Below, one piece after another: positions 1 to 64,000 of a stretch of 64,000 bases of DNA. The notes under the pieces were generated by a model. That model searched no databases and had not been told where the DNA came from. It saw only the letters and a list, made by a program, of their open reading frames with translations. Source of the stretch: Amoebophrya sp. A120 (Eukaryota; Protista; Dinoflagellata); assembly GCA_905178155.1 (NCBI GenBank), contig CAJINV010000009.1, positions 2,209,373 to 2,273,372 on the forward strand. The letters are read 5' to 3'. The position numbers were made by a program, and so were the translations under genes. Within the stretch, counting starts at the first letter, position 1. Every line of letters begins with the position of its first letter.

Positions 1-137
1 TGTTCCACATGCATGGTCACATGATCGAGCAGTCGAGGCAGGCTCCCTCCTTGCAAAATCCGCTCGGTCACTGCTTCGTGGTCCGTGTATGCCGCCCTGT
101 GAAATAAATGATCAAGCTCGTCAAGTACAGAAGACAT
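1..137 (-). CDS. 5' end of a hypothetical protein gene running off the window edge (MSSVLDELDHLFHRAAYTDHEAVTERILQGG...)
   Basis: ATG at 137, open frame to position 1, same strand as all other genes, preceded by AT-richer intergenic DNA. No recognisable motif. Confidence 0.45.
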   Translation of the reverse strand, partial: MSSVLDELDHLFHRAAYTDHEAVTERILQGGSLPRLLDHVTMHVE

Positions 138-412
138 CTCTACCGGATTAAGAAGTAAGTTAGTAAGTAGGTGGAGACTACGAGCCCGTCTTCCTAGGTC
201 CAGCTCAACATCCACAGAAAGGGGGTGACCAGGTCCGCATTTGTATTCGGTACTATCGGTTAAAAACTAAACACACTCATACACAAGATAGCTTGTCTGT
301 GACTACTTCACCTATCCTTTTGCAAAGACGACGAAAAAAAAACATCACCCATTGCAGCTCCTATGTAAGAAAGGAGAATCGCTCTCTGGAGCAGATTCGA
401 CAAATTAAAATC

Positions 413-2434
413 TTAATCTTTGTAAACCAAAAAGTACTCAGCAGCTTCGCGCTCCAGCTCTTCGATGTTCTCTATCAGCGGAAAGTAACGAGCAATGGCC
501 TGATAGCCAAACGCCACCTGCTCCCGCTCTTTGTCGCTCCCGAATCCGCGGCTGTGCCTGCCAGGAACGCCGGTACGCCAAAGCAGGGGAAGATCCGGCT
601 CGTCTTTGTTTGGCAGGTACTGAATCACCAGTTGCCGCAAGGCATTGAAGTCACCTAAAATCGCTCGGGCCCAAGGCTGCACTTGCTGCACAACAATTGG
701 CTGAATCGCTGGTAGCGCCACAGCTTCGCGACCATTGAAGGTGTCACCTTTGGGGTCTTGCAAAAGCACGTCACCGAGCTGCTGCCAGTAGCCTTTATCC
801 ATCACCATCCCCGTATTTCCCGCCGGGTAGAACTGCTGTTGTGGTGCTGACAATGATGCCGCCGCTACGCATTGGAAAATTTTGTCTAGCTTCTTCACTA
901 TCTTTTGGCGCTCCAAAAGGTTCAATCTCCGCCCAACAAGTTCGAGATCCAGCTGCGGGGCAACTACTTCTTCTTGTCGGGAAGACACTTCTGGTGCACG
1001 CAGCTGCAACAGCAACTTCCGGCTGCCCTTCTTTTCATTGGCAGCCCGGGCGCTGCGTTGCTGGTGCTCCTCCGCTCTCGCGCCATCTTCTACCTCCCAT
1101 GCCATAGCTTCATCCTCATACCACGCTCGTTGGTTCCTCGTTCTCCTGGTCTTGTCCTTTCCGTGCCCACTCGCTCCGCCGCGAACATGACTTCCAGCGC
1201 TGATCCCTGTGGTCGTCCACCGCCCCCGCGAATGATCTTCATCCTTGTTGTATGCCTGCGTGGAGGACGTGCCAAGCCCGGTCCAGGAACTCCACGGCGA
1301 GGCCGAATCGTTTTGTCGCCGCGGTTCCTTGCACTTGTCCGCTTCCAATTCCTCTTGAATTTTTTCGTGCAAACGTCGAATTTCATTGACATCGACTTGA
1401 TGTGCAGCAGCTGTAGCGCCACCTGCGCCGTCGACATCCATCAAGTCGCACCAGCGCGCGCGTTGTTCTCCAGTACTTTCTCGTCCCTGACTCGGGGCGC
1501 CAGCGGAGCTGCTGCTCTTTTTAGACGCAACCTCTTCCTCCTCAAACCCAGCACCAGCCGCTCCTGCAGCTACGTCGCCCCAAAGAGGGCCGGAAGTTTC
1601 GGTGCTTCCACAGGATGCGTGTGAGAACAAGCCGCAGTTGGAATGCTGCTCTTCATGCGAAGATGAAATCGACGCTAAGAGTGAACCTTGTTTCATCCGT
1701 TCGTCAACAACAACATGTCGAGGCGATACGTCTTCTGACGCCTTTTGTTCATCTTGTGATGGTGTCCATTTCTTATTCTTCCCCGAATGTTGGCCGGCTC
1801 TTTTGCTTTCGCTCACATCTTCCAGGCGCTGCTGCTGCAGCAGAGCTGCTGCTTGGATGCGGCTTGAGTCAGTAACAGTATCACGAAACTCCTCAACAGG
1901 AGCTTGTTGCAGAGGCCCGTCGACATGGTGGCTCCTCTCGGTCGTCCTCGCACCCTCTGAGCGTCCTCCTCTTTCTCTTCTCATCTCGGGAGTGGAACCA
2001 TCGTCCTGTTCGTTCTTCGCTTGTGTAGTCGCTCTTTCCGCCATCAGCTTCTCCATCTCTTGCCCTCGCTCACGAAATTCCTTCCAGGTCATTCCGGGCG
2101 GGGGCCATGGTACGTCGCTTGGGCGTCCAGGTCCGCCCCAGGTCCAGGACGAAGATGACGATTTGCCTTGCTGGTATTGCTGCGCGTGCGCGCCGTTACC
2201 GTTTTTCTGTCGTGCATGATTTTGCTTTTGCCTTCGTTGTTCACCTGGTCTCAGAGTCAGTGCAGTAGCCCCCAATAGCGAACTCGAAAACTGACATGGT
2301 CCCCCAAAAAAGCTCGAGGAAAGCTGCAGCGTCGTCGACGAGATAAATGCATAGCACACGACCAGCGACGACCCCCGCGGCGGAAAAGAAGCCGCCTTGG
2401 CCTTCCGTGGCGATGTTGATGTTCCGCCACTCAT
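413..2434 (-). CDS. Hypothetical protein (~670 aa) with N-terminal hydrophobic segment and long disordered region
   Basis: 707-codon ORF 413-2536. First ATG at 2434 (MSGGTSTSPRK). Hydrophobic stretch SLVVCYAFISSTTLQLSSSFFGG. No family recognised. Confidence 0.7.
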   Translation of the reverse strand: MSGGTSTSPRKAKAASFPPRGSSLVVCYAFISSTTLQLSSSFFGGPCQFSSSLLGATALTLRPGEQRRQKQNHARQKNGNGAHAQQYQQGKSSSSSWTWGGPGRPSDVPWPPPGMTWKEFRERGQEMEKLMAERATTQAKNEQDDGSTPEMRRERGGRSEGARTTERSHHVDGPLQQAPVEEFRDTVTDSSRIQAAALLQQQRLEDVSESKRAGQHSGKNKKWTPSQDEQKASEDVSPRHVVVDERMKQGSLLASISSSHEEQHSNCGLFSHASCGSTETSGPLWGDVAAGAAGAGFEEEEVASKKSSSSAGAPSQGRESTGEQRARWCDLMDVDGAGGATAAAHQVDVNEIRRLHEKIQEELEADKCKEPRRQNDSASPWSSWTGLGTSSTQAYNKDEDHSRGRWTTTGISAGSHVRGGASGHGKDKTRRTRNQRAWYEDEAMAWEVEDGARAEEHQQRSARAANEKKGSRKLLLQLRAPEVSSRQEEVVAPQLDLELVGRRLNLLERQKIVKKLDKIFQCVAAASLSAPQQQFYPAGNTGMVMDKGYWQQLGDVLLQDPKGDTFNGREAVALPAIQPIVVQQVQPWARAILGDFNALRQLVIQYLPNKDEPDLPLLWRTGVPGRHSRGFGSDKEREQVAFGYQAIARYFPLIENIEELEREAAEYFLVYKD

Positions 2435-4143
2435 GCTGGTCGTGTATGTTTTTCGAGTCCGGAAAACCACGTGGTCTCCACTTTTTACTGCGCACCAAAA
2501 ATTTGTGTCGTGCTTCTTGTGACAGTTGCACCTCAACCTCTGGCACGCGATGATAAATCAGTCAGTGAGTTGGTGGTCTATGCGGCGTGCTGTTGTACTT
2601 AGAAGCACCTAGGTCGGCGGGTAGCCTTGTTCTCGTGGGGAAACAAGAAGAAAATGAGGTATGCAAATAAAATTGGTGTTTGATTATAATCTTAATGTCA
2701 GAGACAGAAGAACATGAAGAGACAACGCAACAGGGTGGAGAGTGGGACAACACTCAAGCCCGTAACGTAAATAAAAATTAAAAATATCAAGCGTTTGCGT
2801 TTTCAACAGCGATTAGAAAAACTACTTAATAATCGAAGTCGAATCGCAAGAATCTTGTTCGTTGCTCCTCAAAGTTCTTATTGCAGCAAAATTAGTTCAC
2901 CGTGGGTACAAAAGCGACATCATACTTCGATCGAAAAAAAAAGTAGTCAATCAACTCCACAGAACTTCTCAACTAACAAAGATTCAGGCTGGGCTCCAAC
3001 TTTGCGAGCAGCAGACAAGAAACTTCTAAAAGTGGAAAGTACAATCTCGTGGATGAGCAGGAGAAAACCTACTCATGGTGCCTGTACATATCGTGTCTAT
3101 TTGAAAGTTTCTGGCTGTGGCAGCAGAGCGAAAAAAGGCGAAATTAGAATTTAGAAAGCTAGAGAAAAACCATCATGATGAGGAAGTGAACGAGAAAACA
3201 AAGCCACGCCCTACTTCTATATAATATTCATCCACGACCGGCTGCAACCTCTAAATTGCTAATTTTTTTGTATCTGTCTTGTTTATCTTCTACACGATAT
3301 GCTCTTTTGATCAGAATCAGAACTTGCTTTTTGCCGGTAGCATGGGACGGAAAGGATAGGTTGATAATGGCGTTCCGTTTGATGTGCCAGTGCCCGCGAA
3401 GTAGATCGAAACACTTGATAAAAAGAAAGTACGGATCGCTAAATGCCTGCTGCACAAGACAAAGACGGCTTGGGATAGCTTCCTAAACAGATCTCGGTAA
3501 AGTTGAAGATCGTCAGGGTCGTCTAGTAATTATTTTTGTCCTGTGAGGACGATCTGCAGGCCGACCACTAGGAGATCATCCAGATCGAAAAACAATTTAC
3601 AAACGAAACGCGGCAAACAAAAAAAACTACAAGGACGTGAACATACAACTTGCTCATTGCCTTTTTCGTTGTTGCGAGTTCGTTACAGTGCATTCGCGGC
3701 GAGTCTACCAAGTTTTGCCCTATGCTTCTCACTTTCGATAATCGTATACTTAGTACACTTGTCGCTTGTTCTGAAGAACCCGTTGTCGATATTCACCCTT
3801 TCAGTTGCTGGCATGCGCACGGTCGTGCCATTCTCATCCTTGAGTTTGATGTTGATCTTGATTCCTGTACTCATCTTCCCTTTTTTCCTGCTCTATGGGT
3901 TGACTTACAGTTAAAATTAGACATCGCTACACGTTTTCAATTTCTACGTTGTAATTTAGTGACTATGATTGAAGTGCTCTTTGATAGTATACTGCAGTGC
4001 ATTTGATTTGAAAGTAACAATGCTACTTCTGCTCGTCTTTAGCTTTACGGCATTTGCATCATGATGATTTTGTTTCCTCATGCTGCGTTTCTTAAACACT
4101 CGTGATCCTAGGTAGTACACATTCTATATTCCCTGTGATTTTC

Positions 4144-4237
4144 CCTATTCTGATAGTCCTCCGGTGCCGCTTTCAAGATCCAACAGCAGGCACAGCCTAT
4201 TCTGATAATCCTCCGGTGCCGCTTTTCAGAGCCAACA
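4144..4237. repeat. Imperfect ~42-bp direct repeat, two copies, period 52 bp, just downstream of the Piezo stop
   Basis: cctattctgatagtcctccggtgccgctttcaagatccaaca (4144-4185) vs cctattctgataatcctccggtgccgcttttcagagccaaca (4196-4237). Confidence 0.85.
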
Positions 4238-4251
4238 AATTTCCGGTACAC

Positions 4252-7200
4252 TTATTCGTAGTTACCGTGGCCGCTGTTGACGACGACGCGGTTTCCCGGA
4301 GGTGCACCGACGTAGTACTGGTCTCGAGTTACACTGGTAGTTTCGGCTCCATGTCCATCTATCGTAGAAGTCGCTGCATGAAATTCCTGACCTGCGCCCT
4401 CACCTCCCGCAACGCGCATTTCGAACTCGATTTGAGAGGAGGGACTTCCACGAAAGGAACTTGTCCTGAATGACTGCCGCCCCGGACGATCTGTTAAAAA
4501 ACGGCCCCCGACGCTGCCACCCGGCGAAAACCCCGAATCGCTCTCGAAGTCTCCGTGCACACCATCAGGCGGCGGAAGATCGCGGGCAGGACCACGTGGT
4601 GGCCCAGCGGGTCCCCCACTGTAGTTGTTGTGAAGATTTCCACCACCAGCAGCACCTGTGCCCCCACCGCCCCCGTGGAAATCATGTAGCGATCGCCGGC
4701 CTCCGTAGTGGTCAGGAGCTCGATCAGAGTTTGATGTCGAGGAGTAGTGCAGCAGCATGTCGGGACAACGGTAGAGGCGCAGCAGACAGAAGTACAAGTC
4801 GTATTCGGCTTTCAAGTCCCCTAGACTGCGCGCCAGGTAGATTCCCGTGCAGATCTGCTCGAAGAACTCCGTATCTTCCATTTCCGTGTAGATCACACGC
4901 TCGCTGGACAGCTCGAACATCGCGCGAATCATTTTGAACGCCGCATACACGATCAAAGAGTAGAGGCCCAGGATGCTGAAAAAGGGCGTCGCGCTTGTGC
5001 TCTTGCTCTGTCCATAGGTCACGCCGCGCAGCACGCGCTCGGAAGTGGTTTCGAACGTTAGTGGCGGAATTAGGGCGAGGCGTCCGGAAGTCGGCGAAAT
5101 AACGGTGATGTCCACTTGGGAGACGGTTGACGCGGGCGTCGTTGGGACGCTTGTCAGACTTGGGAGATCGTCCGCTTCATCATCGTTGTCCTGTTCCCCT
5201 GGTCCTCCGGAGGTGTCGCCGATGACATCGGTCGAGGGAAGACGCGAAACGGGTGGGGGTCTTTGAGTTGGCAACAGCATACTTAGCTCCCAAAAGCTCT
5301 CTTGCGGACGATACTGAGACGCTGAACCAGGAGGAGCAGCCCCGGCACCGCGTTGTCCATTACGAGGGTTATCCGCTGGGTCAGCATTGTAGTCGACTTT
5401 CACTAGCCTCAAGGAAATGCCAGCTTTCCGACTCGCAGGAAGGTCTCTGTGGTCGTTGTACAACGGCCCACCTCTTGCTGCGGCACGACCGCCCTGGTGT
5501 CGTAGTCCCCCATGCCTGTATCTTCGCGCCTTGGCAAGTTGTGCGGCGGAGCCGCCGAATGGAGACAGAATCGGCGTCGCGTAACTTTCGGAGGTTAGAC
5601 GAAGATAGGGCGCGTACAAATCCGGCAATCGAATCTTTTTCGCACGGTTTGCGTCAGCACCACCCCCTGCAGGGGCTTGGTCGAAGTTTGCCAGGATCGC
5701 TTTTGCGACTCGCTCGAGCTTTTCGGAATCACGCTCAATTTTTACGTTCTTCGCATCTTCCAACTGACCAAGATTTGATACTGCAGCAACTCCGGTGTTC
5801 TCCTGGCCTCGGCCTCGCGCAGCACCATCATGATGAGCTCTGCCTCGCTGCTTGGTACTGGCAACAAGGCTTTTTTCATTGAAAAACCGCACCACTTTTG
5901 TCCCGTCGACGTCCGGAAGTTCGGTGTCAGGCACTGGGGCGCGCTCGAACACGTACTTCAAGTCGAACTGAATGTACAGCAGCTTACCCTTGTCGATGTT
6001 CTCCGCTTGTAGCATTTGCACGATCTCCGACCGGAGCCGCGGCGTGGCCGACCAAAGCTCGTCAGAGGCGTGTGGAAAGAGGATTCTCTGCTTCGTGTTG
6101 TATTCTTCGTCCTGGTCCTCTGTTCCATCTTCATGTCCGCCGGGGGGTGGCCGCGGGGGCTCATCCGCAGCGCCATGCTCTTCTGGTACTTCATCCTGTT
6201 CCTGATCAAAGCCCTGTACTGGCGTCGTAAAAATCTGTTCACTTTCTTCGTCCTTAAATTTCATGCTTGGCGAAACCGGAGTGCCTTGCTTCGACTGGTA
6301 GAGCACGACTTTCCGAATTTTCTCCCTACTCGCGACTGTGAGTAGCACCGACGCTTCTGCGGTTTGTACGCGCGTTGCCTCCGTGTTCGGGTTGATGGTG
6401 GAGAAGAGCAGCAGTGGCCCGATCATCAAAAAGAAAATCACGAGAAGGAGACATCCGCCGTTTGTGATTTTCTCGAACACGGACCTGGGTGGAGGCCCGG
6501 AAAAGCGCGGCCGTTTCGTCGCCGCGCTAGTACCCTTCCGCATGCCTTTACTGTTAGTGCGCGAAGATTTTGCACTGGAGCCTTTCCTACTTCGACGCTT
6601 CTTCACTATCCGTCGCTGATCGTTTTCAAGATGAATAGCGTCCTTGTCCTTCCCTAGTGCAGCAGCTGTTCCGTCGATTGATCTAGCAGCAGCGTCGCTG
6701 CCGTTCAAATTGCGGCCATGAAGATTATCTGCAGTCTCATCGCTTGGCTCCATGATCTCGCCTTCGTCGACGTCGCTCCCAGAACCACTTCCACCCTCGT
6801 CGTTTTCTTTGTTGTAGTGCTGTCGCCGCAACGTCATGTCGTACTTGACCAGGTACAGGTTTGTGAACAAGTCTTCCAACTTGAACCACATGTAGACGTC
6901 AAGCGATGTTTTTGTCACCACCTATCCCACGAAAATAACCCATCCCCATCGTAATTGCTATTTTTTTTGCAAAAAACGCTAAAAAAAATTGAAAAAAAAA
7001 CAAAAAATTTGCTACCCATGCGGAAGGGCTTCGTGGTGTTAGCTAGCACGTGACGACTATGACAGAAGCAGCCTGAGACGATTCATCTAGAAGTGTTTGC
7101 TTTGAATTAGCTAGCTCAAGGCATCCCCGGCGAAGCCGCGACAACAAAGCCACCGAAAGATGGGCGTCAGACAGGGAGACAGCGCCGGCTACGGATACGC

Positions 7201-10200
7201 TTTAGGGCCGTCAGGGCCGTTGGTTTGCTTGCTTTTTCCCACATCACCGTCGCCATGTCTGCTTGCCACCACATCGCGACCATAGATGAAAGCCCGTGAC
7301 CTGTTTTGTCCGTCGTTTTGGCCTCAATAGGTCGGCGAAAATTACCCATCCGGACAAATTTTTGCGACTTTTGAGCTTTTCGGATTTTTTCCGCAAATAT
7401 CTGTTCAAAAAACCGGAAAAAGTCAGATTTTTCTTTTTTTTGGCAAATTTCTTCAAAATTCCGAAAATGCAGAAAAATCTATCGCGATGGGTTATTTTCG
7501 CCGACCTGTATAGGCAAAAAAGCCTACTTTTTTCGAAAAGTGGTCCGGTTTTGATTTATCTGGATGGGTTATTTTCACCCGACCTGAGTCGGGCAAAAAG
7601 TTGCTCTTTTTTTGCTTCAAAGCCGGCTTTTTTGGGAAAAAAAAACTTGGGTTTTCGGGGTATACGGGTCGGCGAAAATAACCCATCCAGATGATTTGCA
7701 AAATTTCGCTATTTTACAAAACCCCAAAAAAGGCGAGCAAAAAGCGCGCGCCTGCCCCGACCTGAGTCCGTTGATTTGGCGATTTTTTTTCTTTCAAAAA
7801 AGGAAACACTCTGAGCGACATTTTAGCCGGACTCAGGTCGGGGCAGGCGCGAGCTTTTTGCTCGCCTTTTTTGGGTTTTTGAAAAGTCACGAAATTTTGC
7901 AAATCATCTGGATGGGTTATTTTCGCCGACCTGTATACCCCGAAAACCCCAGTTTTTTTTTTACAAAAAAGCCGGCTTTGAAGCAAAAAAAGAGCAACTT
8001 TTTGATTTTGCCCGACTCAGGTCGGGCGAAAATAACCCATCCAGATAAATCAAAATCGGGCCACTTTTCGAAAAAAGTAGGCTTTTTAGCCTATACAGGT
8101 CGGCGAAAATAACCCATCGTGATAGATTTTTGGTCGATTTTTGATTTTGGCGAAAAATTGGAATTTTTTTGAATTTCTTCGCTTGCGTCTGCCCTCAACC
8201 ATTTTTGCCGGACATCCATTTCTGGACAAGCCAGGTGACCAGTTGCGCGACCATTCCGTCGCCGCGGACGCGGCCTGATTAGGGGCCAGGGAGGCGGAGG
8301 ATAGGGCGGCCGCCCTTCCGGCGCGAAGCGGGCCTGTGCGGCCCTCCCGGAGGCCGCCGGCGCGCAGGACCTTCCGCGCCGCCACCGACCACGACCAGGA
8401 GCGCGGCCGCAGACCACGAGGAAGGGCCGCGCCCTCGGGACAGAGACATTGCTGGCGGTTCTTCCCTGAGGATGCCTGGAGCTAGCTACTTTATTCACAT
8501 CATCACTAGCGATTCCTCTCAAGCCGGCTGTTCTGACTAGTTATCACGAAGCTAGCTGACGCCACGACTTTTTTTTTCGCAAAAAAAAATCAGAAAAGTC
8601 GCATTTTTTTTTAGTTTTTTTGTTTATTTTAATTTATTTTTTTGCACCGTAAAAATGGCAATTACGATGGGGATGGGTTATTTTCGTGGGATACCACCCA
8701 GTCACACAGAACGCGAAACTCGTTCAAAAACGGAGTCACCATGTACAGCTGAAAGACGCACTTGCTGAACAGGTCCACCGACCGTGTCAACGAAATTGGT
8801 TCCGCGGTTTTCGTTGCGTACCGCAATTGTAGCGAAGAAAGAGCGAGATAAGTGGCGTAGATGAGGTACAAAGCTAGCAAAAAACCGAAGTTCGCCAAGC
8901 TTTTCAAGCACGGAGAGACGTGCTGCTGTCCGTACTCGCCCGTGTCAGTTGTGCCAGGAGCAGGACGACGCTGGTTCATTGGCTGCTGACCCTGTTGTCC
9001 TCCTTTCGTGGCCAGCCCCATCAGCAACCACTCCTGCTCATTTTGGTCTTGCTGAGCGCGCAAATCGAAGTACACGATCACCAGGAAGGTGTGGGCGACA
9101 GCCATTTGAGTCAAGAGGAGAAGCTTTTGCAAGATGACACGTATGCTCGGCTTGATATCAAGAGCTGCGGCTGCGCCTGCGCTGTCTATGTCTTCGTCGC
9201 GACGCTTTTCTACTTGTTCCTCGTGTGGAACGATCATAGTATTGCTGTTTTGTCTGACGACTCGCGGTTTGTTCCCGATCCCGTATCTGTAGTTGCACTC
9301 ATCTTCATGCATCTCCAACTGCACCGCTGCCGCTTTGCCTTTGGAAAAACTACTCCGGGCGGATCGAACTTCGTGTCCCGAGTTTTCTCGTGAACCACAC
9401 TCCTCCCGCGCTGGTGGTATGCGTCGCCTCCGGAGCCCCTCTTGCAAATGGCAGCTCCTTGGCGTCACCAGTCTCCTGTCCTCGTGGTCCACGACCGCCG
9501 GCGAGAACGACAAGTGTCCGCGATTGTCTCCGCCAGTGGGACATTCAGGCTGAACGACCGACCGAGGTGTTTGCTCTACTCCGCAGGATTTCCCTCTGTT
9601 CATCTTTCCATCATCTTCGTCTCGTCGTGCAAATTTGTTGTACTCGTAGATGCCCAGTGCTTTTGCCTTCTGCCGCAATATGCGCAACCGTTCTGCTGGT
9701 CCGTTCTCGAAAGCACCATCTTCCCGGCCGCGACGTCGCCCGTTGAAAGACGTTGCTGCGGCAAAGACCGTCTTGGTCGTTCTCCAGCTATGCAGCATGC
9801 GGTCCAGCACGGCAATTAAGAACAGGTACAGTAAAGTGAGCACTTGCTTCCCGGGAACTTGCTTGCCGTTCTGCACGATCGACCACAGCGTTTCCTCCGT
9901 CCCCACCATGCGATTCCAGCACAACAGAACGTACATGATGCACACTATGATTAACCACAGCCGGACCGCGTACAAGTTGCAAGCAGGTCGCGGCAGGTCC
10001 GTAAACAGGAGGTAGTAGAGGAAAGAAAGCCGACGAGTTCCGGCGGATGGGCTTTTCCTCGTAGAAGCACCAGAAGTTTGCTCTACTACCTGCCGACCAC
10101 AGCTAGTACGGGCGCTTCTACAACCAGTCCCCCCGTTCTCTTTGACGATTTCGTGGAACAGGTCGGGGAAGGAAATTTACGAGGCGGAAAAGTCCGCCCC

Positions 10201-13200
10201 AGCCCAATTTTCAAAAATTTCAATATGTGGCTTTAGTAGTCCCGGTTAGAGGAGACAATCGGGAACGCGACCAAGCCAGTGGTCGCTGAATGCGGGGACG
10301 CGCTTCGGGCGCTCCGCCTGCCTGGGCAGGGGCCAAGCGTCGCGCCGCGCCATATCCTTGCGCTCCTATTTGGCGAATGCGGATGGTGTGGCGCGCTTTT
10401 GGGCGCCGACTTTCCTGGCCGTCGTATATTTGTGCGTGAATGCTTCACAATGTTTTCCAGAAAAGTCCGCCCCAGGACGAACAAGGAGGCCGAATCTGGT
10501 ACCCGTCGACCCTGGGGCGGACTTTTCTAGATCGGGGTACTCAGGTCGGGATTGGCCTCTCCCAGAAAAGTCCGCCCCAGGCCGAACGGGCACTCCACCA
10601 AGTGGTCGGTCGGAGAGGGCAAAAGAGGCGAAAAAACATGACACGGGGGCCCCGAGCCTCTGGGGCACTATCATTAATTCAAGGCCAGTCCTGGACTGGC
10701 CCCATTTCACATTGCGCGCCGGGCGGGAAACTGCCTTTCCAAGCTGCGCGGGTTGGGGCGTACAAGTCGCCACGAAGTCAATAATGGGAGTCGATCTCGC
10801 GGAGAAGAATACCGAGACGCAGCAGCGACAAACGGGGCATGCTTTCCGTGCGAAAAGATCTCGCGCAATGAAATTTTTGAAAATTGGGCTGGGGCGGACT
10901 TTTCCGCTTCGTAAAATTAAGTCGACACCCATTTCTCTTTGCTGGCGGATGTGCAGACACAGGATCAACAGCGCAATGAATTCTGGCCACAAAAACTGAA
11001 ACACGGAGACGTCATCGCGCGGGACCTTGACCAGCCCCAGCCACAGCATCACCCGCGCACGGCGCTGCTGCGCCGCGTCGTCTTCGTGAGCGGGGGTGTG
11101 CAGAAAATAGGAACCGAGCAGATCCTCTTCGCCGGAATTATCCACCTGCTCGTCATCCGTATTCAGGGGAGATGGTACGACGTTATTTCCGCTCCGACCC
11201 GCGATTTTTCGTGGCAGTTCTTGCTGTGCGGCATTAAAGCCTGCAAACCGCGGACGTGCACCACGACGGCCCGGCGATGCAGCACCGAGGGCTGCGCGAC
11301 CTCCTCCGCGTTTGTTGGTCGTCCTCGCGGGGACGAAGACTTGGGCACTGAATTCCGGCACGAGTGCGTGTGGCCACCCAAGCTCTGCATCAAAGCACGG
11401 CATCTGGTAAAGTGCTCGCAGGATGATGGAAAACACGAGCACGAAGCGCACGCAGCGGTAGTACACCACGGGCGTGGTCGGGTAAAACATGAGTCCAACC
11501 AGGATTGCTGTGGTATGGAAGAGCGAGACGACTGTGGGTCCCGGGGCACCGCAAGATAAAAGCACCAACGCGCTGACCACCAGCCAAAACTGTGAGCAGC
11601 TGCAGAGAACGGCCTTGTACGTCAGTGAAAGAAGGTTATCGTCTCGCGCATGCGCAGGAAAAGGCTCACTGGCGCTGCGGACAAAGATCCGATCGTCCAT
11701 CAACTTATCACAAACGCGATGGATCAGACCACAGGACTTCTGCTTGCTTTGCCGATGTTGACCCACCTGATGATATTTTTGGGGAGGTTGAACGCCGGGG
11801 CTCGCGTTCTTTTGCTGGGCGCCATCAATCGCTGACCCGGCGTTTATTTCTCCGCCTGTGTCATGGTTCCGGCCCGGCTGTCCGACGGTAGAAGTACAAG
11901 AAGCAGGTAGATTCTTTTGCGCCTCTGCAGCTGATTCTCGTGCCTCGTTCTCTGGTGTCGGGGCGGGCGGAGGCGGAGCCACTCCTGCTGTGTACAGCAA
12001 TTCTTCTGGTTTCCAAATGTGGAAGCCGCCGTCTGAAGCTGAAGCAGCCGCCGCCAAGCCCGACGCTTCGCTGCTATTCACCTCGGCGCCCGACGCCGAC
12101 CCCGACGGTGCTACCGGTCGCGCCGGTGATGTCAGAGCAACATGACCCGGACCGCCCCCATCAGCAGCTCCGTTGTAGTTTGGGCTTTTCTCACGCTCAC
12201 CAGATGGCGATAGCGGTAGATTCGAGGGACGCCGTGATGAAATGCGACGGCCTCCCAACGTTTCTCGAGACCAAGTGCGAGTTCTTGTAGACCCCCTCCG
12301 CGCTCCTGAGTGACTGCCCGCAACCCGGTCAGCCAGCGACTGCAAGAGCCGTTCCTGCTCGGCGACCATGTCCTCGTCTGAAAGCAAACACCGCCGCCGG
12401 GCGAGAATGGTTTTCAAAAAGCGCAGTGCAAAAGCTTCAATCATATCTGCGTCCAGATAGAACCGAAGCAGAATTTCCGGATCGAGCTGCCGGCTGCTGC
12501 CTTCACAAGTCCATCCTCTGTTGATTTGTTCTTCTACATCTTCCACGGGCTCTCCTGGTCCACGGCCTGGCTCCCTAGAAAATAGCGCGCCTTCTCCGAC
12601 GCCACAAAGCACTGTTCTACCGACACCAATTTCGTGCATGTCGATGTGGATGTTGGGTACAGGAAGACTCATTTCTTGTAACTGACGCTCTCGTCGCACA
12701 GAGTGCTGCAGAAGTAGCTCCAAAACGCGCGCAACGACGTTTAGCTCCAAGCCGGTTGCGAGGCCTAGTCTCTCCACGCGACTTACAAGCGTGTCTTCCC
12801 GGTGCTGGTCCACAAAATCAGCGGTCATACTCGGATGCACTCCGGCCACCCGGCGACCTTCCAGCCAGAAATTCTCCAACTGCCAAATCAATCGCTGATA
12901 CCGTCGCATACGGTGGTTCAGAATCTCGTGCTTGGTTTCCACCTCCTGTAGCTCGCAAACGCGCCACGCTTGCACACTCCAGGAAAACCGGTCTTGCCGG
13001 ACTAGTTGCACCAGTCCTGCTTGCACCTCTTGCGCTCTCAATTGCCTTGACCGTAGTTTGCGCTTCACCGCGAGCACCGACAAGTGGAAAAAGCAGATGA
13101 GAAACGCCACCATCGGCCAAAACACCGTGGGCGGGATAGCGACCAGCCACGCACCGTAGCTGGTGCGTGAGCTGCGCTTGTAGAACCCGAGCGCAAACAG

Positions 13201-16200
13201 AACCCCCTGCCACGTCTCCTGCTGCAGGAAGGTTCCCTTCTCGTCCGGTCGCACAACCGTCTGAAACAGACCGTGGCTGTGCTTCTCGTCCTGCGTCACG
13301 GAAATCGACTGAACCAGCGCGCCCTGATGCTCCACACACCGCTCTCGCTGCAGCCACGGCGTATATACCGTAGGATTAGCTGCGGAGCTGCCCGCGGTGC
13401 TGCGACGATTCCTGTGCTTATCTCTATCGACCGCTGCGGATACCGGGCACGGCGCCCATGGACTCTGGTACAGCTGCTGACAAATCAACAACAAGAAGGA
13501 GAAAAGCGCTGCCGCCTGCAGAATACGCTCCAATTTCAGCCGACCTTGCACGGTTTTACTTTTCCCGCTGCAAAAGTCACCCGCCTCCTGCTGTGCTGGC
13601 TCATAAAATGCCATCGACCCAAGCCGCAGAAAGACGACAAGCAGCACTGTGTAAATGAACATGGTGAAGTCGTAGACGCTTGGCCGGCTGATGAGACACT
13701 GCGGCAACAATCCCAGAAACAATGTCACTGCGTAAAACCAACCCCATTTTTTTCGCGATGGAGGAGCGTGATCTTCTTCACGACCACTACGCTGCAGATC
13801 CGACGTCTTCGTCTTCGCGGATGAAAAATTGTTGTTCTCGGAGTCTTTTACTCGTTCCGCCCCTGCCATCATGCGTGCTGACACGGAGTCAGGACTCAGC
13901 AGGACGCAGCAGAAAAAGAGGAATGCGCACAGCTCCGTGAAGTGCCCGTAACTCTGCAGATCCACGCGCAAGTTGAGCCAGGCGAACCAATCCTCACCAC
14001 ACGCTTTTCTTCGATCTTTTCCCTTGTAATTGTGACACAGACTTTCGACTTCGGCAAGCCATGCAGCGTCCGGCCGGTCAACGGTCCACCACTTCTTGCT
14101 ACCCGAATTGGCAGTAGCCTGTGGCGACTGCGGGTTATTCATCTGTATGCGTGTAGTAGCATCGCCCGCCGTGAAAGAATTCGTTGTCGCCGCTCCCGGC
14201 AACCACAGCGCCCAAAAGTACTGCGCAACCAAGGAAAGAAAAAGCACCCAGGCATAGATAGCGACTAGCGTCCGAGGATTTTGGTGAAGCGCGGAAAAAA
14301 TGCCCGCAGGTCTTGGAGGAAAAGACGATGACTGTAGTTTATTAGCCCTTCTATTCCCGTCACGATCGGCATGGGAAGACGCGTAGACGTTTGTTGAGCA
14401 GTCGCCATTTGAGTTTGACGGCAGACCCACATCCGCGTATCGGAATGTTCCGCCGCGGTCTCCTTCGCAGGACTCAGCCCTTCCTGCGTCTTTACGCGAG
14501 GGCGCCTCTACTTTGCAACTCCGCCGCGCTCTGCGCCGTAAATCCACATCTCTGTTCCAATCGAGGTGGGGGTCATCGATTATATCATCGATCTCCATTC
14601 CCATTGTTCGTCCGTTCAAAGCAGGGATTGATGTTTGTGGCGATGCTGTTTTTTCTCTTGCTTCATCTTCATCCGCACGCTGAATCAGTGCCCACGATGC
14701 CTCTTCATCCTCGTCCGATGAAGTCAGCAGGAGAGGCAACTCATTCTCGGTTTCTTCTGTTTCCTTCATCGGAGACGAAAAATCAGCTTCCTCCATGCCT
14801 CTTGTTCTCTCCTCAGAAACCTCCGCGGCACGGCCGCCGGCGCCGCCGGTATGATGATATAATTCCGTATTGATCAGTTTTTCGTCTTGATGTTGTTCTT
14901 CTTCATCTTGTTGACGACGCGCCGCGATCAGCTCTTGATTATCCGCAGCCTCTTTCCAGACGGTACACAAACCGAGCAACACGAAAAGCCCGTACCAGAG
15001 CGACAGAAAGTTGTCGCGGCTTACTGCGGTGACGAACAGAACAGCCACCGCCAGCTCGAGCCGAAACGTGCCCAGTACATGCCGAAAAATTTTGAAAACA
15101 GCATGGTAGAACCCAAAGCACGCGTCGGCGTCTGTTCTTGTAGTCGCTACTGATTTCGTTTCACGTTGTTCCTCTACTTCGTTCGACGCCTCTGCTACGC
15201 CGGTCGGGGTTGGAGCTGTACGAAACCCTGCCACTTGTTGTTGTTGCTCTCCGTCTTCACGACCCCGCTCGTTGGGAGGTGCAGGATGATGTGCTGGTCT
15301 ATCTACACACGAACCAGTTCGCGTGAGGACGGCGGTGTCCGCTCGGCTGTCCCTGTTGTCCGCTTCAATGTGAGCCTCGGTCTCGCGGCCCAACACCCGC
15401 CGGCAAGACGAGGCCGCTCGTGGTGCAAAAAATTCGGACTCGTCAACTCCTTCTCCTTGTTCTTCTGAAAAACCGGTCGGGCGCTCGTGCAGTTGCGAAG
15501 TAGAAGAACCAGCCAAGTTATACAGACTGTCCCGATCCTCCATCGCGGGGGAAACCCGCGAAGGCGTCGATTTCGTAGTGGCCATCCTCGCGCCTCCTGC
15601 GAACGCAAACGTGGGTCGGTCCGTCGCGCGGCGCATTCTTGCAAATTCCATACCGCCCCTGTCGCGGGGATTTCCAGACGAGTCTTGAGAGTTTATTTGT
15701 GACTGCGATGTCGAGCTACGACTGTCTCTCTCAGGAGGAGGAAAGAGCAAGTCGCTGTACTCCTGCTCTCGGTCGTTAGCAAGAGCAGCTTCAGGGGCGA
15801 CGGCACTCTCCGGCGCTCGACGCTGCAGAAGAGGGAAGCTCGCAGATCTTCTTGAATTCTTATTGTTTGCGTAGTCACCAGCGACCAGGTCGTCGTCTCC
15901 AAGCATCGGAGTACTACTTCGCCCGCCCTCTACTTGACAAAGACTCTGCTGCTGGTCATGTCGTGCTGTCCCCGCCAAAATCATACTACCAGGTGCCGCA
16001 AATCCAGTTTCTGCGGCTGTATCATGTGCACGACCATCAACCTGGTGCAACCCCCCAGCAGCGTTGCTGTAATTACAGTCGCAGTCCGCTCTTCCGCCAT
16101 CGAAACTGTCCAACTTTCCCTTCGTTTCCCACTGTTGCAGCTGCCGCGCTGCGATGAGAAATGAATACTGCTGCAAGGAACACAGAAACAGCATAATCAA

Positions 16201-19200
16201 GTTGATCAACACCTCTCGAACACCCTTGTCCCACGTGCGCGGAAGCCCCATGTAGGCGTAATCTACGTAGTCACTCAGCAAATCGTCGCGAATCGCGGGT
16301 ATCGCAGCGAAATACTTGACGAGCAGACTCACAATCGCCAGAAACAGAAACACACGACCAGCACGTCGCCGCTGCTGCACCACTTGATAGGTCGTCGAGG
16401 TTGAATTACTCGTAAAAGTCGTAGCACCCTCCACCTGCTGACCTTGCTTATCATGGTCATGCTCTGCTGCTGGATGAAGCTTCTCCTTTTCATTTTCTTG
16501 ATGCGAGGTGGGTGGAGCAGCGGCCGTGTCGCGTACTATTAAATTTCCTTGCTGCTGCTCCTGGTCGTGCTTCTTCGAAAAAATTGCGTATTTCAAAACG
16601 AACGCGAGTGCCATAAGCAAGCGCAGACGGCTCAAGAAGTTTGGCTCCGGACTAAACCAGAGCGTCAGAAACGCTATGGCGGCTAGAAGCAGATTGTCGC
16701 TGTGGACATACACGAAGCGAACCCAAAAGATTCGAGCCAGTGCTGGTCTATTTATCTTGGTCATCGAACTGCAGCTCGACGACGTCAGACTCGCTCTGGG
16801 CTGCGTCCCTGCAAATCCCGTCTGTTGATGCTGTCCGCTAGAAGTTGCTGTACTATCGCGTGGCTCACCACGATTTGAAGGCATCACTGTTCTTCTCATA
16901 GCCCCGGTACTAGCGTCATCCAGATTTTCCGACTGGTGTCTGGATTCCACCTGTTGGAAGTCGTGCTCAAGAAGTTCCCAGTTCGCGTGCACAAAAAGCA
17001 GAAGCACCCCTGAGAGAAACATTTTGAGTCGCATGTCGTCTCGGAGGCGAAAGTAAAGTCCCCAGCGCTCCTGAGAAGCGACGGGCAGCAACTTCTCCGT
17101 TATGGCGGACTCGAGCGTTGCGAAACCGAAGAAGACATGCATCACGAGGCAGACGACAATGAGCCAGGTCTCCACTTTGAACAACAGGATAGCGGCTTTC
17201 CCCCGCATGGTGGACGAGCAGGTGGACACCATCACATGATCTCCGGCGTCGGTCGGCAATGCATTTCCATTTGCAGCAGTTCTGACACTTTTGTTTTTCC
17301 GTGTCGTCCTTGCCGTGGTGCGGCGCGCCTCGCGATTGGTGCTGCTGCTGTTCAGCTCATTTGCGTTAGGCGCTTGGAGTAGATCACCTTGTTCTCCTGG
17401 AGATGGAAACTCCTCAAAAATGTCGTTATTGAACTCATCGAACGCTTCTCCAGCCATCAGACTCTGTCGCGCACAGAAAAACAAGAAGGCCAACGACTCC
17501 AAAGACAAGGGCTGCACGAGTGCGATGGCAACTGTGCCGAAAAGCACCGCCAGAAGGCAGACCGATCGCACGACCACACGCTCTTTGTCGGACGTGCCTA
17601 GTAGTGCAGCAGAAGGACCAACAGAAGGAGGTGGAGCAGAAACTGCAACATCGACAGAGCGCTGCTCTGCTGTTCTGCCACGATGCTGAAGTAGTAGAGG
17701 ACTGGCAGCCGGATCGGTTGGTCCTCGAAGCTGCTCGACCGTCGGCGGACTGTCGCAAATCTTCGGTGGACCAGAGAGGAACGAGACTCGCTTGTTTCTA
17801 TTGGGACCACCTGGACTGCCGCTATCCTCTGGGTAAAGGGGGGAAGACGAGGCGAAATTTTCGCCCGCTAAGACACCAACGGTCGTGGTAGTACACGACA
17901 AATCCCAGCGCTCTTCTTCTTCTGCTTCTTGTTCCCCAGCACTAGGTTTAGCAATGACTTCTTCGATCGGTCCCTCCTTCGGCCCGGCGCAACTGTGGAA
18001 ACCACTCAGCGATCGCAAGTGCAGAAAAATCAGGAGCATCAGCGCCACGTCTGCCCATCGAGCAAGGTCCGGAATGATCAGACGCGTTCCCGGATACGAA
18101 ATTCTGGAGCACTCCAGGTAGTTTGCGTCCGCGCTCTTCCAACCGGGGCACCCGACGCCGAGGAACGCCAGTCGGCTCTCACTCGTCCGCGTTGCGGCGG
18201 GGTCAAAATGAAGCTGCTGCCGTACTGCAGCGCCCTCGTGGTCTACTCCGTTCGCGGCTAGTAGCCCCACGTAGTACCCATTCAGCACAACGACATCACC
18301 GAGAAGGCAAGACAGAAACTTCAAGAAAATCACTGTCTGGCCGTAGATTCCGCATGCGCGCCACAAGTTGACCACCGTAGCTTGTTCCTGTTCGGTGTCA
18401 TTTCGCCGTAGCGAACTTGTGTGACCAAAAGTTCTCGAGGAGACTTCATCGTCCGATGATGGCCGCAAAGTATATCGCTGCCGCGGTGGAGGGGCTATTT
18501 CTTGCCACGTGTTGTACTTCGTCTCATCCCCGTGAAAAAGCAGCACCGCGAAGAAGACCAAGTAGCCTAACTGCGCCAGCGATGACGCAGCCGCGTCCTC
18601 CCCCATTTTCTCGCGGTCTGCACCGCCGGTGATAAACACCACAACCAAAATCCCGCACAGCGCCAGCCAGTATCGCTTTTGCAGGCAGAACTCGAAAAAC
18701 TTGAATGTCCACTTGCGTAAGGACGTGTAGCTTTCATACGCGATAGCCGCTGTGTGGTGGGTGAATGACTTCAGCACGTTCTTCTCCTCCTTTCCACCAC
18801 CCTTGCCAGCGCTGCGAGCAGGAGTACGTAGCTTTTTGTTTTTACCTCTACTCCGACTCAACGTCTCCCCTCCGTAAAAGTCATCTGCGGGGGGCGCTGC
18901 AACCTCATTGCTGTGCACACCCGGCTGCTGCGGGTTATTTATCTGGTGCCCCAAGTCCAATGGAGAGCGCGACGGCCCGGAAACGTCGTCGTGATTAATA
19001 TAGCGATTCGCTAGTTTTGGCCGGGAACAATGAACATGTTGGTGCTCCGCCTGTAGGTGCCGCCGAGGAGATGGAGACGTTGCGTCTGTGCGCGGGGACA
19101 CTGGCGATTCAGTCCCGTCTTGGTCCTCGTCCCCGTCGACGTCCTCAAAGGAATGCTCGTCCAGCTCATCCGAGGAGAACAGGATGTCAGCTAAGCCGGG

Positions 19201-22200
19201 CGGCACAAGGAGCGCACGCGCAGGTTTTGCGGGTCTGTTATGCTTGTGGAGATTCCGATGATTGTATTGGTTATACACAAGAACTCCACCCCGCGTCATT
19301 CGGGAAATGTCGCTGGACCGCCGGCTTCGGTTGCTCAGATTGTAGCCCCCTCCATGTTCAGCTGTGTAACAGCTGGTGGTCTTTCGTGCGGTGGCGTACG
19401 ATGTCGTATTCGACAGGCTGACCTGATCGAATGCGTGGTCCACACTGCCAGCAGGGCCGGCTTCTCCTCCACTTGTCGTGTTATCCCCCGGCCCCGCCGC
19501 CTCTCCCGGACTGCGATAACAGTTTGGGTGGCCAGTATAGCTTTGGCTCCGTCTAGTACGCCCCGTACTCTCAACCGCCGAGAAAAAACTACCGCGATTG
19601 ATACTCAGCGTACCATCGCGCTCTTGTTCGTGTTCGTGCTCTAGCAGCTCGGAGTATAATAAAGCGTCTGCGGTGCTCGTCGCACTGAACAAGTCTGCAG
19701 TGTGATAGTTTCCATCGGTGGTCTGTAGCCTGTTCAACACTTGCACGCCGCCTTCCTCGTAGTTGTCGTCGCACTGCGTTGCATTCATGCGTCCATCTAC
19801 GACATTATTTGTCGATTCCTCCGGAATAGCAGCTGGCTCACCGCCCGTGGCCGCCGACACTCTGACATCCGCGCGCGTTGGCGTTCTCCGACGACAGAGC
19901 AATATTCTAGCAAACTGGACTGCAAAGCGACTTCTTCGCGTGTAGCAGATGTCGTCCCCATCCTCCTCCTCTACCTCTCTATTTCGGTTGCTGGCCTTTT
20001 CATGATGGGTTTGCGAATGCAACACATAGTGCCATCCGGCAAGCCACCATACGGCTAGAAACATCAGCAAAAATGCAGATGGTTCGTCCGGAAAGAGCGC
20101 AAACCCGAATCGCGATAACGCTTCCGTTGGCGTGCTTACGCCAGATTTCCTGCCACTGCGCTCCAAAGCATTTCGGAATGGAGAAGTAGGATTCGCGACC
20201 GACATGTGGTGGTCTTCGGCTCTGTTATAATTTTGTCTGTCCGTCGCATCTCGTTTCGCGAGGAAGGACGTAGGGGCCCGGCTCGATGTCAACTGAGAAC
20301 TTGTACTTGAAGAGTTATTTGCGGCAAAATAATTCGTGCTGACATGATCATTGCTCAGCAGAGGCTCTTCTTCTACTTCTCCTACATTCACGTCTGGCGA
20401 CGCTACCTCCACGTCTTCATCTGTAGTGGTCGTGAAAGGAACGGCTGCGCGCGCTGCTGCTTGCGATCCCAAAGCAGCTGCCCCGCGGTTTAGTTGAAGA
20501 CGCGGGCTCACGATTTCCGTAGCATTTCCATTTACATACACGTTGTAGAGCAGCTGCAGAAAAACGTAGGCGATCACATAAACCAGGATGCATTTCGTTA
20601 ACTTGTCGTGCCTCGAAATGTCGCGCACGTGCAGAAGCGCAAATCCTAACAGCAACATCACCGTCGCCAGGCCGCTGGGCAACACGAAGCACCAAACTAG
20701 AAGCGGCAGCGCGAGTGCGTATGTGGAAACGCTTTTTATCACGCAACCAACTCTATCCGCGACGGACAAGACTGTCTCATCGTCCTCTTCGTCCAGATCA
20801 ACGAAGAGCATCGCGCTCGGGACACTCGCACCATATGTAGAAGACCACAGCGCAGCAGGCTCCGGTGAACTACCGAGGTGATGATCCTCTTCTTCTGCGC
20901 CATCTTGATCCGAAAAACAGGCACGCCACAATCTGTCCTTGCACGACGTAGCTGCTCTCCGTGCCTTGAATGGTGCGCCCTCATCTCCTGCTGCAGCTCC
21001 CGCGGATGTGGAAGACAAGCTGCGCATCTTTATTTCCAACTTTTCCCCGAGAAACCGCAAAACCGTCTTGGAGAAAAGAAATAGGCCGAAAAGGAAATAC
21101 GCCACAAAAGCCTGTGCGAGGCTAAGTCCGCGGTTCAGCGTAGTGGGCGTTCCGCCTGAGGACGCATCTGTTCGAAAGTCTGCCCCGAGCGTGCGGGCCC
21201 ATGTCCTTAATCTCGTCGTGTTGATGTGGCCCTCGTCGAAGGGCATCTGCTCGCAGTACTGCAGTTCCATCCACAACATAAGCGACGCAACACCGTGAGT
21301 CAGCGGCAGCAGCCGCAAGTAGCGGTGAAGTAGGACACCATCGTCGCCCAACATGTCAGGTTTGTCTTCGTCGCAAAGCAAAAGCCAGACTGCTGCTGCG
21401 AAATACAGGACAGACCACAGACTTGGGTACAGTGCCGCGAGTGCTAACAGAAGGAGGGACAGCCAGAAAACGTGACAGTGCGGCAGGTGGTGCCGATAGC
21501 TATGCACTGCAGAAGGTGCCGGCTGTACCTCATCTCCGAGAGATGATGAAGCAGGTCTTGTCGAGTGTGCCTTTCGAGTGAGATCAGCACTACCGCCCCT
21601 TCGAGCGCATGGTGCCTCGGCCTCGCCAGCAGGTGGTCCAACAAGTTTCTGCGATGATGAAGTAAAGGCCCTCGTGGCGCTCCTGCTTCGACAGCAGCAC
21701 GACATCGCAACCAATTCGCTGAGCACAACAAGGAAAAATGCGATCTCCGGTGCTAAGAAAGCGAACGCCGTACTACCTGAAAAGCTCTCGAGGGCCAGGC
21801 GACGTCGAACTGAAAAAAGTATATATTTAATGTATGAAAATGAATGAATTCAATTTACATTTCATCGCCCAGCGCAGCGATGTACCGTCAAAGTTTCAGA
21901 AGACGAGGTGAATAAACATAAACTACAGCATTTGCATTGCCGCATTTATATCCAGATTGCCTGTGATGATGTGACAGACAAGCACTTTCAAACATCCGAA
22001 AACCAAAGCGAAGCTTCGCTTCCGTTTTGGACTTCTGTCCTCCTCGCCAGCATATTCGTACACTCGTCTGACTCTTGGCAAGAACATGTACAAGCAGTTG
22101 TAACCTTCAGTACCTTCTAAAAATTGGCCCTCCGCCGCAGACACCATCGCAGCACGCGTAATTCCAAAGCCTCGATTGCACACGGCATAACTCGCACTTG

Positions 22201-22801
22201 TGAGCTCGCCGTAGCACAGCAACTGCCGAAATTCCTCAATGCTGTAAAGCAGAAGCTTAAATACTGACAGCAAAGCGACTGAGAGGGCCAAGACCCAAAA
22301 AAGAGCGGCGACCGCACCTCCTCCGGCGTCAGCGAGTTTGGTTTTGTGGGACGGGGCGGGTAGGGCTCTCTTTGCATCGTCCGCATGATTCCCGAGAACC
22401 TCCGCAAATCGAAGCAAAGCCGCCAGGTTAAAAATGACGTGCCCAATGATAACGGCGTTTATCGGTTGTGTGGTTTCTGCAACGGCAAACACAAGGGCAA
22501 GGGCGTGAATACAGGGGAACAGAAACCGGAGACATAGAGTCCAGGCGAAGGAGGAGAGAGAAACCCATCTTCGCTCAGCTTCGGGTCGCGCGCCGCTGGA
22601 TGCAGGTGCATCTTCACCCTCGCCCATGCGGTTCTTCATTCGGCTTTGCAGCTCTCCCAAAGGCTCTGATGCGGCACCTCTGGTGGAGAACCGATTACCA
22701 TGCGTGCTCCTTCCGGATGCGGGAGAATTTTCCCGTTGCTTTTGGCTCCCTCGGGGCCCGATGTGCGACGCCGCATCCGATTTTTCCGATGCTCGGTCCA
22801 T
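4252..22801 (-). CDS. PIEZO: Piezo-type mechanosensitive ion channel, ~5,240 aa, 4 exons (22801-22114, 21809-10914, 10172-8698, 6921-4252)
   Basis: Piezo C-terminal hallmarks: PFLNEFRVLCDWVVTKTSLDVYMWFKLEDLFTNLY (anchor), EKITNGGCLLLVIFFLMIGPLLLFS (outer helix), SILGLYSLIVYAAFKMIR...DLYFCLLRLYRCPDMLLHYS (inner helix/CTD). N-terminal LAPEI motif and many TM clusters. Removing two TIR elements and one GT-AG intron gives a continuous 15,729-nt frame. Start ATG and first donor are best guesses. Confidence 0.92.
6923..8693. mobile_element. Introner-like foldback element 1 (1,771 bp) in Piezo; intron 6922-8697 reads GT...AG on minus strand
   Basis: Perfect 36-bp TIR tatcccacgaaaataacccatccccatcgtaattgc (6923-6958 / 8658-8693). 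TSD ccacc (6918-6922 / 8694-8698). Removal gives D-W-V-V-T-K-T-S-L in frame. Confidence 0.95.
7474..8130. repeat. Large central palindrome inside element 1 (arms ~7474-7770 and ~7828-8130)
   Basis: Arms are near reverse complements. The ORF track shows near-identical peptides on opposite strands (7492..7701-, 7612..8112+, 7714..7986-). Carries several copies of the TIR motif cgaaaataacccatc. Confidence 0.92.
10178..10913. mobile_element. Introner-like TIR element 2 (736 bp) in Piezo, non-canonical ends
   Basis: 45-bp TIR tacgaggcggaaaagtccgccccagcccaattttcaaaaatttca with 1 mismatch (10178-10222 / 10869-10913). TSD aaatt (10173-10177 / 10914-10918). Removal gives MGVDLISFPDLFHEIV... continuing in frame into ORF 8662-9975. 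Confidence 0.95.
21810..22113 (-). other. Conventional GT-AG intron in Piezo 5' region (alternative in-phase donor at 22104)
   Basis: GAAG|gtactg ... AT-rich ... tttttcag|TTCGA. Phase-1 join gives QFLE-V-RRRLALESFSGSTAFAFLAPEIAFF. Confidence 0.65.
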
Positions 22802-23984
22802 CTTTCGCAAGACGAACGTCGCGGCCGAGTTCTTAGCAATATTGTGGTCTCGCAGCAGTGACACAGCGACGGCATCGCACGAGCTTTGTCGAATGTTTTC
22901 CCGGATGAAGTGTCTGTGCGCCCCGAATCCATTTTCACCCCGTCCAAAACCGTTGAGGAAGAAGCATCGCGCTGCAAGAAGAGGTAAAGGTAATCCCTCT
23001 AGTGCTCCTACTTATCACCAGACGTCGCTCCGTTGTCATCACCAGCCATGCGTACGTACTGATTCTCGATAATCGTAAAGCAAAAGCTTATATATTATCA
23101 CGAAAAAGAAAAAGAGTGAACCTCTTCGGGCTCGCTTTCAAATCGAGTTGCTCGCAAAGAAGGAGAAGCGCTAAATCAAAAAAACAAACACTGTCGCTGT
23201 CGCTGGTTGTAAGTTTAGTAGTTGCCTTGATTCGACATTCCTAACCCTATTCCTAGTAGTAGAAATTGGAACTGCACATACACACAACAAACAGAAAAAC
23301 TCGAAAATAAACTTCTTTTACTTCTGGTGCTTGATTCTCTACTTACAGCTGCGGCATTTTCATTTAGCATTTGCCGTCGACATCGTGATCAAAATCTTCA
23401 TCTTCATCAGAGTTCATGAACTTCATTTTGCAAGTAGCAGCTGCGACATTGCAAAGTGGGCACCATGATCTTTCCGTTGCACCGACAGAGTGGCGCGTAC
23501 GAAGCCGAAACCTGCTGGCGTGATCTACTCTATTCTTCGGAAACCGGCACAACTTCAACTACCAAACGAAGAGCATATAGATCAATATACCTCCACGTCT
23601 CGCCGTAGAAACCGAATGTGATTACGTACACGGACAGTCACAGACAGTTCCTCTTCCGCATACGATCAACGTCAACAACGTCACGGAATAATTTCGTGGA
23701 CTTTCTGCTGCTGCTTCAGCTTCGCCGACAGAAACTACGTAAATGTATTGCTAGTTTTGCTAGTTTTTCTTCGCTGAAACGATTGCGGGTTTTGCTACTT
23801 TACCGGCAGACATTTACAACTTTCTGTTCCTGTATTCTCAAAAGGGTTGTCAGTTCTTATGTCTTCCTCGCAACTTCTCTCACTTGCGGCAGCCACCTTC
23901 AGAAAATGACGTCGAAGCCGGCCCCCTACCAAGTGTATTCATAGAGCCGTTTGGTGCCTCGGGAGAGGTCACTGCAATTTTTCA

Positions 23985-26900
23985 TCATGTGCGTTCATCT
24001 TCGGCACGCGAAAAATATCTCTCCTGGCGGTTATTTTGTTCTAGCCAATTTTGAAAGTACTTCTGCACCAGCCGCGAATCTCGCAGCAGAGCGTTGTGCG
24101 CCAAGTACTCGGTTAATCCTCTGTAGGCCCGGCGGGCCTCGACGACGATGTCCTCTTGCAACTTGTTTTGAAACAACTGGTCCTGCAAATTCACTTCCCA
24201 AGCCACATTTTTTTCTTTCCGTTCGAACAAGGCCCGGAAGCTTTCGATCTCGTTCTTCTCGTACTGGGTCAAGGCAAACAGGGGCGTCATCTTTCCCAAC
24301 TTTTTCTCCACGGTGAACTCCCCCATGTCTTGTTTCAGGCGGTGCACGCCCCGGGACCGAAATTCGTTCTCCGTAGGGTCCAGACTCATTCCGTCGCTGA
24401 GCAAGGGGTACAGCCACTTGCTCGTCAATGTGCCGTCCTTTTTGGTCAGAACCTCCTCGACAACGTCGATCTCGTCGTTTAGCCAGCGGTGGTACCACGA
24501 CGCCTGTTGCAACGGGTCGTTGCGGTTCCTGTAGGTCGGTGCCTCGTAGCCAAAATCCTGCGCGATGAAGGCCAGGAGGAAATCCGGTGGAGGGAAGAAA
24601 AACCTCTTGTTCAAGTGGTGCTTCGGATCATCAGAAGATGTGGAAATAACCGGACTGTCGTCGTGCAGGAGCTGCTGGCGCAACTTCGTCGACGATGGAT
24701 CTACTGGTGATGAAGCGTTTCTTTTTACGGCACTCGCATGAGAATCGTGCGCAAGTAGCTTCCCTAGGAGTCGGTCGACCACTTTATGACAAATGAGAGC
24801 GGGAGACTCTGTTGCGGCGGTAGGTCCTGCGACTTGCTTCCCAGTCTCAGCCGCGTAGTCGTGGTCCCCTTCCATGTCAGATACTTCTGCAGCAGTAGTC
24901 CTACTTTCGCGAAGATTCGCGGACGCTTTGGAGGATAGGTTTTGTAGTGCAAGTGATGCAGCATCATGTCCATCGTCTTTTTCACTACGTGACTCTCGTC
25001 GAGAACCAGCAGAACCGCGAAGTTTGTCACGTGGAGGAGATGAAAAATTCGCGCGTGAAGATGTCCCCGAGGGCCTTGAGGACTTCTTAGCAATGCTATG
25101 TGAGATGACATTCCGCTGATTTGTCTCAGTCATGTCCTTCAAGAAATTGCAACTTCCGAACCTGTAGGACGATGTCCGCCGCCACAGTGGCTCGATGACC
25201 TCGGCCCATTCATAGTTGGAGAACGTGCGTTCGTGATCTTCAGGCCACGGAACGGATTCCAAAAAGTCCCGATAGGGTCTCCAGATCACGACATCGGCTC
25301 CCTCCGGCTTGGCTTCTTGTGCCCTTTGTCTCGCGCTTTCCTCCTCGTCTCTCGCGATTTGTTTGACCGACTCGGGGGGAATGCCGTTGACAAAGATCGT
25401 GCCGTTTGCTGAGGTGAGCCGGAGAGTTTCCCGACTGGCCTCGTTTTTGAACAAGCCACCCGGCCCCTTCTTTTCCTCGATAACAATGCCTTGCGCGATT
25501 TCAAAGAAAAAACCGAAGATCTCGGATTGCGGAATCGCATCCTCCCAGAAGGACTGGAAAACATCAGGATCCTCGATTGAGTTTCTTGATCCTGTTGTGA
25601 CCTCCACGACTGACCTGTCCATCTCCACGGGGGACAACACAGGGAGGGACATGGCGACCCGCTCGCCATGCGGCGCAAACGGAGTGGTCCTTGCTATTCC
25701 GTGACCGACCGGCGTCCGCGTCGAGCCTGCAGTTGGTCCCCTAGAAGTTGTCGACAAAGAAGATGCGCTGCGCTCCACATCTGCCGACGTTGTCGCGCGG
25801 CGAGCGAAACTGTTGCCCAAGGACAAACCAGGCATGATGCTAGCATCTATCGGATCCTCGTCATCTTTGAGTCCCACGGCCGGATCGCGCAAATGAACAG
25901 GCGTGGGCGACACATGATCCGCAGAAGATGCGCTGTCCTTCATCCGCGTGCTGCCTGCAGCTCGTCCTTCTCCTGAATGATGATCATAGCGAAGATCGTT
26001 CCGTTGATAGTGCATCAAGGTTGTGGAAGACCTTGCGACGCTCCCCGCCCACGTGTCTGTGCTTTGGCTGATCCCCTCGTCTGCGGGTAGCAGATCCGCC
26101 CCGCTGGTTGTTGCAAACGTGTCTCCACTGGGGCCGGCGGAATCCGGACTATTCAGGTTTTTCATAATTGCAGTGACATCAGCGGACATCCCGAGGAACG
26201 TCGTCGCTAACGCGGCAAACACCAAACATCCCCCGAGCGAAATCACACGGGCCTGCGAGTTGCCACAACACCGCCGTCGCATCCCGTATCAAATGTAAAA
26301 ATGTCTGGGTCTGGAAGAATGCGCGATTTGTCATGCAGCTTTTCTATGACCCATGAGGTCTGGCATGCAGGACATAGCATGACAGATTCTGCGCGATCTT
26401 TCCCATGCCTATCCTGCATGAAAAACTGCCTCCCGACTTGGTCAAAACTGGACGACTTTTGGTAATCATGCAACACAGATTTTTGCATGCTTCAGATTTA
26501 GCATGACAAGTTGCATTCTTCCAGACCCAGACATTTTTACATTTGATATCCCGTGGCTGCGCTCAATTCCAAAAGGAGACCGCTGATGGAACGGCCCATC
26601 CTATCCAGAAAAAAACACCCATCCACATCCAATTTGTCATGCATACCCGACTGCACCACATCAAAAACCTTTGCACCGTCGCCGCAAGCAGCTTCGGACG
26701 CAGGAGATCTAGGGTCAGAACCGCGGAAAACATCGCGAGTATTTCTTCATCCCCGGGCACATCCAATTTGTCATGCAAAACATGCATAAAATCCATTGTT
26801 TGTCATGCAAAAAATGGATGGGGATGGGTGTTTTTTCCTGGATACATCCTCGTCTCGCGCTAAGGGTTCTTGGGAGTCGTCTGATACAGAGCCGGAATTT

Positions 26901-29743
26901 ATATTCTCCTCCAAGTCTAAGTCATCGAGGACCAACTCCACCGTTCGAGCGGTCGTCCGTCCCGCTGGGTGAAGGAGAAGACTGTCGCCGCACGCATTCA
27001 GGCAACTTCCTGCTTCGTTCTTCATGTGCCAACAAAGATTTTTACACAAGCGAAATATGCCCCCGCCCCCGGAAATCAGCAATTCTGGGGTGCTTAGGAG
27101 GCACCCCATCTGGTGCTTAGGAAGCACCCCATCTGCCCCTTTGATACCGCGGGGGCCCGAACTTCGAGCCCCAGGAGCAAGAAAGTAGACTCCTGGTCCT
27201 AGCCAGGCGGGCAAGTAACCTTGTTTGACCAGCGGGAACAAAATCTCCTGGCCCGCTCCAGTTGTTACCTCTCGACGACCAAGGGTAAAAATATTACGCA
27301 CGGCGCCGCGATGAACAAAAACGCAGTAAGCTGCGCGACCTCAAGCTCATGGGATGATGGCCATCTGCTCAGGGAGCAAAGATGATCCATGCCGGCGATG
27401 AGCCAACTTCACACCCTGAGCGCCGTGGTATCGTAGGCATGCGAGCGCTCAACTTGTGACATTTTGCAGCACACATGTTGGGTTTTTGCATGCAGACACC
27501 AAAAGGTGAGCGCTGCACTCGCCCGATGCGGCAAGTCCGCCGATCCGGGTGTCACATAGACACCCGATCTGCCGGGATCTGGCGCTTCAAAAGATCGCGG
27601 CTTTTCTAAAGGGAATCCGCATGCTACAGGCCCGATTCGGCGGCGACGAAGTCGGCTCCTTCTGCGCCGCCGGATTCCGGCAGATCGGGCGTCTATGTGA
27701 CACCCGGATCGGCGGACTTGCCGATCCATAATTGGGCTCGCCGGTCGAGCTTTTTCCATATTTCGTTTTTGTGCATGACCGCGCCAAAAGCTTGAAGCTT
27801 GCCCGCGAGCCAGCTTCGGACTAGGAGTTAACTTCTTGCCGAAGGCACGCAGAGTAAGTATAACGAAGGGCAGTAGAAATACTAGCGTCGGAATCGCAAC
27901 ACTATAGCTAAGTAACAAAATACAGGCCCCATAGTCACCATGGTCCGATCGACGTGGTTTGGGTGTATTTCTATGGCGATGGATGGAACCTGCGGTCTGG
28001 GGCAATAGAGACGCCCCGTTCCTCTTTTTCATTGAGCGCAGCTTGACTCTTCAGCAAAGCGTGAGATATTGACTCTAATAAAGCACGCAGCCCTGGTGCG
28101 ACGCGCTTAAGCACCAGATGGGGTGCTTCCTAAGCACCAGATGGGGTGCCTCCTAAGCACCCCAGAATTGCTCATTTCCGGGGGCGGGGGCATATTTCGC
28201 CTGTGCTGTAATTTTCCGCATCGGCATCCTCGGCCCTTTCGCTAATCGTTACGCTATCTTCATCTTGATTGTTCTTACCGTTGCAGTGGTGCTCCGCGGG
28301 CTGACCGACACACTTGGCAGAGGGAGAGGCAGCGGACGAGGCTGGACAAATGGCAGCATTTTTATGCGCCCAAAACTGCGGCTCTGGTTGTGAAGTCCCC
28401 TTGCGGTCCCGCAACTTAGTACATTCAACACGCTGACCCAGATCAGCAGGCGACGAAGCTGAAGCACGGAGACGTTGGTCTTCGTGATGTCCTAGTCGGT
28501 TTCCCGTTCCAAGACCAACAGTGCGACACTCCGTCTTGTCTTGTGCCGGGCTTCCACCGTGTGAGGGAGAGGACGCGCTTGTGGATGGAAGCGCTGAAGA
28601 CTTACTCGTAGCTGAGCAATCACCTTCTTCGTTCCAAGGATGTTGATGCGCGCCCCTCTTTTCATCGTTTTCGACGCCAGCGCAATCAGTATGACAGGTT
28701 GTCGGGGTTTTCTCATTGCCTGCGTTTCCACCGAGAAGAAGTAAGGCCTTCCGTTTGGCCAGGCTACAAGGCGCTATCTTTGGCTCCTGGACCGTAGCTA
28801 TATCGAATCCGGCGCCAAGAAGACGGCGATTTTTCACTGGAGGGCCAGCGGATTCAGAATTTCCTGGCTCATCGTCGTCCGCCCCCTCCGGCGCGCCACT
28901 CGGCCCTTCTGCAGGGGCACTGCCGGATGCACTTAGTACAACTGTGCCGTCGCACTGTATCTGCGGGCCTCTTTCCACAACGTGGTCTCCCTCCGCTACA
29001 GCAGCTGCTAGTACGCCGGCAACTCCAATGGAACCAGTGGCAGTGCTGGGTGTAGGAGTTACATTACTGCGCTTGCTTCCTCTCTGCACTCGGCCTCTGC
29101 TACTGCCTCCTATGTCCCTCCCGGAGGTCGCGGTCGAACTGCTGCCTCGCCGTAGCCGCGACGTCGGTCCCCCGCCCTCCGCAACTTGTCTAATACCCGC
29201 ACTCTGTCGCTCTTCACCAGTCAAAGAAGAACCAGCACCAGGACGACCCGCTGGAGTTGTACTAGCGACAACTGGTTGTAGTGAAGATTCCGCTACGAAT
29301 GCACCGCCTGCGAATGCACCGCCTGCGAATGCACTACGAAGTACCGCTCCTACGAATGCACCGCCTGCCGCAGATGCTTCATCTGCTTCCGGCTCTGGCT
29401 CCTCCGCCTGCTGTGTCCTCATTGCCATGCGATCGACAACGCCTGAACTTGTGTCCCTTTCTTCTCGCGCTACTCGCTCAAGCAGGGGCAGTTGGAGTTG
29501 TCCGATGTGCTCAGAACCATCCCCTAACGGCCCACCTGGTCTTTGCTGACGCTGATCGTCCCTCGCAGCGAAATCAAATCGCGACGGAGGAGCCGAATTC
29601 AATTTCAGCGCATTTGCAGCCGTCATCGAATACGACAAGACCCAGCTGGCGCAAGTTGCAAAGAGCGCCAACAAAGGAAGTCCTCTGGCGGGGAAGATCT
29701 TCTCCATTTTGGAACAATAAACCGGATGCATCATCAAACACAT
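23985..29743 (-). CDS. Hypothetical signal-peptide + internal TM protein, ~1,356 aa, 4 exons (29743-28211, 27037-26845, 26596-26549, 26281-23985); paralog of neighbouring 30883-37986 gene
   Basis: Three ORFs (523, 176, 765 aa) join into one 4,071-nt frame when three TIR elements are removed (DAEN|LCWHMK, DED|GPFHQRSPFGIERSHG|MRRRCC). N-terminal signal-like LPLLALFATCASWVLS and internal TM ISLGGCLVFAALATTFLG. Confidence 0.85.
26287..26548. mobile_element. Introner-like TIR element 3 (262 bp), same family as element 7
   Basis: Perfect 36-bp TIR tatcaaatgtaaaaatgtctgggtctggaagaatgc. TSD tcccg (26282-26286 / 26549-26553). Frame restored on removal; in-frame stop if retained. Confidence 0.95.
26602..26844. 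mobile_element. Introner-like TIR element 4 (243 bp)
   Basis: ~30-bp TIR tatccag(a/g)aaaaaacacccatcc(a/c)catcca with 2 mismatches. TSD catcc (26597-26601 / 26845-26849). Frame restored on removal; GA...AG possible in one register. Confidence 0.95.
27043..28210. mobile_element. Introner-like TIR element 5 (1,168 bp) with ~90-bp TIRs and an internal inverted repeat
   Basis: TIRs ~27043-27135 / ~28115-28210 contain a tandem 23-bp unit ggtgcttagga(g/a)gcaccccatct and a 3-nt indel near the tip. TSD atttt (27038-27042 / 28211-28215). Internal IR at 27529-27723. Frame restored on removal. Confidence 0.92.
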
Positions 29744-30882
29744 ATCTTCACAAAGAAATGGAATAAATATATGCTCCGTGCAGACAGAATGGGAGGCACA
29801 GACTAGCAGAAGAGAAATGTATTGTAGCGAAAGGACGAATCAAAATGATAATGAACTCACTGTCAACATACCTGCTCCCGAAATCTTCAGAAGCAAACAG
29901 ATGACGAGAAGGCAGCAACGACTACGTCGACTGGTACCTACTGCACGAAAATTATGTACTTACTTACATCATGTCCACGAAGTACACGACACCATTTAGA
30001 TTAAGCCTGAAATGTACATGGACAATTTGTATTTGCGCAGTCTTTTTCTTTGTTTTCAACGTACAGAAAAATGTTTATGTTTTAGTTTTTAGAGATCATA
30101 ACAAACTGAAACTACGTTGAAGTTGAACAAGCTACTAGCTGATGCTGAGTAGAAGGAGCCTACTCCAGCTGCTGCAAGCTTGACGTCATTCACTTTGTCA
30201 TCGTTACATCGTCGACGTCATTTTTGTCAAACTCAGCAACGAACTATCTCCACCTATGTATAACATGAGAAACTGCACATCCTGCGTTGTATATGCATCT
30301 TCATCGCCCTAGCCCGGGTCTACTTGTACATGAACATGACCATCAGCAACAATTCGGCTCTAGAAGTTGAAATGAGAAGCTCTTTGGCTCCTTCGGTGCC
30401 GGTTTCTTATATGAAAAATGCAAGCTCCTTCCTGTGCGAGAGGCGGCGTGTAGTGCTAAATATTCGTCCAATGATTGAAGGAACGAATCTTATCCTGTGC
30501 CTGTGCACAAGCTATTGCTATGTTGAGTCCGAAGCTCCCTTTTAGCTCCCGAAAAAAAAATGGAATAGCAAATTCTTGGAAAATGCTGCATGATGTTGAC
30601 TTATGACTTTTCATTTCAACATGAAGATGAGCATGAGGTCGACCTCATATCTAAAATTGTCAAAATCAACGAGGGTTGCCCCCGCTCCCGCTCCGCGCAG
30701 CCAAAAATAGATCACTGCGCTGAGTCAAAAACGAGACCTACGGCGATACACACAGATGATAGCGAAGTGTCATCTTCGGTAGAGTACTGGTGCTGCAGCT
30801 CCTAGGGTAGAGCACTAGATGTGTGCTGCCCGGAGCAAGTGTCGCCCAGGTCCTCCTCCTCCTCACTCCTCCAGGCGACAGC

Positions 30883-33800
30883 TTACAGTGAATCCTCAAA
30901 GAGGTCCGGCCGTGGATTCGTTCCATCGAGCTGATAGATGCTGCGAAGAACGGGAATCCCGAAGCCAGGCTTCGCTAATGTGGATTCCGGCAGCAGTCCG
31001 TGAAACACGAAATCGTTCCAGAGTTCTTTCCATCGGTTTAAATCTCCCTGCGCTTCCGCGCAAACGTCCAGAGGGTTTGCCGCTTCTAGATTGCTGGTGC
31101 CACCAAAAATTTGTTGCTGTTGAATAGACGGTGCCGGCGCAACATCTTCACTAATCCCGGTTCCTTGATGCGGCTTCAGCGGCAGATTCTGCAACGATAA
31201 AGAATTGAGCTTGTACATGCAGAGCTGTTCTGTTTCGAAGTCCCGCAGCATGCCGAGACTGGGCTGCATTTCAAGAAGCGGGCTCTTCTCTTCTTGCGCT
31301 CGCAACGGCGCCCTTTTAGCCCCTTCGAACTTCATTTCACCGGTGGTGAGGTTGTACTCGAACTCGTCGAGGTCTTCGTCAATGTAGATCAGCATCTCCG
31401 GATCCAGCAACTGTTCCAACACCGCTTTAGACACCAGGCGGAATTGCGGTTTCTGCTTCACCCGGAACAACTCTTGCTGCAAAAAGTAGCGGGGGATACC
31501 CTCATTTCTTTCGCGCTTTTCACCCTCGTGGTGCGTCGAAGAAGAACTACTCCCCAGCCTTGCGCCAGAGGCTGTTGCATGATTAACGCAGTGCTCATCA
31601 TGGTGCTGCAGCTGATCTTGGCCTTGATCCGGATTCTGTTCATCATCTCTACTCGCCCGAAATGACGCTTTTCCACCCTCTTCTCCAAAACTCGTGCGCA
31701 TCATATCAAAATCAGCGGCATGAAAGATCAGAAATTCAGCAGCCTCGGGGCTTTCGGGAACGAGCGAAGTGGTCGTGCTGGTTGTATTCATCATCATCCC
31801 GGGCGGACCGCTCCACCCCGCCTCGTCTCCGGTGCCACCAAGATCAAGCCCGTCCTCGTTCTTCGAGTCCTCATCTCCAGCTGCGGCTGCAGAAGTTCTT
31901 TCCTGTTCCGGTTTGATCTTTTTGTTCCGCGGCTTCTTAACAACTGCAAAAGTGTGGGTGTGCAGCATCTGTCGCTCCGTTGGATCGCACCACCACGTGT
32001 CCGCGTAAAACGAAACTTCGATCGCAAACGCGAGCAGCTGGGATTTTTCAGCCGCCTCGATGGCTTTTTTGTAGTCGGATGTGGTCCGGTAGCTCCTTGT
32101 GGTTGTGTCGGGTGCAGCAGAAGTACGAGTCTCGGAATCATCCACCCAATCAGATTCCTCGTCTCTTAGGTCCTGCTGGTCCCGCAACGCCTGTTTGTAG
32201 TGCGTCTTATCGAATATCCTGCGGCTCATCTTTTTACTGAAGAAAAGCTGGTCCACCAAAGAAGTTTTCGGGTTCTTTCTCAGCTCTTGCTCGCTCCTTT
32301 TCCACTTTGAGATTCCAGATACCAGGTTGGATTCAGATGATCCCGCACCACCCGTTTCTTCTTTCAACTCCTCATCTTCATCGTCTTCCGGTGAAAAATC
32401 TGGCACCACTTGCAGCCCCCCGTGCGCTCCGACTACTTCCATGCTGCGCGTCCCAATGAAAATGTTCTGTGACTGATTTGGGCGTGGAATCAAACCGAGA
32501 ACCGCCGCCGCCTCCTCAAACGCTTGTCGCGGCTCCAAGTACACCGGCAGGCTGAAGTAGCTGGCCACTTCCATCATCTTGTCCTGTCCGTGCGAGGAAC
32601 CCTCGGTATCACGATCTGCTTCTAGTGAGCCCTCTTGTTCCGGATCAGGGAAGACTCGCTGCTTCGCCATCCTCTGCATCCAACTAGCCGTGCCAGCTCG
32701 TTGAATGTAGTTTCTCTGTTGGGTAAGCACGAAGCCCGTCAAATCCACTTTCCAAATCTTTAAATCCTGCAGCGTTGGCACTGGAGGACTCTCCACAAGA
32801 AAAGGTCCCAACTTCGCCTCCCTCTCGGCGATCATCAGCGTGGCCACCATCTGCTGCGCTTGTTGTAGCTCCCACGCGAACAGGGCTACTGCAGCTTTGG
32901 AATCGTAAAGAAACGCTCTCGTCAGCTCTGACACAAGCAGTGGATACAAGCCGCTGACCTCCCGCGCAACTTCGTCTTTCAGATTTTTCACGCAATTTTG
33001 CCGCGAGCGCTCTTGAAGTACCTCCTCGCTTTTCGTAGGACTCTCCGACGCACGCGGCGGCGACGGCCCCTCCTTCGCCAATTTCAGCAGCGGCGTCGCT
33101 CTTTCAGCTTCGATCTGCATCCGCAGCTTGCTCGAGTTGGCGTCATCTGCAGCTCTCGCTTCTGTCCGCCGAGCAGATTCACAACCTTCCGCCGCCTCGT
33201 CCCATACGTCGAGAAAGGAAGGCGTCGACTGGTTCCACACTTGTGACGGTGTCTTGCCATCCTGCGCGAGACGGAGCAAAACTCGGTCCGCCCCGAAATT
33301 CGTCCCGAGAAACGATAGAACGAGATCAGGTTTGGGTGATGTATGCTGATGGGATTCATTTTTTTCATGCCCCAAAACACAATCTTCGAGGGGCCTCGAC
33401 GGCAAGTTGGAACTCTGCCGAATGCTCTTTCTGTCCAACAGCAGGCCTCGTCGCAGAGTCCAGTCCAACAACGATCGCCCCCCGTTTCCCCGGTTTACGA
33501 CTTTGCGCACACCCACAATTCTTGGCTCTGGAGCGCTACTAGCTCCATCACCATCTTCTCTAGACGTGGACGAAACAAGCTTCCGACGTTCATCTTCGGA
33601 ATGACCGCCGGCGTCGCGAAAAATGCTGCTGCTGAAGAGCCTGTCGAAAAATCTCTCCTCGGTCTGGCGGATCTCGCGTTTCTGCAACTCCCTTGCGCTG
33701 TCGACCATCTCTTTATCGCTTTGCTCTAGATGTTGGGCCGCGTCGACCTTGTTGCTCCCACTTTTGTTCTCCTCGCCAGTCAAATGATAATTCGGATTAC

Positions 33801-36800
33801 CGGCATCATTGCCTACTCCTGGTGATGCTGTTGATGTTATCCTTTGCCTGGCATCTTCTTCACTCCACTGCCGCGATTGATTCCGCACCGTTCGGTCCCG
33901 GTGCTCTCGAGGAAGTTCCTCGCTCTTCATGCCTTCCTCCCCATGCTGGTCCTTCTTGCTACTGCCACGAGAATCTCCGCTTGTTCCGACATCTTCAATC
34001 GCGTCCACCTCATTGTGAAGCCCCTCCGCGAGTGCCCGCAGATCTTCCCGCCTGCGCTGCTGCGCTTGAACCGTTAATCTAAACCTTTCCGCTTCGTCGT
34101 AGTACCGTCGGCGCTCCATGTCGGCAATCCGCTGGTTCTCGGGCAGCGGCGACACGGTGCCGGGCGGAAACACCCCATGCATCCCCTTCCCCATCTTCGC
34201 CGGCTTCAGGTGGACTTGCACCTTCCGCTTCAAGTTGTCCGGGTCCCGAATCCACCAGTCCACATCTTCTTCGCCGAACTGGATTTGGTCCAACACCGAC
34301 CACGCCGTCCTCACCTTCTCCAGCCACAAAGGTCGCAGCTCCGCCGTCCAATCGGTTTCCGGTAGCGGCGGAAAGGGGCCGCACTGCTGCTGCCGCCACG
34401 GTACGGAATCCAGAAAGTGCAGGTACGGTGCCTCGCTGGCTTCGCGGTACGCGTCGATGCGCTCCTGATCCCAGACCTCATGCGCCCGCTTTCGCATTTT
34501 TGCGTACCACTCAGCAGAGGCCCCTTGCTCGTCTCCCGAAGGTGTTGCGACAGAGGTGGTCCCCGGGCGATTGGGAGTCGAAGCGAGAGTTGTGCTAGAA
34601 GTAGAAGCAGCGGCGCGGCGCGCGCGCGTTGAAGTACTGCTAGATGATGGCGAAGAAGTGGTGGTGGACGACGCAGGAGCATCAGGCTTCACACTAGATG
34701 AGACTTCGGAAGAGTTCTTATGCATCACTTCGTTGAAATTCACCGAAGCCGTAAGCTCAGTGTCAAAGTGGTCACTTTCGGGTGGGAGCTGCTGCGGCCG
34801 GCGCTGCGCGGCTGGAGAAGTCCGCAGAAGTCTCCTAACCGACATTTCTTCTCCTGCCCCAAGCTGATCGTGTCCGGCCGAGGAGGCGGCGTTCTCTGCG
34901 CGGTCCTTCCCTACACGACTGGGTATTTTGGTTGTGGGAAATGTGGGGCTACGTAACGTCCTTGCCGCATCGCGTCGACCGCTTTCTTCAAATCCGTCTC
35001 CGCCACTACGAGCGGAAGATTCCTCGTCCGAATTCTCGAGCCGGACGCGCCTCTGCATGCTCCGCGCCGCCACTGTCGCAAAAAAGGACTGCAAATCAGA
35101 GATGGGGAAGAGTTCCTTCCAGAACGCACGGTACCGGGCTTCCTGCGGGTGCCGGATGTCGTTGGAAGAAGGCGGCGAGCCGGGAACGTCTAGCGCTAAA
35201 CTGCTGTAAAACACCGTCCATATCGGAGACGATTTCTCGTCTAGTCCCGCTGGTGCTTGGTGGGCCGCCGGACGACGTCCTCGCGGACCACGACGACTCC
35301 CAGGGCCACGAGGACCATCTCCTGATAACTCGCTTCCGCTTCCTGTTGTTTGCATGCTCTCGCTTCGATTCTCCGAGTTGTTGCGGTCTTGGTACGGAAC
35401 AACCTGTCCGACCTTGTCCGCTGGAGTAGCTGGTAACTGGTTTGAAAACAGAATGCCCAGGACCAAGGCAAGGTTTGCAAAACCAAGGGAAACGAGGCCG
35501 CATTTCTTCGTCGCACTCAGGCAGGTTGTGTGTTCGCGATTGTTGCCCGGGCTTGTTCCAGCCAGGGAGCGTGCTTCGGGTAGGGGTGGCTGTAGTGGCG
35601 CGTCCTCGCCATCGTGCAGCTGCAGCATACTTGAGTTATAATACACGGCGTCGAGTATTGCGCGTCGCTCCCCATTCTGCATCTGCTCAAAAGCCAACAT
35701 ACTTTCATCGTCACCTTCGCGAGGAGGCGTAGCTGCACTACTAGCACCACTGCCACCAGGGCGGCTCATGTGCCGGAGGTCCAAAAGAGCAGTCTCCACG
35801 TTCCCCTCGTGGTCTGCCAGCGCAGGTGAGTGTAGCTCCTGCGAAGCGGAAGATGAACTTCCCGCGGCGACGCGTGCGGAATCATCCATCATTCTTGTAC
35901 CCGGTATCGGTCGTGAATTGCCTCGTCTCGTCGGCTGCGGCCGAGGATTGTCGTCGTCCTGACTTACTTGTCCTCGTGATAGAAACGGTGATGACCTCGG
36001 TGGATCTACTTGCTCAGGAGTCTGTTCTGGAGAAACACGAAGCCGAGAAGCTTCTCGGTCAGGGGTGGTGGGCATGCCTCGGGGGGCGACAGCCCGAGCG
36101 TCTCGAGGTTGTTGCTCATCTGCAAGAAAACCATCAGTCCCAGTTTCCAAGTCAACGCCGCGAGTGGTCCGCCGGTGACGCTGTGCTCCCTGTCGACGGC
36201 CAAAATGAAACGGCGCCGATTGCACTCCTACTTCATCGGGAAGCACCTGCTCGTACACCTGTGTCTGTCCTTGAGATGCGTCCGGGCTTATGAGAAACGT
36301 CCAAAACCTGTCTATCCACCCGCCGACGCTGTATCGGTGATGTTGGTGTTCGTCATAGTTATACGGGGCACCATCATGTCCATCGTGCAGCTCATGCAAA
36401 TCGTATTCTAGAGGCGCCGCATTCCTGTTCATCACGGGATCGGGATTTTCACCCTCAACCTGTGGCGATACTTCTGCAGTAGAGGCCGCAGATTCTTGTG
36501 TCGTGGTTGCTCCTTCTACATCCTCCTCCACCACCCCGCCGTCCTCCTGCCCATGAAACACTTGGTCGTTGTCCTCCTCCTCGAGTTCTTCGCGTCGGCG
36601 CCGAAAGCTTGAGCCCGTCGTGTCCCCGCCGGCCGAAGTGGATGGATCTCTCAAACTATCCACGTGACGCAATTCAGCTGGATCTTCGCACTGCTCCCTG
36701 AGCGTCATAGACTGTAAAATAGATCCTTTCCGTCGGTCTCGGTGTTGGTCATCGTCGTGCCCCTCCTCGATGCCACCGGAGGTCCACGTTTGCTCACGTT

Positions 36801-37986
36801 CTCCGGATTCGCAACTCCGTGGAACAGAGTTCGCATGTGGCACTCTCCGTATGCCCAAACCTCTGCCTGCCACATCTTCAAGAGACGCAACTCGCGGGCC
36901 TGCATCTGCAGGTCGTGTCGCAACATGAACATCTTGCTCGACTGTTCCTGCTTTGCTCGTGATCGGAATTGCTGGAGTGGAAAGTAGCACATGCTCGTGC
37001 ACTGCACCACCGGAAATAGAATTAGAGCGCCCGGCTTCATTCCTCGTCAAGCCAGAAACCTCTTCTTGCAGTCGCACGACTTGCTCAGCTGCAGCACCGT
37101 GCGCCGCTGCGTGAATGAGCATCGGTCGTAGTTCCGGCAACGCTCCATCCGAGGCAGCTTCCCCAGAATACGTGTATGCTGGTCCGGACGCGGAGTAGAG
37201 CGTCGTCTCTTCCTGGCTTTTTACGGCCATGGCAGGAGTCGAAAGTTGACCTTCTTCTCCAAGTGGTCCAGGATAATGTTGCAAATAGAACGCGGCATCG
37301 GTTTCCGCACTTGCACCCGAAGGCCCGCCCCCCGTAAGCGATGAAGTTGTGTTTCTGGCATGTAGTACCAACTCTCGCAAGCGTTCCGCGATGGGGTCAG
37401 GCACGTCACGCATCTGGCCACTTGAGGAAGTCGTGGTGGAGGAGTTTTCGTTAACTACAGCCGGATCAACAACACCTCCACGCAAAGACGTCGCATCTTC
37501 AGCTGCGCTCCCTGCTCCTCCACTTCCCCCTGCACTCCCACTCGAGCCACCATACCTCGCTCCTTCGACTTCACGATCCTCTTCCTGAAGATCGGTTTCA
37601 TTTTTCGCCGGCCCAGAAGTACTAGAGAGGTCCACCTCACTAGCAGCTTCTTGGTCTTGCGACACGACAGGCGGAGGCGCGTAATCGTGCTCAAGTCCTC
37701 GCTGTGCTTCATCTTGTTGTTCCGCGCTTTCAGTGGCGGTCCGATATGTTCGCGACGCTGCATTTTCCACTTCATCCGACAGAGGCAACGGGGTGTCCAA
37801 TAGTCCAGTGCCGATTCGTTCCGTTTCGTCAACGAACGCGGCACCAGTGCTACGCTCCATTGAGCCCGCATACGTCGAAGTAGCACGCGGGTCTTCCCCG
37901 CTCGTGTGCGAAGCGGTAGAGGGATAAACTCCTGCCGCGGCTACTCCGCCTCTTGTCGCGGCTCCGAATACAAGAAAAAATTTCAT
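30883..37986 (-). CDS. Large hypothetical signal-peptide + internal TM protein (~2,367 aa), intronless, paralog of 23985-29743 gene
   Basis: Uninterrupted 7.1-kb ORF. MKFFLVFGAATRGGVAAAG signal-like N-terminus, internal TM CGLVSLGFANLALVLGILFS, and conserved blocks shared with the neighbour (FWKELFPISDLQSFF, PYLHFLDSVPW, PKPDLVLSFLGTNFG, LYPLL). Confidence 0.88.
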   Translation of the reverse strand: MKFFLVFGAATRGGVAAAGVYPSTASHTSGEDPRATSTYAGSMERSTGAAFVDETERIGTGLLDTPLPLSDEVENAASRTYRTATESAEQQDEAQRGLEHDYAPPPVVSQDQEAASEVDLSSTSGPAKNETDLQEEDREVEGARYGGSSGSAGGSGGAGSAAEDATSLRGGVVDPAVVNENSSTTTSSSGQMRDVPDPIAERLRELVLHARNTTSSLTGGGPSGASAETDAAFYLQHYPGPLGEEGQLSTPAMAVKSQEETTLYSASGPAYTYSGEAASDGALPELRPMLIHAAAHGAAAEQVVRLQEEVSGLTRNEAGRSNSISGGAVHEHVLLSTPAIPITSKAGTVEQDVHVATRPADAGPRVASLEDVAGRGLGIRRVPHANSVPRSCESGEREQTWTSGGIEEGHDDDQHRDRRKGSILQSMTLREQCEDPAELRHVDSLRDPSTSAGGDTTGSSFRRRREELEEEDNDQVFHGQEDGGVVEEDVEGATTTQESAASTAEVSPQVEGENPDPVMNRNAAPLEYDLHELHDGHDGAPYNYDEHQHHRYSVGGWIDRFWTFLISPDASQGQTQVYEQVLPDEVGVQSAPFHFGRRQGAQRHRRTTRGVDLETGTDGFLADEQQPRDARAVAPRGMPTTPDREASRLRVSPEQTPEQVDPPRSSPFLSRGQVSQDDDNPRPQPTRRGNSRPIPGTRMMDDSARVAAGSSSSASQELHSPALADHEGNVETALLDLRHMSRPGGSGASSAATPPREGDDESMLAFEQMQNGERRAILDAVYYNSSMLQLHDGEDAPLQPPLPEARSLAGTSPGNNREHTTCLSATKKCGLVSLGFANLALVLGILFSNQLPATPADKVGQVVPYQDRNNSENRSESMQTTGSGSELSGDGPRGPGSRRGPRGRRPAAHQAPAGLDEKSSPIWTVFYSSLALDVPGSPPSSNDIRHPQEARYRAFWKELFPISDLQSFFATVAARSMQRRVRLENSDEESSARSGGDGFEESGRRDAARTLRSPTFPTTKIPSRVGKDRAENAASSAGHDQLGAGEEMSVRRLLRTSPAAQRRPQQLPPESDHFDTELTASVNFNEVMHKNSSEVSSSVKPDAPASSTTTSSPSSSSTSTRARRAAASTSSTTLASTPNRPGTTSVATPSGDEQGASAEWYAKMRKRAHEVWDQERIDAYREASEAPYLHFLDSVPWRQQQCGPFPPLPETDWTAELRPLWLEKVRTAWSVLDQIQFGEEDVDWWIRDPDNLKRKVQVHLKPAKMGKGMHGVFPPGTVSPLPENQRIADMERRRYYDEAERFRLTVQAQQRRREDLRALAEGLHNEVDAIEDVGTSGDSRGSSKKDQHGEEGMKSEELPREHRDRTVRNQSRQWSEEDARQRITSTASPGVGNDAGNPNYHLTGEENKSGSNKVDAAQHLEQSDKEMVDSARELQKREIRQTEERFFDRLFSSSIFRDAGGHSEDERRKLVSSTSREDGDGASSAPEPRIVGVRKVVNRGNGGRSLLDWTLRRGLLLDRKSIRQSSNLPSRPLEDCVLGHEKNESHQHTSPKPDLVLSFLGTNFGADRVLLRLAQDGKTPSQVWNQSTPSFLDVWDEAAEGCESARRTEARAADDANSSKLRMQIEAERATPLLKLAKEGPSPPRASESPTKSEEVLQERSRQNCVKNLKDEVAREVSGLYPLLVSELTRAFLYDSKAAVALFAWELQQAQQMVATLMIAEREAKLGPFLVESPPVPTLQDLKIWKVDLTGFVLTQQRNYIQRAGTASWMQRMAKQRVFPDPEQEGSLEADRDTEGSSHGQDKMMEVASYFSLPVYLEPRQAFEEAAAVLGLIPRPNQSQNIFIGTRSMEVVGAHGGLQVVPDFSPEDDEDEELKEETGGAGSSESNLVSGISKWKRSEQELRKNPKTSLVDQLFFSKKMSRRIFDKTHYKQALRDQQDLRDEESDWVDDSETRTSAAPDTTTRSYRTTSDYKKAIEAAEKSQLLAFAIEVSFYADTWWCDPTERQMLHTHTFAVVKKPRNKKIKPEQERTSAAAAGDEDSKNEDGLDLGGTGDEAGWSGPPGMMMNTTSTTTSLVPESPEAAEFLIFHAADFDMMRTSFGEEGGKASFRASRDDEQNPDQGQDQLQHHDEHCVNHATASGARLGSSSSSTHHEGEKRERNEGIPRYFLQQELFRVKQKPQFRLVSKAVLEQLLDPEMLIYIDEDLDEFEYNLTTGEMKFEGAKRAPLRAQEEKSPLLEMQPSLGMLRDFETEQLCMYKLNSLSLQNLPLKPHQGTGISEDVAPAPSIQQQQIFGGTSNLEAANPLDVCAEAQGDLNRWKELWNDFVFHGLLPESTLAKPGFGIPVLRSIYQLDGTNPRPDLFEDSL

Positions 37987-39493
37987 TTTCAAAAGAAAAC
38001 GAAGATAGAAAAACTATAGTAGTGATGAAAGAATTTTACGGATAAGAAGTTAGGTGAAAAGAAAAGCGCCACCGCACCGTCATCACGACGTGTGACGATG
38101 ATACTGTTACCCAGTAAAGGGTTCACAAGAGTGAGATTTTAGTTATGGGGTTCCGCAACAACACATATCAAATGAAAAAGCTAACTGGAACGGGAGGAAA
38201 AACAGGGGTATTAATAGGAATGGCTCAAATCTGTTTTTCCTTGATGTCTATTTTTGTGCAGCATCCCAATCTCAATCTTAACAACATGAACATACTAGAT
38301 CCTCTTTCTCATCTTCGACTACACACATTATATACAGATAGAGTTGACCTCATCAAGTTAACATACAACATGCTGACCACGAACCAGCAATGGATCTTTA
38401 CTTTTTACCTTCCGCAGCTAAGAAAAAGGCCGGATCTTGGTACGCTAGCTCCTGTTTCGTCTTCAATATGATCGTTTGTCGTCTTCGAAAACGTAACTAA
38501 CACGAAGGGATCGAAATGCTGAACGAATGCTGATGAATCACTACAGCAAACTAGCACCAGAAGAATACTTCGAAGGATCTGATGGGTTGATGTAGTGCCG
38601 CTCTTGCAAATTGCACACCAGATACTGGCGCTGCTATTTTTGCTGATCGTAATACAGCCGAAATTGTGATGTTTTACAGTGAGACCTTCGAAGATAGAGC
38701 ACCAGAATAGAGTTTGTTAGAGCCTCACGAGGAAAGAACAAAACCAGGTTTATCTTTATTGATCCTCATCTGCAGATGCACGGTCACCTGCGATCGTGAA
38801 TGTGATTGGCTCGAGATAGTTACTTTCGAGTACTTTTGCGGTCGAGGTCATGCTATTGCGATGATGTCGATAGATCGAGATATTTACTTTTGGGGTGGGT
38901 ACTTGATATCCATATCTGCCACATCATGTGGGTGTGAGCAGCCTTCTTGTTAGCGTGTCGCGTCGATGTTCAGCTTCTGCGTGTGCCTTGTGCTGTGAGT
39001 GAGAAGATGCAGCACGCGCTCAACTCGCATATACATGCATTACGACTTCTCCAAAACCACGAATACCATGGGTTCTAGGATTGCGATTTTTCATTTTTAT
39101 TTTTATTGTGCCGTCTCTTTTATAGTTCCGATCACCTTGTGGTGATGATGGAAGTCGATCTTCGGATCATCTACTTTAGTAGTAGCAGAGAACGGCATGT
39201 GAATGTAAATCGTGGTCGAAACTACTTAAGATCTATCTTCGTCGAGCTTCATTAAAGTCAAAACACTTGACGCGTCGCCGTCCTGGGTCATAATTTCGCA
39301 GTAAAAAGTTGTAAGTTACAGGGGTGATGAAGAGGGTAGGGGTACGAGCACGAGAAAGAAAAATGGAATACAGGTCGCTTTGAAATTTCTGTGGCTGGCG
39401 TGACGCCTCCAGTCATGGTCGCGAACAAAAAAAAAACCACACCACCGCAACCGGCCACTCTCTCAAAACCAACACAGGAGCTTGCTCCAGCCT

Positions 39494-41775
39494 CTACACA
39501 CGTCCACCTAAGGACAGCTGGCTGTCGCCGCTTTCCCAGCTTGCAACACTGCTGACGCTGTCCCGGGTCTCCCCAGATTTGATCCCGGCGCGGGATCGGC
39601 CTCCGTGGGTGGAGCTAGTCGGGTGCAGGTTCGATATTCCCGCAGTCGTGGTTACTTCGGGGTTTACTTTGTTGCTCTTGCCAGCGCGTCCGATCGGAGT
39701 TTTTGTGCCCCCAGCCGAAAAATCGTCATCGTCGTCCACAGCGGACGCCTTCCCCGGGTAATCTTCCCGCAACCATTTGCGCCAGCGGCGCTTGACCTTT
39801 GCCTTCCCGACGGTGGCAAACAAAATGCAGCTGCCGGTAGCGACGAAAACGCCGAGCAGGTGTGGGAGCCAGACCGCCGTGTTGTCGTAGAAAAAGTACC
39901 CGACGATCGTCCAAATGATGCAACCGGCGAGACCTGCGATCGCCATCTCCGGAGCGCCGAGAGGGCCGACGTCCCGGGAAAAGTACACGTTGGGAAAGTG
40001 CAGAGCCGGGGAGCACACCTGGTCGCGTTCAGTTTATTTGAATGCCTATTGACATCGAACTACAGGAAAAGGAAGAGGAAGAAGAACTAGAACTCTACGG
40101 CGCATCATATGAAAAACAATTCAATTACGAGCGCAGGACTCACGTTGTTGTTGAAATTTCAACGCGGCAATTCTACAATGAACTCAAAGCGCATCTTTAT
40201 CGAAAAACACTATACCAAAACGAGCATAACCGCCGATGCCAGGCTGGCCAGTGATTCGATGCTGAAGAAGAAAGCGCTGATGAGCCCCAGGACGAACAGC
40301 AATCCTATGATCTGCAATTGCTGGTTAAAGAGCGCCCGCTTTTCCAAATCCTTCTGACAATTCTTGTAGAAGGTGAAGACGTAGAAGCTGTTAAACGACA
40401 GACCGGAGGTGTTGGACAGGATCAGAATCGGCTCGAAAATCAGGATGGTGTACAGCAGCCAAAGGGAATTACAGCTCATTGCAGATGTGAAGGGTGTCGG
40501 GGAAAGCGTCAGCACTGTGCCGTCTCTCTTCACCTGGAGCATTCGCTGCATCGGCGCGAGCTGGCACGCGATATTTATGACCAGACCGAGCCTCTCCAGC
40601 AACATTTGGACAAAGATCCCAGAGGAGGTCTGCACGACTTCAATGTGTGTTTTCTTCGTCTCGAGGACCAACTGCTGCTCCGTGCCGTCACTGTTGATTA
40701 CCGCTTGGTTCTGATTCAGGTGCACGATCTTCCCATCCTTCGTCTGTACTGCAACAACCTCCTTCATCGGGTCGGCTTTTTTCGCCACCTTTACTCCTTT
40801 GTGGTGCTGTGAGGCTGTTGAAGCTGATGAACTAGTCGGCGCGGCGTGGGACGAAACGGGCGTACTGCCACCGCTCCTTGCGGTGTTATCTCCGCCATCC
40901 GGGGTTCCCGGAGAGGACTCTTGCTCAACCATAATTTTCACTTTTTTTTCTGTCGGCGCACCCGCATCGCCACTTTTAGACGCGGGTTTTGAAGAAGCAT
41001 AGCCAAGCGGACCTTTTGCTGTCGCGTCCTGTTGACTCGGACGGAGTTCGCGGGTGTGGACAGCCGTTCCGGGTTGCACGACAGCGGGCGTGCGCGTGGT
41101 AGAAGGGCCGACAGGGGTTGCACTACTAGCCGCAGGTGTTGTTGACGCCGTGTTTGATGTCGAAGCAGGCGGTACAACGACTTCCGCTGTTTCTCCTGTC
41201 GGCTTGCTAGTACTGTGGTTAGTGCTCTGTGAATTCTCTTGCAACAGAAGAACTGGTGGCTTTTCGTCAGTTTTCGATGACTGCGAAATCTCGTCGTGCT
41301 TGTCTTGACTTCTCGAGGAGGTTGAAGAAGAGGAGCTCGTCGACGATGCATGATAATCCCCATCCTTCGAGAAGTTCGTCGTCTCATCTTCTGCATGCCT
41401 CGCACCCGAGGTGGACCGCTCTTGTTCTATTACACTCTTTGCTCCAGCATCCTCCTTGATACCTGTTTCTTCTCTTTCATCACCTACACTCACAGTCGAC
41501 GGGGGAATCGGCCAGCTACTTTCATGATCCACAGCTGGAGCGTTGGAGGTCGCATCTGGTGGTGCTGCCGTTGAACTGGAAAGTTGATCTGTTGAGTCAT
41601 GCGCACCCGTACTGCTCGGCGTCGGCTCTGTTCCGTTTTCATTTCTTTTGGTTGACGACGCTAAAAACTGCCGACCTGGAGTAACCTGCTCTGGTAATGC
41701 TGCATCCTCGGAGTCAACAAATCCGACACGCAAAATGACCAGCGTGGCAAAAAGAGTGCCGCGAAAGGAGATCAT
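39494..41775 (-). CDS. SWEET (MtN3/saliva) family sugar transporter with signal peptide and long S/T-rich N-terminal extension, ~694 aa, 2 exons (41775-40216, 40018-39494)
   Basis: Two MtN3 repeats: LGLVINIACQLAPMQRMLQVKRDGTVLTLSPTPFTSAMSCNSLWLLY...ILSNTSG and LVCSPALHFPNVYFSRDVGPLGAPEMAIAGLAGCIIWTIVG...VWLPHLLG. Joined in frame by GT-AG intron 40019-40215. Confidence 0.85.
40019..40215 (-). other. Conventional GT-AG intron (197 bp) in SWEET gene
   Basis: TTG|gtatag...gaccag|GTG, phase 0, restores the second MtN3 repeat. Confidence 0.8.
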
Positions 41776-43305
41776 CGCGCGTGCCTGCACGTAGCTCGCC
41801 AGATAGGCCGCCGGTCCTCGGAAGCTTAACTCCAAGAGCAGCTCCAGCTGGAAAGAGCTGGAGTTGAAAATGATACACCGACGATAACAAGGACCATCTT
41901 CAACTACTTACTTATTTGTGAAAGAATTCTTTTGCGCCTTTCGACTTTATCATGTTGTCCAAATTTCTACAACAGACAATACTTCTATCCGACGCAGATT
42001 CAGGCTCGCGATCTGCTTTTAAAAATGAGAAAAACAAAAATCAGCTTAAAATAAAGTCAAACACTCTTGGCAAACTCCAATGCTGTAGAGGAAACACTGA
42101 AAACAATCATAAAAATGCCTGCGGAGAACAAATGAAGATACGAGGATAGATATGGCGGCAGTATGGACGTGGTTTGTTATGTCATTGAGAAACAGACACC
42201 GACACAAAGATCTGTGTTTTACCAAGAGCGTAGATCGTAGTAGTAGAACAACCGAATCCACCGCGTTCCGTATCCGTGCTCAACAACTAATTCTTCAGCA
42301 TTAACATTTTTACGTACTCCAGAGCTAGATCTTTCTCTTCGTCGCTGTCAACAAAAATTTACGCAACAATTCCAAATTATTTTATTCTGATCGGATCATT
42401 TTATTTTTCCTGATCATGGGCTCTGCTCCTAAGCTTCCTTGCAGTGAGATCATGCGAATAGCCGATTTTGTTTTTGACTCCATCTACATACGCAATATAG
42501 GCTTGTCTCAACCAGACCGCCGGACAGCTGCCAGCAGCACCTGTTGCGCGATGTCCGAGGGGTGGATGAAAAGTATCCGCAGAAATCGAAGAGTTTTTAG
42601 TCTTCTTCTATCTTGAATGCAGGTCGCTCGTTGCAGAATTTCGCGATCAGGACTGCAGTAAAGACAGCGGTATGACTTCAATGCTCCACGGAACATTTGC
42701 TGACAGTCTGTGAACAGGCATCCGAGTGCATTTTGCAGCTGTCTGACTCCCTGTCCCTCTCTCTTAGCAGCTCCCGGTTGCGTCATAGATTCATTTTCAA
42801 GCTGTACTTAATGTGCGCAGGACTCGCTCCATAAAGCCCCTTCCTGTCTTTGCCCATTCACCAATCGTGGTCTCGATGTTGTTTCTATTTGTACAATCAT
42901 GCAGTCAACATGCTAACAAACTCAGTGCGCACCAGACAGGAAATCATATAATTGGACAGAAACTTGCTTTGATATGTAAGGATTTAGTAAGGATAGAAGT
43001 TGTACCAAGTGCAAAAACAGTAACAAAAAAGAAACAGTAAGAGTAACAGAAACTCGCGTCGCACACAAACACACATATTTAAAAAACGAAAAGTTGCTTT
43101 GATATGGAAGGATTTGATATACTGAAGTCTATTTTGTCCAAGTTATTCCCGGTCTGGCTGTACTCTCTTTTCATTTGTTTTTTCTTTATAAAATATCTTC
43201 ACCCCGCTGCTGCAAGCATCATACATTGACCAAAATCCGGAACGTGGCTCTGGGGCCGGACTACGAGTGGTCCGCGTGAAACCTTTAAACAGCATCTAAC
43301 TTTCT

Positions 43306-46300
43306 TTACTTCGCTTTGCGCGTCTGCAAGAAGCCGCTGAGCGTGCCCATGTCGTTCTCCTCTGCGTCTTTGGAGTGGGTCTCCAGAATCTGCAGGGCAT
43401 CCTTCAACGACGCAATCTCCTCCTCGCGGCGCTTTTTGCGGGCTTCGAACTGGTCTCCGGCGTTGACGCAGGCCTCTTGCCGGGCCTTTAAAATTTCCTT
43501 GGCGGTCTCGAGCGCACCCTTCTTGGTTGACTGCTGCTCCTGGTACTTCTCCAGGTTGACCTTCTCGGTGTCAATCTCGCCGGTCAACCGCTCGATCTCC
43601 TTCTCGCACTCCGCGATGTCCTTTTCCATGGTTTCCTTGCGCTCCTGGTTCTTGTACTGCTCAGACTCGTAGTTTTTGTCACCGTCCACAATCACACCGT
43701 CGCACCCGATGTTCTCGCCCTTCCGGGTCTCGAAGCTGTCCTCCGCGACGCAGCCAGACTGTTTATTTTCATTCTCTGTGCATTGCGCGGAGTTGAATTA
43801 GCATAATTCCTGCAGCTCCAAATGCAAACACCAAATCGCCTCCCACATTTTTCTTCTATACATTAACTCAAAACTACGAATCAACGTCCCAGTTTCGAAA
43901 ATCTAATTTTAAACTCTCTTCTACCTCCATCTTGGCCTGATCCGCGGCCCAGGAGTAGTCCGACTCGATCCCGGTGAGCAGGTCGATCACGGATCCGCCG
44001 GACGTGGTGCGCTGACTGCTGAAGTCGCCGGTCGCGCTCTCGCCGTAGATTTCCTTCAGGAACCCGATGGCCTCCTGCAAAGCAGCTTCCCCGGAAACCT
44101 TTTCTTCCAAGAGATCCTTGTAGTAGCTGTCCTTCTCACCCATGAGCTTCTCTAAGGCTGCGAGGTCGGTCTCGAGCGTCTCTTTTTCTGTCGTCTCCTC
44201 GTTGAATTCGGTGTTGAGCTTGACCAGCAAGGCTTCGGTGTCCTTGACCAGCGTGACCGCGGCCTGGTGGTCCGTGTCGGCATCGTCAGAGGCGCCCTTC
44301 ATCTTCTGCAGGCTCTGCGCGCACCAGTCGGACTTCGAGGTCTCCGCGTCCTGTTCGTCTTCCAGCCGGGTAACCATGGTCTCGATCAGGTTCCGAACGG
44401 ATTTAAAGTAGTCCGGCTTGGAAACCTGCAAGTTCATCTGCAGAGCGACGGAGGAAAGGCGAGAGCCTGATGATATTTGAATGATTGGCTATGATTTTGC
44501 AATTCCAAAACATAGCGCAAATGAACCCATGCCAGAAGGCCAAACTAGCTCCACCGATCTCCGACAGCGGGTCTACGGCTCTTCTACGGAGAGTTTTCAT
44601 CACATATAGCTGGTTTATTTATGCGCGTTCTAAATCGTCGCGTCACAACTGCACTGGTAAACAAAAACAAGGCGAGTACAAGCTTCTTCGATAGTCTTAA
44701 AACTATCTGGCGAGCCAGGTAAAAAAAACAATAGTACTGTGCAAAACCGCGGCGGACGAGGCGATGCTCTTCAGGACGTTGGCAACCCGCTGACGCAACT
44801 CCTTGTCGTCCGAGCCCAGCTGCAAGAAACTCTCGCCGGCCGGCGCCGGGACCTTCTGCAACGCTGCAATAGCGCCGGTCAACCCGGAGATCTCGGCGGT
44901 CAACAGCTTTGTGCTCGCGTCGTACGCGACCGCGGCTTTTTGGCACGTTTCGGTCGTCTCGGCCACGCCCTTCTTGGCGGTTGTGCGAATTTCCTTCTCG
45001 TCCACCAGGGCGGACTGCGTCTCCCCCAACTTTCCCTTGGTGTCCGACAACTCGGCCTCGAGCTTCTCGGAAGCGGCGATGGAAAGATCTAATATGGCGC
45101 TCTCAAACGTTACATTCTCAACTGTTACACGATTTGTCATGCAAAATTGCCTTCAGAATCGACAGCATCAAGCTGCTACGCCTGACAAATTATCAGAGGG
45201 CCAAACAGGCTGATAATCGGTGCCAAGTCTGTCATGCAAGACGCGCAAGATTCCCCCTATCACTTTTGCCATTCATTCTTGCATCGCAAACTCATGTAAC
45301 AGTTGAGAATGTAACAGTTGAGAACGCCATATCTAAAAAGCCCTGGTTGGAAGAAATTGCCTCCTCCAAGTCGTGGATCTTCGCCTGACATTCATCCTCG
45401 CCCTGCTGAATCTCGGTTTTCCTGTCGAAAGCGTGCTTTCGCAGCTTCGTCACCATGGTAACGACGGCTTTGCTGCTCGAGTTATCAAATGCAAAAATGT
45501 CTGGGTCTGGAAGAGTCATGCTGTTTTTGCATGACAAAGAAGGGCTGGCATGGAGGCTCTAGCATCACAGGTTTCGACAAGCGTTCACAATGCCGAATCC
45601 GCATGACAAATCACCCCTTTTGGTGACAGAAAGTGGAAACTTTTGCTGCCTTTGCATGAGAGATTTTTTTGTGCTCTGTAATGCGCATTACAAGTTTGTA
45701 TCTCCAGACCCAGACATTTTTGCATTTGATACGAGTCCTGCATCAGGGTCAGAACCTTGTCGCACGCCGCCATCATGGCATATGAAAGCCTCAGAATGGA
45801 AATCCTCAAAGTGGAAATGATTTGTGATGCATGAAATGCGACGCAAAATAGACTGTATTGCCGAGAACGCAATGGAGGCTGACTATTGTCCTGCTAGGGG
45901 TCAAGAATTGGAGTGCTGCTTAGCACGACAGAAGGGCCCCCCCTTGCCTTAAGCTGCATGACAGACACGCTTTAAGTGCCCGGGAAATTTGTCATGCGCC
46001 GACTATAAATGGCGCTCCAACTGGAGTCGTTTTTTTGCATTACAAATTATTTTCACTTTGAGGATTTCCAACCTGAGGCTTTCATATGGCATCCAGCTTG
46101 CGGACGCGCTCCTCGCATTCCTGCTTAGTGGTGTCCAGAAGGGTGGTGTCACCACCTGGTGGTTTTTGTTTGTTGTATCACTATCAATCCTTGTTCCGTT
46201 TATCCGAGCCACTTTTAAAAATGATTCCTGCACGCATATTTTTCTACACACAGACGACAAGCAGCGGTAGTGCTAGGAAGCGAAAAAGTGGGATTCCAAA

Positions 46301-46861
46301 TAAGCAGAATTCGTTTTTGTTTCACATCCATAAAAGTAAAGATCTCGCGAGCATGTGCTTACTGATTTCCTCCTTCAAGTAGGGCTGGTTAATGCTCTTC
46401 AGTTCTTCGATGGCTGCGTCTTGCTCTGTAGTTGTCTCCTCTGCAAAATTCACAGCCTTCTCGCCCTCGCTGTTTAACTTCTCTGTGAATTCCGCCTGGA
46501 TGGACGCTTCTAAATCGGATTTACTGGTCTTGTATTTGGCAATCCTCTTTACCAAAGCGTCCTTTTTTGCCGTGAGCTCTTCCTCAATGGCGTCGAGCCT
46601 GTCTATTTCCTTCTGTGCCATTTCAAATTGCTCCGTGTAGGTGCGCATGTCGTCGCGGCAGTCGCAGGCTGTTTTGTCATACAGGTCCGCCTTCTCTTTG
46701 CTGTCCTTCTCTGAGTTCTTCAGGAGCGTCTTCAACGTCTTAATTACGCCACTGATTGCATTTCCCTTGATTCCCGCTCTCTTCGTGGATGTGGATGCTG
46801 CAGACGCAGTTGCTATGCTCGCTGCGGCAAGCAGCCCGATTTTGCCGGGCACTACCCGCAT
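43306..46861 (-). CDS. Secreted acidic coiled-coil protein of the dinoflagellate FLQ-motif type (possibly extrusome/trichocyst-matrix-like), ~700 aa, 7 exons (46861-46363, 46155-46087, 45775-45732, 45477-45332, 45087-44738, 44466-43925, 43758-43306)
   Basis: Signal peptide, heptad-rich acidic sequence, spaced Cys, SFLQ motif, DYFKSVRNLIETMVTRLEDEQ, SVIDLLTGIESDY, C-terminal ACV...FEARKKRREEEIASLKDALQIL. Three GT-AG introns (46156-46362, 44467-44737, 43759-43924) plus three TIR elements give a 2,103-nt open frame. Functional label is inference. Confidence 0.85.
45093..45331. mobile_element. Introner-like TIR element 6 (239 bp)
   Basis: 37-bp TIR tatggcg(c/t)tctcaa..gttacattctcaactgttaca with 3 mismatches and a 15-bp tandem unit. 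TSD tctaa (45088-45092 / 45332-45336). Removal gives NQGFLDLSIAASEK. Confidence 0.93.
45483..45731. mobile_element. Introner-like TIR element 7 (249 bp), same family as element 3
   Basis: Perfect 29-bp TIR tatcaaatgcaaaaatgtctgggtctgga. TSD cgagt (45478-45482 / 45732-45736). Removal gives LMQDSSSKAVV. Confidence 0.95.
45781..46086. mobile_element. Introner-like TIR element 8 (306 bp)
   Basis: ~51-bp TIR tatgaaagcctcag..tggaaatcctcaaagtg... with 5 mismatches. TSD tggca (45776-45780 / 46087-46091). Removal gives RKLDAMMAACDKV. Confidence 0.95.
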
Positions 46862-47421
46862 CCTTAAATTCAGAAAACCTAGTGCCCCGTAGTCTTGCTG
46901 AAAGCGCGGAGAATGAGCGAAACAATCATGGTAGGCGAAAAACTTGAGTTATTTTTGAGAAAAAACAGCACGAACAAAGCAAGATAGTCGGATCTGGAGT
47001 TGCTTGCCAACAAAAGAGAAGATCTTCATGCGAAAATTCGCATTCCAAATACCTAGTTATCATGCTGAACAACGGTTGTTGAAAGATGAGGATCTTCTTT
47101 GCTTCGAACACCATAACTTTTTAGAATAAAGCCGGTCCCCCGCGTCACGCGTTTTGACACATCGTCATTTTTTGATAGCTCTTAGCTGCGTTCCATCCTG
47201 TTCATGATCGTCCACTCCGCCTTTTCATATCTCTGTCACAGAGAGACCTTGTTCTATTTGTGCGCTCGCGCTGTACCTCTCTTTACATCTCATTCATTCA
47301 GAAGATTAAGATTATAGTTATACCCTTTGAGTCATGCTCATTAAATTGTCGTACCAACCTTACTCAAACGGTCAAAAAACGCTCCACCTGTGTGTGCCAG
47401 CGCAACTCCCAAAACTCATTT

Positions 47422-50400
47422 TTAAGTAGTGCCCGCCTTCTCGACGCTTCCTTCATTCCCAGCTGCCACAGCGCCCGAGCCTCCGCCACCTGTAACGTAT
47501 GCAATGTGTTTCAACATCCGCATAACGTCATCGCCCGACTTTTCAATGGTTCCTTTGTGGTCACGGATGATGGTCGCGGTGCCGCCCGGGCCATGAATAA
47601 CGTAGTGAGACCCTTTTATTGTTGTGTGAATCGAGAGACAGCTACTTCCCCCATTTGCACTCGCTGCCGCCGATTTTTGTTCGACGTCGAGTAACCCTTT
47701 TTTCCGCATTTCGTTGACACCACGCACGACGTGCCGGAATTTCATGCGCTTGCGCCAAAACTTGTGCACCGCAATACTACCCGAAGCCGGTAATAGAAGC
47801 TGCGAAGTTTTCGATGCATCTTTAGTTTGCGCATCTCGTGGCGAACTCAAAAAGAAATCGCTGTCCTGCAGTTCATCCGCCGCCGGGACGCGCTTCTTTG
47901 GTTTGAAGTTTTTGCTCTTCGCATCGACGTTCGCAGCGGTTTTTTGAGTCTGTTCTTGCCACTCCCGTGCGATCGATTCCGCCCGTCTCTTTTGCTCCGC
48001 GAGGATTTTTGGGTTCCGCAGCCACGCGACGAGAGACGAGAACGCTTCATCGGAAGTTTGCACTACTCCGGGCTCTTCTTGCATCATCAGCCTCGCTCTT
48101 TCGTCTGAAACTGTCCCGGTCTCCTCATCCAGAGACGTTGCCAAGAGGAGGCCGGTGGCGAGGTCCGTCTGCGACAGGTCGTCCTTTTGGTCTTCGATAC
48201 ATTTCCAGAAGCACTGTTCGAGCCAGAAATCCGTCGGCGATGTCTGTGCACCTTCCGGCAGCGAGTATGATATTTCGATCTTCTCGTCCCTGAAATCTCG
48301 AAAATGGGGTGCTGCCGCATCATGAACTTGCTTCGATTTATTTGAGAACTTGTTCCTGAAAGCCTCCCGTCTCTTCTCCGTCTTCTCCGGCGAATCAGAA
48401 GAAGATGTCTCAGAGTCGAAGTCGCGATCGTCAATCTTATCCAGCTTCACGTTCGCCATAGACACACCTTGCGGCACCATGAAACTGGTGCCGTCGTCGT
48501 TCAACTTGATGTCATAAGCCACCGCTTCTTTCCCCTTTCTTCTCTTCTCGTCCGCATCTCTCAGCTCTGCTTCCTTCTCATCGAGCTTTTCTGCCCGAAG
48601 CCTTCGAGCGCGCACCGTGTCGCGCCCGTCTGATTTTTGCTCGGCAGTCGCTTTCACTTCGTCACTGATAGCCAGCTCCGCTTGGACCTGTTGCAGTATG
48701 CCACTATCTTGTTCAAACGGAACGCTGCGGCTCATGTCCGTTGCGCTTTCGACCTCCTGTAGCCCTTGCTTCGCCTGAGCGAATTTGTTCCGCCACTCGC
48801 CAATGTCGATGTTCGCTTGCATGAAATCCCCACCATTTGGAGTATTTGCTCTCATCGCTTCCATAACCATCTTCTGGCCGTCGCTACCTAAAGCCCTCAA
48901 CTGGGCTAGTGCGGCCGCATCATTTCTCACAAAAGTCCAGTTCGTCACGGTTTGCCCCTTGGCATTCACCGACGTCATTTGCCGAACATCGTAACCTGTT
49001 TGAAGCAAAAGCTTAATATTCTGCGACTTTCACGCTGATTGTGATTCTGTCACACTGTCGTGCTGGTGCTCGTCGCACAACTTCTACACTTCTTACCATC
49101 AATGAGGAATAAACACAAACAAGCACTGCAGCTCCTGCACTACTACCTTGTGGCGCCTTGCTTATCCAATAAGCTTCCGCGGTCAAGAAGCCACCTTCGG
49201 CAGCGGCAATATCGCTCTCCCGTTCGAAGGTTCCCCCGGCCTCTAGATACCGCCGAAAGTTCGCAAACGAGTCCGGGATCCGGCTGGTGCATAAGATGCG
49301 CAAGGGTTTTTTCAGCGTCATACGTATGTGCTTCTGCGTGGCCAGACGCGAAAAGTAGAAGGTATCGAAGACCGTGTGTTCCTGCCGTGCACAGTCATTC
49401 AAAAGCGGAAACATTCGATCCTTCTCCTCCCTCGAAAACGCAGGACACATCATCAACTCCTTCAGTGGCCCAAAAACCGCAATCACTTCGAAGCTCTCCT
49501 TTGTGACGCGAAAAAACTCAAGATGCTCAGTACGTCCAGGAACATTTCCTGGATCGTTCGACTTCGTGACGCCTTCGCTTTTCTTCGCCTCCCTCTTCGT
49601 TTTCTCCTTGTCTCTTGCCATTTCCTTCAAGGTCCTTTTCGTCAGTGCGACCCCCTGCTCCATGCCCATCATCACGCCTTTGTTCTTCTTTGCGATATCT
49701 TCCGTCAAAAGTTGATTCTGCGTCCCGTGCGGGTTCGTGCTTATCACCTCCTGCGTTTTGTCGTGGGCGGGAAGTTTCACGATAGTTCTGTGGGTCTCCT
49801 CCGAAGACGCGTTGCACGCTTTCGCCCCGGCCAGTTCTTTTGCGGTCAGCTTCTTTCTCTCCAATGAGCGACTCGGCTCCGCGATCACGAAGCGCGCATT
49901 GACCGCAGCCTGGTGCATCGCATCTACACGCACGATCTCCTCGTAGGCAACAAGATCCGTGGTCGGCACGTTATACGGCCACGAAGAGCAGTTGCTTCGT
50001 CCCCCAATGGTGTTGTCCTTGTCATGTTTTTGGCTGTTGTCAGGGGCTTTGTCTTGTTCTTGTCCCGTGCCGATTTCTTTCGCCTTGCGCAAAAGCCGTT
50101 GGGCCTTTCCCACCGAAATTCCGGTTTCCGCTGCGAGTTGCTTCAGGGTTAGTAACTCATTCCCACTCGTTGCCCAGACAGCGTAGAACTTGTGAAATTC
50201 CGGGTCGGCGACCTCGGTGACAGCTGGTGGTAGAGACACAGGCACGCTGGCACGCTCGACCACGGCCGGAACTTTAATATCGTTTACTCGTACATTCTCC
50301 ATCGCAGATGAATTCTCATTTTTCCGTCTCTCCGTGTCGTTCCCTCCCGAATAACTGCTCATGCTGTTCTGCTCTATCTCTTTCACATTTTCTTCTTTTT

Positions 50401-51217
50401 TGTCCGTACTGAAAGACGATGGCAACAATGCTTGAGGATCCGGACGGAGGACTTTCTTGCATTCCGGGGTTAGCTCCACATCGTCAAATGCTACGTATTG
50501 GACCGCGTCGACCGCAGAAGCGTTCGTGGTCTTGGTTGATGCGGTTGAGGAGAAATCGACGACGCATCGCCTCCCCCGATCTTCCATCACTCGATTTTGC
50601 ATGGAGCGACCTTGGTCGTGACTTCGCTTCACCTGCTCCTGGTCCCAAGGCTCTACGGCGGCGCCAAGGAGGGTCCCTACCTGCCCTTTCTTCCAATTCG
50701 CATCCAAATCTCGGAGCAGCCGAACTTGCACCGGACCCGCGGCGCGTTGCTTGTTGTCGTGCGCACAAGCTGCATTCTGCTCCGCACTCGGGAGTTCTTG
50801 CGTGCGGACTGCCACTCGATCCAGGCAGGTCCAGGCGCGCAAGCCGTTCTGAAAGTACGAGGGAAACGTCGCAATGTCCTCGCGAGCCCTTTGTAGCACA
50901 CAAACCATTTGTACCTCGGGCAGCCCCACTTCCCAGGCCATGTCTTCGAGCTCTACGCCGGGATTCTCGCACACACACTGCAGCGTGATCAAAAAATGAG
51001 ACAAATCGTGAATGGACTCCGCGTACGGATCTCGCAAGTGCCGCCCAACAAACGCGATTTTCTCTTCAACAACCTTTTTCGCCTGCAACTCGTCTTTTGA
51101 GCCATGATCCAGTGCGTGGCCTGGTCTGCCCGCGCCGTTCATCTGCGACACACCACCGATATTACCCGACGCCAGCGCGGCGCTTTGCAGCATCCGCCCC
51201 ACCTCGGCTTCCGACAT
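47422..51217 (-). CDS. Hypothetical protein, ~1,200 aa, 2 exons (51217-49147, 48995-47422)
   Basis: ORFs of 748 and 528 aa are joined by a phase-1 GT-AG intron 48996-49146 (CAAG|gtagta...aaacag|GTTAC, giving KAPQGYDVRQM). Start is uncertain. No family recognised. Confidence 0.7.
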
Positions 51218-52452
51218 GGCGTTTTTGCTTTTTCGAGATTTTTTCAAACTACTTTTCACGCTGTTACTTTTCTTTCTATCTAAACCGATTCACTTACGAT
51301 GTGTAAATCTACCTGTGAAGCAGAATCTTGGTTTCGAATCTTTATCTTACACTTCTCTTCTATATTAATATGAGCAAAGCGCTTGGACTTGCAGAAACGT
51401 AAGGTGAAGTTAGGTTACTTTGATCATCTTGAACTTGAAGGTGTAGTCACGTTTATATTTTTCGGTCCTTTCGAGGCTTGCTCGAAATAGCTTGAAACAG
51501 ACGCACTCTGCTAAGAACGTACTTACTTCTCCTCCCATGATTCCACAATATCCGTGTTGATCATGCATCTAAATCAGCGAGGAAGTCCTTCGAAAGGACA
51601 CGGAGCGACACCTCGAAACAATTATGGGACCCACGGGCAGATTGAACAACCACCGGTGCGAGCAAATGAACCGTAATACAGCCAAGATAAGGGTCACAAA
51701 AAAGATCGAGGGAGTGTATCACCGCCGAGTCATACTGGATGCGTTTGCGCGCTTTTCGGCATCAAAAAAGTAGATGAAGATGCCAGTCATCGCAGATGAC
51801 AACTACGACAACTACCGACCAGTACCAACGCCTGAATTCATGCAAGTCCAGCTCTCCACAACAAACACAGACATCGAATGTTGGATTTTTGTTGCACCTC
51901 TACTTCCTTCTCTTTTTATATTTCTGGTGGAAAAATTGAGGTGTGCAGCATCAGCTTTTGTTTTCCTCCGAACCATCACTCATATCCGTGCCCAGTGAGC
52001 GACAAACTTTATTTTGTGTTATCTGTGCAGCTCCAAGTGTCCCACTCAGTCCCAGTCCGCCTCGAATCTTACACTTGCTTCAGATTTAGCATGAGCCTCG
52101 AATCTTTTCTAAAGTTCACTAGGAAGAGGAAAACGTAGAAAACTACTTAGATCATACAGAGGACAAAGAGACAATAAATTTACTTGTTTTGGTGACCACT
52201 CAAAAACTGTTGTTCGTTGTTGATATTGAGATTGATGCAAGAGCAACACCACCAAGATTGATTACTCACCAGCATTGGCATTGATTCATTGATTCAGTAT
52301 AAGCTTTGCCCGTAACACCTGCACCATATTGTGCGGCCCTGGGTCATTGAGTTGCATTTCGTCTAAGACTAAGTAACAAGTACTTATTTCACATTTTTGA
52401 GTGCAAGTTGTAAACTAACACCAGCTTGATTTCGTTTCTGACCGGCAGAAAA

Positions 52453-55400
52453 TCAGGTCGGTACTACCAACATTCCATCGGCAGTGAGGGAGCGCGTGCG
52501 GTAAACCTGTGCCCGCAGCTGTGCTGGTCCTTTTGCATTCGCGTTTGTTGGTGATAGAGCCTGCTTAGTCTTTAGACTTGCATCTTCACAAACTCCCGCT
52601 TCTTTCTGTTCGACGGTACTCATGGACCGAAGTTTGTGAATCGTGCGAACGTTGGAGCCGGACATCAATGCATTAGGGGGCGCCTTCTTTTGTTCCTCGC
52701 CGCCTTGTAGACCTGCTGCAGCTTGTTCCCCGCTCCGCCTCGTCCTGTCTCCCACGGTGACGTCTGGACGCGATTTAGAGTCTCCGCCTTCACCGCCGCC
52801 CATATTCAAAAGTAGCATCTCTAAATCTCGCAGCCCCTCGTGCAACAGATCACGGGGACTCTTGGAACCGCTCCGACCACCGCGTGGCGCTAGGGGCGCC
52901 TGCAGAAATAAGCTGTCCGAAGGATCCTCGCAGCTATCTTCGACTGCCACCTCTTCGCCAGCGCGGATCAACTCGCTCAGCGACGAACTTGGCCTTGTGC
53001 TGGAGTTGCTGACAAAGTAGTTGTGCGCATCTTCAGAACCTTTCTGCAATGGCACCAGGGTGGGCGCAGAAGATTTTTTCGTCCCAACATCCGTTTGGCT
53101 TTGAGGCTGCTGCTGCACTATTTTGGACAGAACCGACGCCGACCAACTGCGTTCTGTTTCGTGTCTCCGCGCCTTTTTCTCTCTTGCGTTGAGTTCCGCG
53201 TGAACGGCGGAGGCCGTCAGAGTTCCGGACTTGTTAGGAGCAGGCGACACAATAACTGCAGCTGTAGATTTGCCGTCCTTTGTTTTCTCCGGGTCATGTG
53301 TAGTGTGGCAAAGAGCAAAAGCTCCGGCTTGACTCGCAGCTACTGGTGTCGCTGTCGTTGCCCCAAGTGGTAGCTGTGGTGCTCCTGCAGTTGTATTAGC
53401 CGACGAACTGGAACTGTGTGTAGTTCTGCTTTTTTTCTTCTTCTTCTCCGGAGGGCGTGGCGGAGCTGCGGGTGGTTTTTCTTTCTCCTGATGAACGGCG
53501 TGGTGTGTTAGTGTTGGAGTTGGACGAAGAACAAGTCCGGATTTATTGGATGCCAGTGAGTTATTTTTCGGAGTCGACGAGGAGATCGCAGCTGTTGTTC
53601 CGCCACCACTCATCAAGTTGCTGGGCGGTTGCGCGCTCCGAGGACGCGCGCGCTCTTCTAGGTCCAGAAGCTGCGCCTTTGTCTTCGAGAGACTCTTGAT
53701 GTTCTTCGCTGCTTTATCCCCATGGGCAGAAACGGTCATCGAGCGGGCTGGCGGCTCTTCGGAAACTACCCTGGCTGCAGGAGCCGTTGCGGCTGCAAGG
53801 GACTGCGTAGTAGAACTAGAACTTCCACCACCCCCAGACGATGAGAACCCTCCAAGCACCAACAAATCTGGCGTGGAGGCCTTCTTCAGCTTAGTCGAGG
53901 ACGAGGACGATTTGCTTTTCTTCCCCGGCGGCAAAATAGTTGCTGACGCCGCTGTCGTACCACCACTCGAGGACACCTCTGCGGGGTCAAGTGCTCTAGC
54001 TTCTTGCTTGTTTGCCGATAGCAGTCGAAAAGCGCGCGAGGTGCTTGCAGTGCTGCTCGAACTACTTTCCATCGGACTTGCACCGCTCGCGGCATGCGGC
54101 ACCACCCCGGCAGACGGCGGCGAGGAGGAGGAGCTAGCGCTCGGTGGTGTGGCATTACCACCTGCTGACGGGCGAATCTTGGTTGTCGGAAGTGTGCCAG
54201 AAGTCGAAGGGCTACTCGAACTCGAAGAAGATCCGCCGGAGATGGCCATTGGGAGTTGTGAGCCGCTATGTGGGCGTAGCAGTTGAGTCTTCGAATGCGA
54301 CGCGCTTGTTCGGTTTGGCGCATTGGTTGTTTTACCTAGTACCGCGGTGTGTTCACTTGCAATAGCTGTCGTTGCTCCACCAACTTTGGTTGTTGTAGTA
54401 GTATTTCGACCTACGCTTGCCCCTTGTTGTGTGGTGGTACCGTTGTGAAAGCTAACAAGGTCAACCAACTGCATGTGGGTCCGCGACGAGACGGCACTCG
54501 CAGCATTGGCGGCAGCTGCAAAGGAGTACACAGGCGATGACGATGAAGAAGCCTTTGCCTGCGTCAGTGGAGCCGCCGATGAAGTTGTACTTGTCACCGT
54601 CAATTGGTCAGCCTTCGTTGTATCGGCGCCCGATAAGTGTGCTGCTTGTACTTCTCCGCTTGTAAGTGATTCTGATTCTTTGTTGACAGTTGGCTCCTTC
54701 TGTGCAGCACCTTGCTGTTTGCTTTTCCTGCGAATTATAGACAACGACAGAGCATTTCTGTCCTCCGGCGTAGCACGACCAATCCTATGACCTTGTTCTC
54801 GTCTATCGCTACTGCTCGATATCACCTCCTCTTCGTATTTTTTTTCTACACTAGCCGCGTTGTCCTCATTTCCAGCACCAGCGAAAGTCCGTGATGCTAG
54901 TGCTGTTGAGGTTGCCGCAACGACCATATCATTTTCCCGAGCCGCCTCATCTGCCTTAAAAACCACACTAGCAGAGTTGGAGGAGTTCTCGTCGTCGATA
55001 CAAAATTGTGGTGGCACGTCATGATCTTCGGGCGATTGACTCGGGGAAGATGCCAAGGAGACTGCAGCGAAGCACGGAACCTCGTTCGACCCGCCTTCAG
55101 CTCCTCCGCGCGAAACAGAGATCGAAGTAGAGGAGTCATCCGGAGTCGGACGGCAATCCATCGAGAAGCTGGCGCCTTTTAATTCCTCGACTTCCTGTTT
55201 TTTCTTCAGCTCCACTCGCCTCTTCTTGCGAGCGGTCACACCCCGCCAAATGCTCTGAATCTGCAACGCGGTTGTGTTTTTCTTCTTCGCTGTCGCTTCT
55301 TCCAGCTGTTTCTTTTCTCGCTCGCGCCTCTGTTCTCGCAGCCACTTAAGATGTGCGAAAAGTTTCCGCGCCTTCCGGCCACGATAAAGTGCAGCTTGAA

Positions 55401-58400
55401 TTCTCGTTGCCGCAGAACGCCGCTCCTCCTGCATTTCTCGCCGAAATTCGCGCCCATACTTCCTTCTCCGATAATATCGGAAGCTTCTCTGCAGCTTCAC
55501 CGCAGCACTGTTTTCGAGTTTTCTTTTTTCCGCCCGTCTTCGCCGCTCGTCCTCTTCTCTCTTCTTCTGCAGCCTGCGACGAAATTCCTTCCGTGCCTGG
55601 TTCCCACGCTGGATCGCCGCAAGTTTTATTTGCGCTTCGCGTACCGGCGCAAAGTAACCAGCTTGCCACGCTTCGCAGAAAAAGAACCGCATCGTTTTCC
55701 AATTTTCCTTTCGCCTCTTTCTTCGCCAAAATCTCTGGATCTTCCGTGCGCAAATCGCTTGGTAAACGAGCAGGGTCTGCTTCCGTAATCGTCTCAGGTA
55801 GGGCAAAAATGTGAATCCGAATAGCAACGCACGATATCGAGGCAGAAACTTTTTCTCAAACTCTTTTCGCGCCTTGTAACCGACGAACATCTTCCGAATC
55901 TGGTTTGCCGCGTTGACCCTTTTCCGAAACTGCTTTCGCCAGAATCGTTGGATTCTTCGTTTCCTGCTGATTCTCCTCCTCCGTCGTCGTTTCCGAAAGA
56001 ACTTCTGAATCCGTTTTGCGTACTCATGAAGTCTCCAGGTCGCGAACCAAATCCGAGTTTTTCTTCCGCGCCAGAGTTTCTGTGCGACGAGCGCGAGCCG
56101 CAACCGCTTCTGGTTCCGCAGGTAAACGCAGTAGGCGAATGATTTCAACTTTGGAATCAGAATTGTGTGCAGAAGCGACGTTTGCTTCTCTCTTCGGAAT
56201 TTCTTTCTTCCCGCGAAGCCACGAAAATTCCTCTGGATCACCTTCACAGCCTTCAGTCTTTTGTAGTACCGGAGCTGCTGTCGCGCGAACATGCCCCTGG
56301 TCACCCTCTGCAGTAGCAGCGCTGCACGCAACCGCAGCCAGCAGTATTCGAGCTTCCATTCTCGGTTCCATTTCACTTTCTGGCCCAGAATAGTCAACTT
56401 CGTCACGTCGCCGGCTTTCGAGCCAGAAGCTCCCTGTTGTTGGGAAACATGATCCTTGTTATCCTGGAGCAAAGCCGTGCTGTTCGAAAGGGACATGGAG
56501 GAAAAACTTCTGCCTCGGGGCGTCGTCAGATACTTTCTGTCGTCGCTGCTCCAAGTATTGTCACTTCTGCAGATGCACCACCACTCGCCCTTCGAATAGC
56601 CAGAAGTGCCAGACGCTTGATCTTCTCTGCTCTCCTTCACGTCTGCTCGTGCTTTTGCGGCCCGCGCCCGTTCTCGAAACTGGCGCGGGGATGTCATGAC
56701 GTCGGCAATGCAACTTTCGGCGTTGTTCCCAATCTTCTTCCCGCTCCCGAGCACCACGTCGAACAGGGAGTGACTCATGTCGGACACCATGCTCACCAGA
56801 AACGGGGTGCGCACGTCGCAGGCGGGCGACAAGTTCACTTCTAGGAGCCAGGGCTTCAATTTGTCGTCGATCATGATGTCGAAGCCAAACACTTCGAAAC
56901 ACGACTTCCGCTGCTTCACCACGGTTTTCACACTTTCGCAGGTTTTGACGATAATGGTGCGCAACTCCGGCAAAATGGCCTCTTCCCAGTAGTCCGGGTT
57001 CCCCGTGATCTCGTGGAGCTCGTTTTTGAAGGTCTCCAGGGACGCGACCGCGCCCTCCTGCGCGTGCTTTCCCTTGGCGTGCTTGTTGACCTCCCAGTTA
57101 CTAATGTGCTTCTGTCGGTTTTCCAAATCTCCCAAATCGTAGGGCTCGTTGCACAGCCGCAAGTAGCACTGCGAGAACATCCAGATCTCCAGTGGGTCGA
57201 AGGATTTCACCAGGACCCACTGCCGCACGTCGAACTTGCGTCCATTGAACAGGGTGAGGGGCTTCTCGATGTACTTCATCACCAGCCTCGACGGGTTCGT
57301 TTGGTACAGAATCTCTTTCAGATTCTTCAGCACGACGATGCCACTTCCTCTGGCATTGTTCCCCGGTTTCACAATCCAGCAGTTCTGCTTCGCATTGCAC
57401 AAGGACAGCTGCGGCTTTGTCAGAGGGTGGCTTTCCAGGAAAGCGGTGAATTTCTGGAATTCGGCGTTCAGGAGGAAGAACGGATTTGATGTTGTACTGG
57501 CCGATGAACAAGAGCTGTTGTCAGCCTCAGCGCTAGAATGCTTGTGCTCCGCTTCTTGAAGGTGCTTCGTCCCATAGTCCGTGAAATTCACCCAGGTATG
57601 GCTTGAAAATTCCGCCCACTGCTCGATGCTCTGCAAAGATTTGGGTACAGCACGCCGCCAGTCTTCTGCTTGCTTCGCGTCTGCGCCGGTGACGCTGTTG
57701 CTGGAAGTTCTGGTAGCCAACGGGTTGCTGGAATTCATGCCACTGTGGCTCGCAGTAGAAGTGCCTGAATTCGACGACGACGCGTTGTGGTTTCCGGGGG
57801 GTCCGCCCGATGACGAACTTCCACCGCCGCACCCGGCCGTTTCCAGCTGCTCCGGTCCGTCATTTTTGGCAGCAACGGAAGAGTTTCGCACCGACTCGGA
57901 GTACACCTGCTTGTTCTGCGCGTTCGCGTACAAATTCAGCAAGCCGCCGCGCTTCTTCAAGAAATGGCTGGTCTCGTGTTCGCTGAAGTCGCGACAAAGC
58001 TGAGCTTCACTAAGTTCGGAGTACAAGGCTAGTGCGTCGAAATCCGCCTCATCGACAGTCGTCGCGGAACGGAGCTGCACCTGTAGTTTCATCGAGGAGG
58101 GCGCAGTATTGTTCCAAGCCTTGCCTTTCTCAGGTGAAGCGCTTCTGCTTGCGCTCCGTGCTGGCCTGTTTGCGCTGATTGATTTTGAAGGCGAACGTCG
58201 CGAGCACCTCGTAGAAGCATCTTCACCCGTGTGGACCTCGAGTAGATTTCCGCTGGCTACATCCTCCTCCTCCTCCGAAACCCAGCCACTGTTTCTCCTT
58301 TGTGCGGCAGCACCTGCTGAGAAGCTACCCGTGTAACAAGAAGATCCAACATCACAATCAAGCAGCTTCTCCGCGTTAATTTCTTGCACCCACAGATCGA

Positions 58401-61400
58401 GAACCCTCTGCGCCACACGTAAGACCGTCAGGTTCGGGCGATACTTGCTAACCGGGTAGGAGGAGGTTGTCGAAACCAGGTTCAGGTGCTTTTTCGCAAC
58501 GCACCATGCGGCGTTTCGACAGTACTCCACAATGAAGTCCTCCCGGCTTTCCGGTAGCGCGATGTCGTAGCATCGTGGAAAAAAACTGTCGACGATGGAG
58601 CAGGTCACTTGTTGCTTGAAAACGTCGCGGCCGCTTCTTTCTCGAACAAGGCTCGAACAGGCGGTGCTCGAGCTACGAGTAGTACTACAAATCGTCTGCT
58701 TGTTCAAGAACGAATCAACTGGTGCAGGCACAACAGCAACATCTACGTCGACCAAAACTCCCGATGCCGCGGTGTCACTGGACAGGTTTTTCAAGTTTCT
58801 CGCGAGACCGAATTTCGTGGTCAGCTCACGGTTGTGCTGAAAATGGTTGTACAGGTCGTTCTCCTCGTCCAGATTCTTGTAGTCTTCCTCACTGTCCGTA
58901 GCGCACCACTTCAAATTCCACAGGCCGGACTCGACGTACTTGTTTTCCACCCAATTACCCCTATCAAGAAGCGCCTTCCGAATGAATTCGTCGCTGCTGT
59001 CGAGGACAAAGACGCGCTTCTCCAAGCCACATTCCTGCTTTTGCAAAAACAACACCATCCGCTCGCCCTTGGACACGTGCTTATTCATCAGCGACAACTC
59101 TAATACTTCGAAACTCTGCTTCGCCTTCGCGCGGTAGCTGGCGCTCTGTGGGCGGCCGGCCGAAGTCGGGCGCGGGAGCCGGGAGCTCGACGAGAGAGCC
59201 GCTGCAGCTGCCATTCCGGGTGCTGTGCGGGAACTGCTCGGGCGCATCGCAGCGCAGCTGGAGCTTCTAGTTAGTGCGCCGGGCTTGGAGACTGCGGCCG
59301 ATATCACAACTCCATCGTCAGCGACGAAGACGGTATTTGATGTGTCGATGGCGTTGATGGCTGAAGCAGGTCGGTCCTCCGTGCTCCGACAACCACTGCT
59401 GGTGTTGGGTCTAGGCCGTGCGAGCGCGTTTTGGGACGCCGTTTTGCTCTGGTGACCCGTGTATTCCACACGGTCTTGCAGGTCCACCGCCGTGAAAACT
59501 TGGCGATTCGCAACGATATTCACGTTGCGCGGAACTGCCGTGGTAGTTGTAGACGACACACCTGCAGCGTTGTTACCGCTGCTAGAACCTACTTTATTGG
59601 TCGCAAGCGTGTCGTGGTCTTCTTGCTGCTCCTTTTCCGTGGCGGTTTTTCGTCGCTGGGAAGCTTGCGTTCCCTGCAATAGCCGCGACGAAGCAGGTAG
59701 CATACTTTTCATGAACTCCTCCTGCGTTTCGCGGTCTTTGTAGTGTGGCACGTGCAAGGCGGCGGACATTGCAGCCGTGTTTTGCGCTTGCTGGTCCAGC
59801 ATCTGCTGCCGCAGCGCCGCCGCGGACATTCGCCCACTGCTTCTGGTGGAAGACGCGGACTGGGAGCGGGCGGTCGAAGAAGCTGCTGAACCTCGCCGCG
59901 AACCTGCAGTCGACGACGGTCGCGTGACATTTGCGGCTCGCTTGGACGGACTAGCCGAGCCGCTGCGCTGCCGGCAGGCTGCAGGGTCCCCCGCGTCGCG
60001 CTCCCTTTGCCCGGCGGTTGGAGCAGTAGATGAACCCAGATTGATTTCTTCGGCAGCCTTCAAGCTTTCTTCCTCGGAGACACGTTTTGTTGGCGACGGC
60101 GTACTCCTGACTGGCAGCGCGGACGCAGACCGATGGAGTTGCGGTGGTTTCGGCCGCTGCTGGGGCCGCACGAGGTTCTTCTGATATACTGCGAGCCCAT
60201 CGTCGATCACGATGCTCTGCACTTTGCTTTCGGACGTGGGTGTTCGAGGCGGATAGGCCGAGCGCGGTCGCAAGTCCTGAGCTGGCAGGGATGTTAGGAC
60301 GTCAGATCTCGTCTTGTTCTTGTCCACCGGTGTCATTGCCGACTTTGGCCTGGTCGACGTTGTACCGGCTTCCAAACTCGTCTCGCGCGCCAAGACGTGC
60401 TCCGAACGAACCACCAAATTTCGATCTTCGCGATCACCAGCTTCAGCTTGCTTATAGACGGTGGCGCGACCCGCGGCGCCCGATGACGTAGCTGGTCGCT
60501 TAGACGACGCTCCTCCTGCGCCAGCGCCTCCTCGTGTTGCCCCAGCGGAACGGATTTTTCTCGGCGATAACTTCGCCTGATTTATTCCGGCGTGATCCGT
60601 AGGTGCAACTCCCGCATCGGTAGTTTTCGGCGTCGACCTGTGCGGCACGGGGACGTCTGCATTCATCATTTGGGCCGCACGGTACATGTTTTTCGACTGC
60701 TGTAGTGCCTCGGCAAACCGTTGTTCGAACTGCTTTTTCAGGGCGCTGTACTCCTTTGGCTTGCTGCCAGCGTAATTATCCTTGAACACAGCATCCGCTG
60801 TGATCCGCGGGTACCCAGGAATCACACGAAACTTCGTTGTTTTATTTGCAGCAGCAGCCACAGCTTCTCGCTGATGTTGTTCGACGGCGTCTCCTCGGTC
60901 TCGCCCCTCGGCCTCGCCGTCGCATCTGTCATCCTTTCGTGCAGCACTACTCTTTGCACTTGGCTTGGGTACGTCCTCCCGTGAAGTAGATGCTCCAGCG
61001 GCTCTTTCCCGTTCTAGGTCTCGGTCATCCCATGTGATCGCCCTTTTTCGGTGTGGTGAGGATCCAGATGGGTACGACGCTGCGTCCTTCCGCACCAGTA
61101 TCCCGCGTGTAGTAACCTGGTGCCCTGCTGCAGTCTGCGGACGCTGTTGCTGCACGATGTTGTTGAAATCTCCTGGTTGCAAACTAGCACTTGGAGGAGG
61201 ACCAGCCGCCGGTCCCAGCAATCGCGCACCGCCAACATTTCCCTGCCTTGGCGTGGGTCCGCTGGGTCGCGTGGAAAACGAGCCCGCAGCACTGCCGCGG
61301 ACGGTCTTGCTCCGCACGGCGAGCGGGGGCTGCAGTTTCGCGAGGAGGACTTCCTCGTCGTCCGACGAAGAGCTGCCATCGTCATCTTTGATGAATTCGT

Positions 61401-61476
61401 CGACATCCGAGCCTCCGAGGTCCGGAGTCACGTCCAGCAGCTCCGGTTTAAGACGCTCCTCGTTCAGGTCCAGCAT
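52453..61476 (-). CDS. Tubulin-tyrosine-ligase-like protein, TTLL3/TTLL8 glycylase-type, with C-terminal IQ-motif array (3,007 aa)
   Basis: TTL motifs YNHFQHNRELTTKFGLARNL, FFPRCY, WIVKPGNNARGSGI, KYIEKPL..GRKFDVRQWVLV, CYLRLC..Y, HISN, FEVFGFDIMID..KPWLLEVNLSP. About 11 IQ-like motifs follow (e.g. IQRNFRGFAGRKK, IQSIWRGVTARKK). Glycylase subfamily inferred from FPRCY and RQW. Confidence 0.9.
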   Translation of the reverse strand: MLDLNEERLKPELLDVTPDLGGSDVDEFIKDDDGSSSSDDEEVLLAKLQPPLAVRSKTVRGSAAGSFSTRPSGPTPRQGNVGGARLLGPAAGPPPSASLQPGDFNNIVQQQRPQTAAGHQVTTRGILVRKDAASYPSGSSPHRKRAITWDDRDLERERAAGASTSREDVPKPSAKSSAARKDDRCDGEAEGRDRGDAVEQHQREAVAAAANKTTKFRVIPGYPRITADAVFKDNYAGSKPKEYSALKKQFEQRFAEALQQSKNMYRAAQMMNADVPVPHRSTPKTTDAGVAPTDHAGINQAKLSPRKIRSAGATRGGAGAGGASSKRPATSSGAAGRATVYKQAEAGDREDRNLVVRSEHVLARETSLEAGTTSTRPKSAMTPVDKNKTRSDVLTSLPAQDLRPRSAYPPRTPTSESKVQSIVIDDGLAVYQKNLVRPQQRPKPPQLHRSASALPVRSTPSPTKRVSEEESLKAAEEINLGSSTAPTAGQRERDAGDPAACRQRSGSASPSKRAANVTRPSSTAGSRRGSAASSTARSQSASSTRSSGRMSAAALRQQMLDQQAQNTAAMSAALHVPHYKDRETQEEFMKSMLPASSRLLQGTQASQRRKTATEKEQQEDHDTLATNKVGSSSGNNAAGVSSTTTTAVPRNVNIVANRQVFTAVDLQDRVEYTGHQSKTASQNALARPRPNTSSGCRSTEDRPASAINAIDTSNTVFVADDGVVISAAVSKPGALTRSSSCAAMRPSSSRTAPGMAAAAALSSSSRLPRPTSAGRPQSASYRAKAKQSFEVLELSLMNKHVSKGERMVLFLQKQECGLEKRVFVLDSSDEFIRKALLDRGNWVENKYVESGLWNLKWCATDSEEDYKNLDEENDLYNHFQHNRELTTKFGLARNLKNLSSDTAASGVLVDVDVAVVPAPVDSFLNKQTICSTTRSSSTACSSLVRERSGRDVFKQQVTCSIVDSFFPRCYDIALPESREDFIVEYCRNAAWCVAKKHLNLVSTTSSYPVSKYRPNLTVLRVAQRVLDLWVQEINAEKLLDCDVGSSCYTGSFSAGAAAQRRNSGWVSEEEEDVASGNLLEVHTGEDASTRCSRRSPSKSISANRPARSASRSASPEKGKAWNNTAPSSMKLQVQLRSATTVDEADFDALALYSELSEAQLCRDFSEHETSHFLKKRGGLLNLYANAQNKQVYSESVRNSSVAAKNDGPEQLETAGCGGGSSSSGGPPGNHNASSSNSGTSTASHSGMNSSNPLATRTSSNSVTGADAKQAEDWRRAVPKSLQSIEQWAEFSSHTWVNFTDYGTKHLQEAEHKHSSAEADNSSCSSASTTSNPFFLLNAEFQKFTAFLESHPLTKPQLSLCNAKQNCWIVKPGNNARGSGIVVLKNLKEILYQTNPSRLVMKYIEKPLTLFNGRKFDVRQWVLVKSFDPLEIWMFSQCYLRLCNEPYDLGDLENRQKHISNWEVNKHAKGKHAQEGAVASLETFKNELHEITGNPDYWEEAILPELRTIIVKTCESVKTVVKQRKSCFEVFGFDIMIDDKLKPWLLEVNLSPACDVRTPFLVSMVSDMSHSLFDVVLGSGKKIGNNAESCIADVMTSPRQFRERARAAKARADVKESREDQASGTSGYSKGEWWCICRSDNTWSSDDRKYLTTPRGRSFSSMSLSNSTALLQDNKDHVSQQQGASGSKAGDVTKLTILGQKVKWNREWKLEYCWLRLRAALLLQRVTRGMFARQQLRYYKRLKAVKVIQRNFRGFAGRKKFRREKQTSLLHTILIPKLKSFAYCVYLRNQKRLRLALVAQKLWRGRKTRIWFATWRLHEYAKRIQKFFRKRRRRRRISRKRRIQRFWRKQFRKRVNAANQIRKMFVGYKARKEFEKKFLPRYRALLFGFTFLPYLRRLRKQTLLVYQAICARKIQRFWRRKRRKENWKTMRFFFCEAWQAGYFAPVREAQIKLAAIQRGNQARKEFRRRLQKKREEDERRRRAEKRKLENSAAVKLQRSFRYYRRRKYGREFRREMQEERRSAATRIQAALYRGRKARKLFAHLKWLREQRREREKKQLEEATAKKKNTTALQIQSIWRGVTARKKRRVELKKKQEVEELKGASFSMDCRPTPDDSSTSISVSRGGAEGGSNEVPCFAAVSLASSPSQSPEDHDVPPQFCIDDENSSNSASVVFKADEAARENDMVVAATSTALASRTFAGAGNEDNAASVEKKYEEEVISSSSDRREQGHRIGRATPEDRNALSLSIIRRKSKQQGAAQKEPTVNKESESLTSGEVQAAHLSGADTTKADQLTVTSTTSSAAPLTQAKASSSSSPVYSFAAAANAASAVSSRTHMQLVDLVSFHNGTTTQQGASVGRNTTTTTKVGGATTAIASEHTAVLGKTTNAPNRTSASHSKTQLLRPHSGSQLPMAISGGSSSSSSSPSTSGTLPTTKIRPSAGGNATPPSASSSSSPPSAGVVPHAASGASPMESSSSSTASTSRAFRLLSANKQEARALDPAEVSSSGGTTAASATILPPGKKSKSSSSSTKLKKASTPDLLVLGGFSSSGGGGSSSSTTQSLAAATAPAARVVSEEPPARSMTVSAHGDKAAKNIKSLSKTKAQLLDLEERARPRSAQPPSNLMSGGGTTAAISSSTPKNNSLASNKSGLVLRPTPTLTHHAVHQEKEKPPAAPPRPPEKKKKKSRTTHSSSSSANTTAGAPQLPLGATTATPVAASQAGAFALCHTTHDPEKTKDGKSTAAVIVSPAPNKSGTLTASAVHAELNAREKKARRHETERSWSASVLSKIVQQQPQSQTDVGTKKSSAPTLVPLQKGSEDAHNYFVSNSSTRPSSSLSELIRAGEEVAVEDSCEDPSDSLFLQAPLAPRGGRSGSKSPRDLLHEGLRDLEMLLLNMGGGEGGDSKSRPDVTVGDRTRRSGEQAAAGLQGGEEQKKAPPNALMSGSNVRTIHKLRSMSTVEQKEAGVCEDASLKTKQALSPTNANAKGPAQLRAQVYRTRSLTADGMLVVPT

Positions 61477-62246
61477 ATCATGTGTTGCTGCTTTGTGGTG
61501 GACGACGAGAATTACAAAAGCACAAGGCCCTCTTCCAGCAGGCTACAGCAAAGACTTGCAATTTGATTGCAATCATTTTCATTTTGGGTGGGAGGTTAGA
61601 AGCATCGTCTAGTGAATGGTCGGAAAGCTTAACGATTCGAAGTTGTGTTCGCGAGAAAAGAAGTTCCTGGTCCTCTTTGGTGTGACTGACATCCAATCTA
61701 GCAGCTTCGCTCAAAAAGAGCAAGATTCGCTGCAGGGCTATGAAGCCGTAGTCGACTATAACGACGAAGTCGAAATACCTTTACGAGGAAGGTACAACAA
61801 GGACCACACTATGTGCGCTTAATACGAGTAGAAGGAGGATTATTACACAATAGACGAGTTGTGACATCTCTCGATGTGGTCTTCTCTCAGTCTCAGTTTT
61901 ATCTCCAACACAGAATCAGAAAGAAAACAAAGCGAAAGCGAGCGCTAGACACATCAATTTTGGGCTACGGTTGGTCACACCTAAATTCTCGACCTCTCAG
62001 TCTCAAGAACGGTAAACGACATCAAAATCATGGACATGGTGCAGCACGGACCACCGCCTCGGCAGACAAAAAGAGAACCATCGCTGGGAGCCTGCACCCC
62101 AGTGGTAGATTCTACTGCCTGAACTCTTGTCTTCAATCCGAAAAAAATGGATGGTAGGAACTCATCTGCTTCATTTATCAAGATCAATAGGGCGCCAAAT
62201 TATCAAAGCCAGACTTGCAGCGGGAGACTGGGACGTCCTGACTCTT

Positions 62247-63081
62247 TTACCCATCCAGTAGTCCCAGTTCTTGTTGTGGCGGCAGGCGGGAGAGTGTGAT
62301 TTCGAGGCTGCGTGGAAAGATTTCGTTTCTGGACGACCGTCCTCCCGTACGATGGTCCATCTCGCACGAGAACAGGCGCTGCACAAAATTTCCGCCGGTC
62401 CGACGACCCTCCGAGCAGTACGTGTCCCGGCCTTGTTGGTCAATCGCACGTCTTTGCTCTGCAGCCGACCTCTTTCTGAAAGCATCCCGCCCTACCAATC
62501 GGCTCAAGATGTGGGAGTCGCTCAGTTCACTTGTCCCATACTCGCCGTCAACATAAGCAGGAGCGCCGGCCGCTTCCCCGCCGGCTGTGCTTTTCGATGT
62601 TGATGACGATGAAAAGGGGAAAAGCACGGACGACACAGCAGTGCTGCTGGTAGCAGCAGACGATGTCGTGGACGTGCTGACTTTGGATGACGACCGATGT
62701 GCTGTTTCGCCTATGCTGCGTCGAACCTCAAACAGCCCCCGTCCGGCGGAGGTGGACGGGCTACCCCTGGCGGGCGGCCGCATTACCGTCCTCGATTTAC
62801 TCGCACCCAAAAAGTCCTCGTCAAAGTGGAAGAAGGTCGAGCCGCTCCATTTGGAAGCGGCTGGCCGCGGGTGAACGATCTCCACTTCCCCGCTGTCCAC
62901 GATGCACTTGCGCTCGCATTGGTCGAAAAAAAAACAAGACATATTGTTCAAAGGCTTTTACTTCAAAGGCTTTTATTGCTGTTGCGCTTGTACTATCAAT
63001 ATCATATCAAGCATGCACTACCTCAGACTCTGCATTCAACATTTCCATTTTTTTCCGGCTCACCGGCCCGATGTGGACCAT
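62247..63081 (-). CDS. Probable small spliced hypothetical gene, structure unresolved
   Basis: GC-rich 234-codon ORF 62247-62951. Possible micro first exon ATGGTCCACATCGGGCCG|gtgagc at 63081-63064. Splice pattern ambiguous. Confidence 0.4.
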
Positions 63082-63602
63082 GGGCGTTCTGCTCGTCTTG
63101 TTGCGACCCGAGCTCGCGGCAATGGAAGCAATTATCTATCGGTCGCAATCAGCAAAGCAAGCCAACGTGTTGCTCTCTCCCGAAAATTTCAAAAACTCAA
63201 ACTCACAGCCACCTGTGCCTGTTGATCGATAAGTAGAAGCATCCTCACAGGTGACAAAACAACGTAACACTTTAGGTTTAGATGGGACGCTTTTCTACCC
63301 CTGAAATTGAACAAAGAACCATGTTGTCGGCTATGGTACCACACACAGGGTCTGCCAGCCCCTCACCTCCGGAGTGCTCAACGCGGCAAGTGCAACCAAC
63401 ACGACGAACAAAAACGAAGACGAGACAGAAGGACACAGTGGACTCTATTTCTAGCTTTTGCGATTTGTCCGCCCCGTGTAGGCAAAGAACCCTCCATATG
63501 AAATCAATAGAGCCCCTGCCCAGTGGGACTAGGTCTAGGACAGGAGTACTTACACGACTCGCCAAAAAAATAGAAGCGCTCTGGTCATTTTTTTTGCTGC
63601 CG

Positions 63603-64000
63603 TCACGCCCTTTCCAGCACTGCACAGAAGAAGCCGTCCAAACCCTTGGTTTGGGGCAGCGCATGTTTAGGTTCTTTAGACAAGTACAGCTGGTATTTCT
63701 CACAAAAGAATTCAATCTGTCTTGCGTTTTCCTCTGGCAAAATAGAATTAGTCATGTAAACAATCTTGCCTCCACCGCGGGTGGGAGTTTCAAGAGACGA
63801 CCCATTTGCGGCACTTCCATCCTTCCTCGGCACTCTCGCAGCTCCTCTAGTTGGGGACCTTACGTAAGGGAGGGCCTGGTCAAAGATTTCCCGCTGCCTC
63901 GCAATGTACTGCAAGAGCTTTTCCTCGCTAAAGGTGTACTTCATGTCTGGGTTTTTTCGCAGTGCGCCCGTCCCACTATTCGGCACGTCTAAGACGACCC
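63603..64000 (-). CDS. C-terminal part of an RsmB/NOL1/NOP2/Sun (NSUN) RNA m5C methyltransferase-family protein; both catalytic Cys replaced by Asn; gene starts beyond the window
   Basis: VVLDVPNSGTGALRKNPD (motif IV, canonical DAPCSGTG), QREIFDQAL, GGKIVYMTNSILPEEN (motif VI, canonical VYSTCS..PEEN), LP...LDGFFCAVL. Confidence 0.85.
   Translation of the reverse strand, partial: VVLDVPNSGTGALRKNPDMKYTFSEEKLLQYIARQREIFDQALPYVRSPTRGAARVPRKDGSAANGSSLETPTRGGGKIVYMTNSILPEENARQIEFFCEKYQLYLSKEPKHALPQTKGLDGFFCAVLERA

Follow-up and report, generated by a model that had tools for sequence, protein, structure and literature searches.

Eight elements with terminal inverted repeats (TIRs) interrupt three genes in a 64,000-nucleotide stretch of the Amoebophrya sp. 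A120 genome (contig CAJINV010000009.1, positions 2,209,373 to 2,273,372; here called the window), which raises the question of how they are kept out of the gene products and what has spread them. The elements (E1–E8) are Amoebophrya introner elements already published for A120 (Farhat 2021, PMC7789003), as the original prediction had assumed. We hold with moderate confidence that they are non-coding TIR elements, lying within exons, which are removed from RNA via their paired ends and have been spread by an integrase-type transposase.

Elements and host genes

All eight predicted elements were re-found at their coordinates, each flanked by an exact 5-bp direct repeat (target site duplication, TSD). 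The predicted TA ends and TIRs of 29–90 bp were confirmed with slight refinement: six elements start with TAT and two with TAC, the reverse complement closing each (TAY..RTA), and the inverted repeat arms are 29–91 nt long, with an indel close to the terminus of E5. A scan of the window combining TAY..RTA ends, an exact 5-bp repeat and a TIR match recovered E1–E8 and no others; in sequence of at least 3 kb, the same criteria gave 461 matches in the real and two in the shuffled sequence. The features are the following, the elements being given without strand:

4252..21849, minus strand: Piezo-family host gene with E1 and E2; Piezo_cap and THU9/anchor; 5' end undefined
6923..8693: E1, TIR element of 1771 bp, TAT..ATA, intron in Piezo; TSD CCACC at 6918-6922 and 8694-8698
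10178..10913: E2, TIR element of 736 bp, TAC..GTA, TSD AAATT, intron in Piezo
23985..29839, minus strand: orphan host gene with E3–E5; stop-to-stop frame, 1387 codons after removal
26287..26548: E3, TIR element of 262 bp, TSD TCCCG, most abundant class
26602..26844: E4, TIR element of 243 bp, TSD CATCC
27043..28210: E5, TIR element of 1168 bp, TAC..GTA, TSD ATTTT, central hairpin
43306..46948, minus strand: coiled-coil host gene with E6–E8; A120 model P0005, 700 aa
43759-43924, 44467-44737 and 46156-46362, minus strand: ordinary GT-AG introns of the coiled-coil host gene
45093..45331: E6, TIR element of 239 bp, TSD TCTAA
45483..45731: E7, TIR element of 249 bp, TSD CGAGT
45781..46086: E8, TIR element of 306 bp, TSD TGGCA

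Because E3 and E7 share one TIR type and E1 and E4 another, the elements fall into six classes, about as predicted (at least six). The terminal stems were stable in folding (z = -7.0 for the stem of E7), and the interior of E1 contains a palindrome and extra copies of its TIR motif. In blastn searches against 140 loci, E3, E4, E6, E7 and E8 matched many sites, relatives of E3 reaching up to 95% identity and a copy of E8 with 90% identity lying at an unrelated site. E1, E2 and E5 gave no match in the same loci and showed no mutual similarity in tblastx. Diverged contigs lie over E5. The window had no match in Rfam, and its orthologous locus was absent among the 140 loci.

The window proteins were 100% identical to A120 records; the A25 orthologue of P0005 is P0006, and the orphan gene, searched as three pieces, had no Pfam match. 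In all three genes the frame was open once each element was deleted together with one repeat, as had been predicted for 8/8 cases. Also the predicted consequences of retention were borne out, as keeping E4, E6, E7 or E8 shifts the frame and keeping E1, E2, E3 or E5 introduces an in-frame stop within the element. Frame restoration alone leaves the removed length unfixed, since element plus 2 or plus 8 nt keeps the frame too, and the length is fixed at element plus 5 nt by the RNA joints and the gapless orthologue alignments. At E1 and E6–E8 only the removal of 5 additional nucleotides avoids an extra gap against the orthologues. The resulting E1 junction matches the public model P0003 and is gapless against P0004, the E2 removal agrees with P0003, and the public models P0003 and P0005 already drop E1, E2 and E6–E8 in this register.

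Exact removal from RNA

The six elements that were compared, E3–E8, are all cut exactly from RNA, as the original prediction proposed. Contigs of one sample, from four runs whose RNA nature was guessed, skipped exactly the element plus 5 nt in 6/6 cases, the joints having lengths of 267, 248, 1173, 244, 254 and 311. Those of E3, E4, E6, E7 and E8 were found in 4/4 runs each and flagged 'between: not known' (5/6 joints), while the E5 joint skipped 1173 nt with nothing between in 3/4 runs. The same contigs also skip the three GT-AG introns of the coiled-coil gene. GT-AG boundaries are possible in one of the eight window elements (E1), and nearby GT-AG sites, which would have spoken against the proposed removal, were not used: the joints followed the TSD register in 6/6 cases. 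The raw RNA runs X9 and X10 matched only relatives of the elements at 90–95% identity and no exon of the locus. Section 20 of the A120 genome paper covers DNA libraries only.

Such joints could also be produced by reverse transcriptase (RT) switching template across repeat-flanked hairpins, the true mRNA retaining the elements and the ribosomes hopping over them, which is conceivable because the 5-bp repeat always contains one in-frame codon. A hairpin with a direct repeat is a known signature of RT skipping and the elements show both, and the library method of runs X3–X6 is without record. However, RNA is usually fragmented before RT, and with such fragmentation the element interiors would be sequenced. 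The 1.1-kb interior of E5 had zero depth in 4/4 runs (bin 27524-28190), contigs joining across it in three, and around E7 and E8 (bin 45533-46189) the retained non-exon sequence amounted to 1–9% of the spliced depth at most. We regard RT skipping as very improbable.

The original prediction had also allowed for excision from DNA, as of ciliate internal eliminated sequences (IESs), here in a transcribed somatic copy. An exact removal leaving one repeat copy agrees with this, and contigs drop rare variants; furthermore, the DNA joints were judged among the matches listed, with 225 beyond. Ciliate IESs are cut from DNA leaving one TA behind, whereas here both TA ends are lost and the 5-bp repeat remains. 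Run X1 behaves as DNA, with an even coverage of about 45 that includes ordinary introns, and it contains error-free contigs that cross the exon–element border at E4-right, E5-left, E5-right and E6-left at a depth of 43–48. Of these, only E5-right exceeds the 31-letter bridging limit, and the assembly may itself have been built from X1. The element ends retained in X1 at single-copy depth argue weakly against excision from DNA, which we consider highly improbable; of the two routes predicted, removal from RNA stood.

A common rule of ends and target sites

The 5-bp/TAY rule held across 12 TIR classes in a survey of about 400 elements of a related assembly. TAY..RTA at 806/806 ends was built into the scan, but the excess of TA among inverted repeat pairs is unbiased: an exact 5-bp repeat flanked 238/1080 TA-ended pairs and 24/21758 pairs with other ends, and a 6-bp repeat 5/1080 of the TA-ended pairs. 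Among 416 end-anchored elements the duplication was perfect in 334, had one mismatch in 58 and two in 10 (68/416 mismatched), and 6-bp repeats were found in none of these, nor in a smaller set (0/29).

The strand could be called by an ORF heuristic for 176 of 403 elements, 169 of them from the related assembly without RNA. In these 176 the TSD had no base bias at any position (p 0.09–0.72). GT-AG in any register occurred in 10/176, against 8.5 ± 2.8 at shifted sites, and the elements thus differ from canonical U2 introns in that GT/GC-AG boundaries are absent beyond chance level; ten sense against two antisense cases give a weak hint of some canonical-site use. Families inserted in both orientations (splits of 23/24, 16/9, 11/8, 10/8, 9/6, 7/7 and 3/3). 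A subterminal TNAC-like motif was considered as a branch point and rejected, being strand-symmetric (27 vs 34) with no sense-strand excess; branch points, lariats and circles were not seen. Markov scoring and homology gave no cut register from the mismatched TSDs. A codon-position-3 excess (31/53) would predict mixed switch points in the mRNA and not a single fixed one. No register has fixed letters at both junctions; one would read UA-N at the 3' end and another N-UAU at the 5' end, either of which looks like half a spliceosomal signal.

Part of this is already in print, namely the removal from RNA, the 5-bp repeats and the TAT ends, and the novelty claimed in the original prediction was overstated. 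Farhat 2021 (PMC7789003) described non-canonical introns backed by RNA-seq and bordered by direct repeats (5 bp according to the legend of Fig. S19, elsewhere 3–5 nt), inverted repeats of 8–20 nt beginning with TAT-N7-AAA at the intron ends, variable splice positions and the idea of a hairpin. The present elements share with these the A120 genome, the TAT starts, the border repeats and the removal from RNA, and differ in the constant 5-bp TSD outside much longer TIRs and in the measured indifference to target and orientation. In the rows listed in the table of Gozashti et al. 2025 (PMC12130899, sd07.xlsx), the A120 introner family fam38 is given as 'Ginger, 5-bp TSD, TA/TA' (row 580); it is one 810-bp family of five copies with LTR-element-like ORF similarity, and none of the eight window elements has its length. 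The superfamily was 'Unknown' in 54 of the 56 listed A120 rows, with varied automatic TSD calls. In the literature searched, to which subscription journals and supplementary figures may add, we found no report of the 5-bp/TAY rule across 12 TIR classes, the unbiased TSD, the chance level of GT-AG, the use of both orientations or the mismatched duplications.

Mechanism of removal and of spread

Taken together, the unbiased TSD, chance-level GT-AG, both orientations and mismatched duplications suggest that pairing of the element ends, and not splice-site letters, is likely to position the cut. Either the TIR stem itself or a stem-binding factor would draw the two exon ends towards each other, with a pair of cuts at fixed distances from the stem, totalling 5 nt outside it, so that any insertion site would be neutral. 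We infer that such stem-directed joining is probable. There is roughly an even chance that the reaction is catalysed by the host's U2/U5/U6 spliceosome, the stem standing in for recognition by U1; a near-complete spliceosome has been reported for A120, and U1 snRNA has been reported as undetected.

A dedicated non-spliceosomal endonuclease/ligase could instead measure from the stem, cut, and ligate the exons with no lariat being formed, a mechanism proposed for the nonconventional introns of Euglena. The lack of fixed letters at both junctions and the irrelevance of orientation suit such an enzyme, as does the Euglena code, which PMC12501133 describes as paired motifs with fixed spacer lengths to the cuts. 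The reported A120 spliceosome, which splices the neighbouring GT-AG introns, and the half signals of the UA-N or N-UAU ends speak against it, and we consider it unlikely. A second, sequence-blind machine of this non-spliceosomal kind, which would recognise any TAY..RTA hairpin, cut 5 nt beyond it whatever its orientation and rejoin the exons, thereby hiding a whole 5-bp-TSD branch of IS3EU/GingerRoot from genes in convergence with Euglena, seems rather doubtful. According to PMC12501133, the nonconventional introns of Euglena are TIR/MITE-like, lack GT-AG and occur alongside ordinary introns, with N3CDG..CHGN5-6 as their code and a purine at the exon start. The likeness to the present elements is one of TIR/MITE-like structure, missing GT-AG and paired-end geometry only, as the ends here are TAY..RTA, the TSD positions have no purine bias, and the lineages are unrelated. 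In Fritillaria borealis, non-canonical introns with TIR and TSD and an A-N 3' end are reported as spliceosomal (reviewed in PMC11282704); their 5' end is invariant (AG) and their target biased (TAC), neither of which applies to the present elements.

As to their spread, the elements are likely to have been moved by an integrase-type (IS3EU/GingerRoot-like) transposase. IS3EU/GingerRoot elements have TA..TA termini, in fungal IS3EU TAYGG..CCRTA, and a TSD of usually 6 bp (PMC10045372, PMC6839031, PMC12730594). The elements resemble them in the termini, in TIRs of more than 30 bp and in a TSD without nucleotide preference, and differ in the TSD of 5 bp. The original prediction had assigned termini and TSD together to no named superfamily; the termini do have a named counterpart in IS3EU/GingerRoot, albeit with a 6-bp TSD. 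That the mobiliser is a DDE enzyme of this kind with a 5-bp stagger appears about evenly balanced. A hAT5-type transposase or a resident LTR retrotransposon integrase would account for the TSD, as hAT5 makes 5-bp TSDs and LTR elements mostly do; A120 introner fam3 rows with rve and RVT_2 domain matches also fit, as does the lack of any reported DNA transposase in A120. However, the TA ends stand out in the unbiased count of inverted repeat pairs and match IS3EU; we consider these sources unlikely, and no description of hAT5 termini turned up in the literature searched. Ginger2/TDD, with TG..CA termini and a TSD of 4–5 bp, was rejected, since just 1/2111 TG-ended pairs had a 5-bp repeat.

Pfam searches of 103 ORFs (four window ORFs, and 99 locus ORFs picked from 245 by composition) detected no transposase or integrase. 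Three long TIR pairs in the loci were rejected as autonomous elements, as they overlap shorter elements and their ORFs had no transposase match. The TIR patterns had no matches in viral contigs and prokaryote genomes, and no link between introners and IS3EU was found in the literature. Farhat 2021 reported no transposase in A120 and called transposase mobilisation ruled out (PMC7789003), and the listed rows of Gozashti et al. 2025 contain a Mutator-like A120 family whose ends are GG/CC and whose TSD is 8–9 bp (PMC12130899). The single transposase clade that the original prediction proposed for all families remains putative; it agrees with the 12 TIR classes, but less so with this Mutator-like family.

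A strict rule, with TAY..RTA ends, 5 additional nucleotides, indifference to target and orientation and persisting mismatches, offers concrete tests for the tens of thousands of non-GT-AG introns of Amoebophrya. In existing RNA-seq, elements whose duplications are mismatched could reveal the true register of the cut, and a transposase clade worth seeking is indicated by the termini.

Elements and host frames in the window

All eight TIR elements of the original prediction (E1 and E2 in the Piezo gene, E3–E5 in an orphan gene, E6–E8 in a coiled-coil gene) were present in the window with the claimed ends and 5-bp repeats, and a rule-based scan yielded these eight only. The same scan gave 461 matches in real and 2 in shuffled sequence (at least 3 kb). 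Removal of each element with one copy of its TSD (element + 5) opened the frames of the three minus-strand genes, as had been proposed, and retention caused four frameshifts and four in-frame stops. Three ORFs of the window matched Amoebophrya sp. A120 records at 100% identity, and two of these also have orthologues in A25.

The minus strand carries every long ORF of the window, including three long uninterrupted ones:
30883-38013, minus strand, 2376-codon orphan
40210-41907, minus strand, SWEET/MtN3 transporter
52453-61542, minus strand, 3029-codon tubulin-tyrosine-ligase-family protein

The Piezo frame (10366-21849, minus strand) continued upstream of E2 through 3827 codons with no stop, whereas the public A120 model P0003 spans only the final 1544 aa; under-annotation is possible, with a gene of about 5,000 aa. 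The three long elements have central palindromes (7316-8160, 10460-10593 and 27529-27723), those of E1 and E2 containing additional copies of the TIR core motif in a foldback-like architecture.

Removal from RNA

Four of the 11 sequencing runs listed, X3–X6, represent a single sample typed as RNA by guess. Their contigs skip three GT-AG introns that are spanned unbroken by X1, and X3–X6 were therefore treated as RNA and X1 as DNA. Nine joints were found in the X3–X6 contigs (window 26190-46189), six of them skipping 267, 248, 1173, 244, 254 and 311 nt, which equals element + 5 for E3–E8. These six, five of them flagged 'between: not known', were seen in all four runs for E3, E4, E6, E7 and E8 and in three of four for E5, and no alternative joints at E3–E8 were among those listed for that interval. 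The expected loss of the element and exactly one TSD was thus borne out at 6 of 6 sites, in contigs of one sample. For E1 and E2, P0003 was identical to the element + 5 translation. Against the orthologue P0004, a comparison reaching E1 but stopping short of E2, element + 5 alone gave a gapless E1 junction, and at E6–E8 only element + 5 avoided an extra gap against A25.

Depth was 0 in a bin within E5 in all four X3–X6 runs and non-exon depth around E7 and E8 was 1–9% of the spliced depth; neither RT skipping nor ribosome hopping would readily give this pattern. Excision from DNA had also been considered, with element-free genomic junctions as its mark; X1 contigs covered four exon-into-element junctions, at a depth of 43–48 and without differences, and kept the element at each. 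This argues only weakly against DNA excision, because just one of the four junctions satisfied the 31-letter rule, the listing omitted 225 joints and X1 is possibly the assembly's own source.

In X9, raw RNA reads of another strain, relatives of the E3 and E8 ends stayed joined to single flanks in about 80–120 reads each (window 26462-26550 on the E3 side, 45781-45842 on the E8 side); some element copies may be retained in transcripts.

Element population and candidate mobilisers

One TIR pattern identified 140 overlapping loci (842 kb), and all 76 listed loci came from the related assembly JACKZZ01. When the termini were not presupposed (window included), an exact 5-bp repeat was present in 238 of 1080 TA-ended IR pairs versus 24 of 21758 others. 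The unique elements numbered 403, with 12 TIR classes having at least two members. The TSD was perfect in 334 of 416 end-anchored elements, with one mismatch in 58, two in 10 and more in 14, and no 6-bp repeat was found among those with an imperfect TSD.

Within the 140 loci, chosen for containing elements, start-to-start spacing peaked near 325 bp and inter-element gaps at 40–80 bp (82 of 296), only 10 being shorter than 40 bp; the spacing suggests insertion beside existing elements or chromatin phasing. Essential genes, for the RNA polymerase II largest subunit and an SNF2 helicase, lay among several elements in two of these loci (L046 and L011), some elements there having mismatched duplications. 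The subterminal motif GCAT[GTC]ACAA occurred mostly 40–54 nt from the ends, across TIR classes and on both strands, and at most 70 nt from an end in 113 of 176 elements; E3, E4, E6, E7 and E8 have it, E1, E2 and E5 do not. It is possibly a site shared by the elements for a transposase or a splicing factor.

IS3EU/GingerRoot has characteristic TA..TA termini and a TSD of usually 6 bp (PMC10045372, PMC6839031 and PMC12730594). The window elements share the termini but have a 5-bp TSD, which is also that of hAT5. They were filed under neither. The small part of the genome that was available yielded no transposase.

Cut positions and described introners

A host strand was assigned to 176 of the 403 elements (7 in the window), and among these no TSD position departed from exon background. 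GT-AG was possible in 10 of the 176 compared with 8.5 ± 2.8 at shifted sites (antisense reading 2), and G[TCA]-AG in 18 compared with 23.6 ± 4.6 (antisense reading 8). Both insertion orientations were about equal within families (nearest relatives agreed in orientation 68 times and were opposed 89 times), conservation was equal in the two TIR arms, and terminal stems formed in folds of E4 and E7. Together these observations make at least one junction unreadable by sequence. The paired element ends probably set the cut positions.

Within the TSD, register 1 gives a UA-N 3' end and register 4 an N-UAU 5' end; their combined use would remove element + 2, which the RNA excludes. Among the 68 elements with one or two mismatches between TSD copies, those that were frame-called contained 53 mismatches. 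Of these, 31 affected codon position 3 (p = 2e-4) and 28 were synonymous; with one copy unconstrained, 35–43% synonymous changes would be expected (p 0.007–0.11). There is a hint here of a sliding register, with both TSD copies reaching mRNA. As catalyst, a modified spliceosome would be preferred to its main rival, a separate, Euglena-like machine, because a spliceosome is present and U1 snRNA is reported undetected.

Introner elements were described from this very genome, that of Amoebophrya A120, in PMC7789003, which reports TAT ends, hairpins and 3–5-nt repeats (5 bp in Fig. S19) and gives the splicing mechanism as unknown. In the table of PMC12130899, the A120 introner family fam38 is 'Ginger, 5-bp TSD, TA/TA', fam65 is Mutator with a TSD of 8–9 bp, and superfamily is Unknown in 54 rows, among 56 of 58 A120 rows. 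In the open-access text searched, which took in this literature together with PMC9860276, PMC11282704, PMC3517528 and PMC12501133, a general 5-bp/TAY rule (ends TAY..RTA), target and orientation blindness and a link to IS3EU were not found. The elements are real and correctly described; the system was already known, and A120 is its type genome. What is gained is a sharper rule, open to testing, for the mechanism of splicing and mobilisation.

Follow-up and report, generated by a model that had tools for sequence, protein, structure and literature searches.

Introner elements and non-canonical introns have been described in two Amoebophrya strains, A120 and A25 (Farhat et al. 2021, PMC7789003). 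According to that paper, ~65% of A120 introns are non-canonical (Table S4), and a hairpin bringing the exon ends together was already proposed there. In Euglena, non-conventional introns carry an end code at fixed spacing, give circular products and have been genetically dissected (PMC12501133, PMC11282704). A literature search listed no paper in which Amoebophrya lariats or circles were mapped or its cut register determined, and the accessible part of PMC12787238 contains nothing on these introns.

We analyzed a stretch of 64,000 nucleotides from A120 (hereafter the window), in which three protein-coding genes, A, B and C, are interrupted by eight TA…TA inverted-repeat elements (el1 to el8), each with an exact 5-nt direct repeat (TSD) at its borders (8/8). 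This is the published A120 system of introners and non-canonical introns (PMC7789003), and as such already known. Our main finding is that the elements are removed precisely without GT-AG ends, a point on which little doubt is left, and that their removal is probably directed by the element's own ends. A preceding sequence-only reading had announced eight elements, all of which were found, with exact 5-nt repeats, at their window positions; the span it gave, 10173-46091, is that of el2 to el8, and el1 falls outside it, at 6923-8693. The genes and elements are as follows.

4252..21849, minus strand: gene A, Piezo-like channel ORF of 5026 aa stop to stop, host of el1 and el2
6923..8693, minus strand: el1, 1771-nt TA..TA element with nested inverted repeats
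6918-6922 / 8694-8698, minus strand: TSD of el1, with GT..AG register 6922-8697, the sole such register among the eight elements
10178..10913, minus strand: el2, 736 nt, in the Piezo-like gene; TSD 10173-10177 / 10914-10918
23985..29839, minus strand: gene B, 1388-aa stop-to-stop ORF with no Pfam family, host of el3 to el5
26287..26548, minus strand: el3, 262 nt; TSD 26282-26286 / 26549-26553
26602..26844, minus strand: el4, 243 nt; TSD 26597-26601 / 26845-26849
27043..28210, minus strand: el5, 1168 nt; TSD 27038-27042 / 28211-28215
43306..46861, minus strand: gene C, 700-aa protein, host of el6 to el8 and of three GT-AG introns
45093..45331, minus strand: el6, 239 nt; TSD 45088-45092 / 45332-45336
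45483..45731, minus strand: el7, 249 nt; TSD 45478-45482 / 45732-45736
45781..46086, minus strand: el8, 306 nt; TSD 45776-45780 / 46087-46091

Over the first 20 positions, 17-20 are complementary between the two ends in seven elements, the exception being el5, whose terminal repeat has a 2-nt indel. Six of the eight elements start with TAT, and el2 and el5 with TAC; el3 and el7 have a terminal sequence in common. The Piezo THU9/anchor domain is split by el1; with 3 codons omitted between two queries flanking this element, the Pfam profile runs on from position 166 to position 170. The gene C protein gave a weak Filament-family match, under the Pfam cut-off. No transposase was found among the internal ORFs of el1, el2 and el5 (0/5 with a Pfam match), and an Rfam scan of the window returned 0 matches.

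Long ORFs return once each element and one TSD copy are removed (5026, 1388 and 729 aa), and every combination of partial removal gives a shorter stop-to-stop ORF than full precise removal. The precise models coincide with database proteins at 7/8 junctions (P0001, P0003 and P0004), two of the matching proteins being named Amoebophrya sp. A120, at 100% identity. P0004 equals the gene A model with el1 and el2 precisely removed (1544/1544 aa identical), P0003 equals the precise model of gene B at el3 and el4, and P0001 (A120) is identical to that of gene C with el6 to el8 removed; P0002, from A25, is collinear with gene C at all six junctions. P0003 begins at 27025, downstream of el5, so that this junction is uncovered and the one line of evidence on el5 removal is ORF continuity. 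A single annotation may be the source of all these database proteins. A protein search with the long Piezo exon yielded no match among entries of 2003-6376 aa.

Two sequencing runs, one RNA-like (X1) and one DNA-like (X10), were both read as contigs. By depth, the X1 contig of gene C is devoid of el6 to el8: depth was 19.5 and 0 in el7, versus 224.5 for the gene C contig, and 5.5 at 45788, within el8. A piece of the contig stops at 45086, which is the leftmost precise register of el6. The same run bears on the ordinary introns of the gene.

43759..43924, minus strand: ordinary GT-AG intron, joint in the X1 contig, no end pairing
44467..44737, minus strand: ordinary GT-AG intron, skipped in the X1 contig, no end pairing
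46156..46362, minus strand: ordinary GT-AG intron, X1 loose end 46155 matching 46363 onward, no end pairing

All three introns are thus real, as the sequence-only reading had it, two being skipped in the X1 contig and the third accounting for a loose end that resumes past it. Its statement that both intron types share the same genes is borne out only in gene C; genes A and B could be modelled without any GT-AG intron. In the raw RNA runs X14 and X15, only element ends were matched (90-95% identity), and no exons.

The elements might also be lost at the DNA level, by a ciliate IES-like excision, or be missing from the expressed allele. TA-bounded ends and orientation symmetry do resemble DNA elimination, and the summed depth at element ends is very high (>1e5 versus ~45 for single copy), which indicates large repeat families. 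However, contigs of X10 whose depth is that of single-copy sequence (44.9 and 47.9) enter el4, el5 and el6 by 26-29 letters, overlaps that lie below the 31-letter bar in contigs that lose rare variants, and X10 has no element-skipping joint among the joints listed. On these contigs and the joints listed, DNA excision was rejected as the main explanation, and we give it hardly any credence.

The choice of cut sites was examined by enumerating registers. The sequence-only reading had assigned GT..AG to el1, AT..AA to el2, GG..AC to el3, GA..AG to el4, AA..AA to el5, TA..AT to el6, CT..AA to el7 and GC..AT to el8; the entire list is correct, and no other equivalent register of el2 to el8 yields GT..AG. 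Counted by precise register, the ends are GT-AG in 1/8, GA-AG in 1/8 and neither in 6/8. The GA..AG ends, precise register 1 of el4, are a motif listed for dinoflagellates in Table S4 of PMC7789003. The supposedly constant TA before the last base is indeed present in register 1, but only there, and which register applies cannot be told from the sequence.

That seven of the excisions cannot be GT-AG is true of the precise registers; offset in-frame GT-AG options had been missed at el4 (26601-26845, +1 Asp), el6 (+6 residues) and el1 (+1 codon), as had a nearby in-frame GC-AG option at el8. With the GT-AG option of el7 (45476-45732, -1 Ser), these are the sites expected if ordinary splicing operated at nearby GT/GC/GA-AG, or at sites RNA-edited to canonical, with few residues lost or gained. 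Against this, el2, el3 and el5 lack any GT/GC/GA-AG option at up to 12 nt, and the database proteins take the precise form: neither P0001 nor P0003 uses the in-frame GT-AG available at el4, el6 and el7, and in the proposed comparison of DSSSK with DSSK at el7 the A120 protein reads DSSSK, with the Ser kept (ESSSK in the A25 orthologue). In addition, none of the G[TCA]-AG introns tested at el6 reproduces the X1 end at 45086, and among 90 related elements an offset in-frame GT-AG is equally common nearby on the two strands (42 vs 44). Ordinary splicing therefore appears very unlikely, and cryptic canonical sites were rejected as the main explanation on the precise proteins, the X1 end and the three elements without options.

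An end of the el3/el7 type occurs in at least 149 stretches of metagenome_contigs. In these 149 loci, an exact 5-nt repeat was found at 188/458 TA..TA inverted-repeat pairs, compared with 8, 6, 1 and 1 pairs for repeats of 3, 4, 7 and 8 nt, so the 5-nt repeats are not due to chance; 233 of the remaining pairs lack a direct repeat, many of them being cross-pairs or having diverged repeats. Flank frames are compatible with precise removal in 37/42 confident and 114/181 scored elements. A GT-AG register is possible on either strand in 16/181 elements and on the inferred coding strand in 3/42, or in 6/90 versus 3.65 ± 1.8 under random insertion. Single dinucleotides were not enriched in the 90 set, be it AG at register 1 (31 vs 27.9 ± 4.6) or GT at register 4 (25 vs 27.5 ± 4.5); GT at register 1 was in excess in the 42 set (6 vs 2.1 ± 1.4), but not in the 90 set. 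One consensus, TAT(C/G)AAATG(C/T)AAAAAT, describes both ends of the 90 related elements.

It had been suggested that pairing of the terminal inverted repeats sets the cuts. What stands of this is that removal is precise and independent of GT/AG (7/8 junctions, chance-level GT and AG) and that the stems are strong: end-to-end pairing is predicted in all six elements that were folded (z -4.4 to -11.4), whereas the ends of the three GT-AG introns, when folded, are unpaired. Yet on the coding strand G·U did not outnumber A·C, the counts being 47 vs 53 in the 90 elements and 17 vs 30 in the 42, and pairing at stem positions 4-7 is present in 51-85% of elements; selection for RNA pairing is therefore not seen. 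Sense end-duplexes are no more stable either (35 vs 47 of 90). A terminal sequence motif accounts for the data as well as pairing does, and the end motif may be nothing but a transposase signal.

We read the elements as MITE-like transposon insertions in coding exons; loss of the element together with one 5-nt TSD copy restores the protein, and the cutting is likely to take place on the RNA. Recognition is probably of the element ends and blind to GT/AG dinucleotides, the signal presumably being a symmetric end (TAT, ~7 variable nt, AAA, followed by a 20-60 bp stem) that would function in either orientation. Each TSD copy would be cut at an equivalent position, and any insertion site would then be repaired. 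The pathway may lie apart from ordinary splicing, for which Euglena offers a precedent, and a catalyst separate from the spliceosome is the reading that we tentatively place first, by a narrow margin over an altered spliceosome.

The same precise, end-directed removal could be performed by an altered U2 spliceosome in which a motif or hairpin replaces U1/U2AF recognition, with a relaxed UA-N acceptor expected in register 1; we hold this to be a serious possibility. According to PMC7789003, A120 retains U2, U4, U5, U6, Prp8, U2AF and nearly all spliceosomal proteins, while U1 snRNA was undetected in both A25 and A120, a combination that points to an altered spliceosome. In the Karlodinium strain, U1 was found and introns are mostly GT-AG (PMC12005148), and a tunicate provides a precedent (PMC11282704). 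The TRAC motif, 15-60 nt from the 3' end, is in excess on the sense strand (55/90 vs 43/90 antisense), but this bias is gone in the 42 set (25 vs 23). No convincing branch point or strand-biased motif was seen close to the 3' end of related elements, 5-mers there having no clear strand bias (best uncorrected p 0.01). Further points against an altered spliceosome are that G is unenriched where it would create TAG or GTAT, and that both ends sit inside a long predicted stem. To our knowledge, a spliceosome fully blind to dinucleotides is without precedent.

Neither TSD base bias nor the question of which diverged copy is derived gave any signal on the register. The TSD copies have diverged in 41/320 elements, and the differences are synonymous in 19/31 (p 0.007-0.07, depending on the assumed transition bias), or in 21/41 without filtering (p 0.08-0.30), which hints weakly at a cut of variable position within the TSD. 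One fixed register predicts fewer synonymous differences, a hint at a non-spliceosomal machine that would measure from the ends and cut loosely in both TSDs, the duplication ensuring exactness; we consider this rather unlikely. If true, splicing of the Euglena type would have arisen twice independently, and the transposon would be free to enter an exon at any position and in both orientations.

Relative to the accessible text of PMC7789003, our analysis adds the register enumeration, the el4 and el7 test cases, the chance level of GT and AG, and the TSD-mismatch reporter. The elements el4 and el7, where precise removal has a canonical in-frame competitor, offer a handle on cut chemistry, and elements with diverged TSD copies would reveal the cut register from existing RNA-seq.

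Among other systems, the non-canonical U2 introns of Fritillaria borealis are likewise abundant, MITE-derived and non-GT-AG (as summarized in PMC11282704); unlike the elements described here, which have no preferred dinucleotides, they keep a preference for AG-AC and AG-AT that is attributed to the spliceosome. Introners of Micromonas, Aureococcus and other dinoflagellates resemble el1 to el8 in their derivation from DNA transposons, their TSD and their spread in exons (as summarized in PMC7789003, PMC11282704 and PMC12130899), but they create recognizable GT/GC-AG sites from the element or the TSD, whereas here GT-AG is at chance. Euglenid non-conventional introns share a MITE-like origin, terminal inverted repeats, TSD-like junction repeats, non-GT-AG ends and the presence of spliceosomal introns alongside (PMC12501133, PMC11282704). 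Their end code is different (N3CDG…CH'GN5-6|R, versus TAT…ATA plus a 5-nt TSD here) and is not that of the 90-element consensus, so our elements work like this class without being members of it; moreover, Euglena introns are known to be excised as circles, and the lineages are unrelated. The closest relatives are the A120/A25 introners (PMC7789003), which carry at either end an inverted repeat (8-20 nt or longer) that begins with TAT-N7-AAA, and which have direct repeats of 3-5 nt over the boundaries, non-GT-AG ends and both intron types mixed within genes; they do not differ in kind from el1 to el8.

A scan of the window for inverted repeats with direct repeats at their flanks returned eight TA…TA elements, every one with an exact 5-nt target duplication (TSD).

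el1: 6923-8693, in a minus-strand gene (gene A, Piezo-like), inverted repeat with exact 5-nt TSD
el2: 10178-10913, in a minus-strand gene (gene A), inverted repeat with exact 5-nt TSD
el3: 26287-26548, in a minus-strand gene (gene B), inverted repeat with exact 5-nt TSD
el4: 26602-26844, in a minus-strand gene (gene B), inverted repeat with exact 5-nt TSD
el5: 27043-28210, in a minus-strand gene (gene B), inverted repeat with exact 5-nt TSD
el6: 45093-45331, in a minus-strand gene (gene C), inverted repeat with exact 5-nt TSD
el7: 45483-45731, in a minus-strand gene (gene C), inverted repeat with exact 5-nt TSD
el8: 45781-46086, in a minus-strand gene (gene C), inverted repeat with exact 5-nt TSD

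Enumeration of all equivalent registers (cut positions within the TSD) reproduced the list of the sequence-only reading, whose observation is real and correctly described: GT..AG is available only in el1. A GA..AG register is present in el4. Element el1 is foldback-like: its nested inverted repeats reach 177 and 155 nt, and it also contains several tandem sub-repeats; a Pfam scan of its three internal ORFs gave no match. In el3, el4, el6, el7 and related loci, the short sequence GCATGAC (or the complement) recurs in subterminal position, 35-50 nt from the ends and in both orientations; it may serve the transposase as a site or be branch-like.

When each element is taken out with one TSD copy, ORFs of 5026, 1388 and 729 aa result, and any partial removal gives a shorter ORF; in the Piezo-like gene, el1 splits a Pfam domain collinearly. 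A gene C exon used as query retrieved two database proteins, P0001 from Amoebophrya sp. A120 (100%) and P0002 from A25 (75%). The precise gene C model (700 aa) is P0001 letter for letter, and the P0002 alignment is gapless across el6, el7 and el8. Two further proteins equal the precise model, P0003 (A120) across el3 and el4 and P0004 across el1 and el2 (1544/1544 aa), and database proteins support the precise junction at seven of the eight elements. The Piezo-like gene (4252-21849, minus strand) encodes about 5000 aa, and P0004, which begins at 11403, spans only the last 1544; this start, together with that of P0003 just past el5, suggests split gene models. PMC7789003 gives transcript alignments as the basis of the published A120 gene models; we infer that P0001 and P0003 are such models, and P0001, P0003 and P0004 may not be independent of one another.

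All ten ORFs of more than 500 aa in the window are on the minus strand, which matches the co-oriented gene blocks that PMC7789003 describes for the genus. One element-free stretch (52453-61542, minus) is taken up by one ORF of 3029 aa that carries a tubulin-tyrosine ligase domain. At 47422-51289 (minus), two long ORFs of 535 and 758 aa, read in different frames, share 17 nt, and no element separates them; they may be two neighbouring genes or reflect either a short intron or a frameshift.

Cryptic canonical splicing near the element ends would be one way to remove them. The in-frame GT-AG alternative that the sequence-only reading noted for el7, leading to DSSK, is present, and within 12 nt of the ends el1 and el4 each have an in-frame GT-AG option adding a codon, el6 one adding six residues, and el8 an in-frame GC-AG option. 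In el2, el3 and el5, no in-frame GT/GC/GA-AG pair was found within 12 nt of the ends. The el7 junction reads DSSSK in P0001 and ESSSK in P0002, versus DSSK; that of el4 in P0003 is the precise form, DEDG, and the longer form of el1 does not match P0004. Cryptic splicing fits poorly and we regard it as improbable.

Four of 16 listed sequencing runs were compared with positions 26180-46179. Run X1 is RNA-like, its kind being the tool's guess: two GT-AG introns are missing from one contig (depth 224.5), whose last listed piece stops at 45086. That position is the leftmost of the precise registers of el6, an end that none of the G[TCA]-AG introns tested yields. X1 depth is 0 at 45252 inside el6; for el7 and el8 the evidence is depth, at 19.5 and 0 at 45634 and 45637 (el7) and 5.5 at 45788 (el8). 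Gene B is barely covered. An X1 contig also skips another ordinary GT-AG intron (40019-40215, minus), which adjoins an ORF carrying an MtN3/SWEET sugar-transporter domain. Run X10 is DNA-like: its depth is flat at about 45, and a single contig across 28145-44696 retains introns; its single-copy contigs enter el4, el5 and el6 by 26-29 letters, slightly below the tool's bridging bar. Excision from the DNA itself fits poorly and is very improbable. Runs X14 and X15 match element ends only. X14 (raw RNA) reads match those at 26462-26550 and 45781-45842 with 90-95% identity, joined to unrelated sequence, so that some of a relative's transcripts still contain end fragments of these families.

Scanning for the end shared by el3 and el7 yielded at least 149 loci (369,024 bases), in which 188 of 458 TA..TA inverted-repeat pairs have an exact 5-nt repeat. 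Once nested, duplicate and non-TAT pairs were dropped, 185 elements remained, 181 with flanks long enough for scoring by a coding model for which the ORFs of the window were the training set. Judged from the DNA of these loci, which belong to another assembly, precise removal would fit the flank frames in 114/181 (p = 4e-16 versus one third) and in 37 of the 42 whose strand and frame were assigned confidently (p = 3e-13). A GT-AG register exists on either strand in 16/181, and on the coding strand in 3/42. Among 90 elements selected for precise frame and strand margin, six have one, versus 3.65 ± 1.8 under random insertion. GT at register 1 occurs six times versus 2.1 ± 1.4 in the set of 42, and six versus 4.3 ± 2.0 in the set of 90. 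Tested register by register in the related elements, AG showed no enrichment, and TSD base composition is near the flank background. In three elements (L004:2123-2341, L016:282-591 and L027:1739-2066), the 5-nt repeat is apparently shifted off one end by three extra bases, possibly through imprecise insertion or as part of longer, diverged repeats.

An end-anchored rescan gave 320 elements, whose TSD copies are identical in 241, differ by one mismatch in 41 and by more in 38. With filters picked after the data were seen and a few pairs possibly mis-joined, mismatches are synonymous in 21/41 overall, 19/31 with confident frame and 15/25 under a stricter filter. This share exceeds neutrality in all three sets (p ≤ 0.004), which confirms the TSD as coding; the 10 low-confidence cases showed no synonymous excess. 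Against a single fixed register with the exonic copy fully constrained, p is 0.17, 0.026 and 0.047, respectively, with the transition bias as observed, the range across all settings being 0.007-0.30. This is a weak hint of a wobbling cut, with both copies reaching the mRNA.

End-to-end pairing was found in all six elements folded (el2-el4 and el6-el8; z -4.4 to -11.4), and the ends of the three GT-AG introns folded do not pair. Because any inverted repeat would fold likewise, this is not proof of function. On the premise that selected RNA pairing produces more G·U than A·C on the coding strand, we looked there for such an excess, which was absent (47 versus 53 in the set of 90, 17 versus 30 in the set of 42). 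Among the 181 elements, the paired share is 69, 73, 85 and 51% at stem positions 4-7 and 96-99% at 9 and 11-13, pairing at positions 1-3 being imposed by the scan itself. Given the lack of G·U excess and the incomplete pairing at positions 4-7, a fixed-spacing motif fits as well as pairing; the end motif may equally be a transposase signal.

Coding sequence is restored precisely and independently of dinucleotides. The symmetric ends of the element would direct two cuts on the RNA, in the same register in both TSD copies. As neither GT nor AG exceeds chance and the elements are without direction, we rate removal by a separate, Euglena-like pathway as slightly less than evenly likely. An altered spliceosome is only a little less probable than that pathway: A120 retains U2/U4/U5/U6, Prp8 and U2AF, with U1 snRNA not detected.

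PMC7789003 reports that non-canonical introns exceed 60% in A25 and A120 and carry inverted repeats of 8-20 nt and direct repeats of 3-5 nt, and that A120 introns have a TAT start; it also reports hairpins bringing exon boundaries together and the missing U1. A literature search covering few subscription journals found no paper that addresses either lariats or the register of the cut in Amoebophrya. The mechanism proposed from the sequence, in which repeat pairing in the pre-mRNA juxtaposes the TSDs, is this published working idea, and half of it is borne out here: its dinucleotide-independent, precise removal holds, and RNA pairing as the signal lacks the G·U excess. The precisely removed A120 elements are an already known system, and the window, without making that system new, supplies usable tests of its mechanism.

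Follow-up and report, generated by a model that had tools for sequence, protein, structure and literature searches.

The closest described systems are the introners of the marine parasitic dinoflagellate Amoebophrya A120 itself, most families of which stand as unknown TIR elements in the published classification. Farhat et al. report that a transposase was not found in this genome (PMC7789003), and the Gozashti dataset labels one A120 family, fam38, as 'Ginger, 5-bp TSD, TA/TA termini' (PMC12130899). The available text of Farhat 2021 (PMC7789003) and Gozashti 2025 (PMC12130899), supplement text included, yielded neither an internal motif nor a spacing rule. Internal sequences have been described in other short mobile elements: subterminal motifs matter for transposase complexes in the Emigrant MITE/Lemi1 system (PMC1636448), and an internal enhancer raises excision of the Stowaway element Ost35 (PMC3660474). 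In IS1535, of the IS607 family, helically phased motifs some way in from the end are the starting point for cooperative binding and for pairing of the ends (PMC6188088).

Eight elements lie in the window, the whole 64-kb stretch of A120 DNA analysed here, and all eight carry an exact 5-bp target duplication (TSD) and TA..TA ends, the termini being TAT or TAC. Five are short introners (coordinates without strand) of 239-306 bp, as first described: el3 (26287..26548, 262 bp) and el7 (45483..45731, 249 bp), both of family F1; el4 (26602..26844, 243 bp; F9); el6 (45093..45331, 239 bp; F8); and el8 (45781..46086, 306 bp; F5). The three long elements are el1 (6923..8693, 1771 bp), which lies inside a Piezo-type gene and has the F9-type TIR of el4, and the TAC..GTA elements el2 (10178..10913, 736 bp) and el5 (27043..28210, 1168 bp). 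Both el1 and el2 hold internal copies of their own TIR core. Some 10,800 X1 contigs matched and were stacked on the short elements, which are thus repeated in the genome. Elsewhere, an F5 element of 1,104 bp in locus L016 looks like a nested insertion and holds a 238-codon frame.

A degenerate site shared by short elements

The original prediction was that GTCATGC/GCATGAC recurs in all five short elements, is rare in the flanks and is largely absent from the long elements, and the window bears this out. All 13 listed sites were recovered, with offsets of 0-5 bp: 26330+, 26377- and 26501- in el3; 26636+, 26770+ and 26802+ in el4; 45136+ and 45231+ in el6; 45515+, 45529- and 45601- in el7; and 45956- and 45991+ in el8. 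The window total of 18 compares with 9.07 expected and was reached or exceeded in 1/100 shuffles. Thirteen of these 18 matches fall within the 1,299 bp of the short elements (10.0/kb), as against four in 59 kb of other window sequence (0.07/kb) and one in the long elements. Five random length-matched stretches had a 7-mer in common in only 9/2,000 control draws, with at most 8 copies versus the 13 observed.

The motif as first given is real but incomplete: the 7-mer is part of a longer, degenerate site of nine letters, Y-TGT-V-W-TGC. At least one strict site occurs in 351/353 short TAT…ATA elements with 5-bp target duplications, collected with family F1 alone as search bait, and in 12/12 TIR families with n>=3; one locus, L046, was discarded as a chance match with neither element nor site. 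These elements measure 110-330 bp and carry about 1.5-4.5 sites each, and 168 F1 copies are known from the window and the collected loci. Outside the short elements the window holds two sites in ~60.8 kb, compared with 6-9 in shuffles. No site was found in el1 or el2 and no strict site in el5, whereas short TIR-mates of el1 do carry sites; this short-versus-long contrast is limited to three long elements, and two of them, el2 and el5, come from other families.

In held-out copies, conservation of the sites is about equal to that of the TIRs: identity is 0.88-0.97 in the TGT/TGC columns and 0.82-0.96 in the inner TIR, versus 0.63-0.78 in other interior columns (9/9 families with n>=9). Substitutions are very rare at positions 6-7 (7 and 21 sites, versus 752 exact), and T occupies the V position in only 15/1,285 sites. 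VATB is an adenine-methylation motif, but a methylation target was rejected because T replaces A at the W position in 219/1,344 sites. A single res-like recombination site was likewise dropped, since the sites are several and are found close to both element ends.

The TIRs, called unrelated in the original prediction, prove otherwise. Family consensus ends consist of TAT, about seven variable bases and an A run (weak in F5 and F6), and in most families the TIR has an A-tract followed by a family-specific tandem hexamer. Among F1 TIR pairs collected without a TSD filter, 77/85 have a 5-bp TSD and 0/85 a 6-bp one. Because of the TA..TA ends, the 5-bp TSDs and the A-tract with tandem hexamer, the families look, from their sequences, like one superfamily. 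The signal does span 12/12 families, but to call it family-independent was an overstatement. Recent descent of whole interiors does not explain the sharing: among the four TIR types of the window only el3 and el7 align, other pairs sharing just 11-21 bp matches, mostly at motif sites. The families are nevertheless not fully independent (F4-F7 interiors are 75% alike over 134 bp), and the family TIR consensus ends do not include the shared site. Since the TIRs do have features in common, deep common descent together with selection is likely, and the motif is probably an old common trait maintained by selection rather than a product of convergence.

Helical spacing of the sites

The periodogram of site positions peaks at 10.4-10.5 bp and falls to 0.00 at 11.0 bp, with reversed sites shifted by 5.5 bp, half a turn, on the same lattice; a second peak lies at ~15.8 bp (0.44 vs 0.52 for the main peak). 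Counted in turns from the first core, the cores of el3 lie at 0, 4.07, 12.97 and 15.93 (26329+, 26377-, 26470- and 26501-), those of el4 at 0, 12.82 and 15.89 (26635+, 26769+ and 26801+) and those of el6 at 0 and 9.09 (45135+ and 45230+). The corresponding values are 0, 3.16, 6.89, 14.69 and 14.93 in el7 (45529-, 45562-, 45601-, 45677+ and 45685-) and 0, 2.97, 12.2, 15.98 and 19.95 in el8 (45823+, 45854+, 45956-, 45990+ and 46037-). Families differ in how many sites they carry and in where and which way round these lie, yet the sites are in phase.

Same-strand sites are spaced 31-32 bp apart in 12/12 families (by a single pair only in two of them), and convergent partners lie at 15 or 16 bp (0.083 and 0.050), with values of at most 0.007 at all other offsets from 8 to 30. 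The inverted dyad first noticed at 45515-45535 in el7 is present (45514..45536, 7-nt spacer, its left half one mismatch from the strict site) and turns out to be an instance of this general convergent spacing. Phasing holds when one element per family is drawn (p<=0.015 in 11/12 draws) and when the 31/32, 15/16 and 47-bp module pairs are removed (p<=0.018 in 20/20 draws; 10/12 families positive), persisting at distances of 50-110 bp (0.43) and 111-180 bp (0.29); F6, F9 and F2b have no phase beyond the spacing module. The lattice is weakly tied to the element ends, with a common phase in 8/12 families (between-family p=0.057) and F3, F10 and F11 about half a turn off it. Whole-turn element lengths were not seen (length phase p=0.49), which leaves unsupported the idea that an element closes into a minicircle with an integral number of turns. 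A period of 10.4-10.5 bp with no signal at 11.0 points to B-DNA, not RNA, and the suggestion of a DNA-level cis signal is upheld.

Splicing and alternative readings

The excised intron corresponds to the element plus one TSD. Joints that skip el6 (244 nt, without a GT-AG or GC-AG register), el7 (254 nt, non-canonical) and el8 (311 nt, non-canonical) all come from one contig of run X3, and joints skipping el1 (1776 nt, GT-AG register available) occur in X3, X4 and X5, which are one sample, presumed RNA. The predicted junction of el2, which has no canonical register, is matched by loose ends of 8 and 13 nt. No RNA joints for el3, el4 or el5 were seen in the runs searched, and raw RNA runs X17 and X18, with two matching reads each, were uninformative. 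Removal of el3, el4 and el5 together restores a 1388-codon minus-strand frame, which removal of el5, again without a canonical register, lengthens from 946 codons. Since the site-free long elements all restore frames and two show splice joints, the motif seems dispensable for splicing. A splicing-factor site would be expected to show a sense-strand bias and to be present in all spliced elements; el1 and el2 are spliced without it, and the strand excess has p=0.059.

That the sites act in RNA, as splicing-factor sites or as an extension of a hairpin required for non-canonical splicing, is accordingly very unlikely. Both orientations occur, which would display the signal whichever way an element inserts; sense-strand sites slightly outnumber antisense ones (281 vs 231; p=0.059 at element level, n=144); a GT-AG register, rare among the elements tested (5/127, including GC-AG), is available in el1, which lacks sites; and predicted folds pair 52/152 motif bases with another site. 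Set against this are the handling of el2 and el5 without sites or a canonical register, the 10.4-10.5 bp period and the failure of left and right F1 sites to covary (same VW in 32/119 copies vs 51.4 expected, 3/119 in register). An RNA-binding splicing factor and a hairpin role, both entertained in the original prediction, are therefore unsupported. That the motif is a neutral leftover of a single ancestral interior repeat common to all families is scarcely more credible. The TA..TA ends and 5-bp TSDs of all families, the hexamer-tandem TIRs of most, the relatedness of some interiors across families and the weak information left between the 31-bp pair are what such a relic would leave, but sites match the TIRs in conservation when adjacent interior columns do not, and a phase kept despite family-specific site number, orientation and position adds to this; the idea is largely refuted.

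Two readings accept the DNA lattice and dispense with a role in jumping or with a protein. The array could bind a host chromatin or transcription protein that aids tolerance of the insertion (through chromatin, polymerase passage or co-transcriptional splicing), which we consider unlikely. The lattice indicates DNA binding, not the purpose of binding, and because most copies keep intact TSDs (77/85), selection for mobility and selection for tolerance are inseparable here. The site, however, is almost missing from the host sequence of the window, long site-free elements are tolerated inside coding sequence, F1 copies carry no more sites in called reading frames than elsewhere (3.97 vs 4.15 per copy, p=0.63), and the classic nucleosome signal of 10-bp AA/TT periodicity is absent after masking of the sites. 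Protein-free bendability, from phased A/T runs and TG/CA steps, is an improbable account: curvature needs phasing, a purine-then-pyrimidine run precedes the site and two TG steps lie 5 bp apart inside it, but the near-invariant positions 6-7 and the avoidance of T at V appear over-specific for it.

Proposed mechanism and known systems

We favour, with some reserve, the reading that the site array binds a single common protein whose bending of the short elements serves their transposition. The sites would form a double-stranded-DNA array for a sequence-specific protein, probably one that dimerises on convergent sites 15/16 bp apart and binds cooperatively at three-turn intervals, and this protein or domain would be distinct from the reader of the family-specific TIR tandem hexamer. 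In-phase binding would loop the 110-330-bp element, let its ends pair and raise its copy rate; candidates are a host architectural factor or an element-encoded accessory. A more elaborate two-tier code, in which the tandem hexamer picks the transposase and the universal phased array recruits one DNA-bending factor that loops the element, is a tentative extension that we would not bet on. Transposase-family matches numbered 0/119 among flank frames (of 126) and 0/15 among window frames, over ~0.66 Mb, and a search of viral contigs for the TIR patterns returned no match. Bending help is not always required, because Mos1 MITEs 80-120 bp in length need no helper to transpose in vitro (PMC2642840).

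If the favoured reading is true, a mobility signal would be set apart from that for splicing in elements that form much of the genome's introns; under the two-tier code, the bending factor would be what amplified these elements into tens of thousands of new introns. The conserved site and its strict spacing provide a specific bait with which to pull down the missing protein, and the spacing offers a sharp test in half-turn versus full-turn insertions. The site is also a family-independent marker for locating introners.

The elements described here resemble the A120 introners of the published descriptions (PMC7789003, PMC12130899) in their TAT-starting TIR with about seven variable bases and an A run, their short direct repeats and their non-canonical splicing, and the family lengths given there (106, 149, 209, 252-260, 278, 305 and 319 bp) equal lengths found here. 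The 5-bp TSD (77/85), the intron as element plus one TSD and the tandem-hexamer TIRs go beyond those descriptions as far as their available text extends. TA..TA termini are shared with IS3EU/GingerRoot, whose usual TSD is, by contrast, 6 bp (PMC10045372) rather than the 5 bp seen here (6 bp in 0/85). TDD-4/5 (Ginger2/TDD) share the 5-bp TSD (PMC10045372, PMC2836005), whereas Ginger1 and Ginger2 have TGTNR termini (PMC2836005) in place of TAT or TAC. Like Emigrant and Ost35, as described in the accessible accounts (PMC1636448, PMC3660474), these are short non-autonomous TIR elements with a conserved, candidate functional internal sequence. The Emigrant motif is a copy of half its own TIR (PMC1636448), whereas the present site is unrelated to the TIR, is common to 12 TIR types and is phased across the whole element. 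With IS1535, on the published outline of that system (PMC6188088), the elements share short, helically phased motifs placed inward of the end; IS1535 has a serine transposase, no TIR or TSD and direct repeats mainly at one end, whereas the A120 elements combine TIRs, a 5-bp TSD and sites in both orientations.

A site shared by the short elements

The heptamer GTCATGC (GCATGAC on the other strand), which the original prediction placed in the five short elements of the window (el3, el4, el6, el7 and el8), is indeed concentrated there. All 13 predicted sites are present, 0–5 bp from their expected positions, and the short elements hold 13 of the 18 window matches in 1,299 bp (10.0 per kb versus 0.07 per kb outside elements). 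The three long elements (el1, 6923–8693; el2, 10178–10913; el5, 27043–28210) lack the strict site, a degenerate nine-letter extension of the heptamer (Y-TGT-V-W-TGC); as predicted, the motif is largely absent from them, their single heptamer match, at 27773, having no preceding T. In a random control, five stretches of equal lengths had any common 7-mer in 9 of 2,000 draws, with at most 8 copies.

With the TIR of el3 and el7 as bait, at least 154 stretches were returned by a metagenome scan, corresponding to 148 loci and, after merging, 132 (598 kb); these may differ in strain from the window, and one, L046, was a chance match. Elements were called blind to the motif, from TAT…ATA ends, paired TIRs and a 5-bp TSD with at most one mismatch, yielding 364 elements (six from the window) and, once F2 was split, 12 TIR families with at least three short members, in the window and the loci among the matches listed. 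Family F1 (el3 and el7) is over-represented by design (162 short copies), the remaining families being drawn from flanks. With the TSD filter off, an exact 5-bp duplication accompanied 77 of 85 F1 TIR pairs, and a 6-bp one none of the 85 (loci among the matches listed). An F5 element resembling el8 (L016:505–1608) carries about 780 bp of different, repeat-rich sequence, apparently a nested insertion. Close to an F1 element lies a gene for a C-5 cytosine DNA methylase, spread over two frames (L013:2625–6080).

Across the window and the loci among the matches listed, GCATGAC occurs in at least half of the members of all 12 families and the strict site in 351 of 353 short elements (family means 1.5–4.5). 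Its full form is a purine-rich run, then YY, then TGT-V-W-TGC, with T at the V position in 15 of 1,285 sites. In a split-half test on held-out copies (9/9 families tested), the TGT/TGC columns were 0.88–0.97 identical, versus 0.63–0.78 for other interior and 0.82–0.96 for inner TIR. Masking by family profiles left two sites in 60.8 kb of window (6–9 in shuffles) and 127 in 444 kb of the loci among the matches listed (41–61 in shuffles), the latter excess being taken as uncalled elements. The shared site is real, selected, DNA-level and common to families.

Spacing and helical phase

In the elements of the window and the loci among the matches listed, the first inward site lies 32–33 or 40–44 bp from the element end in most families. 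The spacing of same-strand pairs peaks at 31–32 bp, such pairs being present in 12/12 families, and convergent partners sit at 15 or 16 bp, with almost none at other offsets of 8–30 bp; the inverted dyad originally reported is an instance of this spacing, which is common in F1, F4, F6, F7 and F10 and absent from F3, F9 and F11. All pairs up to 110 bp follow a period of 10.4–10.5 bp, with reversed sites offset by 5.5 bp (mean cosine 0.52–0.53, versus 0.00 at 11.0 bp; a second periodogram peak lies at about 15.8 bp, 0.44). With period and offset fitted on the same data as the p values, one random element per family compared with random placement gave p≤0.015 in 11/12 draws, or p≤0.01 in 10/12 draws without F7 and F11. 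On the same fit, the signal remains when the module spacings (31/32, 15/16 and 47 bp) are removed (p≤0.018 in 20/20 draws), 10 of 12 families being positive, F6 and F9 negative and F2b zero. Phase also extends to 111–180 bp, and 13 of 14 non-reference sites in window elements are no more than 0.2 turn away from a whole number. Anchoring of this lattice to element ends is weaker (p=0.057), element lengths show no preference for whole turns (p=0.49), and no AA/TT periodicity was found in the elements tested. Length modes of F1 (252/262) and F2a (311/321–322) in the loci among the matches listed lie about 10 bp apart, as if one-turn indels were favoured.

Removal from transcripts and the level of the signal

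Each of the eight window elements is flanked by an exact 5-bp TSD and has TA..TA termini, with TAC as the start of el2 and el5; these traits and the removal of the elements agree with features of Amoebophrya A120 introners in the part of PMC7789003 consulted. Contigs from one sample, its runs being RNA by guess, skip el6, el7 and el8 as 244, 254 and 311 nt (element plus one TSD) and el1 as 1,776 nt. Without el1 and el2, a frame stays free of stops over at least 2,409 codons; without el3, el4 and el5, one does so over 1,388 codons. A Piezo domain is interrupted by el1 (profile positions 170/168). The very large Piezo-type channel gene (about 4255–21849, minus strand) is broken by el2 and el1: upstream of el2 it has 3,827 codons in a frame lacking stops, and its Piezo cap and anchor domains lie downstream. 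Other minus-strand frames encode a tubulin-tyrosine ligase domain (52456–61542, 3,029 codons) and a SWEET/MtN3 transporter (40213–41907). Two canonical GT-AG introns (43759–43924 and about 44466–44737, minus strand) share a transcript with the non-canonical el6–el8, and neither contains a GTCATGC match. An el2-like sequence with different flanks and a few differences occurs in contigs from X4 and X5, two runs taken by guess to be RNA; further copies of el2 may be transcribed unspliced.

The site could act in RNA through site-to-site pairing, and in predicted folds 52 of 152 motif bases do have their pairing partner in another site. However, left and right F1 sites show neither covariation nor a pairing alignment (32 of 119 alike versus 51.4 expected), and site-free elements are removed: el1 is spliced, albeit with a GT-AG register available, and el2, which has no such register, is matched exactly at its predicted junction by loose ends of 8 and 13 nt. 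Judging by frame continuity, el5, also site-free, is probably removed as well. Both element orientations occur in called frames (150 of 364 elements called, among the matches listed), and the sense-strand excess of sites is marginal (p=0.059). On balance, the signal resides in double-stranded DNA and is not needed for splicing; of the roles originally proposed for the cis signal, the DNA-level one holds, and one as an RNA-binding splicing-factor site or a hairpin finds no support.

A sequence-specific candidate protein would bind one face of the element at in-phase sites and curve its 110–330 bp, so that the ends would meet more easily; long elements would loop unaided, with their own TIR core repeated in place of the site. 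We offer such bending of short elements only as a hypothesis, because Mos1 mini-elements do without a helper in vitro, according to the part of PMC2642840 consulted. Neither such a protein nor a transposase turned up among 15 window frames and the 119 of 126 long flank frames scanned.

Descent and known systems

Between the four TIR types of the window, similarity is limited to short matches, most of them at the motif, consistent with a sharing that recent descent of whole interiors does not explain; in the loci among the matches listed, F4–F7 and a few small groups have longer interior similarity. Nor are the TIRs unrelated, as had been supposed: they are built to a common plan, in which TA-Y is followed by some seven variable bases, an A run and a tandem of 5–6 bases that is specific to the family. 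Five of the 12 families have a perfect tandem, four more have one that is 5/6 alike, and the el2 and el5 TIRs fit the plan by eye. It occupies TIR positions 16–29 or so in most families (for example, window 26303–26314, 26619–26630 and 27059–27070), and its differing word looks like a family-specific recognition code. Because of the shared plan and partial interior similarity, all families likely form one superfamily, the site being an old trait kept by selection. Inside el1 and el2, the element's own TIR core recurs several times, in both orientations. Large internal palindromes and A/T runs are also present in el1, and tandem subterminal repeats in el5.

The motif words have no match in the Farhat supplement text consulted or in the 12 Gozashti supplement files covered (of 14); the 38 A120 rows covered (of 58) carry no sequences. 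The literature searched, judged from listings, contains no report of motif or lattice; an earlier mention is possible. Judged against the parts consulted of PMC12130899, PMC1636448, PMC6188088, PMC2642840, PMC10045372, PMC2836005, PMC3660474 and PMC11282704, the elements fall outside Ginger and IS3EU by their ends or TSD, and the Emigrant motif is copied from that element's own TIR, whereas the shared site here is not. By analogy, the array would resemble in action the subterminal or enhancer arrays found in MITEs and at IS ends; it differs from the Emigrant motif also in being common to 12 TIR types and phased across the whole element.
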